Notes under the pieces: generated by a model
Seen by the model: the letters and a program-made list of their open reading frames with translations, nothing else
What the model was told of the DNA's origin: nothing
Databases searched by the model: none
Origin: Acidobacteriota bacterium
GTDB lineage: Bacteria; Acidobacteriota; Blastocatellia; UBA7656
Direction: 5' to 3'
Assembly: GCA_038040455.1 (NCBI GenBank)
Contig: JBBPIH010000006.1
Location: 47,176-111,175, forward strand
Length of the DNA stretch: 64,000 nucleotides
Position numbers and translations under genes: made by a program
In this document: positions 1 to 64,000 of the stretch, in pieces
Position numbering within the stretch: position 1 is the stretch's first letter
How the letters are laid out: each line of letters begins with the position of its first letter

Positions 1-58
1 GTTTTGTCTGGAAGTGAGCCGCTGTTCGATTCCGGCAATGGCTTTCCCAAGGATGGAC
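1..58 (+). CDS. 3' end of an unknown CDS running in from upstream of the window (...LSGSEPLFDSGNGFPKDGLH*)
   Basis: Open frame from position 1 to TAA at 56-58. The C-terminal peptide is conserved with a second copy ending at 6818 (PMFDSEKGFPNGGL*). Confidence 0.2.
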
Positions 59-483
59 TTCATTAAACATCAACCCGGAGAGTCCTCGGTGTCACTTCGT
101 GCTATGAAAGAGCAGCGTCAGACAGTTCCGCATCCAGCGTTCTCGCGAGGCGTTATGCGTCCCGGATCACCCGGCGGGTCGGCGAAGGCTTCAGAGTAAG
201 AGCGTCGTCTGAAAAGGTATTTTCTTTCCTGCACCGAACCCACGATGCCGCGCCGCCGGCAGAAGCGTCTTTGTCAGCTTACCAATAGAAACGTCTAAAG
301 AGGGATTGGTTAGTAAGCCTTGCTGTCTAAAAATCGCTTATAGCCCATTGGTTAGCGAAGCTAATAGGTCAGCTTCGATAATCTGCTGCGCGAGTTTTGT
401 GCCGGGGAGAGATGATCCCGGCCTCCCTGTAACTTTGCAACCTGCGGATACGACCATAAGTCCTAATGGCGTCGCTAGCCTCT

Positions 484-963
484 TTAGGGATCTCCCCAAG
501 AAAAGCGCTTCAGAGTGTGTCCGCACCAACAGGTTGTTCCAAGGTAATCGTGTGCGCCATGATCCTTGCCGCACCAGCATTTCACGCCCCCTCGGTAGTC
601 TGCGGCGGAGTGGTCTTGGCCACCAACGTGTCTCCGGTCTGCGGGCGGTGGAATAGCGAACCGAGTGGATTCTAGCCGTAGCCCTGCTATTTCACTGGCC
701 AATCTCGCCTCGATTTCCATGTTCAGTTTTTGGGCCTCGACGTTGTATTTCGTTACTTGTTCAGGAGTCGGGTCGTCTGGTAACCCGTCTTCGTGATCGC
801 GGTCGATCGTGACTGTGCGCCAGAGTGTCCTCCCGTTCGCACACTTGACCCATATCCGCCAAGTGCGGATATCCAGCCACCGGTGGGGATAGTCCTTGTC
901 GATCTCTACCGGGGGAACATATTCGTACCCAGAATCTGCGCCAGTCTCAGAGTTTTTCAGCAT
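484..963 (-). CDS. hypothetical protein; only the N-terminal ~100 codons look plausible
   Basis: ORF track only. The 3' half overlaps high-GC antisense frames and there is no recognisable motif. Confidence 0.2.
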   Translation of the reverse strand: MLKNSETGADSGYEYVPPVEIDKDYPHRWLDIRTWRIWVKCANGRTLWRTVTIDRDHEDGLPDDPTPEQVTKYNVEAQKLNMEIEARLASEIAGLRLESTRFAIPPPADRRHVGGQDHSAADYRGGVKCWCGKDHGAHDYLGTTCWCGHTLKRFSWGDP

Positions 964-1097
964 CTAAGGCTCCTTCGCGGGCTTGCTCGCCCGCCGTTCT
1001 TGATCCTGCCGCCTAACGCTCGCCGCTTTTTTATGTCCGTGTTGATGGCGTTGTTAGGGGCCATTTGCAAGATGACGTCCTCCTATAAGAAGCTGGC

Positions 1098-1760
1098 TCA
1101 ACGATTTTGAGAGCCACAAAAACAGTCCTCCAAGTGACTCTCATCAGCCTCGAATGCGGGAGTGCTTGATGTGGCGGCGAACTCTAGCGCCTTTGCGGGT
1201 GGGGGCGTTGACCCGACCGCAGCATAGATAATGCGAGGCAGATTTGAACGGTGTGTCATTCTGTTTCGTCGATCAACCCACAAACTCCATTCGTTGGAAT
1301 TGGTGACGGCGGTCAAAGCCGACACAAGAGCTTGTGCACGGGAATGTGAACCAAGCGCGTTTCGAAGTTGCGATGGATTGCAATGACGTTGCTCGGGCTT
1401 ACCAAAGACTAGGCCAAGAACAGACGGATGGCTTGCGAGAGCATATGACGCATAACATACGCTTTCTACGCATGAAAAGCCGCTAGAAAACATTCCGAAA
1501 AGTGCGCGCTCACGTAAATAGATTTCCTCGAAGGACACATTGGCGCCATACTTTTGCCAAGACGCAATATAGGTTCTCATGTCTTCGAAACTGGATCTGA
1601 AGCGCCACCCTATTAAATTCGACGCGCCAGCAAGCTCTTTCCAAGCCTCAGTTTTGTTCGGTAATAGAACTGCGCGAGCCGCCGCCATGAAATCCGAGTA
1701 ATCATGGGTTGGAAAAGCATCCGGTAAATCAAGCTTCAATAGATCGTTGAAAGCCATCAA
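1098..1760 (-). CDS. hypothetical protein (220 aa)
   Basis: Clean 663-bp ORF in a lower-GC stretch with no competing frame. No recognisable domain. Confidence 0.5.
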   Translation of the reverse strand: MMAFNDLLKLDLPDAFPTHDYSDFMAAARAVLLPNKTEAWKELAGASNLIGWRFRSSFEDMRTYIASWQKYGANVSFEEIYLRERALFGMFSSGFSCVESVCYASYALASHPSVLGLVFGKPEQRHCNPSQLRNALGSHSRAQALVSALTAVTNSNEWSLWVDRRNRMTHRSNLPRIIYAAVGSTPPPAKALEFAATSSTPAFEADESHLEDCFCGSQNR

Positions 1761-2172
1761 CTTGGCCCCTAACTACGTATATCTGGTTTCGGAATAAAAT
1801 TCCAACTCAAGTTGCCTTCCGAATATACCCCGGACCCAGTTTCTTCATCTTTATCACCTTTCCCGGTTCCTAGAATTCATGGAGGTCGAATAATACTGCT
1901 GTTGGTACGTTCATTCAAAACGACCCCTACCAGGTTGTTTAATAGCGACTCAGTCAGAACTGAACTCTCTTAGCAAAACCTTTCCCACGCTGTCTGAGAG
2001 AACGTGGCCTTCAACGCGGTTCCGAATGGAAACAGCCGTCTTCGGGGGTTCACGCGATGGGCTCCGGTGCGGTCCATAGGTGCGCGGATTCACATGTCCG
2101 GCCCTCAAGGCGCTGGCGTCGGCCGAAGCGCGGCTTTTGCCAGTTCGTCAAGCACTTCTTTCAGCGATCTCT

Positions 2173-2727
2173 TCACAACAGAATCGTCGCTCGTGTTGAT
2201 CTGGAGGCGACCCCGATCCGTTCTTTCGGATACCACCGCACCTGCGTGAAGTATCCGGGGAAGTAACCGCCATGGCCGTACGCTTCGCCGAGCGGCGTCG
2301 GCTCGACCTCCACGCCGAGCCCGGAGCGCGAGCCTTTGCCGAGATCCGGCGCGTCAACGGTCGTGAGGATATCGGGCAGCAGTTTCCGACTGAACGCCCG
2401 CCCTTCGCAGAAGTCGGCCATCCAGCGGGCGAGGTCCCTTGGGTTGGTGACAAAACCTCCGCCGCCCCACTCAAACCGGGGATCGAACGTGAGCGCCCCG
2501 TCGACGAGGATCTTGTCACCGCCGAACGGATTCTTCGCCCCCGCGTAGCCGGGGATGAGTCCTCGAATCCTGGGTCGGTCCGCCGCAACGATTCGCGTCA
2601 GACGGAGCGGCTTCAGGATGCGGCGTCGAATCTCGTCGTAGGCTCGCCTCCCGGTGACCTGCTCGGCGACGAAGGCGAGCACCTGGTAATCGATCGCAAC
2701 CGCGTCTCCTAATTTTTTAGTTGACAC
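2173..2727 (-). pseudogene. beta-lactamase-family serine hydrolase, C-terminal fragment only; the SxxK N-terminal half is absent
   Basis: Translation begins at the YSN-box region (IDYQVLAFVAEQVTGRRAYDEIRRRILKPLRLTRI, matching the YSNxGYxLLGxIIExVSGxSYxE...PLGM pattern) and continues to a GHGGYFPGY-type C-terminus. The ~150 N-terminal residues with the catalytic Ser-x-x-Lys would lie where blaI starts at 2774. Confidence 0.55.
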
Positions 2728-2773
2728 GCGGAAGGGCTTGAGCGTATACTCCTAAAACATTAGGAGGACACGC

Positions 2774-3163
2774 ATGCCGCGCAAAAAGACAAAGCCGTTA
2801 ACGCCGCTGGAGTTGGAAATCATGAACGTGCTTTGGGAGACCGGCCCAGCCAGCGTGCTGACTGTACAGCAGCAGTTGCCCGGCACGAGGGCTTATACCA
2901 CGGTGCAGACGATGCTCAATGTGCTTCATCGCAAGGGCAAGGTCACCCGCGCGCTCGAGGACAGAGCATACCTCTACCGCCCCGCCTTGAGCCGCAGCCA
3001 GGCGATGGGACACGCACTTGGCGATCTGATCGACCGCATGTTCGGAGGTTCAGCCGAAAGCCTGGTGATGAGTCTCGTGGAAACGAAACGATTGACGCCT
3101 GCAAAACTCTCGCGGGTTCAAAAGCTTCTCAAAAAGGAGTCGCCTGATGAGCAGGATCAGTGA
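2774..3163 (+). CDS. blaI: BlaI/MecI/CopY-family transcriptional repressor (Penicillinase_R winged helix)
   Basis: 129 aa. LTPLELEIMNVLWETGPASVLTVQQQL...YTTVQTMLNVLHRKGKVTRALEDRAYLYRP is the canonical BlaI fold. It overlaps the downstream M56 gene by 17 nt, consistent with translational coupling. Confidence 0.9.
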   Translation: MPRKKTKPLTPLELEIMNVLWETGPASVLTVQQQLPGTRAYTTVQTMLNVLHRKGKVTRALEDRAYLYRPALSRSQAMGHALGDLIDRMFGGSAESLVMSLVETKRLTPAKLSRVQKLLKKESPDEQDQ

Positions 3164-5273
3164 GTTTGCAATGCAATTCCTGGTTAACGCCACCTGGCAG
3201 ATAGCGGCCGTCGCGATCGCTGCGTCGATATGCGCGCGCCTTTTGCGAAACGCGGCAGCGCGTTACCGCCACGCGCTGTGGGTCGCCTCTCTCGTGTTGA
3301 GTCTTGCGCTTCCGCTTTGGGGCCTCTTCGATTTTCAAAGAAGCGCGCCGCTCCATATTGGAGAGCAGCAGGCCGGCGCTGTTCAAACCCGAGAGACTCT
3401 AACTTCCACGGACCGAGCGCCTGCCCCGGTGGTCACCGGCCGCGCGGAAGCAAGCAGTATCCGGCTCGACGACTTACTCCAAACCCGGCGTCGTTCTGTG
3501 GTGACCTCATCAACTTTGGCGCTGGTGCTCGCGGTAGCTTATGCGCTCTTCTTGCTCTACCGCCTGATCATATTGTGGCGCGCGTGGTCGCAAGCGCAAA
3601 GCTTTCGGCGGTCGGCTCACGAGCTCGAACTGCCTGCCCTGATGGCTTCAGTCGCCGCGCGGTGTCAGGAAGCGGTTGGCCTGAAACGCGTCCCGCTTAT
3701 GTTCTCGGCGAAGGCGACGACTCCGGCCACGGTCGGAGCCTGGAAGCCTGTGATCATCCTGCCGACGAGCTTCTACGAGGAAACCTCGGAGGAGACGCTA
3801 GCTACCATGCTCGGTCACGAGATGGTGCACATCGCGCGTCGGGACTTTGCGCTCAACCTCGTCTACGAATTCTTGTGCCTGCCGATCTCGTTTCATCCGC
3901 TCGCAAACTTTGTAAAACGACATATGGATAGGACAAGAGAACTGGCCTGCGACGATATCGTGACTGAGCGACTGCTTGAGCCCGAAGCTTACGCGCGCTC
4001 TCTGGTGCGAGTCGCAGGCGCGCTAGTATTGCCTGCCCGTCGCGCTCTAACGTTGGGCGTGTTCGACGCGGACATCTTGGAGGAACGAATCATGAAGCTC
4101 ACACGAAACACTCGGCGCCTCGGAGCGCGCGCCGCCCGGCTGCTCGCGCTCTGCGCTTTCTCATTGCTATGCCTGACCTGCATCGCTATCTCAACCTTCT
4201 CGTTTGATCTGCGAACGGACGGCGCGTCCGAGCACGCGACCGTAGTCGCGATCGTTCAATCGGTGAACGAAACCCGCGCCGAAGGTCAGTCGCGCAATCA
4301 ATCTGACGGCCCCGCACAAGACCCAACCAGGACGACGGTGACGCGCGCGGAGCTAGCGCAGAGATTGAATTCAGCCAACGCACAGGTTCGCGCAGAGGCG
4401 GCGTGTTCTGCCGGGAAGAGTCGCGCGGTGGAAGCCATCCCCATGCTAGTCGCGATGCTTGGCGACGACACCCCGATCCAGCCTTTCAGATGTTGGGAGG
4501 ATGGCCAGTGGACCCCGGCGCTTGAAAGTTTCAAGCAGCCTTCACCCGGCGAACAGGCGGCAATAGCTCTGGCGTCGATGGGAAAGGCGTCGCTCGAACC
4601 TCTAACAAACGCGCTCAATGATTCAAACTCCAGCGTCCGACGCAACGCGGCGTGGGCAATCGGCGAGTTGACGAATATGCGTGAGGGTGAACGCGCGAAC
4701 GCAGTTCCGCCGCTAGTCGCGCTGCTTCACGATTCGGACGAATGGGTGAGAATGACTGCGGCTCGCGCCCTGGGTGAGATAAGAGACGAACGCGCAACCG
4801 ACGGCCTGATCGCGCAACTGTCGGATCGTCAGTGGCAGGTTAGAAAGCTCGCTGCCTGGGCGCTCGGCGAGATGAAGGAGACGCGCGCGGTTGAAACACT
4901 TTGCAATCTGCTACAGTCTGATGCGCAGTTCGAAGTGCGTACAACTACGGCGTGGGCGCTCGCCGAAATGAAGGATAAACGCGCGGTCGAGACTCTATGC
5001 AATGCCCTGTTGTCCGACGGGCAGGCTGAAGTTCGCTCAAACGCGGCGTGGGCGCTCGGTGAAACAAAGGACAAGCGCGCGATCGAGGCTCTATGCAACG
5101 CCTTGTCGTCCGACGCGCAGGCCGAAGTTCGCTCAACCGCGGCGTGGGCGCTCGGCGAGATTCAAAGCCCCAAAGCCGTCTCCTTTCTGAAGCAGGCCCT
5201 CTCGGATCCAGGAAAAGGCGTGCGCGAAAAAGCTGCGTGGGCTCTCTCGGAGATTGAAGATTCGGACAGATAA
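3147..5273 (+). CDS. BlaR1-like M56 signal-transducing metalloprotease with C-terminal PBS-lyase/HEAT repeats in place of a penicillin-binding sensor
   Basis: N-terminal TM helices and an HEXXH zinc motif (LGHEMVHIARRD). The C-terminal ~300 aa are seven or more ~31-aa repeats (VRxxAAWALGEx...KRAxExLCNxLxSDxQAEVR). The DNA repeats at 4790-5200 are near-identical. Confidence 0.9.
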   Translation: MSRISEFAMQFLVNATWQIAAVAIAASICARLLRNAAARYRHALWVASLVLSLALPLWGLFDFQRSAPLHIGEQQAGAVQTRETLTSTDRAPAPVVTGRAEASSIRLDDLLQTRRRSVVTSSTLALVLAVAYALFLLYRLIILWRAWSQAQSFRRSAHELELPALMASVAARCQEAVGLKRVPLMFSAKATTPATVGAWKPVIILPTSFYEETSEETLATMLGHEMVHIARRDFALNLVYEFLCLPISFHPLANFVKRHMDRTRELACDDIVTERLLEPEAYARSLVRVAGALVLPARRALTLGVFDADILEERIMKLTRNTRRLGARAARLLALCAFSLLCLTCIAISTFSFDLRTDGASEHATVVAIVQSVNETRAEGQSRNQSDGPAQDPTRTTVTRAELAQRLNSANAQVRAEAACSAGKSRAVEAIPMLVAMLGDDTPIQPFRCWEDGQWTPALESFKQPSPGEQAAIALASMGKASLEPLTNALNDSNSSVRRNAAWAIGELTNMREGERANAVPPLVALLHDSDEWVRMTAARALGEIRDERATDGLIAQLSDRQWQVRKLAAWALGEMKETRAVETLCNLLQSDAQFEVRTTTAWALAEMKDKRAVETLCNALLSDGQAEVRSNAAWALGETKDKRAIEALCNALSSDAQAEVRSTAAWALGEIQSPKAVSFLKQALSDPGKGVREKAAWALSEIEDSDR

Positions 5274-5394
5274 GAAGGTCCGCGGCTCGCTTGAAGTTCG
5301 ATAAGAGACGAGCAAACAGCGGCCCCACGCTCTTCCCTGCCCGATGATCTTGCCGGAAGACTTGCGGCCGCATAGCAGAATGTCCAGTCAGAAG

Positions 5395-5430
5395 TGACTG
5401 GACATTCTTTATGGGGAGTTCACATTCCAG
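5395..5430 (+). terminator. hairpin downstream of blaR1: 14-bp perfect stem agaatgtccagtca / tgactggacattct with a gaag loop, followed by a T-rich tract
   Basis: Inverted repeat read directly. It lies ~120 bp after the blaR1 stop. The T-run is weak (tcttta). Confidence 0.35.
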
Positions 5431-5603
5431 CGAGTAACCGCGATGAAACCTTTCTGCTTGAGCAGCATTCGCAGACCAACGCAAGTCTTGAATCATCTCA
5501 TCCTCCAAATCGCGGTTGTCGCCGCAGCCGCGCTTTGCGGAAACCGTCCACTACGCCGATCCCAAGACAGGACTTCCAGGTTCGAGCAGCCATCAGACCT
5601 CTA

Positions 5604-6530
5604 CTACCTGCCATGCTTGCCGCCGGGCGACGTAATGGTGACGGGTCCGTTGACGGTCGAGAGTCGGATCACCGGCGTTGCGTCGCCAAACTGTATGACG
5701 GTTGGACCGTCCCAGGTCCGCACGGCCTGCTGGCACTGAATGGCTCTGCACTCGACGGGAGAATGCTTCGAAGCATCGATACGTACCGATGACTGATAGT
5801 TCTCCGGCACTGTCAGCGTGAGTGGGCCGTTCTGTGTACTTCCCTCGAGTTCTCCCCCGGACCACTGGTTGCCCGCCAACACTATCGTAAGCGGACCATT
5901 TTGGGCGCTCAGTCGAAAATCTCCGCCGCTCCCAGTTACGGTAATTGGACCGTTCTGGACCTCAGCTCGAACCTGCCCGCTTACGTCGTCAAATGTGATC
6001 GGTCCGTTTCCGTTCCTCGCCTGAATGTTGCCGGAGAAGCCGCTCACGCCAATCGGACCATTGATCGACTCCAAGTCCAAGGCCGCTCCATTGGGCGCTT
6101 GAATGATCAGGTAAGCTATCCAATCTTTCGAACTGGTGCCTTCGACCGTTACTCTGCCATCCCGGACTGACAGTTTGATCTGGTCGAGGAGCACTTTTGC
6201 CTCTTCCGCGGTATCGCCCGCGGCCGCCAGACACGCCGTGATCGAGTACTCATCGCGATTCCACCCGTGAACATGAATACCTCCACGTTTGGCGGACCGG
6301 ACCTGAAGCGTTGAAACTCCCGACCTGGGAAGGGTCTGAACTAGTTGGGATCGGGCTGCTTCGCCGTCCCCGATTCGCATTCTGATTTGCCCGCAATCGG
6401 TGATCTCCTTTTCGGGGCCGGTGGAGATGCTGGTGCTGACGCTGCGCTTTCTGTCTTGCGCACCGGCGGGTTCGAAGATCATAAAGGAACCAAGTACAAG
6501 AACCGTCAAGAAAACAATCGTCTTTCTCAT
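5604..6530 (-). CDS. secreted DUF4097-like putative adhesin (beta-helical repeat protein)
   Basis: Signal peptide MRKTIVFLTVLVLGSFMIFEPAGAQ. Repeated NGPITV / QNGPLT / VNGPVTITSPGG strands are typical of the DUF4097 family. Confidence 0.6.
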   Translation of the reverse strand: MRKTIVFLTVLVLGSFMIFEPAGAQDRKRSVSTSISTGPEKEITDCGQIRMRIGDGEAARSQLVQTLPRSGVSTLQVRSAKRGGIHVHGWNRDEYSITACLAAAGDTAEEAKVLLDQIKLSVRDGRVTVEGTSSKDWIAYLIIQAPNGAALDLESINGPIGVSGFSGNIQARNGNGPITFDDVSGQVRAEVQNGPITVTGSGGDFRLSAQNGPLTIVLAGNQWSGGELEGSTQNGPLTLTVPENYQSSVRIDASKHSPVECRAIQCQQAVRTWDGPTVIQFGDATPVIRLSTVNGPVTITSPGGKHGR

Positions 6531-7517
6531 CGTCTATCCTCCCGTCACTTAGTAGCAAGTTTTCCGTTTCGCCGTGAATGTAGACGCTCGACGCCGCATA
6601 AGTGTTAGCCGTCTAAGAACTGAGAGTCCCGAGTCTCAGAATTTCGAAGATTCATACAAGTCAACAGCTAGACAACTGGGCTCACCTACCAATCTTGGTG
6701 CCAGCGTCTTTGGGTCGGCTAAACGCTGTGAGCACGAGGGGAAACGCGCTGCTGGGATATGCGCGGGGCGAACCCGATGTTCGATTCCGAGAAGGGATTT
6801 CCCAATGGCGGACTTTAGCAGTCAGTCACAGCGAATCCGAATGGACGGCGTGAGCCCACTCCCGTCAAGGAAGTTGCGGGAAGCTCGGGACCTGCGCTGC
6901 TACTCGAGTCTAATCCACCTCGTAGAGGTGGGATGTTTGTAGATTGTGATGCAAGCCGGCCCTCACCCCGTTCGGGGTGATATGTTTCGGCCTTAAGATG
7001 CGACGACACTCGGCGCGTATTCGTCATGAAAATCAAATATGTATTTTTCGTCGAACGCTTCGAACCTTCGAAGCAATCGCAGTTACTCTTCCCTGAATGA
7101 TCGCTTGGTATGATGTTGGTCCTGGTTCTGAATATACCGGACCACCGCATCGAGCGAGGAGCGAGAATGCGAAAAGCCGCGGAAGCCTTCCTGCCAGTGG
7201 AATCGACCCTTCACCCATCGATTATCATTTATGAAGCCGGTCGAGCTCTTCTTAACTCACGCACCAGGTCTGATAAGGCAAGACTCAGTTGCGAAGTGGG
7301 GAAAGTACTGGCGGAGGATCACCCTGGCAGGCTGTTGAAAAACTAACCTATCGCCACTAAGGCACGCGGGCACAAAGGAGCACAAAGCCGCACGACATAC
7401 TGCATTCACTGACTTGGTGCAGCTTCGTGTCTCTATGTCTTAGTGGCGAGCGCCCCTTTTTTGGGCAGCCTGCTAGGACTTAAAGAAGCGAGACAATCTG
7501 GACGCGGCCGAGCGTTC

Positions 7518-7583
7518 AGAGTACCGACTTTAGTCGGCCACTTCCGGCGTCGAAGTAGGTTTCCCGACTAAAGTCGGTACTCT
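7518..7583. repeat. perfect 20-bp inverted repeat (agagtaccgactttagtcgg ... ccgactaaagtcggtactct); each arm is itself self-complementary
   Basis: Read directly. It sits 22 bp downstream of the stop of ADOP 7605..10250. No U-run on either strand. Confidence 0.7.
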
Positions 7584-7604
7584 AAACGATTCATTGTGAG
7601 CGAC

Positions 7605-10250
7605 TCATTCGCAGCGCAACGCAACCATCGGGTCGACGCGCGACGCTCGACGTGCCGGAACAAAACAAGCAGCCAACGCCACGAGGACCAGCAGCAATGG
7701 AACTCCAGTGAAGACGACCGGATCGGTCGGACTGACCTCGAATAGCAGGCTTGCCATCGCTCGTGTTAGAACGAGAGCGCCACCAGCTCCGATTGCAATG
7801 CCGGCCGCGATGAGCAGCATACCTTCTCGTAGAACCAGACGAAGCAGAACACGCGGTTGTGCCCCGAGCGCCAGTCGGATGCCAAATTCATTCTTCCGGC
7901 TCCCGACATAGAGTGACATTGTGCCGTAGATCCCTACTGCTGCGAGGAGCAAAGCCAAAACCGAGAAGGAGGTCAGCAGCAGATTCATCAACCGCTGGCT
8001 ATTGAGCGTTCGACCGATGACATCGTCCATGGATCTGATCGAATACACCGGGATGTCGGGATCCAACCCGGACACAGCGGCCCTGACTGCACCGATGGTC
8101 GAGTTTGGAGGGCCGTCGGTTCTAATAACAAGCTTAGCCAGCACCGTCGGCGATTGTGTGAGTGGAGCATAGATGTGAGGCTGCAGCTTCTCCGCCAGGT
8201 CGCCGTGTTTTATTCCGCCAACCACCCCCACTATCGTCATCCATTGCATATCACCAGTGGTCTCGACTCTTTTTCCCAGAGCGTCGCCGTCCGGCCAATA
8301 CATTCGGGCCAGTGTTTCATCTACTATCGCTACCGGTTGCGAGTCGCTTTTGTCCGATTCCAAGAAATCTCTTCCGCGCAGCAAAGGGATTCCCATTGCC
8401 TGAAGGTTTCCTGGCGTCATCGCCAGTAGCTGAGCTTGTACTCCTTCATCACCGGTCCCCGGTTCGTGTCCCTCCACGATAAAGTTGTCAGTGTTGTCAT
8501 CGCCGACAAACGGAATACCCGTGGTGAGCCCCGCCGCGCGAACCCCCGGCAGGCTGCCCAGTCGATCGAGCAGACTCTGGTAGAACTGTAGCGATTGTTC
8601 TGGCTTTGGATATTTGCGAGCCGGAAGAGCGAGGGACATTGTCAGCAGCTTCTCCGGGTTAAATCCGAGATCAACGGACTGCAGACGTTGAAAGCTCATC
8701 AGCAGCAATCCCGCGCCGATCAGCAACACAAACGAGAGTGCGAACTGGGCAGTCACAAGCACGCTATTTGATCGGCGGCTTGAAGTGCCGCCGCGTCCTC
8801 CTTCGTGCATCGCCGCAACCATCCCCATGCGATAGGCTCGCAGCGCAGGCATCATCCCAAACAGCAGCCCGGTCAGCACGGCGAGGCCGGCCGTGAACGC
8901 CAGCACGCGTCCGTCGACCGTCACCACTTCAATTCTCGGTATTCCGGCCGTGGGCATCCTGTCGAGCATTCGCACGCCGAGCCAGGCCAGCATCACGCCG
9001 CCTGCTGCGCCGATGAACGCGAGCACCAGGCTCTCGGTCAGGAGTTGCCTGGCGACGCGAGACGGCGTCGCGCCGAGCGCGAACCGAACGGCAATTTCTC
9101 TGACCCGCGAAGTGGCCCGCGCCAACAGCAAGTTCGCGACATTGGCGCAAGCGATTAACAGCACCAGTCCTACTGCACACAGCAAGATGAGCAGAGGCTT
9201 TTGGGTAGATCCGACCATCGCTTGCTTCAGCGGCGTGACTATGGTCTTCAGGGCAGAGCCCTGATCGAGCGGTACTCTGCTTTCGCTTATGTCGGGATGC
9301 TGGCGAGCGTAGTCCCAAATCACTGAAGTAGTTTCCGCCTCTGCCTCTGACGGTGATAGACCTGCCCCAAGCCGCCCTATCGCTCTCAGGAAGTAGGGGG
9401 CGGTTCTGGTTGGATTCAGCGCGAGTGGAATCCAGATCTCGGTTTCCGGCCGAGGAAAGCTGAAGCCCGCGGGCATAACGCCGACCACCTCGATCGCGGT
9501 GCTGTTCAGGTTCAAGGACCGGCCGACTATGTTGGGATCGCCGGCAAACCGCCGCTGCCAAAAACCAAAGCTGATAACGCAGACGCCATTGTTGCCGGGC
9601 GTATCCTCGCCGGGACGAAAAGTTCGTCCGAGGACCGGTGGAAGACCGACCACCTTGAAGAAATCGGCGCTGACATTGCCGATGGAAACGCGTTCCGGGT
9701 CACTATCTCCAGTAAGATTCGCGCCGCTGGTAGAATAAGCGGCCACGGCTTCAAGCGACTGTGTGTTGTCACGCAATGCCGCGAAACTCGCCTGCGAAAG
9801 ACTCCAGGCGTCCAGTCCGAGTTGCCGTTGCGATTGCACCACCCTCACCAGGCGATCGGGCTGCTCATATGGGAGGGGGCGCAGGAGAATACCGTCAACC
9901 AGACTGAAGATCGCGGTATTCACGCCGATCCCAAGCGCGAGAGTGATCACAACGATTGCGGTGAAGCCCGGATTCTTTCGAAGCATCCGCAGCGCATAGC
10001 GCGCGTCCAGCCATACCTGCTCGATCGTTGCTCCCGATCGTACATCCCTCACTTGCTCTTTTACCTGATCGACTCCTCCAATCTCGATTCGCGCTGCTCG
10101 CCGTGCTGCTTCTGCACTCATCCCTCCGTCGACCTTCTCTTCGATGAGCATCGCAAGATGCGCGCTCATTTCTTCATCGAGCTCGCGTTCGACGTGATCT
10201 TTGTGAAACAAGTTCGATAACAGACTTCGAAGGCGATAGAACAACGACAT
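7605..10250 (-). CDS. ADOP-family permease, long form (881 aa; MacB_PCD + FtsX, duplicated 4-TM modules)
   Basis: C-terminal ...[11 protein letters not shown] signature. The N-terminal ~75-aa extension ([16 protein letters not shown]...[11 protein letters not shown]) precedes the conserved [31 protein letters not shown]1. Confidence 0.9.
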
Positions 10251-10284
10251 AATGAACTCCCATGACGAGCCTGGTTAGGTTGTT

Positions 10285-10302
10285 CAACCTGCGCGCAGGT
10301 TG
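10285..10302. repeat. perfect 18-bp palindrome caacctgcgcgcaggttg
   Basis: Read directly. Lies between the ADOP start (10250) and the PD40 gene stop (10357). Confidence 0.7.
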
Positions 10303-10356
10303 CTGGCACAAAACGTCAGCGTTGCCGGTCGCGGCTTCCATCGAGGAATTGCCTCT

Positions 10357-11355
10357 TCATTTCCCGAGGTTTAATACAGCGATATCTATCTGGTAGATGT
10401 CCCCTAAACCGTTGCGCGGGCTTCGTAATCTGTTCATTAGCTCTTTATAGTTGAGCCGTTTCTCCAGTGGTTTGTCCGCAAAACCTCTCGCGCTTGTCCA
10501 GAAAAAATATTTGCCGTCCGGCGAGATTGCTGGCGAATATTCATTGCCGCTTGAATTGATCTTGTCGCCAAGATTGGCAGGCTTCGTCCAAGTACCATTA
10601 CGGTTGTAGCTCATATAGAGGTCGAGGCCTCCGCGCCCGTCCGCCCTCCCGCCTGTCATAAAAATCAGGAAACTCTCATCCGGCGCGATGAGCGGCTCAA
10701 ATTCATTGAACTGTGTGTTGATTGCATCACCCAGATTCTCCGCTTCGGTGTACTTGCCGTTGACCAGACGCGAACGGTAGATGTCCGTTCGACCTTTTCC
10801 ACCTTCGCGATCAGATCCGAAATAAATCGTGCCGTTAGCTGAAACGGTCGGATACCATTCGCTGCCTGCGCTATTGATAGGAGCACCCACATTCTTCGGC
10901 CCACTCCACCCGCCGTCAGTTTTCTCCATCACCCAAATATCCAAATCTGGCGTTGTTTTGCCCTCGACAGGACGGTTCGAGATGAAGTAGAACCGCGAGC
11001 CATCAGACGTGATAAACGGATCAGCATCGGAGTATTGACCCGAAAAAGGCGCTATTTCCGGTGTGCGCCATGTTCCTTTCTCGAAGCGCGAGACGAGAAT
11101 CGTCGACAGACTAAAACTTGGTGTGCTGCGTACGAAGTAAAGCGTTTTGCCATCGGTAGTGAAAGCCGGATGCGAATCAAAGTCTCCCGTGGAGACGATG
11201 CCGTCGGCGAAGATTGCCGGCTCGCTCAGAGACTTGCCGGAAGCGTAAGGATGCTTCGTTCGATCAATGTTCTGCGCGGCCAGGCTATGACCAGAGCTGC
11301 CCGGCCAGCAAAGTAGTAAAGTAGTGATGACAATTGAATTTAAATGTTTGTTCAT
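10357..11355 (-). CDS. secreted WD40-like (PD40 / TolB-type) beta-propeller repeat protein
   Basis: Signal peptide. Repeated PD40 units (FSPDG / YFxSxR motifs: TTDGKTLYFVRS, SANGTIYFGSDREGGKGRTDIYRS, APDESFLIFMTGG...DLYMS, SPDGKYFFWTSAR). Confidence 0.8.
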   Translation of the reverse strand: MNKHLNSIVITTLLLCWPGSSGHSLAAQNIDRTKHPYASGKSLSEPAIFADGIVSTGDFDSHPAFTTDGKTLYFVRSTPSFSLSTILVSRFEKGTWRTPEIAPFSGQYSDADPFITSDGSRFYFISNRPVEGKTTPDLDIWVMEKTDGGWSGPKNVGAPINSAGSEWYPTVSANGTIYFGSDREGGKGRTDIYRSRLVNGKYTEAENLGDAINTQFNEFEPLIAPDESFLIFMTGGRADGRGGLDLYMSYNRNGTWTKPANLGDKINSSGNEYSPAISPDGKYFFWTSARGFADKPLEKRLNYKELMNRLRSPRNGLGDIYQIDIAVLNLGK

Positions 11356-11519
11356 AGGAACTCACGGGGGTTTTCGACGACGATAAGACGACCTCCGAAG
11401 CCATTCATAGATCTACGATCAGATGTATCACCTCCGGGCGTATCGTTGTGCGTCCGTTGCGAGAATGTTGGCGGCGCGACGACCAGGATTAAGAACAAGG
11501 TCGCGTAGACGAATTTCAT
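11352..11519 (-). CDS. small secreted protein (start taken at MKFVYATLFLILVV...)
   Basis: Signal-peptide-like N-terminus. Its stop overlaps the PD40 start by 4 nt (ATGA), suggesting an operon. Confidence 0.35.
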   Translation of the reverse strand: MKFVYATLFLILVVAPPTFSQRTHNDTPGGDTSDRRSMNGFGGRLIVVENPREFL

Positions 11520-11636
11520 AAGCGTTCCTCCAAACGTCAGGGACAAGATACTTGGCCTACTAGTTGACCGTTACTTCAGCGTCCTCCTCCGCCGCCGGCA
11601 GACTCCATTTCGGGTGGTTCAAGTATCGTGACGCCC

Positions 11637-11972
11637 CTAGGACGTCGCTTCGAGTGCGAGGAAAATCGCCGTCGCAATTCGCTCCCAGTTTGCGGTCTCG
11701 GTTTCGAGATGACGACGGCCGGTCCTCGTCAGTTTGTAGTACTTTGCCTTGCGCCGGTTCTCCGACTCGCCCCACTCGGACGCAAGCCAGCCCTTCTCCT
11801 CGAGCCGGTGTAGCGCCGGAAAGAGCGAGCCCGGTTTGGGATGAAAAGTTCCCTGGGTAATTTGATTGATGCGGCTCGCGATCCCCAGCCCGTGATTCGG
11901 GCCCAGACCAAGCGTCTTGAGGATCAGCAGGTCGAGTGTGCCCTGAAGAAGATCGTCCGTGCCTCCTGACAT
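11637..11972 (-). CDS. PadR-family transcriptional regulator (the acidobacterial PadR type found with ADOP permeases)
   Basis: 111 aa. LLQGTLDLLILKTLGLGPNHGLGIASRINQITQG...PGSLFPALHRLEEKGWLASEWGESENRRKAKYYKLTRTGRRHLE is a textbook PadR winged helix. It sits first in the minus-strand cluster. Confidence 0.9.
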   Translation of the reverse strand: MSGGTDDLLQGTLDLLILKTLGLGPNHGLGIASRINQITQGTFHPKPGSLFPALHRLEEKGWLASEWGESENRRKAKYYKLTRTGRRHLETETANWERIATAIFLALEATS

Positions 11973-12060
11973 GGGTCCCTCCTATAGAAAGTCTGTAGGA
12001 GGATAAAGGCTTGACCTATAGGATGTCAATAGGAGCGAGAAAGAATTTCGTCAAAAATGT

Positions 12061-12340
12061 CCGATGGAGCTTCAGTTTCATCCAAACGGGCAAGCATGAG
12101 TCTAGATACCATCGGGCTTCAGCCGATGGAGCTTCAACTTCAACCTAACAACACGGATTGCCCCCCAGGGCTACGTCGGCTCCAGACCGGGTATCCTGCG
12201 AGCCAGCGTGATGGTTAGGTCGAAACTGAGGCTCCATCGGCTAAAGCCCGATGGTATCCGAATTCAGACCGACGATCATTAGGTCGAAACTGAAGCTCCA
12301 TCGGCTAAAGCCCGATGGTATCCAGCGAGCCATCACAAGA
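12061..12340. repeat. composite repeat: ~42-bp unit ggtcgaaactgaRgctccatcggctaaagcccgatggtatcc present twice as direct copies (12218-12260, 12281-12323) and in inverted or partial form at 12061-12140; each unit contains the internal hairpin ccatcgg...ccgatgg
   Basis: Read directly. It occupies the gap between padR and the next ADOP, and is followed by a CCCTGAA-type half-arm at 12340-12378. Confidence 0.7.
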
Positions 12341-12378
12341 AACCCTGAACCCGGAACCCTGAACCCGGAACTCCGACT

Positions 12379-14805
12379 TTATTCGTACCGCAGCGCGACC
12401 ATCGGGTCCACTTTCATCGCTCGGCGAGCCGGAACCAAACAGGCCCCCAGAGCCACTCCTACAAGAACCACCGAGATGGCAAAAAAGACCAAAGGATCAG
12501 TCGCGGTCACGTTGAACAGCAAGCTCGACATCAGGCGAGTCAACACGAGAGCGGCAGCCAGACCTAAACCCACACCTATCAGCGCGACGGTCATCCCCTG
12601 TATTATCACCAGCCTCAATACCTCGCCAGTTTGAGCGCCCAAAGCCATGCGTATGCCGATCTCGTGAGTTCGCTGGGTGACCGAATACGACACAACGCTG
12701 TAGATTCCAACGGCCGCAAGGACAATCGCTATCACCGCGAAGATCCCGATCAGCAGCACGTTGAACCTTGGCCGCGCGACAGAATAGGAAAGAACCTGCT
12801 CCAGGGTACGAACGTTGTAGAGCGGCTGGTCCTTGTCAAGCGCCCTTATCTGGCTTCGCACTGCCGGGACCAGGTTCAACGGCTCAACAGAAGCGCGTAC
12901 GACAAGTGACATAGAGCGTCGCTGCGCTTGCGCGAACGGCGAATACATTTGCGGGTAAGGTTCGGATTCTAATGCCTCCTGGTGAACATCGCCAACGATC
13001 CCTACGATCGTAAGCCAGGGTCCGATTTGCGGATCGCCCAGTGTTATCCGCTTGCCGATAGGGTCCTCTTCAGGCCAATAGCGCCGCGCCATCGTAGAAT
13101 TGATTATCGTTACCGCCGGCGCGTTTTCGGCGTCTTGGTCGGCGAACAGACGTCCTTTCATCAAAGGGATGCCGAGAACGTGAAAATATTCAGGACTGAT
13201 AACGCAGGCTTCAGCATCGACGACTTTGTCGGGCGGCGGGAGCGGACGCCCTTCGACCGCGAAGCTCAAAACACTAGATCCCGTCAGTGGTATCGAGTCT
13301 ATGGTCGCGACCGATTCCACCGCGGGTAAAGTCGCGACCTGTTCAAGGAGCTGTTTGTAGAAGGCTGCTACGGCCGGGGTGCCTTCGGGATACTTGGATG
13401 ATGGCAGCGACAAATCCAGCGTCAGCACACGCGCAGGATTGAACCCCGGATTGACCTGTTGAAGGTAGAAGAAGCTCTTAAGCATCAACCCCGCGCCTAT
13501 CAACAAGACAAACGACAGAGCAATCTCGGATACCGCCAGCACATTGCGCGCGCGGCGGCCGCGCGCACTTTCAGCGCCGCTCCTGCCTCCTTCCTTAAGC
13601 GCATCATTCAGGTTCGCCTTCGATGCTTGCAGCGCGGGAACCAGTCCGAAGACGATGCCTGATACCAGCGAAACCGTCAGCGTGAAGGCAAGCACTCTTC
13701 CATCCAGTCTCACTTCGTTAATGCGCGGAATGCTTTCGGGGCCGAGCGACGTGAGAAGCTCAATGCCCCACACCGCCAGCAGCAGACCCATAACGCCTCC
13801 GAGCAACGCCAGAGCTACGCTCTCGGTGAGTAGTTGCTGCACGAGGCGCCTCCTTCCCGCTCCAAGGGCGGTGCGAATAGCTATCTCTTTTTCTCGGGCA
13901 GCAGCGCGGGCCAGGAGCAAATTGGCGACATTGGCGCAGGCGATGAGTAACAAGAAACAAACGGCGCCGAGCAGAACGAACATTGCAAGTTTGACGTCAC
14001 CGACGAAGCGCTCATGTAGAGGGATGATCGCTACGGTCCAGCCCGCGTTTTCTTCCGTATACTGCTGCTCGAGTCTGCCCACGATGGTGTTCATTTCGGA
14101 GCGAGCCTGTTCGATTGACACATCCGGCTTCAGGCGGGCTATGACACTCAGGAAATCGCCTCTCCGGCCCATTTTTGTTATGTCCCGGCTGACAGGCATC
14201 CACAATTCGGTAGGCTGGCGGGTGTCGGGGCTCGCGTTGCGGAAATAAGATGGCATGACGCCAACAACCGTATACGGATTGCCACTGAGTGTTACCGTCT
14301 TTCCGATGATATTCTGATCGGATCCGAATCGGCGCCGCCACATACCGTCGCTGAGAATCACGACGCGGTTCTTACCGGGCTGGATTTCGTCAGGCAGAAA
14401 GACTCGGCCCAGCGCCGGCTCAACTTTCAAGACAGAGAAGAAACCGTCGGTGACAGCGCATCCCTGTATGCGCTCGGGCTCGCCGTCGCCTGAAAGGATT
14501 GGCGATGTTCGATGAAAGGCTGCCATAGCCTCGAACGACTCCGCCTGATCCTTCCAATCGGTGAAGTTCGGTCCCGATGTCGATTCCTTTTTGATGTCAT
14601 TCGGCAGGTTGTTCTCCCAGAACGCGACGATTCGATCGGGCGCATTGTATGGCAGAGGGCGCAGGAGAATTGCGTTCACCACGCTGAAGATCGCGGAGTT
14701 GGCTCCTATTCCCAGGGCCAACGCGATCAATGCCGCCGCCGTGAAGCCGGGCTTTTTCGCCAACGTCCGTAAGCCGTAGCGCAAGTCTTGAAGCAATGTC
14801 TCCAT
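12379..14805 (-). CDS. ADOP-family permease (808 aa)
   Basis: [22 protein letters not shown]...[23 protein letters not shown]-terminus; two FtsX modules; C-terminal [15 protein letters not shown]. Confidence 0.9.
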   Translation of the reverse strand: METLLQDLRYGLRTLAKKPGFTAAALIALALGIGANSAIFSVVNAILLRPLPYNAPDRIVAFWENNLPNDIKKESTSGPNFTDWKDQAESFEAMAAFHRTSPILSGDGEPERIQGCAVTDGFFSVLKVEPALGRVFLPDEIQPGKNRVVILSDGMWRRRFGSDQNIIGKTVTLSGNPYTVVGVMPSYFRNASPDTRQPTELWMPVSRDITKMGRRGDFLSVIARLKPDVSIEQARSEMNTIVGRLEQQYTEENAGWTVAIIPLHERFVGDVKLAMFVLLGAVCFLLLIACANVANLLLARAAAREKEIAIRTALGAGRRRLVQQLLTESVALALLGGVMGLLLAVWGIELLTSLGPESIPRINEVRLDGRVLAFTLTVSLVSGIVFGLVPALQASKANLNDALKEGGRSGAESARGRRARNVLAVSEIALSFVLLIGAGLMLKSFFYLQQVNPGFNPARVLTLDLSLPSSKYPEGTPAVAAFYKQLLEQVATLPAVESVATIDSIPLTGSSVLSFAVEGRPLPPPDKVVDAEACVISPEYFHVLGIPLMKGRLFADQDAENAPAVTIINSTMARRYWPEEDPIGKRITLGDPQIGPWLTIVGIVGDVHQEALESEPYPQMYSPFAQAQRRSMSLVVRASVEPLNLVPAVRSQIRALDKDQPLYNVRTLEQVLSYSVARPRFNVLLIGIFAVIAIVLAAVGIYSVVSYSVTQRTHEIGIRMALGAQTGEVLRLVIIQGMTVALIGVGLGLAAALVLTRLMSSLLFNVTATDPLVFFAISVVLVGVALGACLVPARRAMKVDPMVALRYE

Positions 14806-14823
14806 AGTTCCTCCGAAGTATCG

Positions 14824-14980
14824 GTTCCGGGTTCAGGGTTCCGAGTTCAAGGTTCAGGGTTTCTGGTTTTTCGTTTCTAGTTTTTGGTCTCTGATCTCGG
14901 CTTCTGGTTTCCGACTCCTACTTTCGTAACCAAGAACCAGAAACCAGAAACCAAAAACCCTGAACCTAACCCCGGAACCG
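14824..14980. repeat. heptamer-run palindrome (left arm GGTTCAG/GGTTTCT runs 14824-14888; right arm AGAAACC/CTGAACC runs 14929-14980)
   Basis: Read directly. Fills the gap between the stop of ADOP 14986..17403 and the RBS of ADOP 12379..14805. Confidence 0.75.
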
Positions 14981-14985
14981 CTAAG

Positions 14986-17403
14986 CTATTCGTATCTGAG
15001 CGCTACCATCGGGTCCACCTTCGTTGCTCGCCGCGCCGGGAGATAGCAAGCCACCAGCGCGACTGCCGTCAGCAACAGCGCGATGAGAACAAACGTTGTC
15101 GGATCAGCCGGGCTCACGCCGAACAGCAAACTCTTCAGCCATCGCGTGAGCGCAAACGACGCCAACATTCCCAGTGCGAGCCCTGCCAGCACCAGCCGCA
15201 TACTCTGTCCGATCATTAAGCTGAAAACATCCAGCTTCTGCGCGCCGAGCGCTATCCGAATGCCCAACTCGCGGGTGCGCTGGGTTACGGCATAGCTCAT
15301 GATGCCGTAGATGCCGACTGCTGCCAGCAGCAAGGCCACCCCTGCGAACACTCCCAGCAGCCAGGTACTAAACCGGCGCGGCGCAATATGACGCGCAAGC
15401 TGGCTTTCCAATGTAGCGGCGTCATCAGTCGGAACGTTCGGATTAATCGCCCGCACTTCACCTTTGATTGCGGCAATCAAGCTCTCAGGGTCAACACCCG
15501 CGCTTCGCACCGCAACCGTTGAGCGCGGAAGCGGCGAGCGACCGAAAGACGTGTAGATTTTGATACGTCCCAATGTCTCAGAGCCGTAGGTGCGCACGTC
15601 ACCGGCAATGCCGATGATCTCGATGGGTGTGGCGCTGTCGTATTTGATATGCTTGCCGAGCGCATCTCCTTGGGGCCAGAACCGGTTCGCCAGTTGTTCA
15701 TCAACGAGCATCACCGGAGCGCCCTGGGCTATTTCTTGCTCCGTGAAACTTCGACCCTGTTTGATAGGAATGCCCATGGTCTTGAAGTAGTCCGAAGTGA
15801 TGATGCCCCAGTCCACATTGATCAGTTCGCCGGCATTGATCTTCAGATACTCGCCATTGATTTCCGGATTGATGTCGTTCTGCCAGCCTGGCTCGAATCC
15901 GGGCCTGTCGTTTAGCACACAGACGGCTTCTACGCCGGGCATTGCGGCAAGACGCTCGAGCAATTGCGAATGAAACACCATCAACTGCGCGCGGCTCGGA
16001 TAAGCTTCGCGAGGCAGGATCTGCATCGTCACGACATTCTGTGGGTTGAAACCGGGATCGGAAGCGAGCAAGCGCGCCAGGCTCTTGATGAGCAATCCCG
16101 CGCCGGCAAGCAGCACCATAGCCAGCGCGACTTCAGCGACGACGAAAACGTTCCGCAAGCGTCCGCTGCGCGCGTCACTAGATGACCTGCCGCCCTCTTT
16201 CAGCGCTTCGTGCAGATCGGTCTTCGTGCTTTGCCACGCCGGTGCGATGCCGAAGATGATGCCCGTCAGCATCGACAGCCCCAGCGTGAAGCCGAGTACA
16301 TTCCAGCCGATCGTTACGCTTGCCAGACGCGGCAAATCGGGCGGCGCGAATTTCACGATCAGATCAACGCCCCAACTCGCCAACAACAAACCGATGCCAC
16401 CGCCTAAGACGGACATCATCACGCTTTCTATCAGGAGTTGTCGAAGCAGACGCCAGCGGCTCGCGCCCAACGCCGCTCGAATCGCGAATTCTTTCTGCCT
16501 CGTCGCCGCTCGCGCCAGCAACAGGTTGGCTACGTTGGCGCATGCAATCAACAGCACCACCCCGACCGCCGCAAACAGCAGCAGCAGCGATCGTCGGGTG
16601 TCACCTACAATGCTCTCTTGCAAGGTCACCATCTGGATAGTGTTCCCGCCGTTGGTCATCGGATGTTCGGCGATCAGTTGCTGTTCGATGGATTTCATTT
16701 CGGCGCGCGCCTGGTCGATGGTTACACCGGGCTTCAATCGCCCGATTACGTTGCCGACGATGCGGTTGTCACGATTGAACCACCCGCTCGGGGGTAGCTC
16801 CGCATACTGTTCCGTCGGCACCCACAACGCAGGTCCCTGCTCCTGAAACTCCTGTGGCATCACTCCGACGACAGTGAAGGGCTTATTGTCGAGCGTGATC
16901 GTCCCGCCCACGACCTCGGGATCACCGCCGAATTGTGCCCGCCAGAAAGCATGGCTGAGCATGGTCACGAATGGCGCGCCGAACCTATCCTGCTCGCTGA
17001 TGAAGTCGCGTCCGAGCATTGGCCGCACGCCCATAACGCGAAAGTAATCCGCCGTGATCATCCGAGCGCTGAGCGACTGCGCTTCGCCGTCTCCGGTCAG
17101 CGTCATCTGCCAGCCGCGAATAGTGGCCATCGCTTCGAATGATTGACTGCGCGAACGCCAGTCAAGAAAGTTCGGATACGAAACCCATCGTGACGGAATC
17201 TGTTCGTGCCGCTCCGTGAGCCAGACCAGCCGGTCAGCTTCGGGATAAGGCAGCGAGCGCAAGAGGACGGCGTTCACAACGCTGAAGATTGACGTGTTTG
17301 CTCCGATGCCGAGCGCCAGTGTGATGACGGCAATCAACGTGAAGCCTGGGCTCTTGACGAGCACTCGCGAGCCGTAGCGCAGGTCTTGAAGTAGTGCTTG
17401 CAT
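14986..17403 (-). CDS. ADOP-family permease (805 aa)
   Basis: [22 protein letters not shown]...; C-terminal [15 protein letters not shown]. Confidence 0.9.
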   Translation of the reverse strand: MQALLQDLRYGSRVLVKSPGFTLIAVITLALGIGANTSIFSVVNAVLLRSLPYPEADRLVWLTERHEQIPSRWVSYPNFLDWRSRSQSFEAMATIRGWQMTLTGDGEAQSLSARMITADYFRVMGVRPMLGRDFISEQDRFGAPFVTMLSHAFWRAQFGGDPEVVGGTITLDNKPFTVVGVMPQEFQEQGPALWVPTEQYAELPPSGWFNRDNRIVGNVIGRLKPGVTIDQARAEMKSIEQQLIAEHPMTNGGNTIQMVTLQESIVGDTRRSLLLLFAAVGVVLLIACANVANLLLARAATRQKEFAIRAALGASRWRLLRQLLIESVMMSVLGGGIGLLLASWGVDLIVKFAPPDLPRLASVTIGWNVLGFTLGLSMLTGIIFGIAPAWQSTKTDLHEALKEGGRSSSDARSGRLRNVFVVAEVALAMVLLAGAGLLIKSLARLLASDPGFNPQNVVTMQILPREAYPSRAQLMVFHSQLLERLAAMPGVEAVCVLNDRPGFEPGWQNDINPEINGEYLKINAGELINVDWGIITSDYFKTMGIPIKQGRSFTEQEIAQGAPVMLVDEQLANRFWPQGDALGKHIKYDSATPIEIIGIAGDVRTYGSETLGRIKIYTSFGRSPLPRSTVAVRSAGVDPESLIAAIKGEVRAINPNVPTDDAATLESQLARHIAPRRFSTWLLGVFAGVALLLAAVGIYGIMSYAVTQRTRELGIRIALGAQKLDVFSLMIGQSMRLVLAGLALGMLASFALTRWLKSLLFGVSPADPTTFVLIALLLTAVALVACYLPARRATKVDPMVALRYE

Positions 17404-17420
17404 GCTTTCTCCCGAATCGT

Positions 17421-17606
17421 GATGAACCTCTACGGGCGTTCCTCCCTGGGCGTGCCGCCTTACTCAAGCTCGCGGTCGGGAAGGGTGGCTTGCCCCCGCT
17501 CTCGCGCAGAAGCAATGTATCTCCTTGAAGCGGAGCGGGCGCAAGCCACCCTTCCCGACCGCGAGCCTGTGGATCTACCGGGTGCCCGCGGAGGGACACC
17601 CTGCAG
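17421..17606. repeat. REP-like imperfect palindrome, family copy C (gatgaacctctacgggcgttcctccc ... cgcggagggacaccctgcagg), enclosing a 34-bp near-perfect inverted repeat (17468-17501 / 17531-17564)
   Basis: Read directly. Shares its ends with copies at 47999-48110 and 57872-57966. Confidence 0.65.
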
Positions 17607-17713
17607 GCTTAGTGGACATCATTTCGGACATCATTTCAGCCTCGCCTTTCTTTTGGCTCGTAAGCTGGGGCATTAGGATCGTAAGGCTTGCCCGGCTCGA
17701 TTCGTTTCCCATT

Positions 17714-17800
17714 CTGGATTTTAGATTTTGGGGTTTTGGATGGGATTGGCCTGTCAGTGCCTGGTGACAGAAAATCCAAAATCTCAAATCCCCAATCCTG
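17714..17800. repeat. heptamer-run palindrome, GGATTTT type, with a central ctgtcag...ctgacag hairpin
   Basis: Read directly. Immediately follows the stop of ADOP 17802.. Confidence 0.7.
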
Positions 17801-17801
17801 G

Positions 17802-20222
<2,421 letters not shown>

Positions 20223-20228
20223 TAGCTC

Positions 20229-20300
20229 CCTGTCGAAGATTGAAGATCGAGTATGAAAGATGGAGGGTCGAGGGTGCTCTATCCTCTGTCTTCTATCCTC
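20229..20300. repeat. heptamer-run palindrome, GAAGATT/GAGGATC type
   Basis: cgaagattgaagatcgag ... ctatcctctgtcttctatcctcgttcttc, read directly. Confidence 0.6.
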
Positions 20301-20305
20301 GTTCT

Positions 20306-22780
<2,475 letters not shown>

Positions 22781-22794
22781 CAGATCACCTTCCG

Positions 22795-23010
22795 TTTCTG
22801 GTTTCCCTTTTAGTTTCTGGTTTCTAGTGGCTTGTACCAGCCATTTCGCTAGCGATTGATGGGTACGAAATCCGTGCTAATCCGTCAAACCCGCGTCATC
22901 CGTGGTCTATTAGTTCGTAGCATTGCCCAGCGCCGCATAGACCACGGATGACACTGATTCGACGGATTTGCGCGGATAAAAAATCCAACCAGAAACCAGA
23001 AACCACAAAC
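22795..23010. repeat. nested palindrome: outer GTTTCTG-type heptamer arms (22795-22830 / 22986-23010) around inner inverted repeats gtcatccgtggtctat/atagaccacggatgac and aatccgtc/gacggatt
   Basis: Read directly. Confidence 0.7.
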
Positions 23011-23794
23011 CTATTCGTACCTCAGTGCCACCATCGGATCGACCTTCGTCGCCCGGCGAGCAGGCACAAAGCAAGCTCCCAGAGCCACGACGGCCAGTAT
23101 CACCGAAACGCTCACAAATGTTTTCGGGTCGGTCGCGCTCACTCCGTAGAGCAGCCCCGAGATGACCCGGGTTAAGGCAAAAGAGCCCGCGAGCCCAAAC
23201 GCTATCCCGATCAAGACCAGTTTCAACCCGTGCCCGACAATCATCCTCAGCACTTCTGAGGACCGTATAGCTGTCACTATTAAGAGTAAGTTTGTGACCT
23301 ATGATACCGGGGTCGTGACCGAATCGTCGCTCCCACAATCCGTAGCTCAACACCACCACTCGCTCGCTGTCAGGTCTGTCATCCTCCGGAAGCAATGTTC
23401 GCCCAAGCGTGGCACTGACACCGAGCATCTGAAAAGCGTTTGCTGAAATCCTCACGCCCTGCATGCGTTCGGGCTCGTCGGTCCCCGTCAGGCTCGCGCC
23501 CCAGTTGGCAAAGGCCGCTATCTGCTCGAGCGTTTCGCTGCGGTCTCGATAATCAATAAAGTCGGGAATTGAGAAAAAGGCTTTGTCTCTATCAACCCGA
23601 GTTGACCATATCCAGACCAGCTTTTGCGAATTCTCGAATGGCAGCTTGCGAATCAGCACGGCGTTGACCAGGCTGAAGATCGCCGTGTTTGCGCCTATAC
23701 CTATGGCCAGCGTGAGCGTTGCCACAAGGGTGAATGTTGGTCTCTTCGCCAGCATTCGAATGCTGTAGCGCATGTCTTGAAGCAGAGTTTCCAT
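23011..23794 (-). pseudogene. ADOP permease pseudogene with a ~1.6-kb internal deletion (N-terminal ~178 codons and C-terminal 88 codons retained in different frames)
   Basis: 23260-23794 encodes METLLQDMRYSIRMLAKRPTFT...[13 protein letters not shown], then nonsense. 23011-23277 encodes ...[17 protein letters not shown]...[15 protein letters not shown] in another frame. Confidence 0.8.
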
Positions 23795-23817
23795 TTAGCC
23801 TCCGAAGTAATCTGTTC

Positions 23818-23903
23818 AGAGTTCCGAGTTCAGAGGCAGAATTCAGAGTGGCTTCCCACTATCCAACCCCGAACCACGAACCCGGAACTCTGAACCTAGC
23901 GCC
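23818..23903. repeat. heptamer-run palindrome, GTTCAGA/GTTCCGA type
   Basis: ctgttcagagttccgagttcagagg ... ccaaccccgaaccacgaacccggaactctgaacc, read directly. Confidence 0.65.
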
Positions 23904-23905
23904 AT

Positions 23906-25423
23906 CTACCGGTTCTCCGTTCGCGCGTACGAAGCCGCCATTCCGTCGAGCATCTTGCGAAGCTCCTCTTCGGTGAACCATCGCCCTTGAGCCATCACCC
24001 CAGCCCGGCGCGATGCATTGCTCACGTCCGTGAGCGGATTTCCTTCGACCAGAATCAGGTCGGCCCGTTTTCCAACAGACACAGTTCCGAACTTATCCGT
24101 TCTCAAAAACTCGGCGGCGTTTGCGGTCGCGCTTCGGAGCGACTCATAAGGCGTCAACCCGGCGGCCACCATCTCGCGCAATTCGTCGTGGAGCGAGAAC
24201 CCCGGCACAACCGAGGGCACCGGAGTATCGGTTCCCGCCAACAATTTCACTCCTGCATCGTGCAGGCCTTTGACAAGCTTGCTGAGCAAATCAGCTCGGG
24301 CGAAGAAGCCCTTCGCAGTCTCTTTCTTGAACCGGCGAACGTAGTCGTTATTCTCTTTCGCGAATCTGGTGGCAATCCACGGGGGCAGGTATTTCATCTC
24401 GGGTCTCTTCAAAACAGCATCAATGTCGTCGACTTGACGAGCGATGCCACTGTAGACCGTCAACGTGGGGCTCACCCAGATCCCGGCTTTGGCTGTGGCC
24501 TCGGCAACGGACGGGATGCGGCTCGCCTGGTCTGCAATCCAACGCAGCTGAGCCTCTTGACTCGAATTGGCGGGCGAGGTCACGGGCCTGAAAAAGAAGT
24601 AGGCGTTCAGATACTCCTCGGCGTGAGCGATCGCATCTTGTTTTTCCTCGAACGCGGGTTCGATCCCAAGATTGCGGGGCAAGTGGCCTATGACACGCAT
24701 GCCTTCACGGCGGGCGACCTCAAAGACTTTATGATAAGCCTCGCGCGAGAAGTCGCCGTGAATTTTGATAATGTCGTAGCCTGCCCGCTTCTGCGCGACG
24801 ACCGCGCGCTCAACTTCTTCCGGCGTCGGAGTAGAGACCGGGGCATTGGAGATGAACCCCCCGCTGGTGTAGATCGCCGGGCCAAACATCTCGCCTCGCG
24901 CGACCCGCTCGCGAAGCTGGAGATGATTAGGCGCGCCGAAGAGATTCAGAACCGTGGTCACACCGTTCGCAACAAACAGTCGCAGCATCGCTGCGTTGGC
25001 CTGTTCATTGAAGACCTCGAAATGAACATGCATGTCGGCGAGTCCGGGCATCAGGTACTTGCCGCGCCCCTCAATTCTCAGCGCTCCTCGCGGAACTTTG
25101 ACCTGTTCCACTGACCCCATCGCGGCTATCAACCCGTCCCTTACGATGACGGTTTGCCCGGTCAGCACTCGTTGTTCGTCCATTGGGACGACGTTCACGT
25201 TGACGAAGGCGACGACTTGCTTTTGCCGGGCCTGGAGTTGCTTGACCTCATCAGAGACTTGAGGTTCGGTTGCCGGGTTGCGAGCCTCGCTCGCGAAGTA
25301 CAGGAAAACGACGGGCAGAGCGCCGATACCAAACACCAACGCAAACAGACCAACGCCCATCACCACAAGTCGCTTGAAGCGAATCCGTCGAGTGTTGCGA
25401 GGTTTCCTCAGCGGAATGTCCAT
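23906..25423 (-). CDS. membrane-anchored amidohydrolase-family metal-dependent hydrolase (505 aa)
   Basis: N-terminal TM helix, then an Amidohydro fold with the metal-binding HVHFEVF motif, HGD..., HLPRNLG and an Asp-containing C-terminal strand. Confidence 0.8.
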   Translation of the reverse strand: MDIPLRKPRNTRRIRFKRLVVMGVGLFALVFGIGALPVVFLYFASEARNPATEPQVSDEVKQLQARQKQVVAFVNVNVVPMDEQRVLTGQTVIVRDGLIAAMGSVEQVKVPRGALRIEGRGKYLMPGLADMHVHFEVFNEQANAAMLRLFVANGVTTVLNLFGAPNHLQLRERVARGEMFGPAIYTSGGFISNAPVSTPTPEEVERAVVAQKRAGYDIIKIHGDFSREAYHKVFEVARREGMRVIGHLPRNLGIEPAFEEKQDAIAHAEEYLNAYFFFRPVTSPANSSQEAQLRWIADQASRIPSVAEATAKAGIWVSPTLTVYSGIARQVDDIDAVLKRPEMKYLPPWIATRFAKENNDYVRRFKKETAKGFFARADLLSKLVKGLHDAGVKLLAGTDTPVPSVVPGFSLHDELREMVAAGLTPYESLRSATANAAEFLRTDKFGTVSVGKRADLILVEGNPLTDVSNASRRAGVMAQGRWFTEEELRKMLDGMAASYARTENR

Positions 25424-25432
25424 GGATAATTT

Positions 25433-25585
25433 CAGTTCCGGGTTCAGGGTTTAGGGTTCAGGGTTCAGGGTTCCGGGTTCAGGGTTCGTGGTTCCGAGTT
25501 GACGGTAGAAGATTCTGAACTATGAACTCTGAACCTCAACCCTGAACCCGGAACCCTGAACCCTGAACCCGGAACCCGGAACCCT
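25433..25585. repeat. heptamer-run palindrome, GGTTCAG type (~9 heptamers per arm)
   Basis: ttcagttccgggttcagggtttagggttcagggttcagggttccgggttcagggttcgtggttccgag ... ctgaactatgaactctgaacctcaaccctgaacccggaaccctgaaccctgaacccggaacccggaacc, read directly. This one lies upstream of the amidohydrolase rather than of an ADOP. Confidence 0.75.
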
Positions 25586-25586
25586 T

Positions 25587-28022
25587 TCATTCGTATCTCA
25601 ATGCGACCATCGGATCCACCTTCGTCGCCCGTCGAGCCGGCAAGTAGCAAGCCAGCGCCGCCACAAGCACCAGCAACACCGACACACCAGCAAATGTCAG
25701 CGGATCAGTCGGCTTCACTCCGTAAAGGAAGCCGACCATCAGGCGCGTCAACCCGAAAGCTCCAGCGAGACCGATCACGACACCGAACAAAGTCAGGCGC
25801 GCCCCTTGCCTCAATACGAGTTTCAGCACGTCGGCGGTTTGGGCGCCGAGCGCCATCCGCACGCCGATTTCGCGCGTACTGTCGGCCACGTGATAAGACA
25901 TCACCCCGTAGACGCCAACGAATGCCAGCATCAGTCCGGTCGCGGCGAAGATGCTCAAGAGCAGCAAGTTGAAGCGTTGCGGCTTAATGGATCTGGCAAT
26001 CAAATTTTCGACCGTATTTACGCCGGGGACCGTCTGCGCCGGATCCAAACTCTTGATCTGTCGCCGCGCGGTGTTGGCTAAACTCAGCGCGTCATTTTCG
26101 GTGCGGATCACCAACTGGCCGAAGGTCCAGGGCGTTTGGCGATAAGGCGTGTAAATCTCCGGTTTCGGTTCTTTGTCCAAAGCCGCGCCTCTGACGTTGC
26201 CGATCACACCGACGACTTCAAACTCCGCCGGTGAATCTTTGTCGCGGTTGGCTGCGGGAGTGACGCTTTGTCCGAGCGGATTTTCATGAGGGAAAAATTG
26301 ACGCGCGAAAGCTTCGTTGATAATCGCCGCTCCTGGGCGGCTCTTATCATCGGACTCGGTGAATTGCCGCCCTTGTAAAAGCGGCATCCCCATCGTCGCA
26401 AAGTAATCAGGCATGACGGTGAACGTCCCGGCCATTGGCACTTTCTCATTCGCTGGCCACTCGCGCCCCTTGATCTTGAAAGATGAGCCAACACCGCCGC
26501 CGCTGAACGGGAGCGTACTGGTAAAACTCACGGAGCGAACGCCCGGCAAACTCTTGACTTGCTCTTGCAGCAGTTGGAGAAAAGCAACGCGATTCTCACC
26601 CTCCGGATACTTGTTCGATGACAAATTGAGTCCGGCGGTCAGGACATTCTCCGGCTTGAAGCCCAGCTCCACCCGATTCAGCAGGATGAAACTGTTGAGC
26701 AACAGACCGGCCCCAGTCAGCAAAATCAACGCGAGGGCCAGTTCGCCCACAATCAGTGCCGAGCGCAACCAATTCCGGCCAACCCCGGATGCCGAAGCCT
26801 TGCTTCCGCCTTTGAGGGCTTCATTCAAATCCGGCTGAGCCGCTTTCAAGGCCGGCAGTAACCCAAAGAAAACGCCGGTTACCATCGAGATGACGAGCGT
26901 GAAACCGAGAACTGGGCCGTTAATGCCAATCGCATTGATGCGCGGTAGATTTTGCGGGCTAAGAGCCAGCAGTAGATCAATGCCCCAGGCCGCCAGCAAT
27001 AATCCAACTGCCCCGCCGGTCAAAGAGAGTAACAAGCTTTCGGTCAGCAATTGGCGCACGATGTGCCAGGTGCTGGCTCCCAGCGCAGCGCGAATCGCCA
27101 TCTCCCTATGGCGTGACACCGCGCGCGCCAGAAGCAGATTTACAACGTTGGCACAAGCAATCAACGTCACAAACGTGACCGCGCCAAATAGCACCCACAG
27201 CGCCGTGCGAACTTCTCTTGTCAATTCATCGTGAACGCCAACGAGCAGAACGCCTAAGTCCCGGTTCGTGTCTGGATTTTCCTGTTCAAGACGGCCAGCG
27301 ATACCAGTCATCTCGGTCTGTGCGGCCTGCCAAGAAAACCCTGGTTTCAACCGCGCCACCACCTGGACGTTACGCGCTCCGCGGTAATCCATCATTCCAG
27401 CAGAAAGGATGGCATTGGTGGCCCAGATTTCAGCCCTTTCCGTCTCGAACGGAAATTTGAAATCCGGCGGCATAATGCCGACGACGGTAAAGAGTTGATT
27501 GCTTAACTTGACTTGCCGACCTATCAATTCCTCGTCGCCGCCAAAGACTCTCTGCCACAAGGCATGGCTGACCAGCGCAACTTTTTCACTGTCGCGCTTT
27601 TCTTCTTCGGGTAAGAAGGTTCTGCCTTTGAAAGCGTTGACACCGAGCAACTGGAAGAAGTTGGACGACACTGTTGCCGCCTGGACTTGCGCCAGATCAT
27701 TGCCCACAGTGAGCGCGAAACTCCATGGCCTGAAGGTCGCCAGATCTTCAAACACTCGGTTCTGCGCCTTCCAATCCTGGAAGTCGGCGTAACCGACGCT
27801 CTCCGACTTAGTGCCTTTTGTTTTATCAATGTGCCGCACCAACATCAGGTCTTCCGGTTTTTGATACGGCAGCGGCTGCAACATCACCGCATTGACGACG
27901 CTGAAAATCGCGGTGTTCGCCCCGATGCCCAGGGCGAGTGTCAGCACAGCTACAACAGTGAAGCCGGGCCTCTTTGCGAGCATTCGCAAGCCATATCTCA
28001 GATCTTGCCAGAGAGTCTCCAT
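25587..28022 (-). CDS. ADOP-family permease (811 aa)
   Basis: [22 protein letters not shown]...; C-terminal [15 protein letters not shown]. Confidence 0.9.
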
Positions 28023-28183
28023 CGTGTCTCCTCTCTCAATTGCGGATCATTCGGAGCGGACTCCGATTATCACGCCCGTCTATTTCACAGCGAGAATTTC
28101 TTTGCCTTGGCTCCACTGTTTTTCATAACTTCTCTCATCAACTGATCGGGGTCATTCGCACCGGCCGCTGACAGGAGTTCGTA

Positions 28184-28259
28184 GTCCCGCCTTCCGGCGG
28201 AAGTTCGTAATTGCCCGTGCCGTAAGCCTATATCACAAACTTCCGCCGGAAGGCGGGAC
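28184..28259. repeat. perfect 22-bp inverted repeat gtcccgccttccggcggaagtt / aacttccgccggaaggcgggac; each arm is self-complementary
   Basis: Read directly. It lies upstream of ADOP 25587..28022 and is built like the 7518-7583 element. Confidence 0.7.
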
Positions 28260-28275
28260 CACAAACTCTTCTCCG

Positions 28276-29604
28276 TCAACTCAACTCCAGCGCCACAATC
28301 ATCTTTCGATCGCGGACATAGAGCTTTGTTCCTGAAAGAGTCGGCGGCGTCCACGCCCGGTTGGTCAGGAGATTTGTTTTTGAGATCACCTTCATCCCCT
28401 GGGGTGACAGCGCGACCAACGCGAGTACGCAGTCTTCATCGAGCAAAATCACTTTGCCGTCGGCGTAAACAAAATTTGCTTTTGGAAAGGTGCGATCCTG
28501 CCAGACCGTATTGCCAGTTCGCACATCTACCGCCGTCATCGGCGCGGGGCCGAAATCTCCGCTCGATCCATACACCAGATCGCCGAGCCGGATCATCGTG
28601 CTGTGATGCACGCGCATTCGCCGGGAAGCCCACAGTTCCTTGACTGTGGTTTTTCCGTCGGTTTGATTCAACTGCAGGGCGCGACTCCCACCGCTGTATG
28701 CGGATGACACGACCAGAATGTTGTCGGCGCCCCAGACCGGCAAGCTGATGTTCAGTCCCCAGTCGCAATTGTGAGGATGGCTCCAGAGCAGCTCGCCGTT
28801 GTTCGGATTCATGCCGACGATGTGATCGGCGAGCACGATTACAAGCTGGTCCTGTCCGTCAACGTTGATGATGGTTGGGGTTGACGGCGAGAGTTTGAAG
28901 TCCTGTTTCTTCCAGACGACCGCTCCCGTTTTTTGATCGAAAGCCATCAGCGCCTGGCCGGCTCCGCCGACGGTCACAATGACGGTGTTCTTCCACGCGA
29001 GCGGACTGCAGGAATACCCTCGGCCCATCTTCGTTCCGCCATACTCTCGATAAAGATCGTGGGACCACACGACGCTCCCCGATTTTTTATCAAAGGCCTG
29101 CATCTTGCCGATGACGCCCACAGTGAAGAGCAGATCGCCGGCAATAACCGGCGTCGCATGCGGGCCATTGCCGTTTTCCATCGCCAGTCCGGTGGTCGGC
29201 GCAGCGTTGCTCTTCTCCCAGATCGTTTTTCCGTTAGCCGCGTCCAGGGCAACGACAAACTCCTGGTCGCCTTTGCTGTACATCGTGTAGAGCCGGCCCC
29301 CATCGGCAATGATCGAGGAATGGCCTTCGCCGAGTTCACGACTCCACAATCGTTTCGGTCCCTCGCCGGGCCACGTCGACGCAAGCCCCTTCGCTTCAAC
29401 CATGAAGTTGCGCTGCGGCCCGCCCCATTGCGGCCAGCCCGGTGACTGCGCAAACGCGCCGGTGCTCGCGAATAAGAGCAAAAGCAAGAGCCAACCTCCC
29501 TTCCGGACCTGTGAACCTGCACTGAGTTCGACTCTGTTGAAGCGCGACTTCGAGGCAGGAACTCGCGCGCGATAGACATGGTCTTGCTGCAATGTTTGCA
29601 TCAT
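28276..29604 (-). CDS. secreted PQQ-like beta-propeller repeat protein (BamB/PQQ-repeat family); start uncertain (GTG 29616 or ATG 29604/29601)
   Basis: Signal peptide ...GGWLLLLLLFASTGAFAQ after a long basic n-region, then WPQWGGPQRNF and repeated PQQ-type blades. It overlaps the stop of the upstream gene (GTGA). Confidence 0.75.
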   Translation of the reverse strand: MMQTLQQDHVYRARVPASKSRFNRVELSAGSQVRKGGWLLLLLLFASTGAFAQSPGWPQWGGPQRNFMVEAKGLASTWPGEGPKRLWSRELGEGHSSIIADGGRLYTMYSKGDQEFVVALDAANGKTIWEKSNAAPTTGLAMENGNGPHATPVIAGDLLFTVGVIGKMQAFDKKSGSVVWSHDLYREYGGTKMGRGYSCSPLAWKNTVIVTVGGAGQALMAFDQKTGAVVWKKQDFKLSPSTPTIINVDGQDQLVIVLADHIVGMNPNNGELLWSHPHNCDWGLNISLPVWGADNILVVSSAYSGGSRALQLNQTDGKTTVKELWASRRMRVHHSTMIRLGDLVYGSSGDFGPAPMTAVDVRTGNTVWQDRTFPKANFVYADGKVILLDEDCVLALVALSPQGMKVISKTNLLTNRAWTPPTLSGTKLYVRDRKMIVALELS

Positions 29605-29612
29605 CCCTCCTA

Positions 29613-30758
29613 TCACTGTTTCTTGAGCACGGTGTTAACGATCGGTGCCACCAGTTCTTCGCAGAAGGCTCTTTCAAGGTTCGTCATCAGCGCGATGGTA
29701 AAGCGTTTTTCGGGGATGAGATAAAGATACGTGCGTGTGCCGGCTTGGCTGCCGTCGTTCCATACCCGTTTCGGTTCGCCTGGACCAGCATCGGCGATTA
29801 GCCAGCCCAGACCGTAAGACTGCAATTCCTTACCGTCCGCGGTCTTCTGGCGCGTCCACATCTGCTCAAGCGTCCGCGGCTTCACCAGCTTGCCCTGCTG
29901 GATCGCGATGGCAAACTTCGCGAGGTCTTCCACGGTCGAAACAAGACCGCCGCCGGGCAGCCTGCCGCTGGTGTCGAGCGGCGGAGCATCCCTCACGTCG
30001 CCGTTCGCGGACTTGCTGTACAGCAGGGCGCGGTCCGGAATATTCGCCTTGATGTCATCAGTCTGCGTTCGCGTCATGCCCGCAGGCTTGAAGATTTTCT
30101 CCCGGAGGTAATCAGGGTACTTCATCCCGGAAGCGCCTTCGATCACGCAGCCCAGCACCGAGTAACCGAGAGTCGAGTAGAGATACTTCGTACCCGGTTC
30201 GTGCAGCAGCGGTTCGTCCTTGAAGAAACTTAATGATTCAACGACGCTGTCGAAATGACGATTTGAAGGATCGGAAAACTTGTGATGGCGGATGCCGCCC
30301 AAATGCGCAAGCAGTTGTCGCGAAGTGACTGGCCATGGTTTTGGCGGGAAAGCCGGGCAGTATTTCTGAACCGGCGCATCAAGATCGATTTTCCCCTGCT
30401 CTGCCAACTGCATCACGGCTGTGGCTGTGATCGACTTGGCTATTGAAGCCAGTCGGTAAACCGTCGTCGCGGTGGCCGGTGTCTTCTTCTCGGGATCCGC
30501 CAGACCGAAGCCTTTCGACCAGAGTAGGCGATTGTCAGTAACGATCGCTATGGAAACAGCCGGCGCTTTGTGCTTCGCCATCCATTCTGAAACGGCCGCT
30601 TCGATCTTTGCGGTTTCGCCGGTCGACAGGCTCCGCGCGTCTTGCGCAAAGGTGTTCGCGCCGATGCCGAGCGCGAGCGTTATGACCGCGACCGCGAAGC
30701 CGGGCTTCTTGAGAAGGATTCGAACGGCGTACCTCAGGTCTTGCAAAAGATTCTGCAT
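29613..30758 (-). CDS. chimeric protein: ADOP N-terminal 36 aa (TM1) fused to a class-C-like beta-lactamase-family serine hydrolase
   Basis: [36 protein letters not shown] is near-identical to the N-terminus of ADOP 30929..33343. It runs straight into FAQD..., then [11 protein letters not shown] (SxxK) and a [15 protein letters not shown]-box. The fusion point coincides with a signal-peptidase-like AFA-Q site. Confidence 0.85.
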
Positions 30759-30774
30759 AATCTCCGCCTGTATG

Positions 30775-30925
30775 AGGGTTCAGGATTCCGGGTTCCGGGT
30801 TTCCGGGTTCCGAGTTTCTGGTTTCTGGTTTCTAGTTTCTGGTTACGAGACTGGACAGGGCCAAACCAGAAACCCTGAACTCGGACTCTGAACCCTGAAC
30901 TCTGAGCCCACGAACCCGGAACCCG
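30775..30925. repeat. heptamer-run palindrome, GGTTCAG/GGTTTCT type
   Basis: Read directly. The left arm is near-identical to 33358-33415. Confidence 0.75.
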
Positions 30926-30928
30926 GGT

Positions 30929-33343
30929 TCATTCGCCCCTCAGCGCGGCCATAGGATCGACCTTGGTGGCTCGACGGGCTGGAAGAAAACAAGCTCCCAG
31001 AGCCACTCCTGCCAGCAACACCGGCACGATGATGAAAGTTGCTGGGTCGGTCGGTCCGACCTCAAAAAGCAAGCTTGCCATCACCCGGGTGACCGCGAAC
31101 GCGGCCGCGAGCCCTATCCCGACGCCAATCAGCGCGAGTCTCATTCCCTGGCCAACCACGAGCTTCAACACATCAGACGGCTTCGCGCCAAGCGCAAGGC
31201 GGATTCCAATCTCGTGCCTGCGCTCAGTGACTGAATAAGAGATCACTCCATAGATCCCGACTGCGGCCAACACCAGCGCCAAACCCGCAAGCCCGCCGTA
31301 CAGCAGAATTGACAAACGCTGCGGCGAAACCGACTCCGAGACGAGTTGATCCATCGACCGCAGTGAACCGATGGCCTGCTCTTTGTCCACAGCATAGATT
31401 TGCTCGCGCACCGCGCCGGCAACGGCAAACGGATCGACCGGGGTACGCAACGCGACGCTCATCGAGCCCGGCGTCGCCTGGCGGAACGGAACGTAGATCT
31501 CCGCCACGGGCGGCGTCCCCAATGCTTCGTGCCGAATGTCTCGGACTACCCCCACGATCTCTTGCAACCCTGTCGTGTCCCACCTGAAGTCGATCCGCTT
31601 GCCGATCGGTTCTTCGTCAGCGAGAAAGCGGCGGACGAAGGCCTCGTTCACTATCGCCACCTGAGGAGCGCCAGCGATGTCGCGCGCGGCGAAGAACCGG
31701 CCTTTGATCAGCGGGATGCGCATCGCCTCAAAGTAGCCTTCGCTCGCTATGCGCTTGTCGGCGACGGGCAACGAATCAGGTGGATAGACCTGCCCTTCAA
31801 TACTGAACCCGCCGTTGGTGCCGCCGCCTGCAAGCGGCAGATCGTTCACCGCGCCGGCAGCTTCAATGCCGGGCAAAGAAGACATTCGCTCCAGCACCTG
31901 GTCGAAAACTCGAGCGCGCATCGCCGGTTCAGCGTATCTCGTGCCGGATAGACTCAGCCCGAACGTGACGATGTTCCCAGGATCGAATCCCTTGGGAACC
32001 TGGAGCAGCCGGACAAAGCTGCTTATCATCAGCCCGGCGGCAATCAACAGGACCAGCGACAAGGCCATCTCGCTGATCACCAGAAAACCGCGCGCGCGGT
32101 CACGGCCATGCGCGGCGCCGGCAACAGCGCCCCCCTCTTTCAAAATCTCATAAGTGCCCATCTTCACGGCTCGCAGCGCAGGCCACAGTCCAAACAGAAT
32201 CCCTGTTCCCAACGACACTGCCAGCGTGAACAAGAGCACTCTCCAGTCTGTGTCAATTTCCTCGATCCGAGGCAGCTTCGACCGCGCCAGATCGGCAATC
32301 AGATTCATCAGCCACAGCGAGACCAACAATCCAAGCCCGCCGCCGATCAGCGCAAGCAGAATGCTCTCGGTCAGAAGCTGGCGAATCAAACGCCGGCGGC
32401 TGGCGCCTATGGCCAGGCGGATCGCAATCTCCTTTTGACGAGCGCTGGCGCGAGCGAGGAGCAGATTGGCCACGTTGGCGCAGCCAATCAGAAGCACAAA
32501 CCCCACGGCGGCCAAAAGTAGAAGCAGCCCGGAGCGCGAGTCCTTTACTATGCTGTCCTTCAAACCGTGAAGCTGGACGTCGTGATTGATCGAGCGCTCC
32601 TGCTTCAATCGTTCCGCCAGAATGCTCATCTCCCGCCGCGCCTGGTCGAGCCCAACTCCATCTCGCAATCGCCCGATCACCGAAAGAAAATGAAGACCGC
32701 GAGGCGCGCGCGATGCGTCGAGTCTCAACGGCGCCCAGACTTCTCGCAGGTCGCCCGCCGACGCGTCGATTGGGCGCACTGATCGAAAGCTCTGAGGCAG
32801 AACACCCACGATCGTGTACGCCCTCGCGTCGAGCGTCATCGTTGTGCCCAACACAGCCGGGTCGGCGCCGAAACGGCGTTGCCACAAACCGTAGCTGATC
32901 AGCGCAACCAGTTGGCTGCCCGGTCTTTCTTCTTCCAACGAAATGTTCCGGCCCAGGACTGGCGTGACCCCAAGCGTCGGGAACAGGTTACTGGAAACGC
33001 GGCAACCGAATAACTGCTCGGGCTCGCCGCGCCCGGTCATGGTGTACGCGGTGTTGAAGTAGGCGGCGACTTCCTGGAACACACCGTTCTGCTGTTTCCA
33101 ATCCACGAACTCGGGATAGTCAGTCGGGGTCTCATCATCGGGAGGCTGCTTGTCTCTCATTAACACGATCTGTTCCGGATGAAAGTAAGGCAGCGGACGC
33201 AGCAGCACCGCGTTGACCGCGCTGAAAATCGCGGTGTTCGCGCCGATGCCGAGCGCGAGCGTTATCAACGCGACCGTCGCAAAGCCGCGCTTCTTGAGAA
33301 GGATTCGAACTGCATACCTCAGGTCTTGCAAGAGAGTCTGCAT
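30929..33343 (-). CDS. ADOP-family permease (804 aa)
   Basis: [41 protein letters not shown]...; C-terminal [15 protein letters not shown]. Confidence 0.9.
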
Positions 33344-33357
33344 AGTTTCCTCCGGAA

Positions 33358-33415
33358 TGAGGGTTCAGGGTTCAGGGTTCCGAGTTTCTGGTTTCTGGTT
33401 TCTAGTTTCTGGTTT
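33358..33415. repeat. heptamer-run half-element (left arm only: gggttcagggttcagggttccgagtttctggtttctggtttctagtttctggttt)
   Basis: Read directly. No complementary arm nearby; it abuts an ADOP 5' remnant. Confidence 0.65.
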
Positions 33416-33511
33416 GCCCAAGGCGAGTGTGAGGATGGCAATCAATGAGAAGCCAGGTTTCCTGAGCAACATTCGCGAACCGTAGCGCAGGTCTTGGAGT
33501 AGTGCTTCCAT
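33416..33511 (-). pseudogene. orphan ADOP 5' fragment (32 codons: [32 protein letters not shown])
   Basis: The reverse-complement translation matches ADOP TM1 exactly, then stops by running into the heptamer arm. Confidence 0.7.
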
Positions 33512-33540
33512 AATCAACTCTCCGTTTCAAAGTCTTTGCT

Positions 33541-33678
33541 TCACGTTCGAAAAACGCTGAATACTGTCCCAGCAACGCCGATTGCGATCGCCATCGCCAG
33601 TACGGCAACAACGGTGACTTCGGGACTCTTGCGCAGAAGCCGCAAACCAAAACGAATGTCAGACATCCATCCGGACAT
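33541..33678 (-). pseudogene. orphan 5' fragment of a long-form ADOP-like permease (45 codons: MSGWMSDIRFGLRLLRKSPEVTVVAVLAMAIAIGVAGTVFSVFRT*)
   Basis: Resembles the N-terminal TM1 region of the 881-aa permease type. It is preceded by its own GAAGATT palindrome. Confidence 0.55.
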
Positions 33679-33701
33679 TTTGATCCTTTCACCGGCACAT
33701 T

Positions 33702-33800
33702 CGAAGATTGAAGATTGAAGATTGAGGATCGAAGGACTGCCGGTCGCCGCTATCTTCTATCGTCCATCTTCTATCCTCGATCCTCGATCCTCGATCCTCG
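33702..33800. repeat. heptamer-run palindrome, GAAGATT/GAGGATC type (3-4 heptamers per arm)
   Basis: cgaagattgaagattgaagattgaggatcgaagga ... ctatcttctatcgtccatcttctatcctcgatcctcgatcctcgatcctcg, read directly. Confidence 0.75.
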
Positions 33801-33804
33801 TTCG

Positions 33805-36240
33805 TCACTGGTATCTCAGCGCCTCCATCGGATCTACCTTCGTCGCCCGTCGACCAGGCACGAAACAGGCTCCGAGAGCCACTCCTACGAGTAGCAGCGA
33901 AATGGCCAGGAACGTCAAAGGATCGCTAGGGCTCACGCCGTAGAGAAAGCTCGAGATCAAACGTGTGGCGATGAAGGCCAGCGCAAGCCCGATCGTTACG
34001 CCCATTGAAACGATGACCAGGCCCTCTCGAAGAACGAGCTTCATTACATCCCGCGTGTCCGCTCCGAGCGCCATGCGGATTCCGAACTCGTGTGTACGCT
34101 GAGCGACCGAAAACGACATCACGCCGTAAACCCCCACCGCCGCCAGCGCCAGAGCCAAAACAGCGAAGACTGCAAGCAACAGCATCGTGAAACGGGGTTG
34201 AGAGACCGAGTTTGACAGGACCTGCTCCATCGTTTGAATCCGGGCGACCGGCAAGTCTTTATCTATGGTTTGAACGACGCTCCTGATAGGCCCGGCGAGC
34301 GTTATTGGACCAGAAGAGGCGCGCGCAACTACGGTCATCGAGCGCCATACCCCGAGCGCCGTAACGTAAGCGTTCTGAGAGTGCAGGAAGTACATCTCCG
34401 GTCTCGGTCTGATGTCCAGGCCCTGGTCCTTTGTGTCTTTTGTTATTCCCACTATGGTGAACAAGGGACTGCCGGGCACGCCCAAATCTATCCGCTTGCC
34501 GACCGGGTCTTCATCAGGCCAGAAGCTGGTCATAGCATCATTGATTATGACCACGGCGGGCGCATCTTCCCGGTCTGACTCCATGAAGTAACGACCCTTT
34601 AGAAGTGGAATACCCATCGCGCAGAAATAATCCCGGCTTATCATTCGATATTCGGCGTTCTGAGCCACATCATCGGACAAGCGAGGTTTTCCCTCGATCT
34701 CAAATGACGCATTGGAATTGAATCCGCTTAAAGGAAGCACTGTTACCGTGCCTACAGACTGCACTCCCGGCAATGATTCCGCTCTTTCCAGCAATTGCTT
34801 GTAAAAAGCATCGACCTGTTGACGCTGCGGATACCGGGATTGTGGCAAGGCGATTTGGGCGGTCAGCACATTCTTTGGATCGAAGCCGGCGTCTACATTG
34901 AGCAGCCGCCAGAAGCTCTTAATCATCAGGCCCGCGCCTATGAGAAGCACGAGTGAGAGAGCTATCTCAGATACTACGAGGACCCGGCGAGTGTGGCGGC
35001 GTCCCCGATCGCCCGTACTCCCCCTACCCTCTTTAAAGGATGCGTGCAGGTCCATCTTTGAAGATTGTAGTCCGGGCACTAATCCAAACATTATTCCCGC
35101 AAGAACCGAGATCGCGAGGGTGAAGATGAGCACCGTGGCATCCACGCCGACTTCGCTGGTTCGGGGGATGGTTGCGGGCGCAATAGCAAGCAAAGCCTCA
35201 ACACCCCAGAATGCCAGCAGCAGTCCCATCGCTCCTCCCATCAAACTCAAGAGCACGCTCTCGGTCAGGAGTTGCTGAATGATGCGGCTGCGGCCAGCGC
35301 CGAGGGCGATGCGAATGGCAATCTCTTTTTGCCTCGCTTCAGCCCGGGCAAGGAGCAGATTGGCGACGTTGGCGCAGGCGATCAGCAGCACGAATCCGAT
35401 TGCCGCAAGCAGGACGAGAAGAGCCGGGCGAATGTCTCCTACGATCAATTCATGCAGCGGAATCAAGTTCACGCTCTGCGTTGAATTCACGCCTTCCGGG
35501 TATCGCTTTCGATACTCTTCCGCAAGCTGAGCGGCAAGAGTGTTCATCCCCACGCGAGCTTGCTCCAGCGTCACATTCGATCTAAGGCGCGCGATTGCAT
35601 TGTAACTGCGGTCTCTGGGACTCACGTTAGCGCGATCAAGCCCCAGAGGAAGCCATAGCTGGACATCTTGTTTATCGAAGTAGAAGCCGCCAGGCATAAC
35701 TCCGATGATTGTGCGGCTGAGGCCGTTGAGGCTCACTTGTTGACCGATGATATTTGGATCAGAGCCGAAGCGCCGTTGCCAGAGGCCATAGCTCAACACG
35801 ACGACTTGAGCCGGCCCCGGCTTATCGTCTTCAGCGGTGAAGGCGCGGCCCAGCGCGGGTTGAACGCCGACGGAAGGAAAGAAACCGGCAGACGCCCACG
35901 TAGCGGCAACGCGCTCAGGCTCGCCGCTGCCTGTGAGGCTCGTGGCCCCTGTTGCAAATGCGGCGACCTCTTCAAAGACGTGATTCTGTTCTCGGAAGTC
36001 GAAGAATTCGAGGTCTGTAAGCCCCAGCGTGTGCCCTCCCCTGGACGGGTGCCATATCGTCACTATCCGGTCAGGGTTTGGATAGGGTAAAGGACGAAGC
36101 AGCACGCCGTTGACGACACTGAAGATCGCAGTGTTGGCGCCAATGCCTAAAGTCAAAGCGAGCACGGCCACGGCAGTGAAGCCAGGTCTCTTGAGCAGCA
36201 TCCGAACGCCATAGCGAATGTCCTGAATTATGTTTTCCAT
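33805..36240 (-). CDS. ADOP-family permease (811 aa)
   Basis: MENIIQDIRYGVRMLLKRPGFT...; C-terminal [15 protein letters not shown]. Confidence 0.9.
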   Translation of the reverse strand: MENIIQDIRYGVRMLLKRPGFTAVAVLALTLGIGANTAIFSVVNGVLLRPLPYPNPDRIVTIWHPSRGGHTLGLTDLEFFDFREQNHVFEEVAAFATGATSLTGSGEPERVAATWASAGFFPSVGVQPALGRAFTAEDDKPGPAQVVVLSYGLWQRRFGSDPNIIGQQVSLNGLSRTIIGVMPGGFYFDKQDVQLWLPLGLDRANVSPRDRSYNAIARLRSNVTLEQARVGMNTLAAQLAEEYRKRYPEGVNSTQSVNLIPLHELIVGDIRPALLVLLAAIGFVLLIACANVANLLLARAEARQKEIAIRIALGAGRSRIIQQLLTESVLLSLMGGAMGLLLAFWGVEALLAIAPATIPRTSEVGVDATVLIFTLAISVLAGIMFGLVPGLQSSKMDLHASFKEGRGSTGDRGRRHTRRVLVVSEIALSLVLLIGAGLMIKSFWRLLNVDAGFDPKNVLTAQIALPQSRYPQRQQVDAFYKQLLERAESLPGVQSVGTVTVLPLSGFNSNASFEIEGKPRLSDDVAQNAEYRMISRDYFCAMGIPLLKGRYFMESDREDAPAVVIINDAMTSFWPDEDPVGKRIDLGVPGSPLFTIVGITKDTKDQGLDIRPRPEMYFLHSQNAYVTALGVWRSMTVVARASSGPITLAGPIRSVVQTIDKDLPVARIQTMEQVLSNSVSQPRFTMLLLAVFAVLALALAAVGVYGVMSFSVAQRTHEFGIRMALGADTRDVMKLVLREGLVIVSMGVTIGLALAFIATRLISSFLYGVSPSDPLTFLAISLLLVGVALGACFVPGRRATKVDPMEALRYQ

Positions 36241-36259
36241 ATCTCCTCCGATTTAAGAC

Positions 36260-36335
36260 TGAGATCGAGAACCGAGGATCGAAGATGGAAGATACCGCCG
36301 CGAGGAGCCTTCCGATACTCGATCCTCAATCTTCG
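36260..36335. repeat. heptamer-run palindrome, GAGATCG/GAGGATC type
   Basis: gagatcgagaaccgaggatcgaagatggaagata ... tccgatactcgatcctcaatcttcgatcttc, read directly. Confidence 0.65.
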
Positions 36336-36346
36336 ATCTTCGTGGT

Positions 36347-38788
36347 TTACTCGTATCTTAACGCGACCATCGGATCCACTTTTGTCGCGCGGCGCGCCGG
36401 CAGCCAGCAGGCCAATAGCGCAACGAACAACAGCAACACTGCAATCAACGCAAAAGTCACGGGGTCGGTCGCGCTCACGCCGTACAGCAAACTCTTCACA
36501 AGCCGCGCCGCCGCGAGCGAGGCCAGCAAGCCGATTCCCACGCCTGCGAGCGCCATGCTCAGACCTTGGCTTACGACCAGCCGCACCACATCAAGTCTCT
36601 CCGCGCCCAGCGCCATGCGGATACCAATCTCACGCGTGCGCTGACTAACGGTAAACGCCAGCATGCTGTATAGCCCGAGCATGCTCAAAAAGAGTGCCAG
36701 CAACCCGGCATAGGTCAGCACCGCGCTCGTCAGCAGTACGGGCATGTAGACGGCATTCACCTGCTGTGTCAGCGGGACGTCCTCGCTGATCGGGACGTTC
36801 GGGTCTAAAGCCACAATCGCTCGCCGCAAGAGCGGGAGCATTGTCTGCGGCTCGCCGGCAACGCGCACGACGAAACGCGGGTCGATTTGCGGCCTGGTAT
36901 TGTTCTGCAAATACGGCAGGTAAAGAAACGGCTGCGGCGATTCGAGCGCGTTGAGCAATTGCGCATCTTTGCTGACGCCTACCACCTGGTATGGCTGGTC
37001 GCGCAGGATCAAAGCGCGCTCCAGCGCCGAGACTTCCGGCCACAGGCGGCGGGCCAGCGTTTCGTTGATGACTGTCACACGCGGAGCACCTGGACGGTCT
37101 CCCTCGTTGAACTCACGTCCTTCGAGCAACGGGATCTTCAAAGTCTCGCAGAAGCGAGGGGCAATTTCTTGATACTCCACCTGAAGCTGCTCTTCTGCCG
37201 TCAGTCGCGGTTCTTCCGGCAGCCTTACCCGCACTCTTCCGCCACTCTGCCAGGCAAGGCCGTTGCCTTTTGCCAGACTTACCGACTGCACACCTGGAAG
37301 AGCTTCGAGGCGCTCCACCACTTCGCGCGTGAACGCCTGGGCTTTCTCCGGGTTGTAGTTCATCAGAGCCGGTCTCAGACGAAGCGCCGCTACATGTTGT
37401 GGATCGAAGTTTGCGCCACCGCGGACGTGAGACTCACTGCGAACCAGTAAGCCCGCCACGACCAGCAGAGACAGCGAAAGCGCCACCTGTCCGACAACCA
37501 GCGCGCCTCGCAGTCGATGCTGGCGCGGACTCGGTGAGATACCTTCCTTCAAATCGCGAACCAGGTCCTGTCGCGTCGCCTGGAGAGCCGGCAGCAACCC
37601 GAACAACAACCCCGTGAAAAGCGTGAGCGCCAGCGCATAGACCAACCCACGCGGACTCACGCTCAGATCGTAGTAACGCTGCAGGCTGCTATGGTTCGTG
37701 GTGTAGAAGGTTGCCAGTAGGTCCTTGGCCCAGAGCGAGATCAGCAGCCCCAATGCGCCGCCACCGAACGCCAGCAACAGGCTTTCCGTCAAGAACTGCC
37801 GCACCAGCCGAGCGCGCCCGGCGCCTATGCACAACCGGATCGCGATTTCTTTGCGCCGCGCTGCGCCGCGCACCAGCAGCAGACTCGCGACATTGGCACA
37901 CGCGATCAACAACAGCAGACCGGTGACAGCCATCAGCAGTTGCATCTGGTAGCGGAATCCTTCTCGCTCATTCCACCTGACACCAAGAGCGGGCCGAAGC
38001 AAAATTCCGCGTCCCTTTTCTGCAGGAGAGGTCGACCCGAGCTGATCGGATAGCACGCTCAGCTCGGCCTGCGCATCGGCCAACGTTCGACCTGGAGCAA
38101 GCCGGCCGAGGAGCGACAGCGGACGGCAATCCGCTTCGGTGATGGCGTCGCACGACCGGTAACCCAGCCGTAGCATCATCGTCGGAATCCAAAACTCGTT
38201 CGGAAACCCCGCCAACACACCTCGAAAACCTGGCGGTGCGACGCCGATGATCTTGCAGGCGCTGCCGTTGAGGACAAGTTCTTTTCCCAACACCCCTGGA
38301 TCACCGCCGAAGCGTCCCTCCCACATTCGGTGGCTGATCACCACCACCGCGTCACGGTCGGGCACAGCATCCTCCTCAGGCAGAAAGAAGCGCCCCAGGC
38401 GCGGCTGAATTCCAAGCGCGGAAAAATAATTTGCCGAGACGACTGCCCCATTCGCTACCTGCGAATCGCCCTCGGCAAATATGTTCACAGGTGAGGTGGA
38501 GTAATGTGCTACCAAAGCTTCGAACGACTGACAGTGATCCCGGTAATGCACATATGCCGGATAAGCATACCCTTCGTTCCATCGGCCATTGCGCGTGGCT
38601 TCGACGGTCACTAACCGCTCGGGCTCGCGCGCGGGCAAGGGACGTAAGAACATCGTATCGACGAAGCTGAAGATCGTCAGGTTCGCGCCGATGCCCAGCG
38701 CAAGCGTCAGGACGGCGATCAACGTGAAGCCGGGTTGCTTGAGCAGCATTCGCGCGCCGTAACGCAGGTCTTGCCACACAGTATTCAT
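36347..38788 (-). CDS. ADOP-family permease (813 aa)
   Basis: MNTVWQDLRYGARMLLKQPGFT...; C-terminal [15 protein letters not shown]. Its start overlaps the next gene's stop by 4 nt. Confidence 0.9.
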   Translation of the reverse strand: MNTVWQDLRYGARMLLKQPGFTLIAVLTLALGIGANLTIFSFVDTMFLRPLPAREPERLVTVEATRNGRWNEGYAYPAYVHYRDHCQSFEALVAHYSTSPVNIFAEGDSQVANGAVVSANYFSALGIQPRLGRFFLPEEDAVPDRDAVVVISHRMWEGRFGGDPGVLGKELVLNGSACKIIGVAPPGFRGVLAGFPNEFWIPTMMLRLGYRSCDAITEADCRPLSLLGRLAPGRTLADAQAELSVLSDQLGSTSPAEKGRGILLRPALGVRWNEREGFRYQMQLLMAVTGLLLLIACANVASLLLVRGAARRKEIAIRLCIGAGRARLVRQFLTESLLLAFGGGALGLLISLWAKDLLATFYTTNHSSLQRYYDLSVSPRGLVYALALTLFTGLLFGLLPALQATRQDLVRDLKEGISPSPRQHRLRGALVVGQVALSLSLLVVAGLLVRSESHVRGGANFDPQHVAALRLRPALMNYNPEKAQAFTREVVERLEALPGVQSVSLAKGNGLAWQSGGRVRVRLPEEPRLTAEEQLQVEYQEIAPRFCETLKIPLLEGREFNEGDRPGAPRVTVINETLARRLWPEVSALERALILRDQPYQVVGVSKDAQLLNALESPQPFLYLPYLQNNTRPQIDPRFVVRVAGEPQTMLPLLRRAIVALDPNVPISEDVPLTQQVNAVYMPVLLTSAVLTYAGLLALFLSMLGLYSMLAFTVSQRTREIGIRMALGAERLDVVRLVVSQGLSMALAGVGIGLLASLAAARLVKSLLYGVSATDPVTFALIAVLLLFVALLACWLPARRATKVDPMVALRYE

Positions 38789-41289
38789 TGATATCTCAGC
38801 GCCTCCATCGGATCGACCTTCGCTGCTCGTCGCGCTGGAAGATAGTTTGCCAGCAAGGCTACCAGCGCGAGTGTAAGCGGGATCGCTATGAACGTGATCG
38901 CGTCGAGCGGGCTGACACCGTAAAGGAAGCTCGCTAACAATCGAGTCACCACCGCCGCCACGATTAGGCCGGAAGCGACTCCGCCGGCAACAAGCGTCAT
39001 GCCTTCCTTCAATACAAGCCGAAGCACGTTGCCGGTCCCAGCGCCCAGCGCCATTCGTATTCCGATCTCACGCGTCCTCCGAGACACCGAGTACGACATC
39101 ACGCCGTACAATCCGACAGCCGCAAGCAATAACGCCAGCAACCCAAAGATCGCCAGGAGTACCGCGCCCATGCGCGCCGCGAATAGTGATCCTCCAAGCA
39201 CGTCGGTCATCGATTCGACGCTTGTCACGGCGAGGTTCGGTTCGATTTCTTGCACCTCGCGTCGGACGGTAGCGGCGACGCTCGTCGGCTTGCCCTTAGT
39301 GCGCACGTGGAGCGCCATACCGGTTTCGTGGTTTTGGGCCAGCGGTTGATAGACCGTCGGCCTCGGGCTCTCACCAAGAGTGCGGTACTTGCTGTCGCGA
39401 GCGACTCCGACAATTTCAGACCACGGACCCTGCGCTCCTCGAAAACTCACGCGCTTGCCGAGCGGTTCCTGATTGTCGAAGTAGCGGCGGGCGAAAGCTT
39501 CGTTGACGACGACTACGAGAGGCGCGCCGTCTTTGTCTTGCGCGGCGAAGTCGCGGCCGCGAAGTAGCGGGATGCCCAGCGTCTCAAAATACCTCAAGCC
39601 GACAACATTCGCGCTCGCTGTGTTTGGGTTTTCCTGAGGCCCCGTGCCCTCGCTGCGAACGGTGTTCTCCGGCGCTTCCTGCCCTTCAATCTGGAAACTG
39701 GTGCCGCGGCCCGTGCCGCTCAACGGGACGACGCGGGCGAGGCTGGCGGACTCAACCCCGGGCAGCGCTTCAACTCGCTCGACAACCTGACGGTAGAATT
39801 CCTGGCCTTGTACTTTTGTGTAGCGCAACAGATTGATATTGAGCTGGGCATTCAGGACCCTGTCAGCCTCGAAGCCGGGATCGATGTCTTGCGCGTTCTT
39901 TAAGCTTCGCAAGAACAATCCCGCACCTATCAGCAGCACCAGCGACAAAGCGACCTGGGCGACTACAAGAAGATTGCGAAGGTTAAACCGCCGGCGACCC
40001 TGCGCGACCGCGGAGATTTCATCTTTCAGTGCGGGCACAAGGTCCGGCCGCGAGGCTTGCAACGCAGGAAGTAGTCCGAAGATGACTCCTGTCGCAAGCG
40101 ACAACGCGAAAGTAAACGCGAGCACGCGGCCATCCAGGCGGTAGTCCAGGGTGAAGGAAAAAATTCCGGCTGGCGGCGTCGCCGTCTTCAGCAGATCGAT
40201 CGTCCATAACGCCAGCAGCAGTCCGACCACTCCACCTGCCAGCGACAGCATGATGCTCTCGGTCAGCAACTGCCGTACGAGCCGCGAGCGGCTTGCGCCC
40301 ATTGCAAGCCTCACCGCAATTTCTTTTCGCCGCGCAGACGCTCGGGCGAGCAGCAAGTTCGCAACGTTCGCACAAGCGATGAGAAGAACGATAGCGACTA
40401 CGGCCAGCAGGAGTCCGGCCACCGAAATCAGTTGAGTGTAGGCTTGCGGATCAACCTTGCTCACGGGAAACAGCGTGGCGATCGTGTTTCGGTTCTGGTC
40501 TGGATAGGCCTGCTCGAGCCCGGCGGCAAGCTGGGTCATCGCCGCTTGGGCTTGCTCCGGTGTGACGGCGGGCTTGAGGCGACCGATGATGTTCAGCCAT
40601 CGCGAGCCGCGCCGCCCCAGCAAGTCGGGATTCATGTCACCCGAGAATCCGCCGCGCGGAGGACGCACCAACGCCTGCATCATCATCGGAACCCAGATGT
40701 CGTTGTTCTCTAGAATCTCAGGTCCCTTAAAGCCGGCAGGCGCGACACCGATGATCGTGAAGGCGTGCCCGTTCAAGGCTAGTTGCTGTCCGATAACCTT
40801 CGGATCGTTGCCGAATCGCCGCTCCCACAAGCCCTGACTGATCACCGCTACGGGGTGCGTGTTCGGTGTGAGGTCTTCTTCGGGCAAAAAGGTTCGGCCC
40901 AACGCGGCTCGCACGCCGAGCGCATCGAAGAAGTTGCCCGAGACGATCGAGCCGGAGACCAAATCAGTTTGATCATCAGCGCGAGCGCTCATCGTGATGC
41001 CCGAGTAGGTCAGCAGATCGCTGAAGACTTCGTTCTTGTCGCGATAGTCGATGTAGTCGGGATACGAGGAGACGCCCCAGGGGGCGGTGCGCGTGCCGTT
41101 GAAGACGAACATCAGGCGATCAGGTTCGGTCACCGGCAGCGGTCTGAGCAAAGCGGCGTTGACTACGCTGAATATCGAAGTGTTAGCGCCGATGCCCAGC
41201 GCAAGCGAGAGCACGGCCACCGCGGCGAATCCCGGACTCGCGCGCAGAACTCGAAAGCCGTAGCGAAGGTCCTGCCAAAGAGTTTCCAT
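38785..41289 (-). CDS. ADOP-family permease (834 aa)
   Basis: [41 protein letters not shown]...; C-terminal RRAAKVDPMEALRYQ. Confidence 0.9.
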   Translation of the reverse strand: METLWQDLRYGFRVLRASPGFAAVAVLSLALGIGANTSIFSVVNAALLRPLPVTEPDRLMFVFNGTRTAPWGVSSYPDYIDYRDKNEVFSDLLTYSGITMSARADDQTDLVSGSIVSGNFFDALGVRAALGRTFLPEEDLTPNTHPVAVISQGLWERRFGNDPKVIGQQLALNGHAFTIIGVAPAGFKGPEILENNDIWVPMMMQALVRPPRGGFSGDMNPDLLGRRGSRWLNIIGRLKPAVTPEQAQAAMTQLAAGLEQAYPDQNRNTIATLFPVSKVDPQAYTQLISVAGLLLAVVAIVLLIACANVANLLLARASARRKEIAVRLAMGASRSRLVRQLLTESIMLSLAGGVVGLLLALWTIDLLKTATPPAGIFSFTLDYRLDGRVLAFTFALSLATGVIFGLLPALQASRPDLVPALKDEISAVAQGRRRFNLRNLLVVAQVALSLVLLIGAGLFLRSLKNAQDIDPGFEADRVLNAQLNINLLRYTKVQGQEFYRQVVERVEALPGVESASLARVVPLSGTGRGTSFQIEGQEAPENTVRSEGTGPQENPNTASANVVGLRYFETLGIPLLRGRDFAAQDKDGAPLVVVVNEAFARRYFDNQEPLGKRVSFRGAQGPWSEIVGVARDSKYRTLGESPRPTVYQPLAQNHETGMALHVRTKGKPTSVAATVRREVQEIEPNLAVTSVESMTDVLGGSLFAARMGAVLLAIFGLLALLLAAVGLYGVMSYSVSRRTREIGIRMALGAGTGNVLRLVLKEGMTLVAGGVASGLIVAAVVTRLLASFLYGVSPLDAITFIAIPLTLALVALLANYLPARRAAKVDPMEALRYQ

Positions 41290-41305
41290 TATTCCTCCCG
41301 TTATC

Positions 41306-41548
41306 GGTTCAGGGTTCAGGGTTCAGGGTTCCGGGTTCAGGGTTCAGGGTTCAGGGTTCAGGGTTCAGGGTTCAGGGTTCCGAGTTCAGGGTTCAGTATT
41401 CAGCGATTTAAATTGTTCGCCAATCATCGTCAGAGATCCTTTAGACACCTTCACACAATGAGCAATCAACCCTCAACTCGAAACCCGGAACCCGGAACCC
41501 TGAACCCTGAACCCTGAACCCGAAACCCTGAACCCGAAACCCTGAACC
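41306..41548. repeat. expanded heptamer-run palindrome: ~14 tandem GGTTCAG/GGTTCCG units (41306-41405) facing ~11 CCCTGAA/CCCGGAA units (41468-41548)
   Basis: Read directly. This is the largest copy. Confidence 0.8.
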
Positions 41549-43978
41549 CTATTCATATCGCAGCGCCACCAACGGGTCCACCTTCGCCGCTCGCCGCGCC
41601 GGAACGAAGCAGGCTCCCAGAGCCACTCCTGCCAGCAGGATAGAAATTCCCAGGAACGTAATCGGGTCTGTCGCGCTCACGCCGTACAACAGACTAGTCA
41701 TCAGATGAGTCAAGGCAAACGATGCGATTAACCCGACGACGATGCCGATCGCAACTAAAATCATCCCCTGGCCGACAACCATCTTCAAAACATCGCTCGC
41801 CTTCGCCCCGAGCGCCATTCGAATCCCGATTTCAGGCGTGCGCTGTGTGACCGAATAACTCATGACGCCGTATATTCCCGCTGCCGACAAAATCAGTGCG
41901 ATGCTCCCAAAGATGCCAAGCAACACGAGGTTGAATCGCGGTTGCGTCACCGCATCCGTGACGATGTTTTCCATGCTTCGTATCTCAGCCACAGGTTGTT
42001 CTCTATCCACTTCCTGCACAGATTCTCGAACAGCCGCGGCCAGGCTCGCCGGCTCGAGGGCGGTGCGAATGACGAAAGACATCCCTGCAAAAGGGTCCTG
42101 CATGTATGAGGTGTAAATGTCCGGCAACGGTTCAGTGTTCAACTCGATGTTTCGGACATTTGCCACTACGCCGACAATCTCAAACCATATCGGTTGACCG
42201 TTATTTGAACCTCCCATGTTGATTCGCTTGCCGATAGGGTTCTCGCCCGCGAAGTCACGTTCGGCGGCCACTTGATTGATAAGAACAACCAGGGGCACCG
42301 ACACATTGTCGCGTTCAGTGAGGGCGCGGCCTTGCACGATCGGTATGTCCATGGCTCGAAAGTAGTCAGGGCTGACGTTGCGGTAGTTAACTCCGGGCCA
42401 CTGGTCGGGGGGAACCTGCGGACGACCTTCAATTCTGATTCCGGTGGTTGGGCCTTTTGAAAGGGGAAGCGTATTAATCATTCCGACCGAGTCAACGCCT
42501 CCAATAGCGCTTATGCGTTCGATTGCCTGTCTGTAAAAAGAGATATACTGGGCGTCTTCCGTGAATCTCGCGCCCGACGGACTCAGCCTCATGGTCAGCA
42601 CTCGCTGTGAATTGAAGCCTTTATTGACCGATTGCAACTCCAGAAAACTGCGGAACAGCAACCCCGCCCCGATAAGCAACACGAAACAGAGTGCCACTTC
42701 GGACACGACCAGAAGATTCCGAAGCCGGTTGCGCCGACCGCCGCCCGACGTGCCGCGCGAGCTCTCTTTGAGTGATTCGTGAATGTCGGTGGTCGAGACC
42801 TGCAAAGCCGGCGCAAGCCCGAATACAATACCCGTAAGCAATGACACTAAAAGGGTGAAACCAAGCACGGCGTAATCCAGGTTGATGTCCTGAAGCCGCG
42901 GAAAATCTTTCGGCAGCAGCGTTGTCATTACGTCGATGCCCCACAGCGCCAGCAGCAATCCGAGCGCGCCGCCCAACAGCGCGAGCATAGAACTCTCCGT
43001 AAGCAGTTGACGAATTACGCGCAATCGAGACGCGCCCAACGCCGCGCGAATCGCCATCTCCTTTTGACGTGAAGTGGCGCGCGCGAGCAATAAATTCGCC
43101 ACGTTCGCGCACGCTATCAGCAGCACAAAACAGACTGCTCCCAGCAGCAGCCACAACACGTTGCTGGTGTCTCCGACCAGGTAGGTGTGGAGCGAGACAA
43201 CCCTGTTGAAGCGGTTGTTGTTTGTTTCGGGGTACTGCTCTCTGAGGCGCGCAGTTATGACCTCCATTTCGCTCTTCGCTTGCGAAAGCGGCACTCCGGG
43301 TTTGAGCAATCCAACAGTGCTCAAAAAGCCGAAGCCTCGCACTCGGGTGACATCCATCTGGTCATTAATGGCAGGAGCGAGTCTCAGCGGAGGAAGCCAT
43401 ACATCTGTCTTATCGGGATATTGAAAGCCTGCGGGTGCAATGCCTGCGACCGTGTAGCTTTTGCCATCCAGCGTAATTGAGTTGCCGACCAGCTCAACAC
43501 CGCCGAAGCGGCGCTGCCACAATGCATCGCTTATGACGGCAATAGGCGCATGGCCTGCCTGTTCATCGTCGGGAACGAACAAACGCCCTTGCTGCGCCCG
43601 AATGCCGAATATCTCGAAGAAATTTGCCGAAGTGATCGCGAGGTTGATGCGTTCAGCGTCGTTTGCCCCGGCGAGATTCGAGGTGCGAGTGAGGATCGCC
43701 GCGAGATGTTCGAAAACAGTATTCTGAGCCCGCCAGTCCAGGAAATTTGCGGGAGTAACCAGTCTGCGGCTGCCATCTTTGCCGATCTCTTGAATGGCTA
43801 CAATGCGATCAGCGTCGCGATACGGCAATGGACGTAGAAGCACAGCGTTGACTACGCTGAATATAGCGCTGTTTGCGCCTATTCCCAGGGCTAAGGCGAT
43901 GACGGCGACGGCGCTTAAGGCGGAATTGCGTCGCAGCACTCTCAATCCATATCGAACATCCTGCCAAAATGTTTGCAC
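41549..43978 (-). CDS. ADOP-family permease (809 aa; GTG start)
   Basis: [41 protein letters not shown]...; C-terminal RRAAKVDPLVALRYE. Confidence 0.9.
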   Translation of the reverse strand: MQTFWQDVRYGLRVLRRNSALSAVAVIALALGIGANSAIFSVVNAVLLRPLPYRDADRIVAIQEIGKDGSRRLVTPANFLDWRAQNTVFEHLAAILTRTSNLAGANDAERINLAITSANFFEIFGIRAQQGRLFVPDDEQAGHAPIAVISDALWQRRFGGVELVGNSITLDGKSYTVAGIAPAGFQYPDKTDVWLPPLRLAPAINDQMDVTRVRGFGFLSTVGLLKPGVPLSQAKSEMEVITARLREQYPETNNNRFNRVVSLHTYLVGDTSNVLWLLLGAVCFVLLIACANVANLLLARATSRQKEMAIRAALGASRLRVIRQLLTESSMLALLGGALGLLLALWGIDVMTTLLPKDFPRLQDINLDYAVLGFTLLVSLLTGIVFGLAPALQVSTTDIHESLKESSRGTSGGGRRNRLRNLLVVSEVALCFVLLIGAGLLFRSFLELQSVNKGFNSQRVLTMRLSPSGARFTEDAQYISFYRQAIERISAIGGVDSVGMINTLPLSKGPTTGIRIEGRPQVPPDQWPGVNYRNVSPDYFRAMDIPIVQGRALTERDNVSVPLVVLINQVAAERDFAGENPIGKRINMGGSNNGQPIWFEIVGVVANVRNIELNTEPLPDIYTSYMQDPFAGMSFVIRTALEPASLAAAVRESVQEVDREQPVAEIRSMENIVTDAVTQPRFNLVLLGIFGSIALILSAAGIYGVMSYSVTQRTPEIGIRMALGAKASDVLKMVVGQGMILVAIGIVVGLIASFALTHLMTSLLYGVSATDPITFLGISILLAGVALGACFVPARRAAKVDPLVALRYE

Positions 43979-43995
43979 GATTCCTCCTTCGGATA

Positions 43996-44196
43996 AGGGT
44001 TCACGGTTTCGGGTTCAGGGTTCAGGGTTCACGGTTCAGGGTTTCTGGTTTCTGGGTTTCTGGATTTCTGGTTGCGAAACTGCACATCAGAAACCAGAAG
44101 CCAAGTCGAAAACTAGAACCGAAAACCAGAAGCTAGAAACCAGAAACCAGAAACAAAAGAACCCGGAACCCGGAACCCGGAACCCGGAACTCTGAA
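43996..44196. repeat. heptamer-run palindrome, GGTTCAG + GGTTTCT type, with a central gcgaaactgcacatcag
   Basis: Read directly. Confidence 0.75.
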
Positions 44197-44200
44197 CCTC

Positions 44201-45508
44201 TTACTTATCGCTCTTGTCCTTGTCTTTGTGCTCGTCGTCGGCGATCTTCTGGAAACGCTTGAAGCGCGGATCAGATCGGAGGTTATTAAGATCTTCGTCT
44301 CCGTGTATGTAACCCCCGATGTCGAATTCGGCCTTAACAGCCTTATCGAGCCAATCAAACGCCGCATCGCGATGGTTCATCATCGCGTGCGCGCACGCAA
44401 TGTTGTACATAGAAGTCAGCGGCCGATACCCAAACTGAATTGCGCGCTCGAAAGCTTCAATAGCCTTGGTGTGCTCGCTCGAAAAATGGAGCGCGTAGCC
44501 AAGGTTGAACCAGCCACGGCCATTGTTCGGCTCGTTTCGCAGGAATGATTCATATTTCTGGACCGCAGGCGCCCAACGTTGCTTCGAGTACTGCGAGCGC
44601 TCAGATTCATGTCCGCTGAATTGGGAGAGAGAAAGCAGCCCGCTCAACTCTTGGATGTTCTTGAAGCGCGCTTCACCGCGGAGGCTCGCTATATCGGGAT
44701 CGTGTGTAAGCTTGTCGACTTCGTCGAAGCCCGCATTGATCGACTTCTCGAGCCATTCAAGCCCCAGTGCTCGATCGCCCTTGAGCGCGTAGGTGCACGC
44801 AAGATTGTACATGGCAGACGCGCCGCGATAACCGAGGTGCTCGACCGCCTGGGCTAATGCGGTCGCAGCCCGGTCAAAATCGCGAAGCCTGAGTAGCCGC
44901 GAGCCCACTCTGTACCATTCATAACCATCCCGAGAGGACTCTCTCCTAAGCTGCTCGAAATTGCTGATCGCTTCCTCGAGTCTGGAGACGGTTTTATCCT
45001 TGGAGGGATTGTCTGATTTCTTGGTGAACGAAACCTTCTGCAGGATCACCTTGAATCGAGGGTCGGAACGCAGCGGATCAAGGTCCGAATCGTCTTTCAA
45101 AAGGTCGGGCCTGTCGAATCCCACCGCCAGTGACCGCTCGAGCCAGAACAGGGCGTTGTCTTTATCGTTGAGCAACGCGTACCCGCACGCGACATTGTAC
45201 ATACAGGTCGCCTGGCGATAGCGGAGACTAATCGAATGAGTGAAGGCTTCAATCGCTTCGACGTATTGGTCAGATTGATGCAACGCATAGCCGCGACTGA
45301 ACCAATACTCGCCGTCTCGCGTCTCTTTGTCGTCCTCAGTGGTGACCTTGCTCAGTTTCGCATTTTGAACAGATTCGTCTTTCGACTTTTCGGATTTGCG
45401 CTTTGCGTTCGGCTCGTCAGGCCGCGAATAAGCGGTCACCGAGAAGCACAACACCACAGCCAGCGATGCCAACCGGTTCAGACTAACTTTCATCGTCATG
45501 ACCTCCAT
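44201..45508 (-). CDS. secreted tetratricopeptide-repeat protein (435 aa)
   Basis: Signal peptide MKVSLNRLASLAVVLCFSVTAYS. Four or more TPR-like units built on YNxACxYAL...A..WLE.S...GF. Confidence 0.8.
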   Translation of the reverse strand: MEVMTMKVSLNRLASLAVVLCFSVTAYSRPDEPNAKRKSEKSKDESVQNAKLSKVTTEDDKETRDGEYWFSRGYALHQSDQYVEAIEAFTHSISLRYRQATCMYNVACGYALLNDKDNALFWLERSLAVGFDRPDLLKDDSDLDPLRSDPRFKVILQKVSFTKKSDNPSKDKTVSRLEEAISNFEQLRRESSRDGYEWYRVGSRLLRLRDFDRAATALAQAVEHLGYRGASAMYNLACTYALKGDRALGLEWLEKSINAGFDEVDKLTHDPDIASLRGEARFKNIQELSGLLSLSQFSGHESERSQYSKQRWAPAVQKYESFLRNEPNNGRGWFNLGYALHFSSEHTKAIEAFERAIQFGYRPLTSMYNIACAHAMMNHRDAAFDWLDKAVKAEFDIGGYIHGDEDLNNLRSDPRFKRFQKIADDEHKDKDKSDK

Positions 45509-45562
45509 ATCGGTAATTCAAATTTCGTCCGGTGACCCCAACAAGGTTAGCCACCGCTTCCT

Positions 45563-47977
45563 CTACTCGTAGCGCAGCGCGATCATTGGATCGACCTTCG
45601 TCGCTCGCCGCGCCGGAAGATAACAAGCCAGCAGCGCAACTCCGAACAGGAGCGTTGAAACGCCGACGAAGGTCAGCGGATCAGCACCGCTCACGTTGTA
45701 GAGTAGTGTCCCGAGAAACCGAGTCAGGCCCAGCGCAGCTACGAGTCCGCATGCTAACCCTACGGCAACCATCCTTAGACCCTCGCCGATTACCATGCTC
45801 AAGATCTGCGCGGGGTTCGCCCCGAGCGCGATTCGCACGCCGATTTCATGCGTGCGCTGCGCGGTCGTAAAGCTGAGCAACCCATAAACCCCGATGCCCG
45901 CCAGAGCTAACGCAAGCACGGCGAACGATCCGAGCAACAACAGATTGAAACGCCGCTGGCTGATCGAGCGATCGACCAGTTGCTCAATCGTCGCAATGCT
46001 CGAGAAGGTTTGGTTGCGGTTCACCTCGCGAATTTTTTCCTTCACGGCCGGCAAGAGACTGCCCGGATCATCCGCCGAGCGCACGACGTAAGTCATCCCG
46101 CCCGCCGGCAACTGCGCATATGGAACGAAGACTTCCGGACGTGGTTCGCTCTCAAAGCCATTAGGCCGGACATCGCCGGTCACACCCACGATCTCGGAAG
46201 TCAAAGTTCGACCGAGCGATTGAAAAGTGATCTTCTTACCTAACGGGTCTTCCACCGGCCAATGTCGCAGCGCCATCGCCTGGTTGATCAACACGACCGG
46301 GGCCGCGTCTTGTTTGTCGAACTGATTCAACGCGCGGCCGCGCAACAGCGGCACGCCGAGCGCGCGCAGATAGTCGGGCGTGATGTCGATCAGATAAGCC
46401 GTCGGGTCTTGTCCCGATGGAGAGGCGGGACGGCCTTCGACGCGGATTGTGACCGGCAGTGTCACTTGATTATCGTGAAAAGGCAGCGCCGAGGCGGCTC
46501 CAACGGACTGAACGCCGGCCAGCGATGTCAGCCGCTCGATCGTTTGCTCAACGAAAGCCACGCGCTGCTCCGGCGTGCGGTTTCTTCCGAGCTGCACTTC
46601 AAGCGTCAAAGCGCGGTCGGTAACAAAGCCCGGATCGACGCGCAGCAACGCAACGAAGCTGCGCACCAGCAACCCCGCGCCGGCCAACAGCACCAACGCT
46701 AACGCGACTTCTGAAACGACCAGGACATTCCGAAAGCGTCGAGGTCCGCGCCCGGCGGTGGCGCCCCGGCCCTCTTCCTTGAGCATTGACTGGAGATCTG
46801 TCCGCGAGCTTTCCAGCGCCGGCGCCAGTCCGAAGATCAGCGCGGTCAAAACTGAAACGCCAAACGCGAACAAGAGCACGGGGCCGTTGAGACTTACTTG
46901 ATTGAGGCGAGGCAAGTTGGCAGGACTGAATGCGGCGATCAAGTCGATCAGCCACCCCGATAGTAGAACGCCGCCCGCGCCGCCTAAGAGTGCGAGCACC
47001 ACACTCTCGGCCAGCAACTGACGCAACAGACGGCCTCGACTGGCGCCGAGCGCCGAGCGAATCGCAAACTCGCGTGCGCGTTCCGTCGAGCGCGCAAGCA
47101 GCAGATTGGCGACATTGGCGCACGCAATCAACAAGACAAAACTTACCGCACCGAACAGGATCAACAACGCCGGCCGCACCTGTCCTACCACCGATTCACG
47201 CAACGGCACCGCGGTCGCGCCGACGTTCCCATTGGTTTGAGGATACACCTGCGCGAGTTGCGCTCCGATTGCTTGCATCTCAGCTTGCGCTTGCGCAACC
47301 GTGCTCTCGGCTTTCAATCGCCCGACGACTCTGATGTAACTTCCGCCTCGAATCCGAGCGTCGTTCTCGCGCGGCGGACGCGGCGCCCAGACTTCACGCT
47401 CCGGCGGATACTGAAACTCTGGCGGCATGATCCCAACCACCATGTGAGGCTGGCCATTGAGCACAAGTTTCTGCCCCACCAAACCCGGATCGCCGCCGAA
47501 GCGCCGCTGCCACAGCCCATAACCGAGCACGACAACCTGGGCCTGACCGGGCTGATATTCTTCGGGCAGGAACGTGCGGCCATACAATGCGGGCACGCCC
47601 AGAATGTCGAAGAACCCCGCGCTCACGACCCACGAGCGAAACGCTTCCGGCTCACCGCGATCGATCAAGCTGTGGCCGAATGGTTCCGCGGCAGCGATGG
47701 CTTCACAAGCGTTCACTCGATCGCGCCAATCGAGGAAATTGGCTGGTGAGGTTTCTTCGCGTTCGACTCCGCTCTTCAGATTGGTCTGCCACAGCGTGAC
47801 TACGCGCGCCTCATCTCGGTAGGGCAACCGCCGCAACAGCACGCCGTTGACGACGCTAAAGATGGCAGTCGTCGCGCCAATGCCGAGCGCGAGTGTCAGC
47901 ACGGCAACCGCGGTGAACCCGGGTCTCTTCAGAAGCGCCCGAACGCTGAATCGCAAGTCTTGAAACAGAGTATCCAT
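45563..47977 (-). CDS. ADOP-family permease (804 aa)
   Basis: MDTLFQDLRFSVRALLKRPGFT...; C-terminal [15 protein letters not shown]. Confidence 0.9.
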   Translation of the reverse strand: MDTLFQDLRFSVRALLKRPGFTAVAVLTLALGIGATTAIFSVVNGVLLRRLPYRDEARVVTLWQTNLKSGVEREETSPANFLDWRDRVNACEAIAAAEPFGHSLIDRGEPEAFRSWVVSAGFFDILGVPALYGRTFLPEEYQPGQAQVVVLGYGLWQRRFGGDPGLVGQKLVLNGQPHMVVGIMPPEFQYPPEREVWAPRPPRENDARIRGGSYIRVVGRLKAESTVAQAQAEMQAIGAQLAQVYPQTNGNVGATAVPLRESVVGQVRPALLILFGAVSFVLLIACANVANLLLARSTERAREFAIRSALGASRGRLLRQLLAESVVLALLGGAGGVLLSGWLIDLIAAFSPANLPRLNQVSLNGPVLLFAFGVSVLTALIFGLAPALESSRTDLQSMLKEEGRGATAGRGPRRFRNVLVVSEVALALVLLAGAGLLVRSFVALLRVDPGFVTDRALTLEVQLGRNRTPEQRVAFVEQTIERLTSLAGVQSVGAASALPFHDNQVTLPVTIRVEGRPASPSGQDPTAYLIDITPDYLRALGVPLLRGRALNQFDKQDAAPVVLINQAMALRHWPVEDPLGKKITFQSLGRTLTSEIVGVTGDVRPNGFESEPRPEVFVPYAQLPAGGMTYVVRSADDPGSLLPAVKEKIREVNRNQTFSSIATIEQLVDRSISQRRFNLLLLGSFAVLALALAGIGVYGLLSFTTAQRTHEIGVRIALGANPAQILSMVIGEGLRMVAVGLACGLVAALGLTRFLGTLLYNVSGADPLTFVGVSTLLFGVALLACYLPARRATKVDPMIALRYE

Positions 47978-47998
47978 CGTTATTCCTCAGTCACTGAA

Positions 47999-48110
47999 AG
48001 ACTATGAACCTGTACCGGCGACCCGCCGTTTTGGCCGCCCCGCTTTACTTAAGCGAAGCACCGACTTGTACGGAGGGGCGCCCGCGGAGGGACGCCCGTA
48101 CAGGTCGAGC
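47999..48110. repeat. REP-like imperfect palindrome, family copy A (atgaacctgtaccggcgacccgcc ... ggcgcccgcggagggacgcccgtacaggtcgag)
   Basis: Read directly. Shares gatgaacctSTA...GGCG...CCCTCC ends with copies at 17421 and 57872. Confidence 0.6.
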
Positions 48111-48126
48111 GCGACCGTCGACTCAA

Positions 48127-48579
48127 TCAGTTCTTCTTAGGTGGCGGACTTTGCCATAGCACATTCACGATCATCCATTTGCCATCGTATTTGGCGAGAT
48201 GGAAGTAATCGGTTCCCCAGGCCGCCACCAGCTTTGCGGAAGCCGTCTGATCCTGCACGTCGAAGATGGTGATCTCTTTCGGCGCGTCCTTTGGAAGCTT
48301 GCCGCTCTTGTTCCAGGTCTTGGCGACTTCGACCAATTCGGCATAAGACATTTTGCCGGTCGTGTAGCCGTCTTTACCCTTCTGGTGCCAATAGCCGTGC
48401 TTCGACAGGCTCGAGTGGACGCTGCGTTCGATGCGAGCGGGCTCGACCTGATAGACGCCTTCCACGTAGTCGAGCACCGCTTGCCTTACCATCTCCCGTT
48501 CGTCATTTGATTGTGACAGTGCAGTAGAGAAGCCAATAACAAGCGTTATGGCCGCAGCTAACAGAACCAGCCTTTTCAT
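48127..48579 (-). CDS. secreted NTF2-like / SnoaL-like small protein (start taken at MKRLVLLAAAITLV; AGGAG 8 nt upstream)
   Basis: Signal peptide, then ~125 aa with an NTF2-like alpha+beta pattern (AVLDYVEGVYQ..., GKWMIVNVLWQ). Confidence 0.55.
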   Translation of the reverse strand: MKRLVLLAAAITLVIGFSTALSQSNDEREMVRQAVLDYVEGVYQVEPARIERSVHSSLSKHGYWHQKGKDGYTTGKMSYAELVEVAKTWNKSGKLPKDAPKEITIFDVQDQTASAKLVAAWGTDYFHLAKYDGKWMIVNVLWQSPPPKKN

Positions 48580-48653
48580 CTCGATCTCCTTCATTCGAAG
48601 TTTGCGCGCGGTGCAATTACATTGCACCATGCTTACCGCCAAAACAGGGCGCT

Positions 48654-51110
48654 TCACTCGTACCTGAGCGCGACCATCGGATCGACCCTCGCTGCCCGTC
48701 GCGCGGGCACAAAGCAAGCTAACAGACCGACCACGGTCAACCCGGTCCCGACCATCACAAACGTAAGCGGATCGGTTGCGCTCACTTCAAACAGCAGGCT
48801 CGCCATCACGCGAGTCAACAGCAATGCGCCGGTCAACCCTACAGCCAGGCCAACGACCGTCATCCTCAATCCCTCTCCTACGACCATCGCCAGCACGTTT
48901 CGAGTCGTGGCGCCAAGCGCCACCCGCACGCCGATCTCCTGGGTTCGCTGCGCGACCGAGTAAGCCATCACGCCGTAGATCCCAATCGCAGCCAGTAACA
49001 ACGCGATCACCGAAAATGCTCCCAGCAACAGGGAAAGGAAACGCGGTCTAACCAGCGAATCAGCGACTATGTCGCTCATCGTTTGCAGTTGAAAGATAGG
49101 CACGCTCGGATCCAGCTCGCTAACAACTGAGCGAATTCCCGACGCAACTGTCGCCGCCGAGGCGCCTTCCGTTCGCACTACGAAACTCATGCGTGTGCTG
49201 ACTCCGAAGGCGGCCGTCTGAGGCTGAAGGAAATAGAGTTCGGTCCCCCCAGGCTTGTCTACGCCCAGGTTCTTGGTGTCTTCGACTAAGCCGACTACGG
49301 TGAACCATACCGGCGGAGTTTGGAACCCGGGGTTCACGCGCCGTCCTATTGGGCTTCCTTGCCAGAATCGTCGCGCCATCGCTTGATTGATCACCATAAC
49401 CTTCTGGGCGTTGTCGTTGCGGTCGGAACTCTCGAATGTTCGGCCTTCGAGCGTGCGGATGCCCATCGTCTTGAAGTAGCCTTCGTTAACGGTATTCCAG
49501 TAGTCGACGTTTTCGGCCGGTCCGTCGGGCGTTCCCTGATAGTCCTCAATGTCGGTGTCGTTAGCGTTGATAGGACGCAGCGGCGGCAGTCCGGAGGCCA
49601 CAGAAGCAGACTTGACTCCGGGCAGCGCGGTCAATCGTTCCTCAAGTTGGCTCGCAAAACGCATTCGGTCCGGGGCTTGGTATTTTGACGCAGGCAATTG
49701 AAGACTGAACGCCGTAACCCCTCGCGGGTCGAAGCCGGCGTCGACCTGGCTGAGCTTCCAGAACGCTCGAATCATCAGACCCGATCCAACGACTGGGATC
49801 ACCGCAAGCGCGATCTCGGCGATAACCAGCGTCTTTCTAAGTCTGTGACTTCCCCCACCGCCGGATGTTCTTTGTCCTGAGCCACGCAGAGTTGTTGCCA
49901 GATCCCGATCGCGCATCTGCATGAGCGGCGCCATCGCAAAGACGATAATCGAAAGAATCGATACGCCGAGCGTGAAGGCCAGAACCGTCGGATCGATCCC
50001 GACCTCGGCGGTGCGCGGGATGCTGTCGGGCGCCGCGGCCATGACCAGTCCCAGCCCTACTTTAGCGAGGACTATCCCAGCTATTACCCCGAGCACGACG
50101 AGGATCATGCCCTCCGCCAGAAACTGTCTGAGCAATCTGTTTCGGCCGGCGCCCAACGCCAAGCGTATCGAGAATTCGCGCCGTCTTGCTTCGGCGCGCG
50201 CCAACAAAAGGTTGGCGACGTTAACGCAAGCGATAAGCAGCACAAACGCAACTGCGCCCAGCAGCATGAGGACCGCCGGGCGCGCCGCGCCCACGACGTC
50301 TTCGTGCAGCGGCACCATCAATATTGGGTGCCCATCGGGACCGGGCAGGTGTTGAGCCCGATTCGCACTCTTCCAACCGGCCATCAGCGAATCGATCTCC
50401 GATCGCGCCTGCTCTACCTTGACGTTGGGTTTGAGCCTGCCAACGACATAGAGGAAGTGTCCACCGCGGTTGCCGGGATTTGCCGGATCGAGCTGAAGAG
50501 GCAACCACACCTCGGCTGGATCGTTGCTGCCGGGAGGAAAAACGAAACCGGGCGGCATCACGCCGACAACGGTGGTTGGCTGCGAGTTTATCTGAATCTG
50601 TTTTCCGACGATGTCGGCTTCTTTGCCGAAAGCGCGGCGCCATAGTCCATCGGAGATCAGCGCGGATTGAGGTCCGCCGTTGCGATCTTCTTCGGGTGTG
50701 AAGTTGCGGCCGATGGCTGGTTGCACAGCGAGCGTGTCGATCAATCCGCGAGTGACGATCGCGGCGGTGACTCTAACCGGCTCGTCGGTGCTGGTAGCGA
50801 CGTTCCTGCCGGTGGTAGTCCACGCGCCGATGCTCTCCCAGGAGTCGGCCTCGTTTTGAATGTCGAGATACTCGGGCGCGGACATCCAGAACTTCTTCAG
50901 GTTCATGGTTGGGAACTCGGTATAGACTCGCACGAGCTTGCCGGGCTCACGGTAAGGCAACGGCCGCAGCAGCACGGCGTTCACCACGCTAAAGATCGCG
51001 GTGTTCGCGCCAATGCCGAGAGCCAGAGTGACGACAGCGACCGCGGCGAACCCGGGTTTGTGCAACAGCATTCGCAGTCCGTATCGCAAGTCTTGCAGTA
51101 AAGTTTGCAT
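48654..51110 (-). CDS. ADOP-family permease (start taken at [26 protein letters not shown]; GGAGG 6 nt upstream; the ORF track extends to 51173)
   Basis: Conserved N-terminus. C-terminal [15 protein letters not shown]. Confidence 0.9.
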
Positions 51111-51513
51111 CGGTCCTCCCGAAGGTCTGAGCACCAAATCCCCATGAACGTTGCGCGCTACAGGTGGGCACACGAGCGCAATTCTGCCTGATTACCTGAG
51201 GGGAGAGTAACCAACTAGCGTGCCAGCGGAGTGATCTCAGATTTGAGCGCCGATTACGAGCGTTGATCCCGACAGGCCATTTCGGGAGCGTTGTTAAGTT
51301 CAGGTTTAATTGAGCTTGAGAGGTTTGCGTTGGAGACTGGCTTCGCTCACCGTGCCTTGGTGCGTGATTCTGCAATACATAATCTGAAATCTGAAATTCG
51401 CCTGGTGTCCGTCTACAGGAATGGCTTTCCCAGAATCGCCCATAGTGGCACACAGAGCGGATGCAGTCCGCTCGCCCCGCAGGTTCAACCCGAGGGGCAA
51501 GCGGATCGTCGAG

Positions 51514-53031
51514 TTAACTACTCACAGCGGTCTGAACGTCCAGTGACTTTCGAAGTTCAGATGTCAGACTCTCGGAAACGGTTCCTGAGCTTGAGACTCG
51601 AGAATGAAAAGTACACGTCTGACCACAGTCGAACTTTATCCTAACTAGTTTTGCAATGTACCCAGACTTTCGAGGTAGCTGCTTTACTTCTTTGTTTTGC
51701 ACTACGCCGCGCCCAAGCGCAGGATGGATCACCGGCGATCCTGAATCCAGTGCCTCCCAGAATAGCTCGTGCAGGCCGATCTCCCAAGCATACAAGCTCA
51801 TTAGCGCGCCCTGGCGAGTCATATTGGAGCTGGATGAGAACGCATCTGCAGTGTCACCGAGGAGAGTTAGTCTCAGCGCCATCGCAGTTCTGGTGAAGTA
51901 ATCCCTATCTTGAAGTTTAGCAAGCCAGTTGCCGGGAACGGCACTCATACCCATATACGCCCCAAACAGCCCGCCTATGAAATACCCGATAGTGTCCGTG
52001 TCACTTCCTATTGTGTTCACTGCCTCAATCACCGCCGTCTCCGGTTCGTCGAGGTATTTGAGAAACATATAAACTGCCGTCAAAACCGTAGCCAGCCCAG
52101 ATCCTTTTGTTCTCCGATCGAGCGCACCAACTCGACGGTAGTAATCCTTATGGTCGATTTCTAGGTGAGAGGAGATTTGGTCGAGATACTCCACAGCTTC
52201 TTCGTTTGTTTCCTTGATTGAATCCTTCAGGGTCTTCCCCGAGGAGGAACGCCGATCCCAGTCGGCACGCCAAACTGACGCCACTTCCCAGCCAGCAAGG
52301 CTGTTCGTCCATCCATGCACGATGTCTTTCAAGTAATCCGTGACTTCACCTGCAGAAACATGCCGTTTGGTAAGAAGAAACCGCAGTAAGCACCCGTAGA
52401 GGATAGACCCGAGTATGGCCCTCGGGTGACCATGCGTCACGATTGCGTTTGCAAAACAGTCCCTTATCAGCTTCTCATTATTGTTGATGTTAACAATCGC
52501 CAAAGGCAGGACACGCATGGCCGCGCCGTTGGCTCCAGCCTCTTCATAAAGAAGTGCTGGGCCTTCACGCGGACATATCCGATAGAAATTGGTACGCCAA
52601 TCTATACCTTTCTTAGAGATAATATGGCGCGCGGCAGCTTTGATTGAGCGTCCGCCCCCCTTCTCGTAAAGGATCCACGAGGGGAGTTCTAAATAGGCAA
52701 ACTTCTCCACGTCAAAACATCCAGCATCGTCAATACAGCGAGCCACCGAGAGCGTTAGCTGCGTGTCATCGGAGTATTCTCCCTCGCCAATCTGCTCCTC
52801 ATAGCCCCAGAACCGACCCCCAACAAACTTCTTCCAAGGGACAAAATCAGTTACCCAGTTCTTACCGAATCTGTCCCTCACAGATGCTGGATAGCGACCA
52901 AACTCAGTAGGCCAACCCAACGCGTCACCGATTGCGCTAAACGCTAGCGCTCCTTCGATGCGCTCAACAGAGGGAATGCCGTTGTAGCTATCTGCACCGA
53001 TATGAGACTGCAAATTCAATTCAGTTTTCAT
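51514..53031 (-). CDS. ADP-ribosylglycohydrolase (ARH / DraG-like) with a ~95-aa C-terminal extension; putative antitoxin or immunity partner of the upstream DarT-like gene (start at MKTELNLQ; the ORF track extends to 53469)
   Basis: ARH motifs in order: GALAFSAIGDALGWPTEF, YSDDTQLTL, GANGAAMRVLPLA, THGHPRAI, GSDTDTIGYFIGGLFGAYMG. It begins 17 nt after the stop of the DarT-like CDS, with a GGTGG/GAGG RBS in the gap. Confidence 0.85.
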   Translation of the reverse strand: MKTELNLQSHIGADSYNGIPSVERIEGALAFSAIGDALGWPTEFGRYPASVRDRFGKNWVTDFVPWKKFVGGRFWGYEEQIGEGEYSDDTQLTLSVARCIDDAGCFDVEKFAYLELPSWILYEKGGGRSIKAAARHIISKKGIDWRTNFYRICPREGPALLYEEAGANGAAMRVLPLAIVNINNNEKLIRDCFANAIVTHGHPRAILGSILYGCLLRFLLTKRHVSAGEVTDYLKDIVHGWTNSLAGWEVASVWRADWDRRSSSGKTLKDSIKETNEEAVEYLDQISSHLEIDHKDYYRRVGALDRRTKGSGLATVLTAVYMFLKYLDEPETAVIEAVNTIGSDTDTIGYFIGGLFGAYMGMSAVPGNWLAKLQDRDYFTRTAMALRLTLLGDTADAFSSSSNMTRQGALMSLYAWEIGLHELFWEALDSGSPVIHPALGRGVVQNKEVKQLPRKSGYIAKLVRIKFDCGQTCTFHSRVSSSGTVSESLTSELRKSLDVQTAVSS

Positions 53032-53048
53032 TTTTGAACCACCTCTCA

Positions 53049-54068
53049 CTATTCGATGCTGAACGGGGCAATGAATTGCCGTATGTCTTCTACCTGGCGC
53101 ATGTCGTTGATATAACAGCCCACCTGGTACTCGCCGGATGCGAGTTGCCTGGCATCTAACGCTACCCAGGCGCGGCCATTGTCTGTGGTGCTGGCTATCT
53201 CGAGCACCCTCTCTCCTAAGACTGCGCCATTCGCCGTCTTCCAAGCAAACCGCATTCGAACGCCAGTTTGCACAGCAGCCGTTACCACCACTGTGACGGT
53301 GGATATGACGCCTCGTCGAAAGACCCTCTCGTCCCTGAGCACATTCGCGCGAATACTGCTTCGACTCACGGGTGCTCCAGTAAGGAGATGCTCTTTGATG
53401 TATGAGTATCGACCGGGGAAAAAGGCTTGGCTGTTCACGGCGAATGGCGGATGGGATTTGCCCGCGCACAATCTAGTCGCTTCCTCTAAGCTCGAGCGGC
53501 TTCGGAACAGAACGCCCTCGATATCCGCTCCGGGAACGAAATGAGGTACGAGCACCTCGGCTTGCTTTCGCTTTTTTCGCTCTTGGTTTGTGTAGGCAAA
53601 CGGATCTTGCACAGCACCAAAGTCCACCAGCTGTAAACCCTCTAGGCTCCTATCGCGTCGCTCGTTGTTGTCCGTGGCATTTCGATCCGTGAAAACGACG
53701 CCTTCCCGCAGCGCCACACCCAAGTTTACGATCAGGTAGCATAAGTGTTGTTCGGCTTCCTTCCACCATGCCATTGGATGTTTGAGGCACCAACTGAGCG
53801 ACACCTTATCCCAGTTGTCATGCGCGACGTCCAAGTCCTTTGAGAGTTGGTTGCCCCCGGTTTTAACTCTTTCGATCCAACCCTTTCGCTCAAGCCACTC
53901 TTTGCTTCGTAGGCCTTTCGCTTCGAGTATCAAAGGAAGATTATCGATATCGGTAAAGTGATATAAACATCCAATGCGTTGTCGACGCAGTATCAGCTCC
54001 ATCCTCGCGGCTTGATGATCAATACTCATGAATCTGCGACAAGATATCACAACTAGTCGCGCCAACAA
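53049..54068 (-). CDS. DarT-like (DUF4433) ADP-ribosyltransferase with a ~120-aa C-terminal beta-rich extension; putative toxin (likely start at Met 54029 or 54002)
   Basis: N-terminal LYHFTDIDNLPLILEAKGL matches the DarT hallmark (I/L)YH(I/F)TH(I/R)DNLxxIL. VVFTDRNATD matches the FVFTDSHA box. KQAEVLVPHFVP matches the catalytic-Glu box (QAExLV) at about residue 170, where DarT places it. Confidence 0.7.
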   Translation of the reverse strand: MLARLVVISCRRFMSIDHQAARMELILRRQRIGCLYHFTDIDNLPLILEAKGLRSKEWLERKGWIERVKTGGNQLSKDLDVAHDNWDKVSLSWCLKHPMAWWKEAEQHLCYLIVNLGVALREGVVFTDRNATDNNERRDRSLEGLQLVDFGAVQDPFAYTNQERKKRKQAEVLVPHFVPGADIEGVLFRSRSSLEEATRLCAGKSHPPFAVNSQAFFPGRYSYIKEHLLTGAPVSRSSIRANVLRDERVFRRGVISTVTVVVTAAVQTGVRMRFAWKTANGAVLGERVLEIASTTDNGRAWVALDARQLASGEYQVGCYINDMRQVEDIRQFIAPFSIE

Positions 54069-54251
54069 GAACGGTCACGAAGTTACGGGCACCCCTCGCA
54101 CTCGAGGCTGGCGTGCACAAGTGCAATGCTAGCAGGACGGCCCTCTAGGTTTCCAAGACAGAATTGCCCAAAACTGAAAATCGGATCCAGGGACAGACGG
54201 ATAGGCAACCCATATTGGACTTGAGCGAAGTTTCGGTCTCTTGGGTCCTGC

Positions 54252-54381
54252 TATTGGAGCCGCAATGCTATAATGCGCGTGAGATCCTGGGCTCGCACAA
54301 AGGAGCCACATGAGCACAACGCTTAATCCTGAGATTGCGGCCCTCCGGGAAAAGGTTGAAGGGTACGGCAAGGAACTCGCC
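54252..54381. repeat. direct repeat copy 1 (~128 bp; promoter + RBS + first 24 codons of the small gene)
   Basis: About 88% identical to 56641-56768 by reading. Confidence 0.7.
54265..54273 (+). promoter_or_regulatory. extended -10 promoter element TGcTATAAT for the small gene at 54310
   Basis: Perfect TATAAT at 54268-54273 with an upstream TG. AAGGAG RBS 6 nt before the ATG. The same arrangement (TGcTATGAT) recurs at 56654-56662. Confidence 0.45.
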
Positions 54382-54624
54382 GAAATGCGTGGTACTGTCA
54401 ATCAACTCAATAAAATCGTTAGCGCCTCCGTTCGTCAGTCCATCTGGCAACTGATTGCGCTGATCGTTAGTCTCTGCTTGACGATCTCTGGCGGATTGGC
54501 TTACCAGGCCAGCGTGATTGACAAGCGATTCGAGCAGATCGAAAAACGCATCGAGCAATCCGAGAAGAACATCACCGCACGTTTTGAAGACCTCAAACAG
54601 GAAGTCCGTGCTCAGCGCAAATGA
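54310..54624 (+). CDS. small membrane protein with coiled-coil segments (104 aa)
   Basis: MSTTLNPEIAALREKVEGYGKELAEMRGTVNQLNK, a TM helix (IWQLIALIVSLCLTISGGLAY), then a C-terminal coiled coil. Strong promoter and RBS. Divergent from the DarT-like gene. Confidence 0.55.
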   Translation: MSTTLNPEIAALREKVEGYGKELAEMRGTVNQLNKIVSASVRQSIWQLIALIVSLCLTISGGLAYQASVIDKRFEQIEKRIEQSEKNITARFEDLKQEVRAQRK

Positions 54625-54660
54625 TCCGGGGAAGTTTACAAGCTCAGCTACAGCGCTTTA

Positions 54661-54966
54661 CTAGCTCAACATCCGAGAGAACGAAGGGTCGTTCGTATCT
54701 GAGCAAAACGATGATGCGGCCAGTGCGCGCCTCTCAATCTTGGTGGTGAGCGCCTCGGTGGCGAGATTGATTGCCTCTCCGATTGCATCCCGGCTGATGC
54801 TGTTCCGATAAGCTGCGACAATCCAGTTCCAGTCTTTGCCTTGACCTGCGTAGTAGAGGACGTCTTTGACGAGGACGCGCGTGCCCTTAAACGTCAAATC
54901 TCCTCCGCAGATCTCTGGATCGGAAACTATGTACTCGCCGAACTCTTTCCGTCTCCTGGCAGCCAT
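54661..54966 (-). CDS. DUF433 domain protein (putative antitoxin-like); no PIN or DUF5615 partner adjacent
   Basis: EYIVSDPEICGGDLTFKGTRVLVKDVLYYAGQGKDWNWIVAAYRNSISRDAIGEAINLA matches the DUF433 core (ICGGKPxIKGTRIPVxxIL...). Confidence 0.6.
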   Translation of the reverse strand: MAARRRKEFGEYIVSDPEICGGDLTFKGTRVLVKDVLYYAGQGKDWNWIVAAYRNSISRDAIGEAINLATEALTTKIERRALAASSFCSDTNDPSFSRMLS

Positions 54967-55118
54967 GATGTTTCTCCCAACTCATTAAGGACATGATGAG
55001 TCTAACATCGGGCGACCGAGCCAAACAACGATTTAGATCGCTACAAAAATAGACGCGGTCTTCGCCTACAGGTATGGCACTCCCATAATCGCGCGGACCG
55101 GTTTGTTAGCGGCGGTCT

Positions 55119-56459
55119 TCAATTCCTGACGCAAAAGAGCGCGTCCTGACTGCGAAGATAGATGCTGCCTCCCGCGATGGCTGGCGTAGCAATGAACATC
55201 TGGTCCGTCAGAGTGTTGACGGCGAGCACCTCATACTTCTCGCCCATTCTGACGACTACCACGTCGCCTTCTTCGGTAGCGAGATATAGCTTGCCGTTTG
55301 CCCCCACAGGAGAAGCTTTGAAGTTGTAAGTCCTGGGCAAGCGCTGCTGAAGGTAGTGCGGCTTGCCGGTGCTGGCATCCAGGCAGCTAAGCGTGCCGCG
55401 GTCGCTAACAAAGTAGAGCTTGTTGTCGTGGAGCACAGGCGATCCAGTATAAGCATTGCCGCGATTGTTGGTCCAAAGAACAGCGTCCGTCCCGGTAAGG
55501 TCGCCTTCGCGCCCAAGCCGGATGGCCAGCAGGTTCGGCTCGCGGTGGCCACTCATAACGTAGACGACACCGCCGGTGATCACGGGCGCCGGAATCACGT
55601 TGCTGCCCAGGCCGGCGCACTCCCAAATGAGCTTGCCCGTGGCAGGATCATACGAGCGCACCTTGGTCGTGGCGCTTACCACCATCTGCTTGCGTCCGTT
55701 GTGTGTGACGATCAGCGGCGGTGACCAGGAACTGCCTTCGTCACGCGATACCCGCCAGATTTCCTTCCCGCTCCGCTTGTCGAGCGCCAGCAAGTGAGAA
55801 CCCTGCTCCTGATCGAACTTCAGATAAAGTGTATTGCCATCAAGGACGGCAGCTACGCCTTCGCCGAATCCGAGACGCATGCGCATAGGGGAAAACGCCT
55901 TCTCCCAGACGAGCTTGCCGTTGAGGTCATAGCAATAGATACCGCGCGACCCGAAGAAGGCATACAGGTGCTTGCCGTCGGTCACCGGGCTGTTGGACGC
56001 GAAGCTCCCATAAAGGTGATGGTAGCCTTCATGCGGCGTCGCGACTTTAGCGACACGCTCCCACAGAACTTTGCCATTTCGGCGATCGAGGCACATGACA
56101 ACGAACTTATGCTCGCGCCCGGCGCTAGCTCCGCCTCCGGGGCCGCGCCCCTGCCGTTGGGTTTGCGGCGTCGCGGATGCCGTTGCGCCCTCTGTGGGGA
56201 CGGCAGTCGTGAGAAAGATCTTGTCGCCCCAGATGACTGGCGAAGAATTGCCACGGCCGGGGATTGCCACGCGCCAGGCGATATTCTTTGTGTCGCTCCA
56301 CTCGTGGGGTGCGTCGCCACGGGCCATTCCATCATCTTTGAGCCCGCGCCACTGGGGCCAATCATCTTGCGCCGTGAACAGCGCGAAGCCTAACAGCATA
56401 GCCACATTGATCACGTTCACTTTCGAGTTACCTCCTAAGAAATGTCCGACCATTGACAA
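55119..56459 (-). CDS. secreted PQQ-like beta-propeller repeat protein (446 aa); diverged paralog of 28276..29604
   Basis: Signal peptide, WPQWRG motif, and repeated nSSPvv.gdk.f blades. Confidence 0.75.
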   Translation of the reverse strand: MSMVGHFLGGNSKVNVINVAMLLGFALFTAQDDWPQWRGLKDDGMARGDAPHEWSDTKNIAWRVAIPGRGNSSPVIWGDKIFLTTAVPTEGATASATPQTQRQGRGPGGGASAGREHKFVVMCLDRRNGKVLWERVAKVATPHEGYHHLYGSFASNSPVTDGKHLYAFFGSRGIYCYDLNGKLVWEKAFSPMRMRLGFGEGVAAVLDGNTLYLKFDQEQGSHLLALDKRSGKEIWRVSRDEGSSWSPPLIVTHNGRKQMVVSATTKVRSYDPATGKLIWECAGLGSNVIPAPVITGGVVYVMSGHREPNLLAIRLGREGDLTGTDAVLWTNNRGNAYTGSPVLHDNKLYFVSDRGTLSCLDASTGKPHYLQQRLPRTYNFKASPVGANGKLYLATEEGDVVVVRMGEKYEVLAVNTLTDQMFIATPAIAGGSIYLRSQDALFCVRN

Positions 56460-56640
56460 CGCAGGCGACGCCTCAGCCTTAACGAACCTGCAGAGGTCAG
56501 ATTATATTCTCAAATAACTGGACCAGGTCAAAGGAGTATTGTCGAAATGAGCTTGGAGATCGAACACAGGATAGTTCCTGGGACAGTGCGATGATTGAAC
56601 CATTTTGCAGAATCGAAGTTCGTTCTCTCCCGTTCTGATA

Positions 56641-56768
56641 TTGAGAATCGCGATGCTATGATGCCGGTGAGTTCCTGGGCTCGCACAAGGGAGTCACATG
56701 AGCACAACGCTTAATCCTGAAATCGCGGCCCTGCGGGAAAAGGTTGAAGAGCACGGCAAGGAGCTCAT
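56641..56768. repeat. direct repeat copy 2 (truncated duplicate of the promoter + 5' end of the small gene)
   Basis: TGcTATGAT, ggagtcacATG, then MSTTLNPEIAALREKVEEHGKEL running into antisense of the hydrolase gene. It stops 4 nt before the hydrolase stop codon. Confidence 0.7.
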
Positions 56769-56772
56769 AGCT

Positions 56773-57858
56773 TCATCGCTCTTTTTGTCCTGCCGTTTCA
56801 CCTTTCAGTGACAACCCAAGGTACTGCCGGAACCAGTTGGCGGCAGCGTTGGAACTGACCTCGAAAGCGTCGCCGATGTACATCTCGAAATGGGTGATCC
56901 CAGGCACGTCGATTAGCTTCTTCGGGCCCGTAAGCACCTCCAGCGCGGCGTAGGAATTATCACGGTTGTTTATTAGTTCCTCCTTCTCAGCCACGATCAG
57001 AAGGACCGGTCTATCGCCGACACTTTTCAGATAGTGGAATGGGCGGTACTCGGCAACCATCTGCTGCGTTTCAATATCCACCATCCTCCGCGTCGAGAAA
57101 CCCGTCTCGAATTCGCCGCCTTGTCCCGTCCGAGCGCGTTTGATCGCGTCTTCGAGCAGTCTGCTGCTGAGCGCGAGAGGTCCGCCAGGCGAGTTCTTTC
57201 CTCCGATGGCCGGCACTTGACCAACTACAGCTTTGACCCGCGAATCAAGCGCCGCGACCACGATTACATTGCCGCCGGCAAAGCTCGATCCCCAGATGCC
57301 AATGCGGTCCGGATCTACGCCAGCTTCGCCCTGCAAGTAGGAGACGGCATTCCGATAGTCCTCGACCTGTTTCATGGGAATGAGCCGCGTACGTTTGAGA
57401 ACGACGTCCGCTTTAGTGTTGGTAACCCGCTTGTCGTCCCTCGTAGGTTCAGGGTCGGCCCTTGTCACCGTGGGTTGAGCCTGGGAAATGAAGCCATCGC
57501 TTGAGCCCCACCCACGATAGTCAATCACCATTGCCACCAGTCCGCGCTCGGCAAATCGCGCTCCGTATTTCTCAATCGAGAAGTGCGTACCCGCCCAACC
57601 CTGTCCCAGCACCACGCCCGGGACCTTGCCGGCCGGAGCAAATCCTTTTGGAAAGAAAATCTTCGCGTAGCAGGCTACGCCGTCGCTGTAGTAAGTGACC
57701 TCCTTCGAAGTCACTCCCTCAGCCAGTTTGTATGCCCAGTCTTCCTTCGTCAGCCCTGTCTTTATCTTCTTATCCTGCGCGAAGGACACGACCGAGAGGC
57801 AGATCGCGAGCGAAGCTATCAGTACTGATGTAACCGTCTTTTTCATAATCAATCTCAT
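56773..57858 (-). CDS. secreted alpha/beta-hydrolase (dienelactone-hydrolase / S9-S15 peptidase-like)
   Basis: Signal peptide MKKTVTSVLIASLAICLSVVSFAQ. GxSxG nucleophile elbow (IGIWGSSFAGGNV). C-terminal His region. Confidence 0.75.
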   Translation of the reverse strand: MRLIMKKTVTSVLIASLAICLSVVSFAQDKKIKTGLTKEDWAYKLAEGVTSKEVTYYSDGVACYAKIFFPKGFAPAGKVPGVVLGQGWAGTHFSIEKYGARFAERGLVAMVIDYRGWGSSDGFISQAQPTVTRADPEPTRDDKRVTNTKADVVLKRTRLIPMKQVEDYRNAVSYLQGEAGVDPDRIGIWGSSFAGGNVIVVAALDSRVKAVVGQVPAIGGKNSPGGPLALSSRLLEDAIKRARTGQGGEFETGFSTRRMVDIETQQMVAEYRPFHYLKSVGDRPVLLIVAEKEELINNRDNSYAALEVLTGPKKLIDVPGITHFEMYIGDAFEVSSNAAANWFRQYLGLSLKGETAGQKER

Positions 57859-57871
57859 CAGAGTGAAAACG

Positions 57872-57966
57872 ATGAACCTGTAAAGGCGTCCCTCCGGAGG
57901 GTCGCCTCTCGCATACGTCGGACGAATAAGGGGCGCCCCCGGCGGGACGCCCTTTACAGGTCTTCT
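57872..57966. repeat. REP-like imperfect palindrome, family copy B (gatgaacctgtaaaggcgtccctccggagggtcgcc ... ggcgcccccggcgggacgccctttacaggtcttc)
   Basis: Read directly; ~80% arm complementarity. Lies between the hydrolase start and the TonB receptor stop. Confidence 0.65.
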
Positions 57967-58016
57967 GAATGCTGTTCATCGGAAGTGACTTATCTGACTA
58001 GTACCGACTGCTCCGA

Positions 58017-61000
58017 CTAAAACGCGAACTTCAGACCTAACAGGAGCTGTCTGGGTGCGAACGCAGTGGTGAAGCTCAGCGGTTCACCCTTTCTGAAGTC
58101 GCGGTCACGCCGCCCGTGGAGCCGCACCTCGCCAGAAAGGTAATCGATCGCGGTGGGGTTCCCGGCTGCATCGAACGCCGTAGGGACTAGCTCGTTCACG
58201 GAGGCGAAGTTCGTGCGGTTGAAAAGATTCCCGCCGTCAACGCTGAACTCGATGCGCTTCGCACTTTCAGCCCCAAAGCGGAAAGACTTACTTAGTCGCA
58301 TGTTGACGCTATTGAAGTCTGGCCCGATCCCCGTGTTGCGGCCGATGTAAAAGAGGCGATCGGTCGGGCTGCGAGTGTCGCCATTGATGTCGACGCCGGT
58401 CCGGATCGTAAAAGGAATTCCGCTGCGGATGAAGATGCTCGGGCTGAGCGTGATATCCGCCAACGCGCGTGACCCGAAATTGTGTCCGGCGCCGGCTTTG
58501 AACGGACTCACAAAGACACCGCTGACGACGAAGTTGCTTCGCACGTCGAAGGTCGATAGTGATCGCTCGGTGCCCAGCCGCGATGGGAACGGCGGCGCAA
58601 AGGCGGAGTTGAAATCAGTCTGATCGTCAATCGCCTTGCTAAAGCTGTAGTTGGCCTGGAAGGAGAAGTAATCACTGAAACGCTTCGTCAGCGAGAACGT
58701 CACCCCGTGATAGATCGAGCTGCCGCGCGATTGGTAATCGGTGAACTGCGTGATGCCGGCATCGTTAATCCGCCCGCACTGCGTGTTTTCGATATTGACC
58801 ACCCCAGTTGAACAAACGCGGTAAAGCGGACCCAGGACGCGGAAGTTGCGCGTAGCGAGGGCAGCCTTCTGCGCTGCGTTCGTAGCCGGACAGCCCGGAG
58901 TCCCCGCCTCGCAATAGTTAAGCGGGACCGGCTGCTGAATGTGGAGCCCGTGGTACATCTGATAGGTGATTTCAACGCTGATGCTGTTGGTGAGCTGACG
59001 CTGAATCCCGAGATTGGCTTGAATCGCGTAGTTGTTTTTGTAGTCCGGGTTCAAGTCGAACAGAACCCGTCCCGGCGCCCCGGCTGCGGTCGAGATCCCC
59101 AGAGCATTGACGTCTGCCTCAGTCAGGACGCTGAAAGGATACTTGCCCTGGGCGATGCCCGCCTGATAGACGGCCGCCACGCCGTTTAGTGGACTCCTTG
59201 CAATCTGGTTGATGTACGTACCGCTGCCGTTGAGGATGCTGGTGTAGCCCGGAATCTGTATGTAAATCGGTGAGTAGAAAACTCCGCTGCCCCCGCGCAG
59301 CAGAGTCTTGCCGTCACCGGTCACTTGCCACGCAAACCCGAAACGCGGCGAGAAGTAGGCGTGCCGCGGTACTGGCTGCGGCTCGCCGTCCCAATCAACC
59401 CTGCCACCGACATCAAGGGTAAGGCGCGGATGCACCTTCCACTTATCTTGGGCGAAACCGCCGAGATAGTGACCGGTACCCTCCCAGGTCGAATTATTGA
59501 ATCCTTGCCGGTAGAGGAACGGCAAATTAAGATTGAAGTTCTGCAAGGGGTTCAGTTGAATGCCGGCCCCCGCACCGGCAGCGGCTGCAAACGCCGTCCG
59601 ATCGGCTCCGGCGGGTACTGCCAACGCGATAGGGTAGGCGGCGCTCGACAGGAATTGGTATTCCCCGGCAAACCAGAGATCATTCCGGAAATTGTAGTGG
59701 ACCGGACGATACGACCCGCCAAACTTGAACGTGTGGCTACCCCGGATCCAGGTCAGAGTGTCCTCAAACTGGGCGCGCCACTGGTGGACGATATAGGGAG
59801 CGCCGAAGTTGCGGCCGAAGCCCGCCGGAGCGCTTGTACCGCTCAGGCCAGTGATGAGCACGCCTACCTGAGCCGGCTCAGGTGGAGCGGTCACCGCCGA
59901 GTTGCCGGGCGAGAATTGCCCGCGCATCTGATTGATCATATTGCTCCCAAAATTGTGGGTCCAGTTAATGACCGTCGAGTAGTCGCGATAGGTCAAGCTA
60001 TTGCTTACGGAAGGGGATGTTCCGTTACTGGTGCCGGGGTCATCCGTAAAATTCCGAGTCAGGGTAAAACGCGCGTTGATGGCGTCGCTGCTGGTGGCCT
60101 GGTAATCCACCCGTGTGCTCCACGTATTCAGCCGCGCCACACCATTGAACGTGCCTTCGTTTTCGGTCAAGATCTTGAAGGTGTTCGGATAGGTGGCAGC
60201 GGTCGTGGTCAGGGCCTTGCGCAGATTGCTGGAAATGCGCTGCACGTTGGCACTCGGGTTGGCGTCCAGCGTGGCGAGCAGCGTCGACTGGGCAGCGTTG
60301 GGCTGCAATAGCGCGTTGTCGGTGTAAAAGCGAAAACGAGCGTTGTCGTTTTGCCGGCGTTCATAGTTTGTGAAAAAGAACAGCTTGTTTTTGGCGATCG
60401 GCCCACCAAGAGTAAATCCCGGAAAGAGCTGGCGGTCACTGGCTCGCGGATTTGTGAAATCGAAGAAATTGCGCGCTGAAGTCTTATCCGAGCGGTAGAA
60501 GATATACCCGCTGCCGTGGAACTGGTTCGTGCCGCTCTTGGTGATGACGTTGACCGCCGTGCCTGCCGTAAAGCCAAACTCCGCAGTGAAGGAGTTACGG
60601 TTGACCTGAAACTCTTGAATCGACTCGGTGCCGATATCGAAGCGGGCTTGGCCGGAACCGTACTCATTCTCGCCGCCGTCAACCGTGATGAGATTGTTGC
60701 GCCCGTTGCTGCCGCCAACTGAGAATCCGGAGGTGCCGAAGCCCGTAATACGACCCGCAAGCTGGGCCCGAGGGGCGTCCGAGTTCCCCACGCCCCCCAG
60801 GGTGTAAACATAACTCTGGAAGGTGCGGCCGACGTTGGGCAAATTTTCAACCTGGCGTCTATCGATTGTGTTCGCTTGCTGCGTTCTCTCGACTTCGATC
60901 ACCGGCGCTTCCGAAGTGACCTCAACCTGCGCCTTCACGCCCGCCGGCTGCAACTCGATGTCATAGACCGCTGTCGCCCCAACGGTGATTTCCGCTTTGG

Positions 61001-61286
61001 GGATGACTGCGGTCTCAAAGCCCTGGGCTTCTATGCGAACCTCGTAGACGCCCGGCTGCAGAGTAGGTATCACGTAGGAACCGTCGCCCTCGGTCTTTCC
61101 GGTTCGAGTGGTCCCTCGCTCCGTGCTCTTCACAGTCACGGTCGCTCCAGCGATCACCGCTTTATTCTGATCGGTGACTGTTCCCTTGATAGTCGCGGAT
61201 GAAACGTCCGCCTGAGCGAAAGCGGGAATGACTCCCGCCAAAACGAACATCATCGAAAGCCCTAACTGAAAGATCTTTGCTTTCAT
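58017..61286 (-). CDS. TonB-dependent outer-membrane receptor with an N-terminal carboxypeptidase-regulatory-like domain (start at MKAKIFQLGLSMMFVLAGVIPAFAQA; AGGAGG 8 nt upstream; the ORF track extends to 61526)
   Basis: Signal peptide, then IKGTVTDQNKAVIAGATVTVKS (CarbopepD_reg), a plug, a long beta-barrel, and a C-terminal ...LLLGLKFAF with the terminal aromatic typical of TBDRs. Confidence 0.85.
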   Translation of the reverse strand: MKAKIFQLGLSMMFVLAGVIPAFAQADVSSATIKGTVTDQNKAVIAGATVTVKSTERGTTRTGKTEGDGSYVIPTLQPGVYEVRIEAQGFETAVIPKAEITVGATAVYDIELQPAGVKAQVEVTSEAPVIEVERTQQANTIDRRQVENLPNVGRTFQSYVYTLGGVGNSDAPRAQLAGRITGFGTSGFSVGGSNGRNNLITVDGGENEYGSGQARFDIGTESIQEFQVNRNSFTAEFGFTAGTAVNVITKSGTNQFHGSGYIFYRSDKTSARNFFDFTNPRASDRQLFPGFTLGGPIAKNKLFFFTNYERRQNDNARFRFYTDNALLQPNAAQSTLLATLDANPSANVQRISSNLRKALTTTAATYPNTFKILTENEGTFNGVARLNTWSTRVDYQATSSDAINARFTLTRNFTDDPGTSNGTSPSVSNSLTYRDYSTVINWTHNFGSNMINQMRGQFSPGNSAVTAPPEPAQVGVLITGLSGTSAPAGFGRNFGAPYIVHQWRAQFEDTLTWIRGSHTFKFGGSYRPVHYNFRNDLWFAGEYQFLSSAAYPIALAVPAGADRTAFAAAAGAGAGIQLNPLQNFNLNLPFLYRQGFNNSTWEGTGHYLGGFAQDKWKVHPRLTLDVGGRVDWDGEPQPVPRHAYFSPRFGFAWQVTGDGKTLLRGGSGVFYSPIYIQIPGYTSILNGSGTYINQIARSPLNGVAAVYQAGIAQGKYPFSVLTEADVNALGISTAAGAPGRVLFDLNPDYKNNYAIQANLGIQRQLTNSISVEITYQMYHGLHIQQPVPLNYCEAGTPGCPATNAAQKAALATRNFRVLGPLYRVCSTGVVNIENTQCGRINDAGITQFTDYQSRGSSIYHGVTFSLTKRFSDYFSFQANYSFSKAIDDQTDFNSAFAPPFPSRLGTERSLSTFDVRSNFVVSGVFVSPFKAGAGHNFGSRALADITLSPSIFIRSGIPFTIRTGVDINGDTRSPTDRLFYIGRNTGIGPDFNSVNMRLSKSFRFGAESAKRIEFSVDGGNLFNRTNFASVNELVPTAFDAAGNPTAIDYLSGEVRLHGRRDRDFRKGEPLSFTTAFAPRQLLLGLKFAF

Positions 61287-61659
61287 TTTTCTACCTCCTG
61301 AGGTGAGCAGTTTGAGTGAACATCGCTGAGCGAGCCGTTCCGCGCAGTATCGAGGCTGACCCAGCCGAAGATACCAGGCGTCGGGTGACGGCCGCAGAAA
61401 CAAGCGACTTAAGCTTGTGCTGTGCACGACTACCCTTTGTCGTGAAATACTTAAACGAGCGGAAAAATGCCGGAAGATGAAGCCAGCACGAAACCCTGAC
61501 TTTAGGAGTGTAGGAAGTAACATCATCGCAACTCATGTTTAGCCGTTCTGCCGCAGCCCAGACAATGGAACGGATGGGGCACCCCGTTGCCATTTCTTAA
61601 AGAACAACACTCTGCCTTCAAGCCTCATAGAATCGGGATGGCCGCTCCGCCTGGTAGCT

Positions 61660-61677
61660 ACCGACCGGCCGGTCGGT
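61660..61677. repeat. perfect 18-bp palindrome accgaccggccggtcggt
   Basis: Read directly. ~375 bp upstream of the TonB receptor start and ~110 bp downstream of tetR. Confidence 0.7.
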
Positions 61678-61788
61678 TGCCGATATTATCGCGGCCCGTA
61701 CTTCTTGTCAATCAGTATCAACCAGATGAGTGCCGTTCGCTTGAGCACTGGCAACCTCAACGGCGTAGCGCGGACCCTCGCCGGCGAT

Positions 61789-62436
61789 TCATCGCCGCGC
61801 GCGTCCTGCTTGCGGCCGCAGCAGTCCACCCAACGCTATCTTTTCCACCTCTTCTGAAACCTGTTCGGGCGTCAGCCGGCCCTCGGGATTATACCAGCGT
61901 GAAAGCCACAGGATCATACCGAGTAAGCTGAACGAGGCGGCAGTTAGATCCAGATCCCTCAACCTTCCCTTCGCCTTGAGCTGCTCGAGGGTCTCTCGAA
62001 TCAGTTCCACATAAGCGCGCTTACGCTGATCGGTCTTACGGCGCTGCGCGGGAGTAAGCCCGGCGACCTCGTCCACCACGATAGTGACTGGGCTATTTCT
62101 TTGCGGAGTGCTGCGGGAGGTGATCAAACGCACGTGGCTGGTAATGATCGTTCGCAACCGTTGCTCGGCGTCGGTGACGGCGCGCGCCGGACCGATCACT
62201 TGCTCGTCCAGCGAATCCAATCCGAAGCTCATAATATTGAAGAGCAGATTTCTTTTCCCGGAAACGTGATGGTAGAGGCCCGATTTCGTGATCCCGACAG
62301 CTTCGGCGATGTCGTTCATAGAGGTCGCATCGTAGCCTTTTTCGCAAATGATGCTGGCCGCCGCGCGGTAGATCTCAGCCAAACGATCCGGCTCAGTCGA
62401 GGCGGTCAGGCTGAACGGATTTTTTGTTTTCCTCAT
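61789..62436 (-). CDS. TetR/AcrR-family transcriptional regulator (start taken at MRKTKNPFS; the ORF track extends to 62649)
   Basis: HTH TSMNDIAEAVGITKSGLYHHVSGKRNLL and a TetR_C-like remainder. Confidence 0.8.
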   Translation of the reverse strand: MRKTKNPFSLTASTEPDRLAEIYRAAASIICEKGYDATSMNDIAEAVGITKSGLYHHVSGKRNLLFNIMSFGLDSLDEQVIGPARAVTDAEQRLRTIITSHVRLITSRSTPQRNSPVTIVVDEVAGLTPAQRRKTDQRKRAYVELIRETLEQLKAKGRLRDLDLTAASFSLLGMILWLSRWYNPEGRLTPEQVSEEVEKIALGGLLRPQAGRARR

Positions 62437-62716
62437 GGCTACCATAATTGCAAATTGGGGCCGCGACGCTGGGCAACAACCGTTTGATTCGCGTACTGCT
62501 CGGAGCGCCAATATACCGCGTTCGGCTCCCAGAGCCAAGCTCCGAACAACCATCGGTCTATTGCTTAAAAAGCCCCACCGCCCATGACCACAAGGAGGTG
62601 CGTCAAGCTTGGAGCCATTGTCAGAATTCAAGGCGCAGCAAGCCTTCAAGCGTGTTTCAGCGTGAGCGGTACCGGTTGTTTTCCATCAATATCAAGCGGA
62701 GCGCCTGCATTCGGCA

Positions 62717-63607
62717 TCACCGCGTAGCGTCCCGGCGAACAAAAGGCCGCTCTACTTTCTCAGAGGTGAGCCTTCCGTAGAGACGCGCTCTGCGGTAAGC
62801 GTTGCCCCACACTTCTCGCTTACGATAGGCACGGATGCTGTCGATATCGAACGCTGCGAGGCAAACGTCTTCGCATTCTCCCGCTTCAATGATGAGCGTT
62901 TCGCGCGGTTCATCTTCCTCCGGATAAGCCACTCCATCATAGGCCACGGAATGCCCGTTGTTCTGGGGAGCAGCATAGTTGGTCATAGCAACGCCCACCA
63001 TGTTCTCAAAGGCGCGGGTCTTGAACTGACTCAAGCGGTGCTCGTCAAGAGTGGCGGCGTTTGGCGTCAAGATCAGTTCCGCGCCTTCGAGCATTAGAAT
63101 CCGCGCGCTTTCAGGAAACTCCCGGTCAAAGCAGATCATAAACCCGATCTTCACCGGACCCTGCTCGGTATCAAGCGCACACACTGGAAAACCATCGCCG
63201 GGTGTTAGCGCAGCCTCTATATCAAATTCGCAGGTATGTACCTTCGCGTAGGTCAGCACGACCTCGCCGTGACGGTCAATCAGAGACACGGAATTGCGCG
63301 GCGCCCCGTTCCACTTCTCGAGGTACGTCAGCGCAATCGCCATGTTCAGCTCTCTAGCGAGATTTCGAAAGTGGACAATGAATGGATCGTCTCGGCCAAT
63401 GGCCAGCGCTTGCCAGCGTTCGCGTTCGCCCTCTTTCTTCGGATCGTAGAAAGTCATGCCGACGCTCCACAGTTCCGGGAACAGGGCGATATCGGCTCCC
63501 ATGGCGCGAGCACGCCGACAGAAGACGTCTCCTTTGGCTTGGCTAGCGTTCTGATCGTTACCGCAACCCGTCATCTGTAACAACGCAACTTTGATACGAG
63601 TTTTCAT
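62717..63607 (-). CDS. carbon-nitrogen hydrolase (nitrilase-superfamily amidase)
   Basis: IKVALLQM..., FPELW (Glu), catalytic Cys in GFMICFDREFPE, and a conserved Lys region. 296 aa. Confidence 0.85.
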   Translation of the reverse strand: MKTRIKVALLQMTGCGNDQNASQAKGDVFCRRARAMGADIALFPELWSVGMTFYDPKKEGERERWQALAIGRDDPFIVHFRNLARELNMAIALTYLEKWNGAPRNSVSLIDRHGEVVLTYAKVHTCEFDIEAALTPGDGFPVCALDTEQGPVKIGFMICFDREFPESARILMLEGAELILTPNAATLDEHRLSQFKTRAFENMVGVAMTNYAAPQNNGHSVAYDGVAYPEEDEPRETLIIEAGECEDVCLAAFDIDSIRAYRKREVWGNAYRRARLYGRLTSEKVERPFVRRDATR

Positions 63608-63804
63608 TGTTTGTTTCCCATGCGCGACTCAATAGCCCGAATGTTACGAGCAGGCTCCTGTGCAAGCAAGTGGGTATGACTCGGCACAGGCTGAGTCAAC
63701 CCATTGCGTGCTGCACTTCAGATTGCGGCTTGTGATAAGCTACGCGTGAGTAGGACGAATAGACATCCAACCAATACGCTGAACGAGGACGAGGACGCTG
63801 ACTG

Positions 63805-64000
63805 GTGGATCTCGAAGTAATCCGCGAGCGAATACGCGCCGGGAACTACTTGATCAAGCCCCACGCGGTGCAGCATGCCTTGAAGGAAGGTTTCGATCGT
63901 GAGCACATGGTTGAGGCCATCCTCGGAGGAATGATTATCGAAGAGTAAGCGAACCAGCAGCGAGTGTTAATCTGTGGCAGGACGAGCCTCTCAGAAAAGG
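63805..64000 (+). pseudogene. DUF4258-family toxin-like ORF with an in-frame TAA (63946-63948) at the conserved Tyr position; runs off the window
   Basis: VDLEVIRERIRAGNYLIKPHAVQHALKEGFDREHMVEAILGGMIIEE*ANQQRVLICGRT matches DUF4258 (HAxERMxERGI...VLxxGEIIEEYPxDxPxPSxLILGxT). The stop replaces Y. The reading frame continues with family-like sequence after the stop. Confidence 0.5.

Follow-up and report, generated by a model that had tools for sequence, protein, structure and literature searches.

Dispersed palindromes of the REP, BIME and REPIN type are reportedly found in enterobacteria and pseudomonads. REP hairpins in mRNA confer stability on upstream cistrons or attenuate transcription, and the mobility of REPINs depends on RAYT transposases. 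Between the early genes of phage T7 there are said to be RNase III processing hairpins, cleavage of which has been demonstrated. Among the long simple repeats of prokaryotes, heptamer microsatellites show the greatest over-representation; the question of what they do goes back to the cyanobacterial STRR elements, described in 1990. As summarised in later papers, the STRR heptanucleotides of heterocystous cyanobacteria and the prokaryote-wide excess of heptamer SSRs are attributed to polymerase slippage, 7 nt being the favoured unit (Mazel 1990; Mrazek 2007, via PMC4679880, PMC4692102). TAACTGA direct repeats stand before start codons in Beggiatoaceae, cyanobacteria and Bacteroidetes, and a post-transcriptional role has been proposed for them (MacGregor 2015, PMC4679880). 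Among the closest systems is that of Xanthomonas campestris and X. axonopodis, which carry intergenic inverted pairs of GGGAATC heptamers (Rehm et al. 2015, PMC4692102). There are 70–75 convergent two-array cases per genome, with the G-rich strand first and capable of forming stem-loops. The repeats favour aligned ORFs, lie within 50 bp of a stop codon (G-rich strand sense) or a start codon (G-rich strand antisense), are transcribed, and vary in length while keeping their type between related species; their function is unknown (PMC4692102). In Haemophilus influenzae, the 5′-UTRs of hmw1A and hmw2A contain an (ATCTTTC)n hairpin that RNase III cleaves (Rapun-Araiz et al. 2025, PMC12721329). This cleavage was established experimentally and affects expression, and the unit number changes fast (PMC12721329).

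We examined a window of 64,000 nucleotides (the whole stretch of DNA analysed) from an Acidobacteriota bacterium. It carries a minus-strand array of ADOP permease genes in which 11 spacers are imperfect palindromes, referred to as hairpins A to K, and which includes two half-elements besides. The initial annotation knew of no described element with such an architecture, a statement overturned by the Xanthomonas inverted heptamer arrays (PMC4692102) and the H. influenzae RNase III hairpin (PMC12721329). In the 11 hairpins, the 5′ arm consists of 3–14 tandem heptamers and the 3′ arm of the complementary heptamers. Tandem Repeats Finder (TRF) returned period-7 arrays of 3–13 copies at every one of these loci, for example GGTTCAG ×5.6 at 14823-14861; a ×7.6 array at 25435-25487 paired with CTGAACC ×10.3 at 25515-25585; GGTTCAG ×13 at 41306-41396 paired with AACCCTG ×11.9 at 41468-41550; and GAAGATT ×4.6 at 33703-33734 paired with ATCCTCG ×4 at 33773-33800. 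From 12 to 48 kb, TRF gave 24 period-7 rows of three or more copies, and every one of them was intergenic; spacers make up only about 7.6% of this stretch (2,692 of 35,599 nt, from ORF coordinates). At least four different heptamer units are present in the window, and 160 in the loci fetched from elsewhere. A search of the whole window against Rfam 15 gave no match at the gathering threshold.

All the elements are on the minus strand. The first half-element (12340..12378) is the G-rich (sense 5′) arm only, made of GTTCCGG/GTTCAGG units (TRF period 7/14). It comes directly after the stop of ADOP 12379-14805 and is followed by an unrelated large palindrome. Hairpin A (14822..14980) has composite arms, with GGTTCMG units outside and GGTTTCT units inside, and a loop similar to the reverse complement of the GGTTACGA... 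core. Hairpin B (17706..17801), built from GGATTTT-type units, immediately follows the stop of ADOP 17802-20222, and its unit family recurs at L121 5749-5845 and at several metagenome loci. In hairpin C (20229..20309; GAAGATT/GAGGATA-type units), the 5′ arm begins at the stop codon of ADOP 20306-22780; since the ADOP profile begins only at residue 34 of ORF 17802-20309, this hairpin is intergenic. The outer GGTTTCT/AGAAACC arms of hairpin D (22781..23012) surround a nested non-heptamer palindrome. Palindrome D is entered out of frame by ORF 22910-23794, an ADOP pseudogene with an internal deletion, and is placed after the ancestral stop of this pseudogene. Hairpin E (23808..23903; GTTCAGA/GTTCCGA units) lies between the stop of an amidohydrolase gene and the start of the ADOP pseudogene, and hairpin F (25433..25586), with about nine GGTTCAG/GGTTCCG units per arm and a 16-nt loop, is flanked by an ADOP stop on one side and the amidohydrolase start on the other. 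Hairpin G (30775..30927), also with composite arms, lies between the stop of an ADOP gene and the start codon side of a gene of the beta-lactamase family; its loop contains the conserved core TACGAGACTGGACA at 30844-30857 on the plus strand. The second half-element (33358..33415; TRF and sequence) is the sense 3′ (C-rich) arm only, fused directly to a 32-codon ADOP N-terminal remnant at 33415-33510. Hairpin H (33696..33804; GAAGATT/GAGGATC units) follows the stop of ADOP 33805-36240, and hairpin I (36256..36346; GAAGATC/GAGGATC units) is flanked by two ADOP genes. Hairpin J (41305..41549) is the largest, with 13–14 GGTTCAG units facing about 12 CTGAACC units across a loop of about 70 nt. In hairpin K (43996..44199), between the stop of a TPR-protein gene and an ADOP start, the composite arms have GGTTCAS outside and GGTTTCT inside, and the loop, TGCGAAACTGCACA, is related to the loop core.

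When the minus (sense) strand was folded and compared with dinucleotide shuffles, the long hairpins proved much the more stable, all 11 giving z-scores between −2.15 and −17.5. Folding energies were −166.4 kcal/mol for J (z −17.5), −106.9 kcal/mol for F (z −11.9) and −84.6 kcal/mol for A (14806-14985; z −7.9). The z-scores were −9.0 for D, −7.5 for K and −4.3 for G and, with tight coordinates, −5.7 for E, −4.2 for I, −3.85 for C, −2.9 for H and −2.15 for B. As expected, the half-elements 12340-12378 and 33358-33415 did not fold. Stems are 30–90 bp long. The arms start 0–10 nt past the upstream stop codon and end 16–19 nt before the next start codon, 4–8 nt before the Shine-Dalgarno sequence, leaving a GGAGG-type ribosome-binding site (RBS) free. 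A terminator scan found no U-tract terminator pattern, nor a T-run after the 3′ arm of any hairpin. No sigma-70-like promoter was detected in the ADOP spacers, most of which have no room for one. The initial description, namely heptamer arms forming hairpins between stop codon and RBS, confined to spacers, lacking a U-tract and distinct from degraded coding sequence, was borne out by TRF, sequence and folding. The order of units in A, F, J and K is mirrored between the two arms beyond what unit composition gives, the observed mirror score being reached by 7 of 300 unit shuffles for A, 10 of 300 for J and none of 300 for F or K. Arm lengths are also correlated (Spearman 0.42, p 1e-7). Both results indicate that the arms evolve together.

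All 13 elements of the window lie inside the 32-kb ADOP array and touch an ADOP gene; the other 32 kb contain none, though spacers and other palindromes are present there. This local concentration speaks against the explanation favoured below. ADOP junctions that carry no element are the overlapping genes at 38785-38788 and the spacers 45509-45562, 47978-48126 and 51174-51513. The ADOP paralogues are only 36–53% identical to one another while the repeats in their spacers are near-perfect, and hence the hairpins are younger than the genes. An independent Logan contig is 100% identical across hairpin E, and the same kind of element is found at orthologous loci in four other assemblies; the elements are therefore not assembly artefacts. 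It may be noted that the Logan contig breaks off inside two elements. Annotators should be aware that such spacers break short-read assemblies and lead to falsely extended ORFs, 17802-20309 and 22910-23794 being examples.

Outside this array, three consecutive GGTTCMG units were found at more than 117 genome loci in many phyla, including Acidobacteriota, Planctomycetota, Lentisphaerota, Verrucomicrobiota, Desulfobacterota and Chloroflexota, and the composite junction GGTTCMGRGTTTCTGGTTTCT at 103 metagenome loci. An ADOP gene is present at 2 of 117 GGTTCAG loci and within 400 nt at 13 of 104 composite-element sites. In soil metagenomes, composite hairpins fill the rpoB-rpoC spacer (L159 3165-3251), the atpD-atpC spacer (L139 490-589) and the asd-aspartokinase spacer (L153 9850-10018). 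These three gene pairs are classically co-transcribed. GGTTCAG-type hairpins also occur in viral contigs. ADOP was the commonest shared neighbour family across the fetched loci (21 loci); otherwise no neighbour family was recurrent there except the ubiquitous ABC ATPases, sigma-54 activators and kinases. The elements are thus not specific to ADOP genes, and their presentation as a feature of the ADOP array had to be given up. Nor was evidence found for the proposed PadR sites or insulators between paralogues: unit sequences vary among the spacers, and elements occur where neither a PadR nor an ADOP gene is near.

At the DNA level the elements are fast-changing. In two pairs of near-identical strains, loci L119 and L120 differ by one mismatch over 13.6 kb and by a single 14-nt (two-unit) indel in a hairpin arm, and L142 and L171 by 28 nt inside an array. 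In four Blastocatellia relatives (L119, L121, L122 and L124), the orthologous spacers vary in the number or type of units, or in the palindrome itself. Upstream of the 824-aa ADOP gene, one type of element is swapped for another across genomes at the orthologous site. The loop is inverted between hairpin G and the orthologous spacer L119 3150-3335, and between L122 599-758 and the orthologous spacer L121 3207-3339. The 14-nt loop core is kept in non-orthologous spacers of different genomes, in both orientations. Nested insertions were found in hairpin D, at L122 8420-8699 and at L119 16637-17763, the two arms of which are separated by a Uma2 gene. The initial suggestion that the elements are recombination substrates gained partial support from the unit-number polymorphism, the loop inversions and the half-element fused to an ADOP fragment at 33415.

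The G-rich arm comes first in all 11 hairpins of the window, and it is the 5′ arm in 164 cases against 7 (137 against 7 in fetched loci; 27 against 0 in viral contigs). Folding of the two strands gave 133 G-U pairs for sense and 126 for antisense, and the sense strand was the more stable in 18 of 31 comparisons (p 0.36). As both strands fold equally and with equal G-U content, there is no sign of selection on the sense RNA.

The elements are, with high probability, microsatellite palindromes, that is, REP/REPIN-like extragenic inverted repeats with tandem-heptamer arms. The explanation that we favour overall, and regard as probable, is that they are self-renewing and co-transcribed in operons as long RNA hairpins. 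Their origin would lie at the DNA level, with continual renewal. Replication slippage would add or remove whole 7-nt units; templating of one arm on the other (template switching) or recombination would keep the arms complementary and occasionally flip the loop; and other palindromes would insert into loops. Such an insert may persist in spacers within one transcription unit because it would fold back on itself in the transcript, so that the upstream stop codon and the next RBS would remain neighbours at the stem base. The stem would be a likely RNase III substrate or 3′-end protector, of a strength that varies with unit number, rather than a terminator, a promoter or a PadR site; the H. influenzae hairpin, in which RNase III cleavage tunes expression, offers an experimental precedent (PMC12721329). 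The putative role as a 5′-UTR or RNA-processing structure, one of those listed in the initial annotation, is the most plausible functional reading. An RNA-level consequence, in which the predicted long intercistronic hairpin affects expression, is put forward only tentatively, and the missing signature of sense-RNA selection in folding and G-U pairs speaks against it. Pure slippage does not account for the conserved loop core, a hint that sequence is copied from one site to another or that the core has some role as DNA, and the polarity of the arms is not predicted from a purely neutral DNA process.

The elements could instead be non-autonomous mobile elements of the MITE or REPIN kind, with heptamer arms as terminal inverted repeats and a transposase encoded elsewhere. 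Consistent with this, the composite order (GGTTCMG outer, GGTTTCT inner) is common to many unrelated spacers and genomes, the loop core is common to many spacers although the flanking ADOP genes are 36–53% identical, elements are found in viral contigs, and one type replaces another upstream of the 824-aa ADOP gene. However, neither a target-site duplication nor a fixed terminal motif is visible where A, E, F, G, J and K meet their flanks, the window contains no transposase or RAYT-like gene, and none recurs in the fetched loci, where only the ubiquitous families recur as neighbours. Moreover, arm length is continuous and changes by whole units between near-identical strains, which is microsatellite behaviour. 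We consider mobility of this kind unlikely; it would in any case be compatible with the favoured explanation. Cis-regulatory RNA structures dedicated to the ADOP array (5′-UTR, processing or insulating elements), selected to uncouple the expression of paralogues and possibly PadR-controlled, would account for the contact of all 13 window elements with ADOP genes inside the array, for ADOP as the commonest neighbour family and for the RBS spared at a constant distance. They would not account for the elements elsewhere, most of which are away from ADOP genes and some of which sit in rpoBC, atp and asd-ask operons, nor for the ADOP junctions lacking one. Element type and loop orientation are swapped between orthologous spacers, the sense strand has no G-U bias, and the sole PadR gene (11637-11972) has no heptamers beside it and a promoter-like site of its own, all of which makes dedicated ADOP regulation improbable.

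Equally improbable is that the hairpins are factor-independent terminators or attenuators without a U-tract, marking the end of each gene. Very stable hairpins immediately past stop codons would suit such a role, as would the richness of viral contigs in these elements, and U-tracts are weak or absent in the terminators of some bacterial lineages. Yet the stems exceed by far the 5–14 bp of intrinsic terminators, no T-run follows the 3′ arm, and most spacers have neither room for a promoter nor a promoter-like match; inside rpoB-rpoC and atpD-atpC, going by what is known of these operons, full termination would be lethal. The strict 7-nt period, and the G/T-rich arm that is nearly always first in transcript order, would fit protein-binding arrays on DNA or RNA with one protomer per heptamer (PadR, cold-shock or S1-type single-strand binders, or nucleoid proteins). 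Such binders have been proposed for the TAACTGA repeats (PMC4679880) and for Nostoc heptamers (bioRxiv 10.1101/2022.06.06.494920). The 160 units of the fetched loci and the four or more in the window are hard to fit to one sequence-specific binder, and we hold such arrays to be very improbable. PadR operators are not known to be heptamer arrays. Finally, G-quadruplex or i-motif elements have been proposed for the GGGNATC repeats of Xanthomonas and Nostoc; here (GGGTTCA)n matches the G3N4 pattern, and each strand has a G-rich arm in a convergent layout as in Xanthomonas (PMC4692102). But GGTTTCT, GAAGATT, GAGGATC and GGATTTT arms have no G3 tracts and still show the same architecture and positions, and a duplex stem should outcompete a quadruplex when the complementary arm is present, so that we give this idea hardly any credence. 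Set against established classes, the elements differ from REP/REPIN proper in having several variable-length unit families and not one fixed 20–40-nt palindrome, from MITEs in showing no duplicated flank at the six elements named above, and from intrinsic terminators in their stems of 30–90 bp with no T-run, the scan having placed no terminator at the hairpin ends.

A bolder and rather doubtful extension is that heptamer-armed palindromes form a cross-phylum functional class of intercistronic ‘valves’, whose polarity and 7-nt period come from a co-transcriptional mechanism. One possibility is a single-strand binder of the cold-shock or S1 type, with a 7-nt footprint, coating the first arm; another is that the order of the arms keeps Rho from loading on the C-rich arm. 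Either coating or Rho exclusion would determine whether the hairpin forms, while unit number, which varies in populations, would govern how strong the valve is. RNase III processing would, by analogy with H. influenzae hmw, feed back on repeat instability. If so, ADOP-like arrays of paralogues would gain an output that is heritably tunable copy by copy.

In soil Acidobacteria (Blastocatellia), in Planctomycetota and in their viruses, heptamer repeats are typically long palindromes that fill operon spacers. The locus and its relatives show two further traits, a near-absolute G-rich-first polarity and whole-unit change between near-identical strains. Together these make the locus a compact system open to testing: a single 32-kb array holds many elements, and syntenic relatives allow comparison. 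It could serve to ask whether such hairpins act as RNase III sites or as stabilisers or are carried along as neutral passengers, and what favours a unit of 7 nt.

The hairpins of phage T7, like those described here, are long intercistronic stem-loops, separating cistrons in what here would be one polycistronic transcript; those of T7 leave protective 3′ hairpins, as the present ones may. In T7, however, they are unique conserved sequences and not repeats, and cleavage of the present ones is a prediction. With REP and REPIN sequences the elements share a dispersed, extragenic distribution, often in operons near stop codons, in co-directional or convergent gene spacers, nested or clustered, with sequence families common across a genome. 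REPs are fixed 20–40-nt motifs, whereas here the arms are microsatellites of variable length and only the 14-nt loop core recurs; unlike REPINs, the elements have no RAYT gene in the window, and their arms grow by whole heptamers. Like STRR, as far as the later papers describe it, they consist of 7-nt units repeated in tandem outside coding sequence, intercistronic spacers included, but STRR appears there mainly as direct arrays, and an inverted hairpin filling the space from stop to RBS is not its defining feature. A heptamer array directly upstream of start codons, with a unit common to distant phyla, is shared with the TAACTGA repeats; those comprise 169 direct sets and one inverted, of 2–6 copies and without hairpins (PMC4679880). 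As in hmw, a heptamer SSR would form part of a long hairpin, here a predicted one, next to the RBS of a gene, in an untranslated region that, judged from operon context, would be transcribed. In hmw the SSR is confined to the left arm, the right arm being a fixed segment rich in G (PMC12721329), and the system is one phase-variable virulence locus, with a promoter of its own, in place of a dispersed intercistronic family. With the Xanthomonas repeats the elements share much: tandem 7-nt units in three or more copies, convergent G-rich-first arrays that fold into stem-loops, spacers between aligned ORFs within 50 bp of a stop or start, and length that varies between related genomes. The differences lie in the unit sequences, in longer arms, which here reach 14 units where the Xanthomonas mode is 4, in the coexistence of several unit families, some without G3 tracts, in the occasional replacement of element type, and in the lineages concerned (Blastocatellia, other Acidobacteriota, Planctomycetota and viral contigs). 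The architecture is thus one already described, to which the present locus adds new units, composite arms, a recurrent loop core and new lineages.

[quoted passage not shown] Among them are a few genes of other kinds, encoding an amidohydrolase, a beta-lactamase-family protein, a BamB/PQQ-like protein and a TPR protein; a PadR gene (TIGR03433) is located at 11637–11972. Tandem Repeats Finder (TRF) detected period-7 arrays at all the loci of the initial annotation, which had described the spacers here as palindromes with heptamer arms. Between 12 and 48 kb, TRF gave 24 period-7 rows of three or more copies, and every one of them was intergenic, in a stretch where spacers account for about 7.6% of the sequence (2,692 of 35,599 nt, from ORF coordinates). 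The hairpins are referred to as A (14822–14980), B (17706–17801), C (20229–20309), D (22781–23012, its refined extent), E (23808–23903), F (25433–25586), G (30775–30927), H (33696–33804), I (36256–36346), J (41305–41549) and K (43996–44199); half-elements lie at 12340–12378 and 33358–33415. Hairpin C is intergenic, because the ADOP profile starts at residue 34 of the ORF 17802–20309. The ADOP array holds 13 elements, and the remaining 32 kb of the window none. Three more ADOP/MacB-like permeases were found beyond the hairpin-rich stretch (7605–10250, 45563–47977 and 48654–51173), and heptamer arrays are absent from their adjoining spacers.

Inspection of the spacer sequences revealed a common layout: a left arm of G/T-rich heptamers (GGTTCAG, GGTTCCG, GGTTTCT, GAAGATT/GAGGATC or GGATTTT), a loop of 10–70 nt, and a right arm whose heptamers are complementary to those of the left. 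The arms begin 0–10 nt past the upstream stop codon and end 16–19 nt ahead of the next start codon, that is, 4–8 nt ahead of a GGAGG-type Shine-Dalgarno sequence. In A, G, K and the 33358 half-element, the arm is composite: its outer units are GGTTCMG and its inner ones GGTTTCT. The heptamer-armed intergenic palindromes are real and highly non-random.

When the sense (minus) strand was folded, as the initial annotation had proposed, stable hairpins were obtained for A–K (z −2.2 to −17.5), far stabler than dinucleotide shuffles. The z-scores were −7.9 for A, −9.0 for D, −11.9 for F, −4.3 for G, −17.5 for J and −7.5 for K, and, with tight coordinates, −5.7 for E, −4.2 for I, −3.9 for C, −2.9 for H and −2.2 for B. 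Folding of the two half-elements gave no hairpin. As the arms are repetitive and many pairing registers are open to them, alignments and covariation counts would be uninformative.

The two arms of the large elements mirrored each other in their sequence of variant units more closely than unit-shuffled arms did, the observed mirror score being reached by 0 of 300 shuffles for F and for K, 7 of 300 for A and 10 of 300 for J. Among 146 inverted pairs, arm lengths were correlated (Spearman 0.42, p 1e-7), and the 5′ arm had more G than C in 137 pairs against 7 with the reverse; for units not used as search patterns, the figures were 35 and 6. As a palindrome is identical on both strands, this G-arm-first polarity is intrinsic, and hence the G/U-rich arm emerges first from whichever strand is transcribed. 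A test for strand-specific selection on the RNA was negative: the sense and antisense strands had 133 and 126 G–U pairs (the G–U versus A–C test), and the sense strand was the stabler by fold energy in 18 of 31 cases (p 0.36). Such equality implies that the symmetry is maintained in the DNA itself, or that the elements are too young for a bias.

Rfam matched no family in the whole window. Scans of 12–48.5 kb for sigma-70 promoters and stem-plus-U terminators found none in the hairpin spacers, barring an incidental small stem in K; the sole good promoter-like site was at 12029–12000 on the minus strand, upstream of PadR. In most hairpin spacers, a promoter could not be accommodated.

Orthologues of the amidohydrolase that lies between E and F, 81–89% identical to it, occur in MAGs of Blastocatellia and in soil metagenomes. 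Their contigs (L119/L120, L121, L122 and L124) carry ADOP arrays partly syntenic with the window, and nearly all spacers in them are long palindromes, mostly heptamer-armed. Comparison of orthologous spacers, another check suggested at the outset, showed the elements to be present, but with differences in unit number, unit type and palindrome. The number of units differs between orthologous spacers; L119 3150–3335, for example, has about 18 in its 5′ arm and about 6 in its 3′ arm. Upstream of the 824-aa ADOP gene, L119 has GACTGAG units, L121 and L122 have composite GGTTCMG/GGTTTCT arms, and the window has GGTTTCT arms that enclose a nested palindrome. The L122 spacer orthologous to that of G (3168–3304) holds a different, G+C-rich palindrome of the family found at window 28023–28275. 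A loop core of 14 nt, TACGAGACTGGACA, is shared, with at most one mismatch, by spacers that are not orthologous (window 30844, L122 663 and 5843, L121 3264), and it is inverted between the orthologous spacers of window G and L119 3150–3335, and of L122 599–758 and L121 3207–3339.

L119 and L120 represent near-identical strains, with one mismatch in 13.6 kb; their sole indel is of 14 nt (two units) and lies inside a hairpin arm. Similarly, a 28-nt difference inside an array separates L142 from L171. Loop insertions also occur, as nested palindromes in D and in L122 8420–8699. The ADOP paralogues of the window share only 36–53% protein identity, whereas the arrays are nearly perfect (up to 92–100% regular by TRF). 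The arrays must therefore postdate the gene duplications by far or be continually renewed, and the hairpins are not passive relics co-duplicated with the ADOP genes. In L119 16637–17763, an Uma2-family (PF05685) gene on the opposite strand is flanked by G-rich and C-rich heptamer arms; this looks like a hairpin split by insertion into its loop.

Other spacers of the window contain very long palindromes without heptamers (28023–28275, 17404–17690, 11973–12378, 7151–7604, 47978–48126 and 57859–58016). One of these, GTTCGTAGTCCCGCCTTCCGGCGGAAGT..., has a stem of about 38 bp and a fold z of −7.2; a second example is GATACCATCGGGCTTTAGCCGATGGAGC.... The genome thus carries several extragenic palindrome families. 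L124 likewise has G+C-rich non-heptamer palindromes at 7002–7259 and 9681–10000 (CCTGGGAGCGCACGCGGCTCGCGTGC...), whose loops hold a 2-mismatch version (TACGAGACTGCGCA) of the loop core of the heptamer hairpins. Between the hairpin base and the ADOP start codon, a leader GAT(T)ACTTCGGAGGA was observed at window 14806–14822 and 23795–23813, and also at about 17745–17763 in L119 and about 11680–11697 in L122. It has a CUUCGG tetraloop-like motif beside the Shine-Dalgarno sequence, and the ADOP proteins downstream of it are only 40–50% identical.

Remnants of ADOP genes were also noted. Two N-terminal remnants lie in succession at 33415–33510 (32 codons) and 33510–33690 (45 codons, MSGWMSDIRFGLRLLRKSPE...*), and the former directly abuts the C-rich arm of the half hairpin, which suggests that deletions here had one end inside a hairpin. 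The ORF 22910–23794 is a pseudogene of the ADOP family that has lost about 1.7 kb internally and continues, out of frame, into hairpin D; its N-terminal ~190 codons and last ~80 match an 816-aa orthologue in L122 at 84–85% DNA identity. Elsewhere in the window, a DarT-like ssDNA ADP-ribosyltransferase (PF14487; ORF 53049–54068) overlaps the adjoining ORF 51514–53469, an ADP-ribosylglycohydrolase-domain protein (PF03747), and the two are likely a DarTG-type toxin–antitoxin or defence pair. At 2774–5273, a BlaI-type repressor gene (PF03965) precedes that of a BlaR1 M56 peptidase carrying fused HEAT repeats; the HEAT-repeat coding region accounts for a 96-nt tandem repeat at 4850–5158 (TRF).

The initial annotation had treated the element as a feature of the ADOP array, and this did not hold, most sites lying elsewhere with no ADOP gene nearby. 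A scan with one genome per species gave at least 117 loci with three GGTTCMG units, against about 2 expected by chance. Among the matches listed, these fell in Acidobacteriota, Planctomycetota, Lentisphaerota, Verrucomicrobiota, Desulfobacterota, Chloroflexota, cyanobacteria and others; an ADOP-like gene occurred at only two loci, the palindrome of G arm, loop and C arm was repeated at many, and accompanying 'bystander' arrays had 160 different heptamer units. The composite junction GGTTCMGRGTTTCTGGTTTCT was found at 103 metagenome loci; only 13 of 104 sites had an ADOP gene within 400 nt, and 89 lay in loci without any. In soil metagenome contigs, composite hairpins fill the spacers of rpoB–rpoC (L159 3165–3251), atpD–atpC (L139 490–589) and asd–aspartokinase (L153 9850–10018), all six gene identities being confirmed by NCBIfam. 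On these results, ADOP specificity was rejected. Genes of the rpoBC and atpDC operons are co-transcribed; these cases and the lack of promoter room argue that the hairpins sit within polycistronic transcripts, where they do not act as obligatory terminators. Crude ORF-orientation statistics over all arrays gave no sign that arrays are rarer between divergent genes, but the greedy ORF calling behind them is too coarse to be trusted.

In IMG/VR viral contigs, the GGGTTCA-type repeat formed 87 stretches, 2–5 times as many as three control units of the same composition (17, 18 and 45). As all four were far above chance, arrays of heptamers are generally common, and the idea of GGGTTCA as a uniquely special unit is only partly supported; it is moderately preferred across phyla and in viruses. 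The GGTTCAG-carrying viral contigs (L229–L315; e.g., L246, L249, L290, L229 and L287) had 396 period-7 runs in 804 kb, about one per 2 kb. The G arm came first in all 27 viral inverted pairs in IMG/VR, with units such as GGAAATT, GGGATTA and TTAGGGC. Some of the repeat-carrying contigs may be prophages with host flanks.

The best-supported reading is that the elements are microsatellite palindromes, extragenic inverted repeats whose arms gain and lose whole heptamers. Whole-unit change of an arm was seen directly between near-identical strains, and slippage would be its cause. The mirrored unit order, correlated arm lengths and inverted loops point to arm-to-arm templating or recombination, which would keep the arms complementary and flip the loops. 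In an operon spacer, the hairpin would fold away and leave the stop codon and the next ribosome-binding site adjacent, so that the element could be tolerated there. The main rival, which is compatible with this reading, is MITE/REPIN-like spread by mobilization in trans. It is favoured by the shared composite arms and loop core, but no target-site duplications were visible at the element borders, and the window has no transposase. A mobilizing neighbour gene was likewise rejected, as only ubiquitous families recur beside the elements in the fetched loci. ADOP-specific regulation, terminators, G-quadruplexes, and the PadR-type sites or other protein-binding arrays proposed earlier were each contradicted by at least one test.

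REP/BIME/REPIN elements and T7 RNase III sites are functional analogues of microsatellite palindromes of this type. By analogy with REP, T7 and the hmw hairpin, the heptamer palindromes probably act as long RNA hairpins between cistrons, each serving as an RNase III substrate, a 3′-end protector or a keeper of translational-coupling geometry.

Of the earlier interpretation, the description of the layout stands, while ADOP specificity and the view that no element of this architecture had been described do not: the elements belong to a known kind, the intergenic inverted heptamer SSRs. What is new here is the lineage and the unit families, with useful comparative material. Our literature search found no GGGTTCA-type arrays in bacteria, (GGGTTCA)2 matching unrelated primers only. 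According to the summaries of Mrazek 2007 in PMC4679880 and PMC4692102, heptamers are the most abundant class of long SSRs in many prokaryotes, which is ascribed there to the DNA stretch contacting the polymerase. The TAACTGA direct repeats of Beggiatoaceae are another cross-phylum heptamer unit (PMC4679880), and in Nostoc, heptamer repeats near start codons have reported regulatory effects (preprint, bioRxiv 10.1101/2022.06.06.494920). In H. influenzae, the (ATCTTTC)n SSR upstream of hmw1A is one arm of a long 5′-UTR hairpin; cleavage by RNase III raises expression, and change in repeat number requires transcription, the hairpin and RNase III (Rapun-Araiz et al. 2025, PMC12721329). Xanthomonas genomes each carry 70–75 inverted pairs of intergenic GGGAATC arrays, located between aligned ORFs within 50 bp of a stop or start codon, transcribed, and differing in length between species (Rehm et al. 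2015, PMC4692102). These pairs, which follow a 'convergent' rule, are elements of the type seen in the window, with the same G-arm-first polarity (Rehm et al., PMC4692102).

Follow-up and report, generated by a model that had tools for sequence, protein, structure and literature searches.

Probable replacement of the signal peptide of a LACTB-like serine hydrolase by the 5' end of an ADOP permease gene in a small clade of uncultured Acidobacteriota

The window, the whole stretch of 64,000 nt of Acidobacteriota DNA that was analysed, holds a long array of ADOP permease genes, with at least 13 full-length members, all on the minus strand. Within this array lies a gene for a protein of 381 aa that is identical to MEK6321122.1, a database entry on a 176-kb contig of an Acidobacteriota metagenome-assembled genome (MAG) that bears the NCBI name 'serine hydrolase'. 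Its immediate upstream neighbour is the permease gene ADOP2, and the next gene downstream encodes a PQQ-like beta-propeller protein. The features that matter for what follows are these:

33541..33678, minus strand: free ADOP 5' stub of 41 codons (stub codons 33678-33556), reading MSGWMSDIRFGL...TVFS, then VFRT and a stop (nhmmer E=8e-12)
33415..33511, minus strand: free ADOP 5' stub of 32 codons that runs into the ADOP2 heptamer arm (nhmmer E=4e-19, positions 1-97)
33344..33418, minus strand: ADOP2 5' leader, with one heptamer arm and a GGAGG site, near-identical to the chimera leader
30929..33343, minus strand: ADOP permease gene ADOP2, living representative of the donor lineage (TIGR03434, 986 bits against a cut-off of 622; MacB_PCD and FtsX domains)
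30759..30928, minus strand: intergenic heptamer-repeat palindrome followed by a GGAG ribosome-binding site, between the ADOP2 stop and the chimera start
29613..30758, minus strand: chimeric gene, 381 aa (open reading frame; exact match to MEK6321122.1; PF00144)
30651..30758, minus strand: ADOP-derived 5' coding module of the chimera, codons 1-36 (nhmmer E=3e-25; 93.3% nucleotide identity to ADOP2)
29613..30650, minus strand: native hydrolase part of the chimera, from F37-A38 onward (PF00144; alignment to conventional homologs)
28276..29601, minus strand: PQQ-like beta-propeller gene
29535..29601, minus strand: decayed ADOP 5' stub that forms the start codon and about the first 22 codons of the PQQ-like gene
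5496-5436: frameshifted free ADOP 5' stub (scan with the ADOP 5' profile)

Most of the protein encoded by 29613..30758 is a complete hydrolase domain. PF00144 matches residues 53-362 (E=8e-77; 259 bits against a cut-off of 27; profile positions 2-311 of 329), and the solved structures closest to the hydrolase body are human LACTB (7v21, E=3e-49) and Pyrococcus Pab87 (2qmi, E=9e-39). The catalytic box S105-I-A-K108 aligns with SISK of LACTB and SITK of Pab87, and the second box, Y194-S-T, with YST of LACTB. The first-pass annotation, which was made by reading the sequence without database searches, had described a complete SxxK/YSN domain directly after ...GIGANT; the completeness and the SxxK box hold, whereas the second box is Y-S-T and not YSN. 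The third box does not have the K/H-T/S-G form, since N334-D-G stands opposite H-S-G of Pab87 (2qmi); the 10-residue stretch at this box is found in all 17 homolog sequences that we read. The scores obtained with two NCBIfam models (AmpH, 102 against a cut-off of 266; bla_class_C, 77.8 against 415) lie so far under the cut-offs that the protein cannot be called a characterised beta-lactamase or AmpH. Apart from PF00144, Pfam gave only a weak match to PF13354, and neither a MacB_PCD nor an FtsX domain was found in the chimera.

The first 36 codons have a different nearest relative. In a DNA alignment of 30560-30930 with 33145-33515 (both minus strand), the chimera and ADOP2 are near-identical from about 75 nt upstream of both ATGs through ...GGCGCGAACACC (chimera codon 36), after which the similarity collapses. 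The last shared codons are GGC GCG AAC ACC, ending at codon 36 of the hydrolase gene and codon 37 of ADOP2, the chimera being one codon shorter (GFA-VAV against GFATVAL). Because a conserved N-terminus is common to all ADOPs, the background among true ADOP paralogs was measured, and pairwise identities between their 5' ends have a median of 68% and a maximum of 78%. The 105-nt module matches ADOP2 at 93.3% identity and the starts of the other 12 ADOPs in the window at 61-79%, which places the nucleotide similarity far above this background and disposes of chance resemblance, the outcome that the first-pass annotation had named as fatal to its reading. A DNA profile of ADOP 5' ends also matches 30758-30651 over profile positions 1-111 (nhmmer, E=3e-25). 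Orthologs of ADOP2 at two other loci (L004 and L010) are 91-92% identical to it, whereas the other ADOPs compared reach 40-52% in full-length protein, so the module belongs specifically to the ADOP2 lineage.

The two parts of the gene thus have different nearest relatives and meet at a sharp junction. Codons 1-36 correspond to the cytoplasmic N-terminal helix of the permease and the first half of its first transmembrane helix (TM1), and F37-A38 once formed the end of the original signal peptide, and after them the mature LACTB-like domain begins. On the strength of these alignments, we confirm that 29613..30758 is a real chimera, in which codons 1-36 and about 75 nt of leader come from the ADOP2 lineage and the rest from a hydrolase gene. 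The proposal made at first reading, an ADOP 5' end on a beta-lactamase-family hydrolase, is therefore borne out by the identity to ADOP2, the lower values of at most 79% for the 12 paralogs, and the sharp junction.

The 170-nt spacer in front of the chimera is dominated by a hairpin (-80.7 kcal/mol; z=-4.7; none of 200 shuffles reached this stability) that might just as well act as a terminator or attenuator of transcription. Mapping of the heptamer runs puts the start-proximal arm at about 30775-30848 and the distal arm at about 30860-30925. The start-proximal arm (30792-30848) and the arm upstream of ADOP2 (33363-33418) share an exact 40-nt match, a stretch that the other heptamer arms in the window lack. 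The 36 residues and a 'left arm' had been reported earlier as near-identical to ADOP2; the identity stands, but the arm so named is actually the one adjacent to the start codon. The 40-nt identity is confined to this genome and suggests that the leader was converted or copied afresh here not long ago. Upstream of the chimera, L004, L007, and L010 have a different palindrome, and L011 and L093 have a heptamer palindrome like that of the window. A scan with the sigma-70-like consensus, which may not apply to this phylum, found no promoter for the chimera. In view of this result and of the different palindrome in three relatives, the capture of the ADOP promoter that the first-pass annotation put forward is at most a possibility. 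No part of the window matched an Rfam family, so the heptamer palindrome does not belong to an RNA family described there.

A collection of 5.8 billion proteins contains four representatives (P0001-P0004), 90-95% identical, with the same ADOP-like N-terminus and junction, and a further chimeric sequence, P0242, lies within the 90% cluster of MEK6321122.1. Together with the window protein they make six distinct chimeric sequences, 90-95% identical, with the shared junction ...GIGAN(T/A)-(F/L)AQ(D/G)A...; they come from NCBI MAGs, JGI, ENA, and Logan assemblies, on contigs of up to 182 kb. Below 90% identity, no ADOP motif or module was seen at the start of the hydrolase in any of 116 protein homologs. 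The fusion was likewise absent from all 80 hydrolase loci (45-78% identity) in species-representative genomes and from all 80 loci among the metagenome matches listed. Every homolog read at 78% identity or less has a conventional signal peptide, as exemplified by P0005 (MKRPRLLITFALAVFISVQAAHA↓QSKQGLSANETEKIEAA, with the arrow at the cleavage site). Neither a chimera nor an intermediate was found among 185,579 species-representative genomes, where the best match is 78% identical and has a normal signal peptide, so that the chimeric clade has no member in that set, and the series of homologs is empty between 78% and 90% identity. The exact junction sequence had no match in JGI metagenome contigs, a result that says nothing on how abundant the chimera is, and a protein-guided scan of JGI metagenomes, equally uninformative on abundance, gave only relatives that are at most 54% identical among the matches listed.

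The chimeric 5' modules have derived sites in common (GTC ATA) and are 92-94% identical to each other as against 90-92% to ADOP2, which indicates a single origin. The outgroups are without the fusion, as expected of a derived state, and because the six chimeras share their junction while all other homologs are conventional, the fusion can be regarded as derived and fixed in a small clade. We show by these comparisons of homologs that the fusion apparently took place once, in the ancestor of a small uncultured Acidobacteriota clade, after the split from the 77-78% identical relatives. Judged by the homologs covered here, it extends beyond this one genome but is not an ancient arrangement common to all orthologs. 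An old, fixed arrangement would show in every ortholog, and this N-terminus is restricted to sequences at least 90% identical. The earlier description of a recent capture is right in that the state is derived relative to conventional orthologs, but the event belongs to a clade with at least six sequences and is not recent in this genome.

The position of the junction bears on what the grafted piece may do. It lies two residues before the native signal-peptidase site (GANT-FA↓QD), and in a gapless alignment made by eye, ...NTFA↓ of the chimera stands against ...VQAAHA↓QSKQGLSANETEKIEAA of P0005. What remains of the native signal peptide is its final two residues, along with the A↓Q site; everything before them has been exchanged. 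By rule, the candidate cleavage sites take the forms T-F-A↓Q, T-L-A↓Q, and A-F-A↓Q, in register with A-x-A↓Q of the homologs. Positions -2, -1, and +1 (F/L-A↓Q) are conserved in all six chimeras and the -3 residue is Thr in four of them; in the P0004/P0242 lineage T36 has changed to Ala, giving the canonical A-F-A↓Q. Four basic residues (R9, R13, K17, and K18) stand before the uncharged run, in an unusually long n-region of about 19 residues. The longest uncharged run measures 19-23 residues in the chimeras, 29 in TM1 of ADOP2, and a median of 18 (IQR 18-21) in the 116 conventional homologs. In MacB-type permeases TM1 has its N-terminus in the cytoplasm and runs outward (N-in/C-out), so the graft has the orientation of a signal peptide.

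The grafted piece also evolves differently from the rest of the protein. Among the chimeras, identity is 62-94% in the N-terminal module versus 91-96.5% in the mature domain, and the module has undergone two independent in-frame indels, of 3 and 6 nt, with the frame kept in all six sequences. The dN of the module is about 1.3- to 4.6-fold that of the mature domain (at least twofold in nine of ten pairs). Its dN/dS is 0.46-1.08 in nine of ten pairs and 0.23 in the other, values that are indicative only, given the few sites in 36 codons; in genuine ADOP2 genes the same module, again with few sites, gives 0.08-0.20. The mature domain, at 0.17-0.49, is under purifying selection. In the P0004 and P0242 chimeras, two motifs that are invariant among ADOPs have decayed, QDLRY to QELSD(AGRM) and PGF to RRC, whereas the ADOP2 of the same genome keeps both motifs. 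An internal translation start was considered and rejected, since the first in-frame Met past the junction, M60, is already within the catalytic domain; the open reading frame has no alternative start codon upstream of the hydrolase domain. The conserved frame, the purifying selection, and the lack of another start support a translated and presumably functional gene. That the truncated TM1 now acts as a signal peptide, one of the two roles (signal peptide or anchor) offered in the first-pass annotation, gains indirect support from the register of the junction, the length of the uncharged run, and the relaxed evolution of the module.

ADOP 5' ends that lack an ADOP body turn up often in this window. 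The stub at 33415..33511 is, by its sequence, most simply a deletion remnant. The ADOP behind the 41-codon stub is intact in L004 and L007 (808 aa) and has been separately truncated in L010, to a stub of 32 codons; L093 has a different ADOP at the corresponding position, in two pieces of 503 and 275 aa. The breakpoints of the free stubs, three in the window and one in L010, fall at codons of about 27, 32, 32, and 41. Free stubs, intact orthologs of a gene that is a stub elsewhere, and the split ADOP of L093 together indicate that ADOP bodies in the array are being deleted and that their 5' stubs stay behind.

One such stub has been taken up by the neighbour of the chimera. At the start of the PQQ-like gene it stands upstream of the protein's own signal peptide, and although its nhmmer match is weak in the window (E=0.004), those in L004, L007, and L010 reach 1.5e-5 to 1.1e-4, and in every case, the window included, profile position 1 falls on the ATG. 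Where this stub stands, L001 has a full ADOP of 805 aa, 14 nt past the hydrolase stop; the stub and the L001 gene lie in a common context, in which the hydrolase stop is followed by GGAGGG and ATGCAnACA...CAnGACC. Homologs of the PQQ-like protein mostly have short ordinary signal peptides, and a subset has an ADOP-like extension, for example P0130 (MQKLRDVRYPSRVPANKPRF). By these comparisons, the stub of the PQQ-like gene appears to be a sibling case of the process that made the hydrolase chimera. With both genes counted, the six breakpoints are at codons of about 22, 27, 32, 32, 36, and 41.

We consider it probable that the signal peptide of the hydrolase was replaced by the ADOP 5' end through a deletion, and that the fragment now most likely serves Sec export as a signal peptide that is cleaved off. 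The hydrolase gene would have stood directly downstream of an ADOP within the tandem array, and this ADOP would have arisen not long before by duplication of ADOP2. Some 2.4 kb, from codon 37 of the duplicate through the c-region of the hydrolase signal peptide, would then have been deleted, leaving an in-frame stub that retained the ADOP ribosome-binding site, the start codon, the positive N-terminal helix, and half of TM1. The truncated helix could engage Sec as a signal peptide does and, at 19-23 uncharged residues against 29, may be too short for a stable anchor; the T/A-x-A↓Q motif behind it would probably be cleaved and the hydrolase delivered to the periplasm. In the nearest non-chimeric relatives an ADOP does lie directly upstream of the hydrolase, at about 15 nt in L012 and 159 nt in L001. 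The stubs in the array, the stub of the PQQ-like gene, and the upstream ADOP of these relatives make a deletion fit the locus better than an inserted copy. The segmental duplication or recombination event proposed at first reading is thus upheld as to chimeric origin, with loss of an ADOP body as the better account of how it came about. The deletion route requires a prior duplication of ADOP2 or a gene conversion of a 5' end, as the other paralogs are at most 79% identical in the module, and no genome was found with the postulated intermediate arrangement of ADOP2, an ADOP2-like duplicate, and a hydrolase with its own signal peptide.

This absence of an intermediate genome, together with the gap between 78% and 90% in the homolog series, leads us to keep a rival in which nothing was deleted. 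It is possible, although not likely, that the ADOP2 leader and first 36-37 codons were copied directly onto the 5' end of the hydrolase gene, with no additional full ADOP, through illegitimate recombination or a switch of template close to the heptamer palindrome, which can form a hairpin. Such copying would explain why the donor lineage is specifically that of ADOP2, today's immediate upstream neighbour, and why only a short stretch was duplicated, with a palindrome of strong fold at its end; the leader arms, identical at 40 of 40 nt when the coding parts differ at 8 of 105, indicate that short segments are copied or converted here. It would, however, need two novel junctions at once, and it leaves aside the repeated loss of ADOP bodies with retention of 5' stubs, the stub of the PQQ-like gene at the site of a full ADOP in L001, and the ADOP directly upstream of the hydrolase in non-chimeric relatives. 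We find it very improbable that the similarity is upheld by gene conversion still at work between ADOP2 and the start of the hydrolase gene, without any single old event. The identical leader arms in the window, and the lack of that arm upstream of the chimera in L004, L007, and L010, are what such conversion would produce, but in the coding module the window chimera differs from its own ADOP2 at 8 sites and from the ADOP2 of other genomes at 10-11, with no within-genome excess, the chimera and ADOP2 modules of L093 differ at 24 of 108 sites, and the derived sites are common to chimeric modules across genomes. Conversion may account for this genome's leader arm, but not for the chimera. That two genes were joined by mis-assembly, or that the gene is an unexpressed pseudogene, we regard as next to impossible, even though the window comes from a metagenome-assembled genome and the region is rich in repeats: at least six distinct sequences, obtained from independent samples with independent assemblers and lying on contigs as long as 182 kb, have the same junction, which rules out mis-assembly, and a dead gene is hard to reconcile with an intact frame, in-frame indels, and purifying selection on the body.

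The fate of the fragment also admits a second reading, which we judge unlikely: the ADOP module might stay uncleaved as a signal anchor by which the hydrolase is tethered to the inner membrane on its outer side, perhaps close to ADOP transporters. The segment does derive from a genuine transmembrane helix preceded by a long amphipathic cytoplasmic helix, and Thr rather than Ala at -3 in four of the six sequences is compatible with an anchor. Yet only the first half of TM1 is left, with its shortened uncharged run, F/L-A↓Q is conserved throughout and one lineage has improved its site to A-F-A, and the ADOP-specific residues are decaying. We return, then, to deletion followed by use as a cleavable signal peptide as the preferred account. 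On a distinctly unlikely reading, the six independent breakpoints clustered at codons of about 22-41 and the two adjacent co-options could reflect a hotspot or selection for 5' cassettes. ADOP 5' ends and their heptamer palindromes would then form a preferentially retained or recombination-prone 'start-and-export cassette', each surviving stub either staying a small leader ORF or providing the next gene with its start codon and its signal for export. If that were true, ADOP arrays would be a systematic source of new periplasmic N-termini in Acidobacteria and the present case no one-off accident.

To the extent that sequence can tell, this is a well-resolved natural case in which the signal peptide of an exported bacterial protein was swapped for a fragment of a membrane protein, with the donor lineage, the junction, the outgroups, and the later 'signal-peptidisation' of the fragment all readable. 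It also illustrates how the very large ADOP arrays of Acidobacteria decay: bodies are deleted, stubs persist, and neighbours can co-opt them. A functional hydrolase-transporter module was considered and rejected, as an ADOP lies within 4 kb at only 4 of 80 hydrolase loci, and the adjacency seen here implies no functional coupling to a transporter. For annotation pipelines, which return plain 'serine hydrolase', the N-terminal likeness to ADOP should not imply a link to transport. Our search of the literature on ADOP and on signal-peptide replacement by gene fusion found nothing pertinent. The chimera is a clean natural example, in a small soil Acidobacteria group, of a known kind of gene fusion, and no new molecular system; specialists will find it neat and not surprising.

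Set beside known systems, the body of the chimera is a full domain of the LACTB/Pab87 type (PF00144, MEROPS S12), with S-x-x-K and Y-S-T boxes as in LACTB, and departs from these hydrolases by its N-D-G third box and its foreign N-terminus. With the ADOP permeases (TIGR03434; MacB_PCD and FtsX, internally duplicated) it is homologous in the first 36 residues and the leader, but it has no MacB_PCD or FtsX, retains only half of TM1, and is losing ADOP-invariant residues; by its domain content it is a carrier of an ADOP fragment and not a member of the ADOP family. Classical deletion fusions of the lac/trp type made in the laboratory make translation of a downstream gene begin at the start codon of the gene before it, and natural fused ORFs are known as well. 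The chimera likewise has an in-frame junction and retains the upstream ribosome-binding site and start codon, with the differences that the fragment here also supplies a putative export signal, and that two adjacent genes, for the hydrolase and the PQQ-like propeller, have been hit alongside unfused stubs. Experimental work on h-region length has shown that shortening the hydrophobic core of a signal anchor can yield a cleavable signal peptide. The chimera fits this rule, with a transmembrane helix cut to signal-peptide length and then a candidate small-x-small site at which cleavage would be expected, and it would be a natural evolutionary counterpart of what has otherwise been engineered.

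Between ADOP permease genes of the array lie intergenic palindromes of one family, composed of tandem heptamer units (GAACCCN / CAGAAAC), with one arm behind the stop codon of the preceding gene and its partner ahead of the start codon of the following gene. For the copy at 30777-30909 the folding energy is -80.7 kcal/mol, and a search of Rfam returned no match to these GAACCCN/CAGAAAC palindromes. The family is represented by the following elements:

14824-14969, heptamer palindrome
25435-25586, heptamer palindrome
30775-30925, heptamer palindrome
41300-41551, heptamer palindrome
43999-44201, heptamer palindrome
12341-12375, single heptamer arm
23865-23899, single heptamer arm
33363-33418, single heptamer arm

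Intergenic palindromes of the same heptamer architecture were also found with other units:

33700-33800, minus strand, units CGAGGAT/ATCCTCG and AATCTTC, following the stop codon of ADOP gene 33805..36240
L007 ~7340-7430, units GTAGTCC/GGACTAC, also found in L010

L007 and L010 are related loci that carry the chimera, i.e. the LACTB-like serine hydrolase gene whose first 36 codons are ADOP-derived. Judged from these sequences, the heptamer architecture appears to be conserved, and the unit sequence does not. In three relatives, a different long inverted repeat (ggttcgtagtcccgccttcaggcggaag ... cttccgc.gaaggcgggactacgaacc) takes the place of the heptamer palindrome upstream of the chimera or fills it, and resemblance to the ADOP leader is limited to the last ~30 nt before the chimera ATG. 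The positions of this repeat are:

L004 ~9870-10000
L007 ~9870-10000
L010 ~3290-3421

Several ADOP 5' ends in the window are followed by no ADOP body:

33415-33511, minus strand, free ADOP 5' stub of 32 codons
33541-33678, minus strand, free ADOP 5' stub of 41 codons
5436-5496, minus strand, free ADOP 5' stub of ~27 codons
28276-29601, minus strand, PQQ-like beta-propeller gene with an ADOP 5' stub (29535-29601), directly downstream of the hydrolase

Two of the three free stubs are stacked in front of ADOP2 (30929-33343), the permease gene adjacent to the chimera. The PQQ-like gene starts with a decayed stub (MQTLQQDHVYRARVPASKSRF...), and the native signal peptide of its product, RKGGWLLLLLLFASTGAFA|QS, comes after this stub; the NCBI annotation uses a later start (403 aa). 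This stub occupies the position of a full ADOP gene after the hydrolase in L001, a relative whose hydrolase is not chimeric. When the two fused stubs and a further stub from L010 are counted along with the three free ones, the breakpoints cluster at codons ~22-41. Possible reasons are a hotspot, a toxic effect of longer fragments, or leaders being retained.

Another ADOP gene of the window is shortened internally:

22910-23794, minus strand, 294-aa ORF, an ADOP gene that has undergone a large out-of-frame deletion in its interior

In this ORF, ~185 N-terminal ADOP codons are followed by the terminal portion of the gene, read in another frame, and the ORF then continues into a heptamer arm; the L004 ortholog is intact (816 aa). 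L007 (7439-10001, encoding the chimeric protein P0002) has the chimera and lacks ADOP2, with aacccgggttccgggttcgtggttcgtag... after the stop of the ADOP gene preceding the chimera. This looks like the outcome of a deletion from one heptamer unit to another, in which the whole of ADOP2 was lost.

Between the window and L004, the hydrolase body (29613-30650) has a dS of 0.075 and ADOP2 one of 0.26, a more than threefold difference in synonymous divergence between two adjacent genes within the same genome pair. This gap hints that part of the locus was recently exchanged between lineages by homologous recombination, or else that codon constraints on the two genes are very different.

In this acidobacterial hydrolase subfamily the third active-site box is N-D-G (residues 334-336 of the product of 29613-30758) in place of the usual H/K-T/S-G; the stretch is present in all 17 homologs read.
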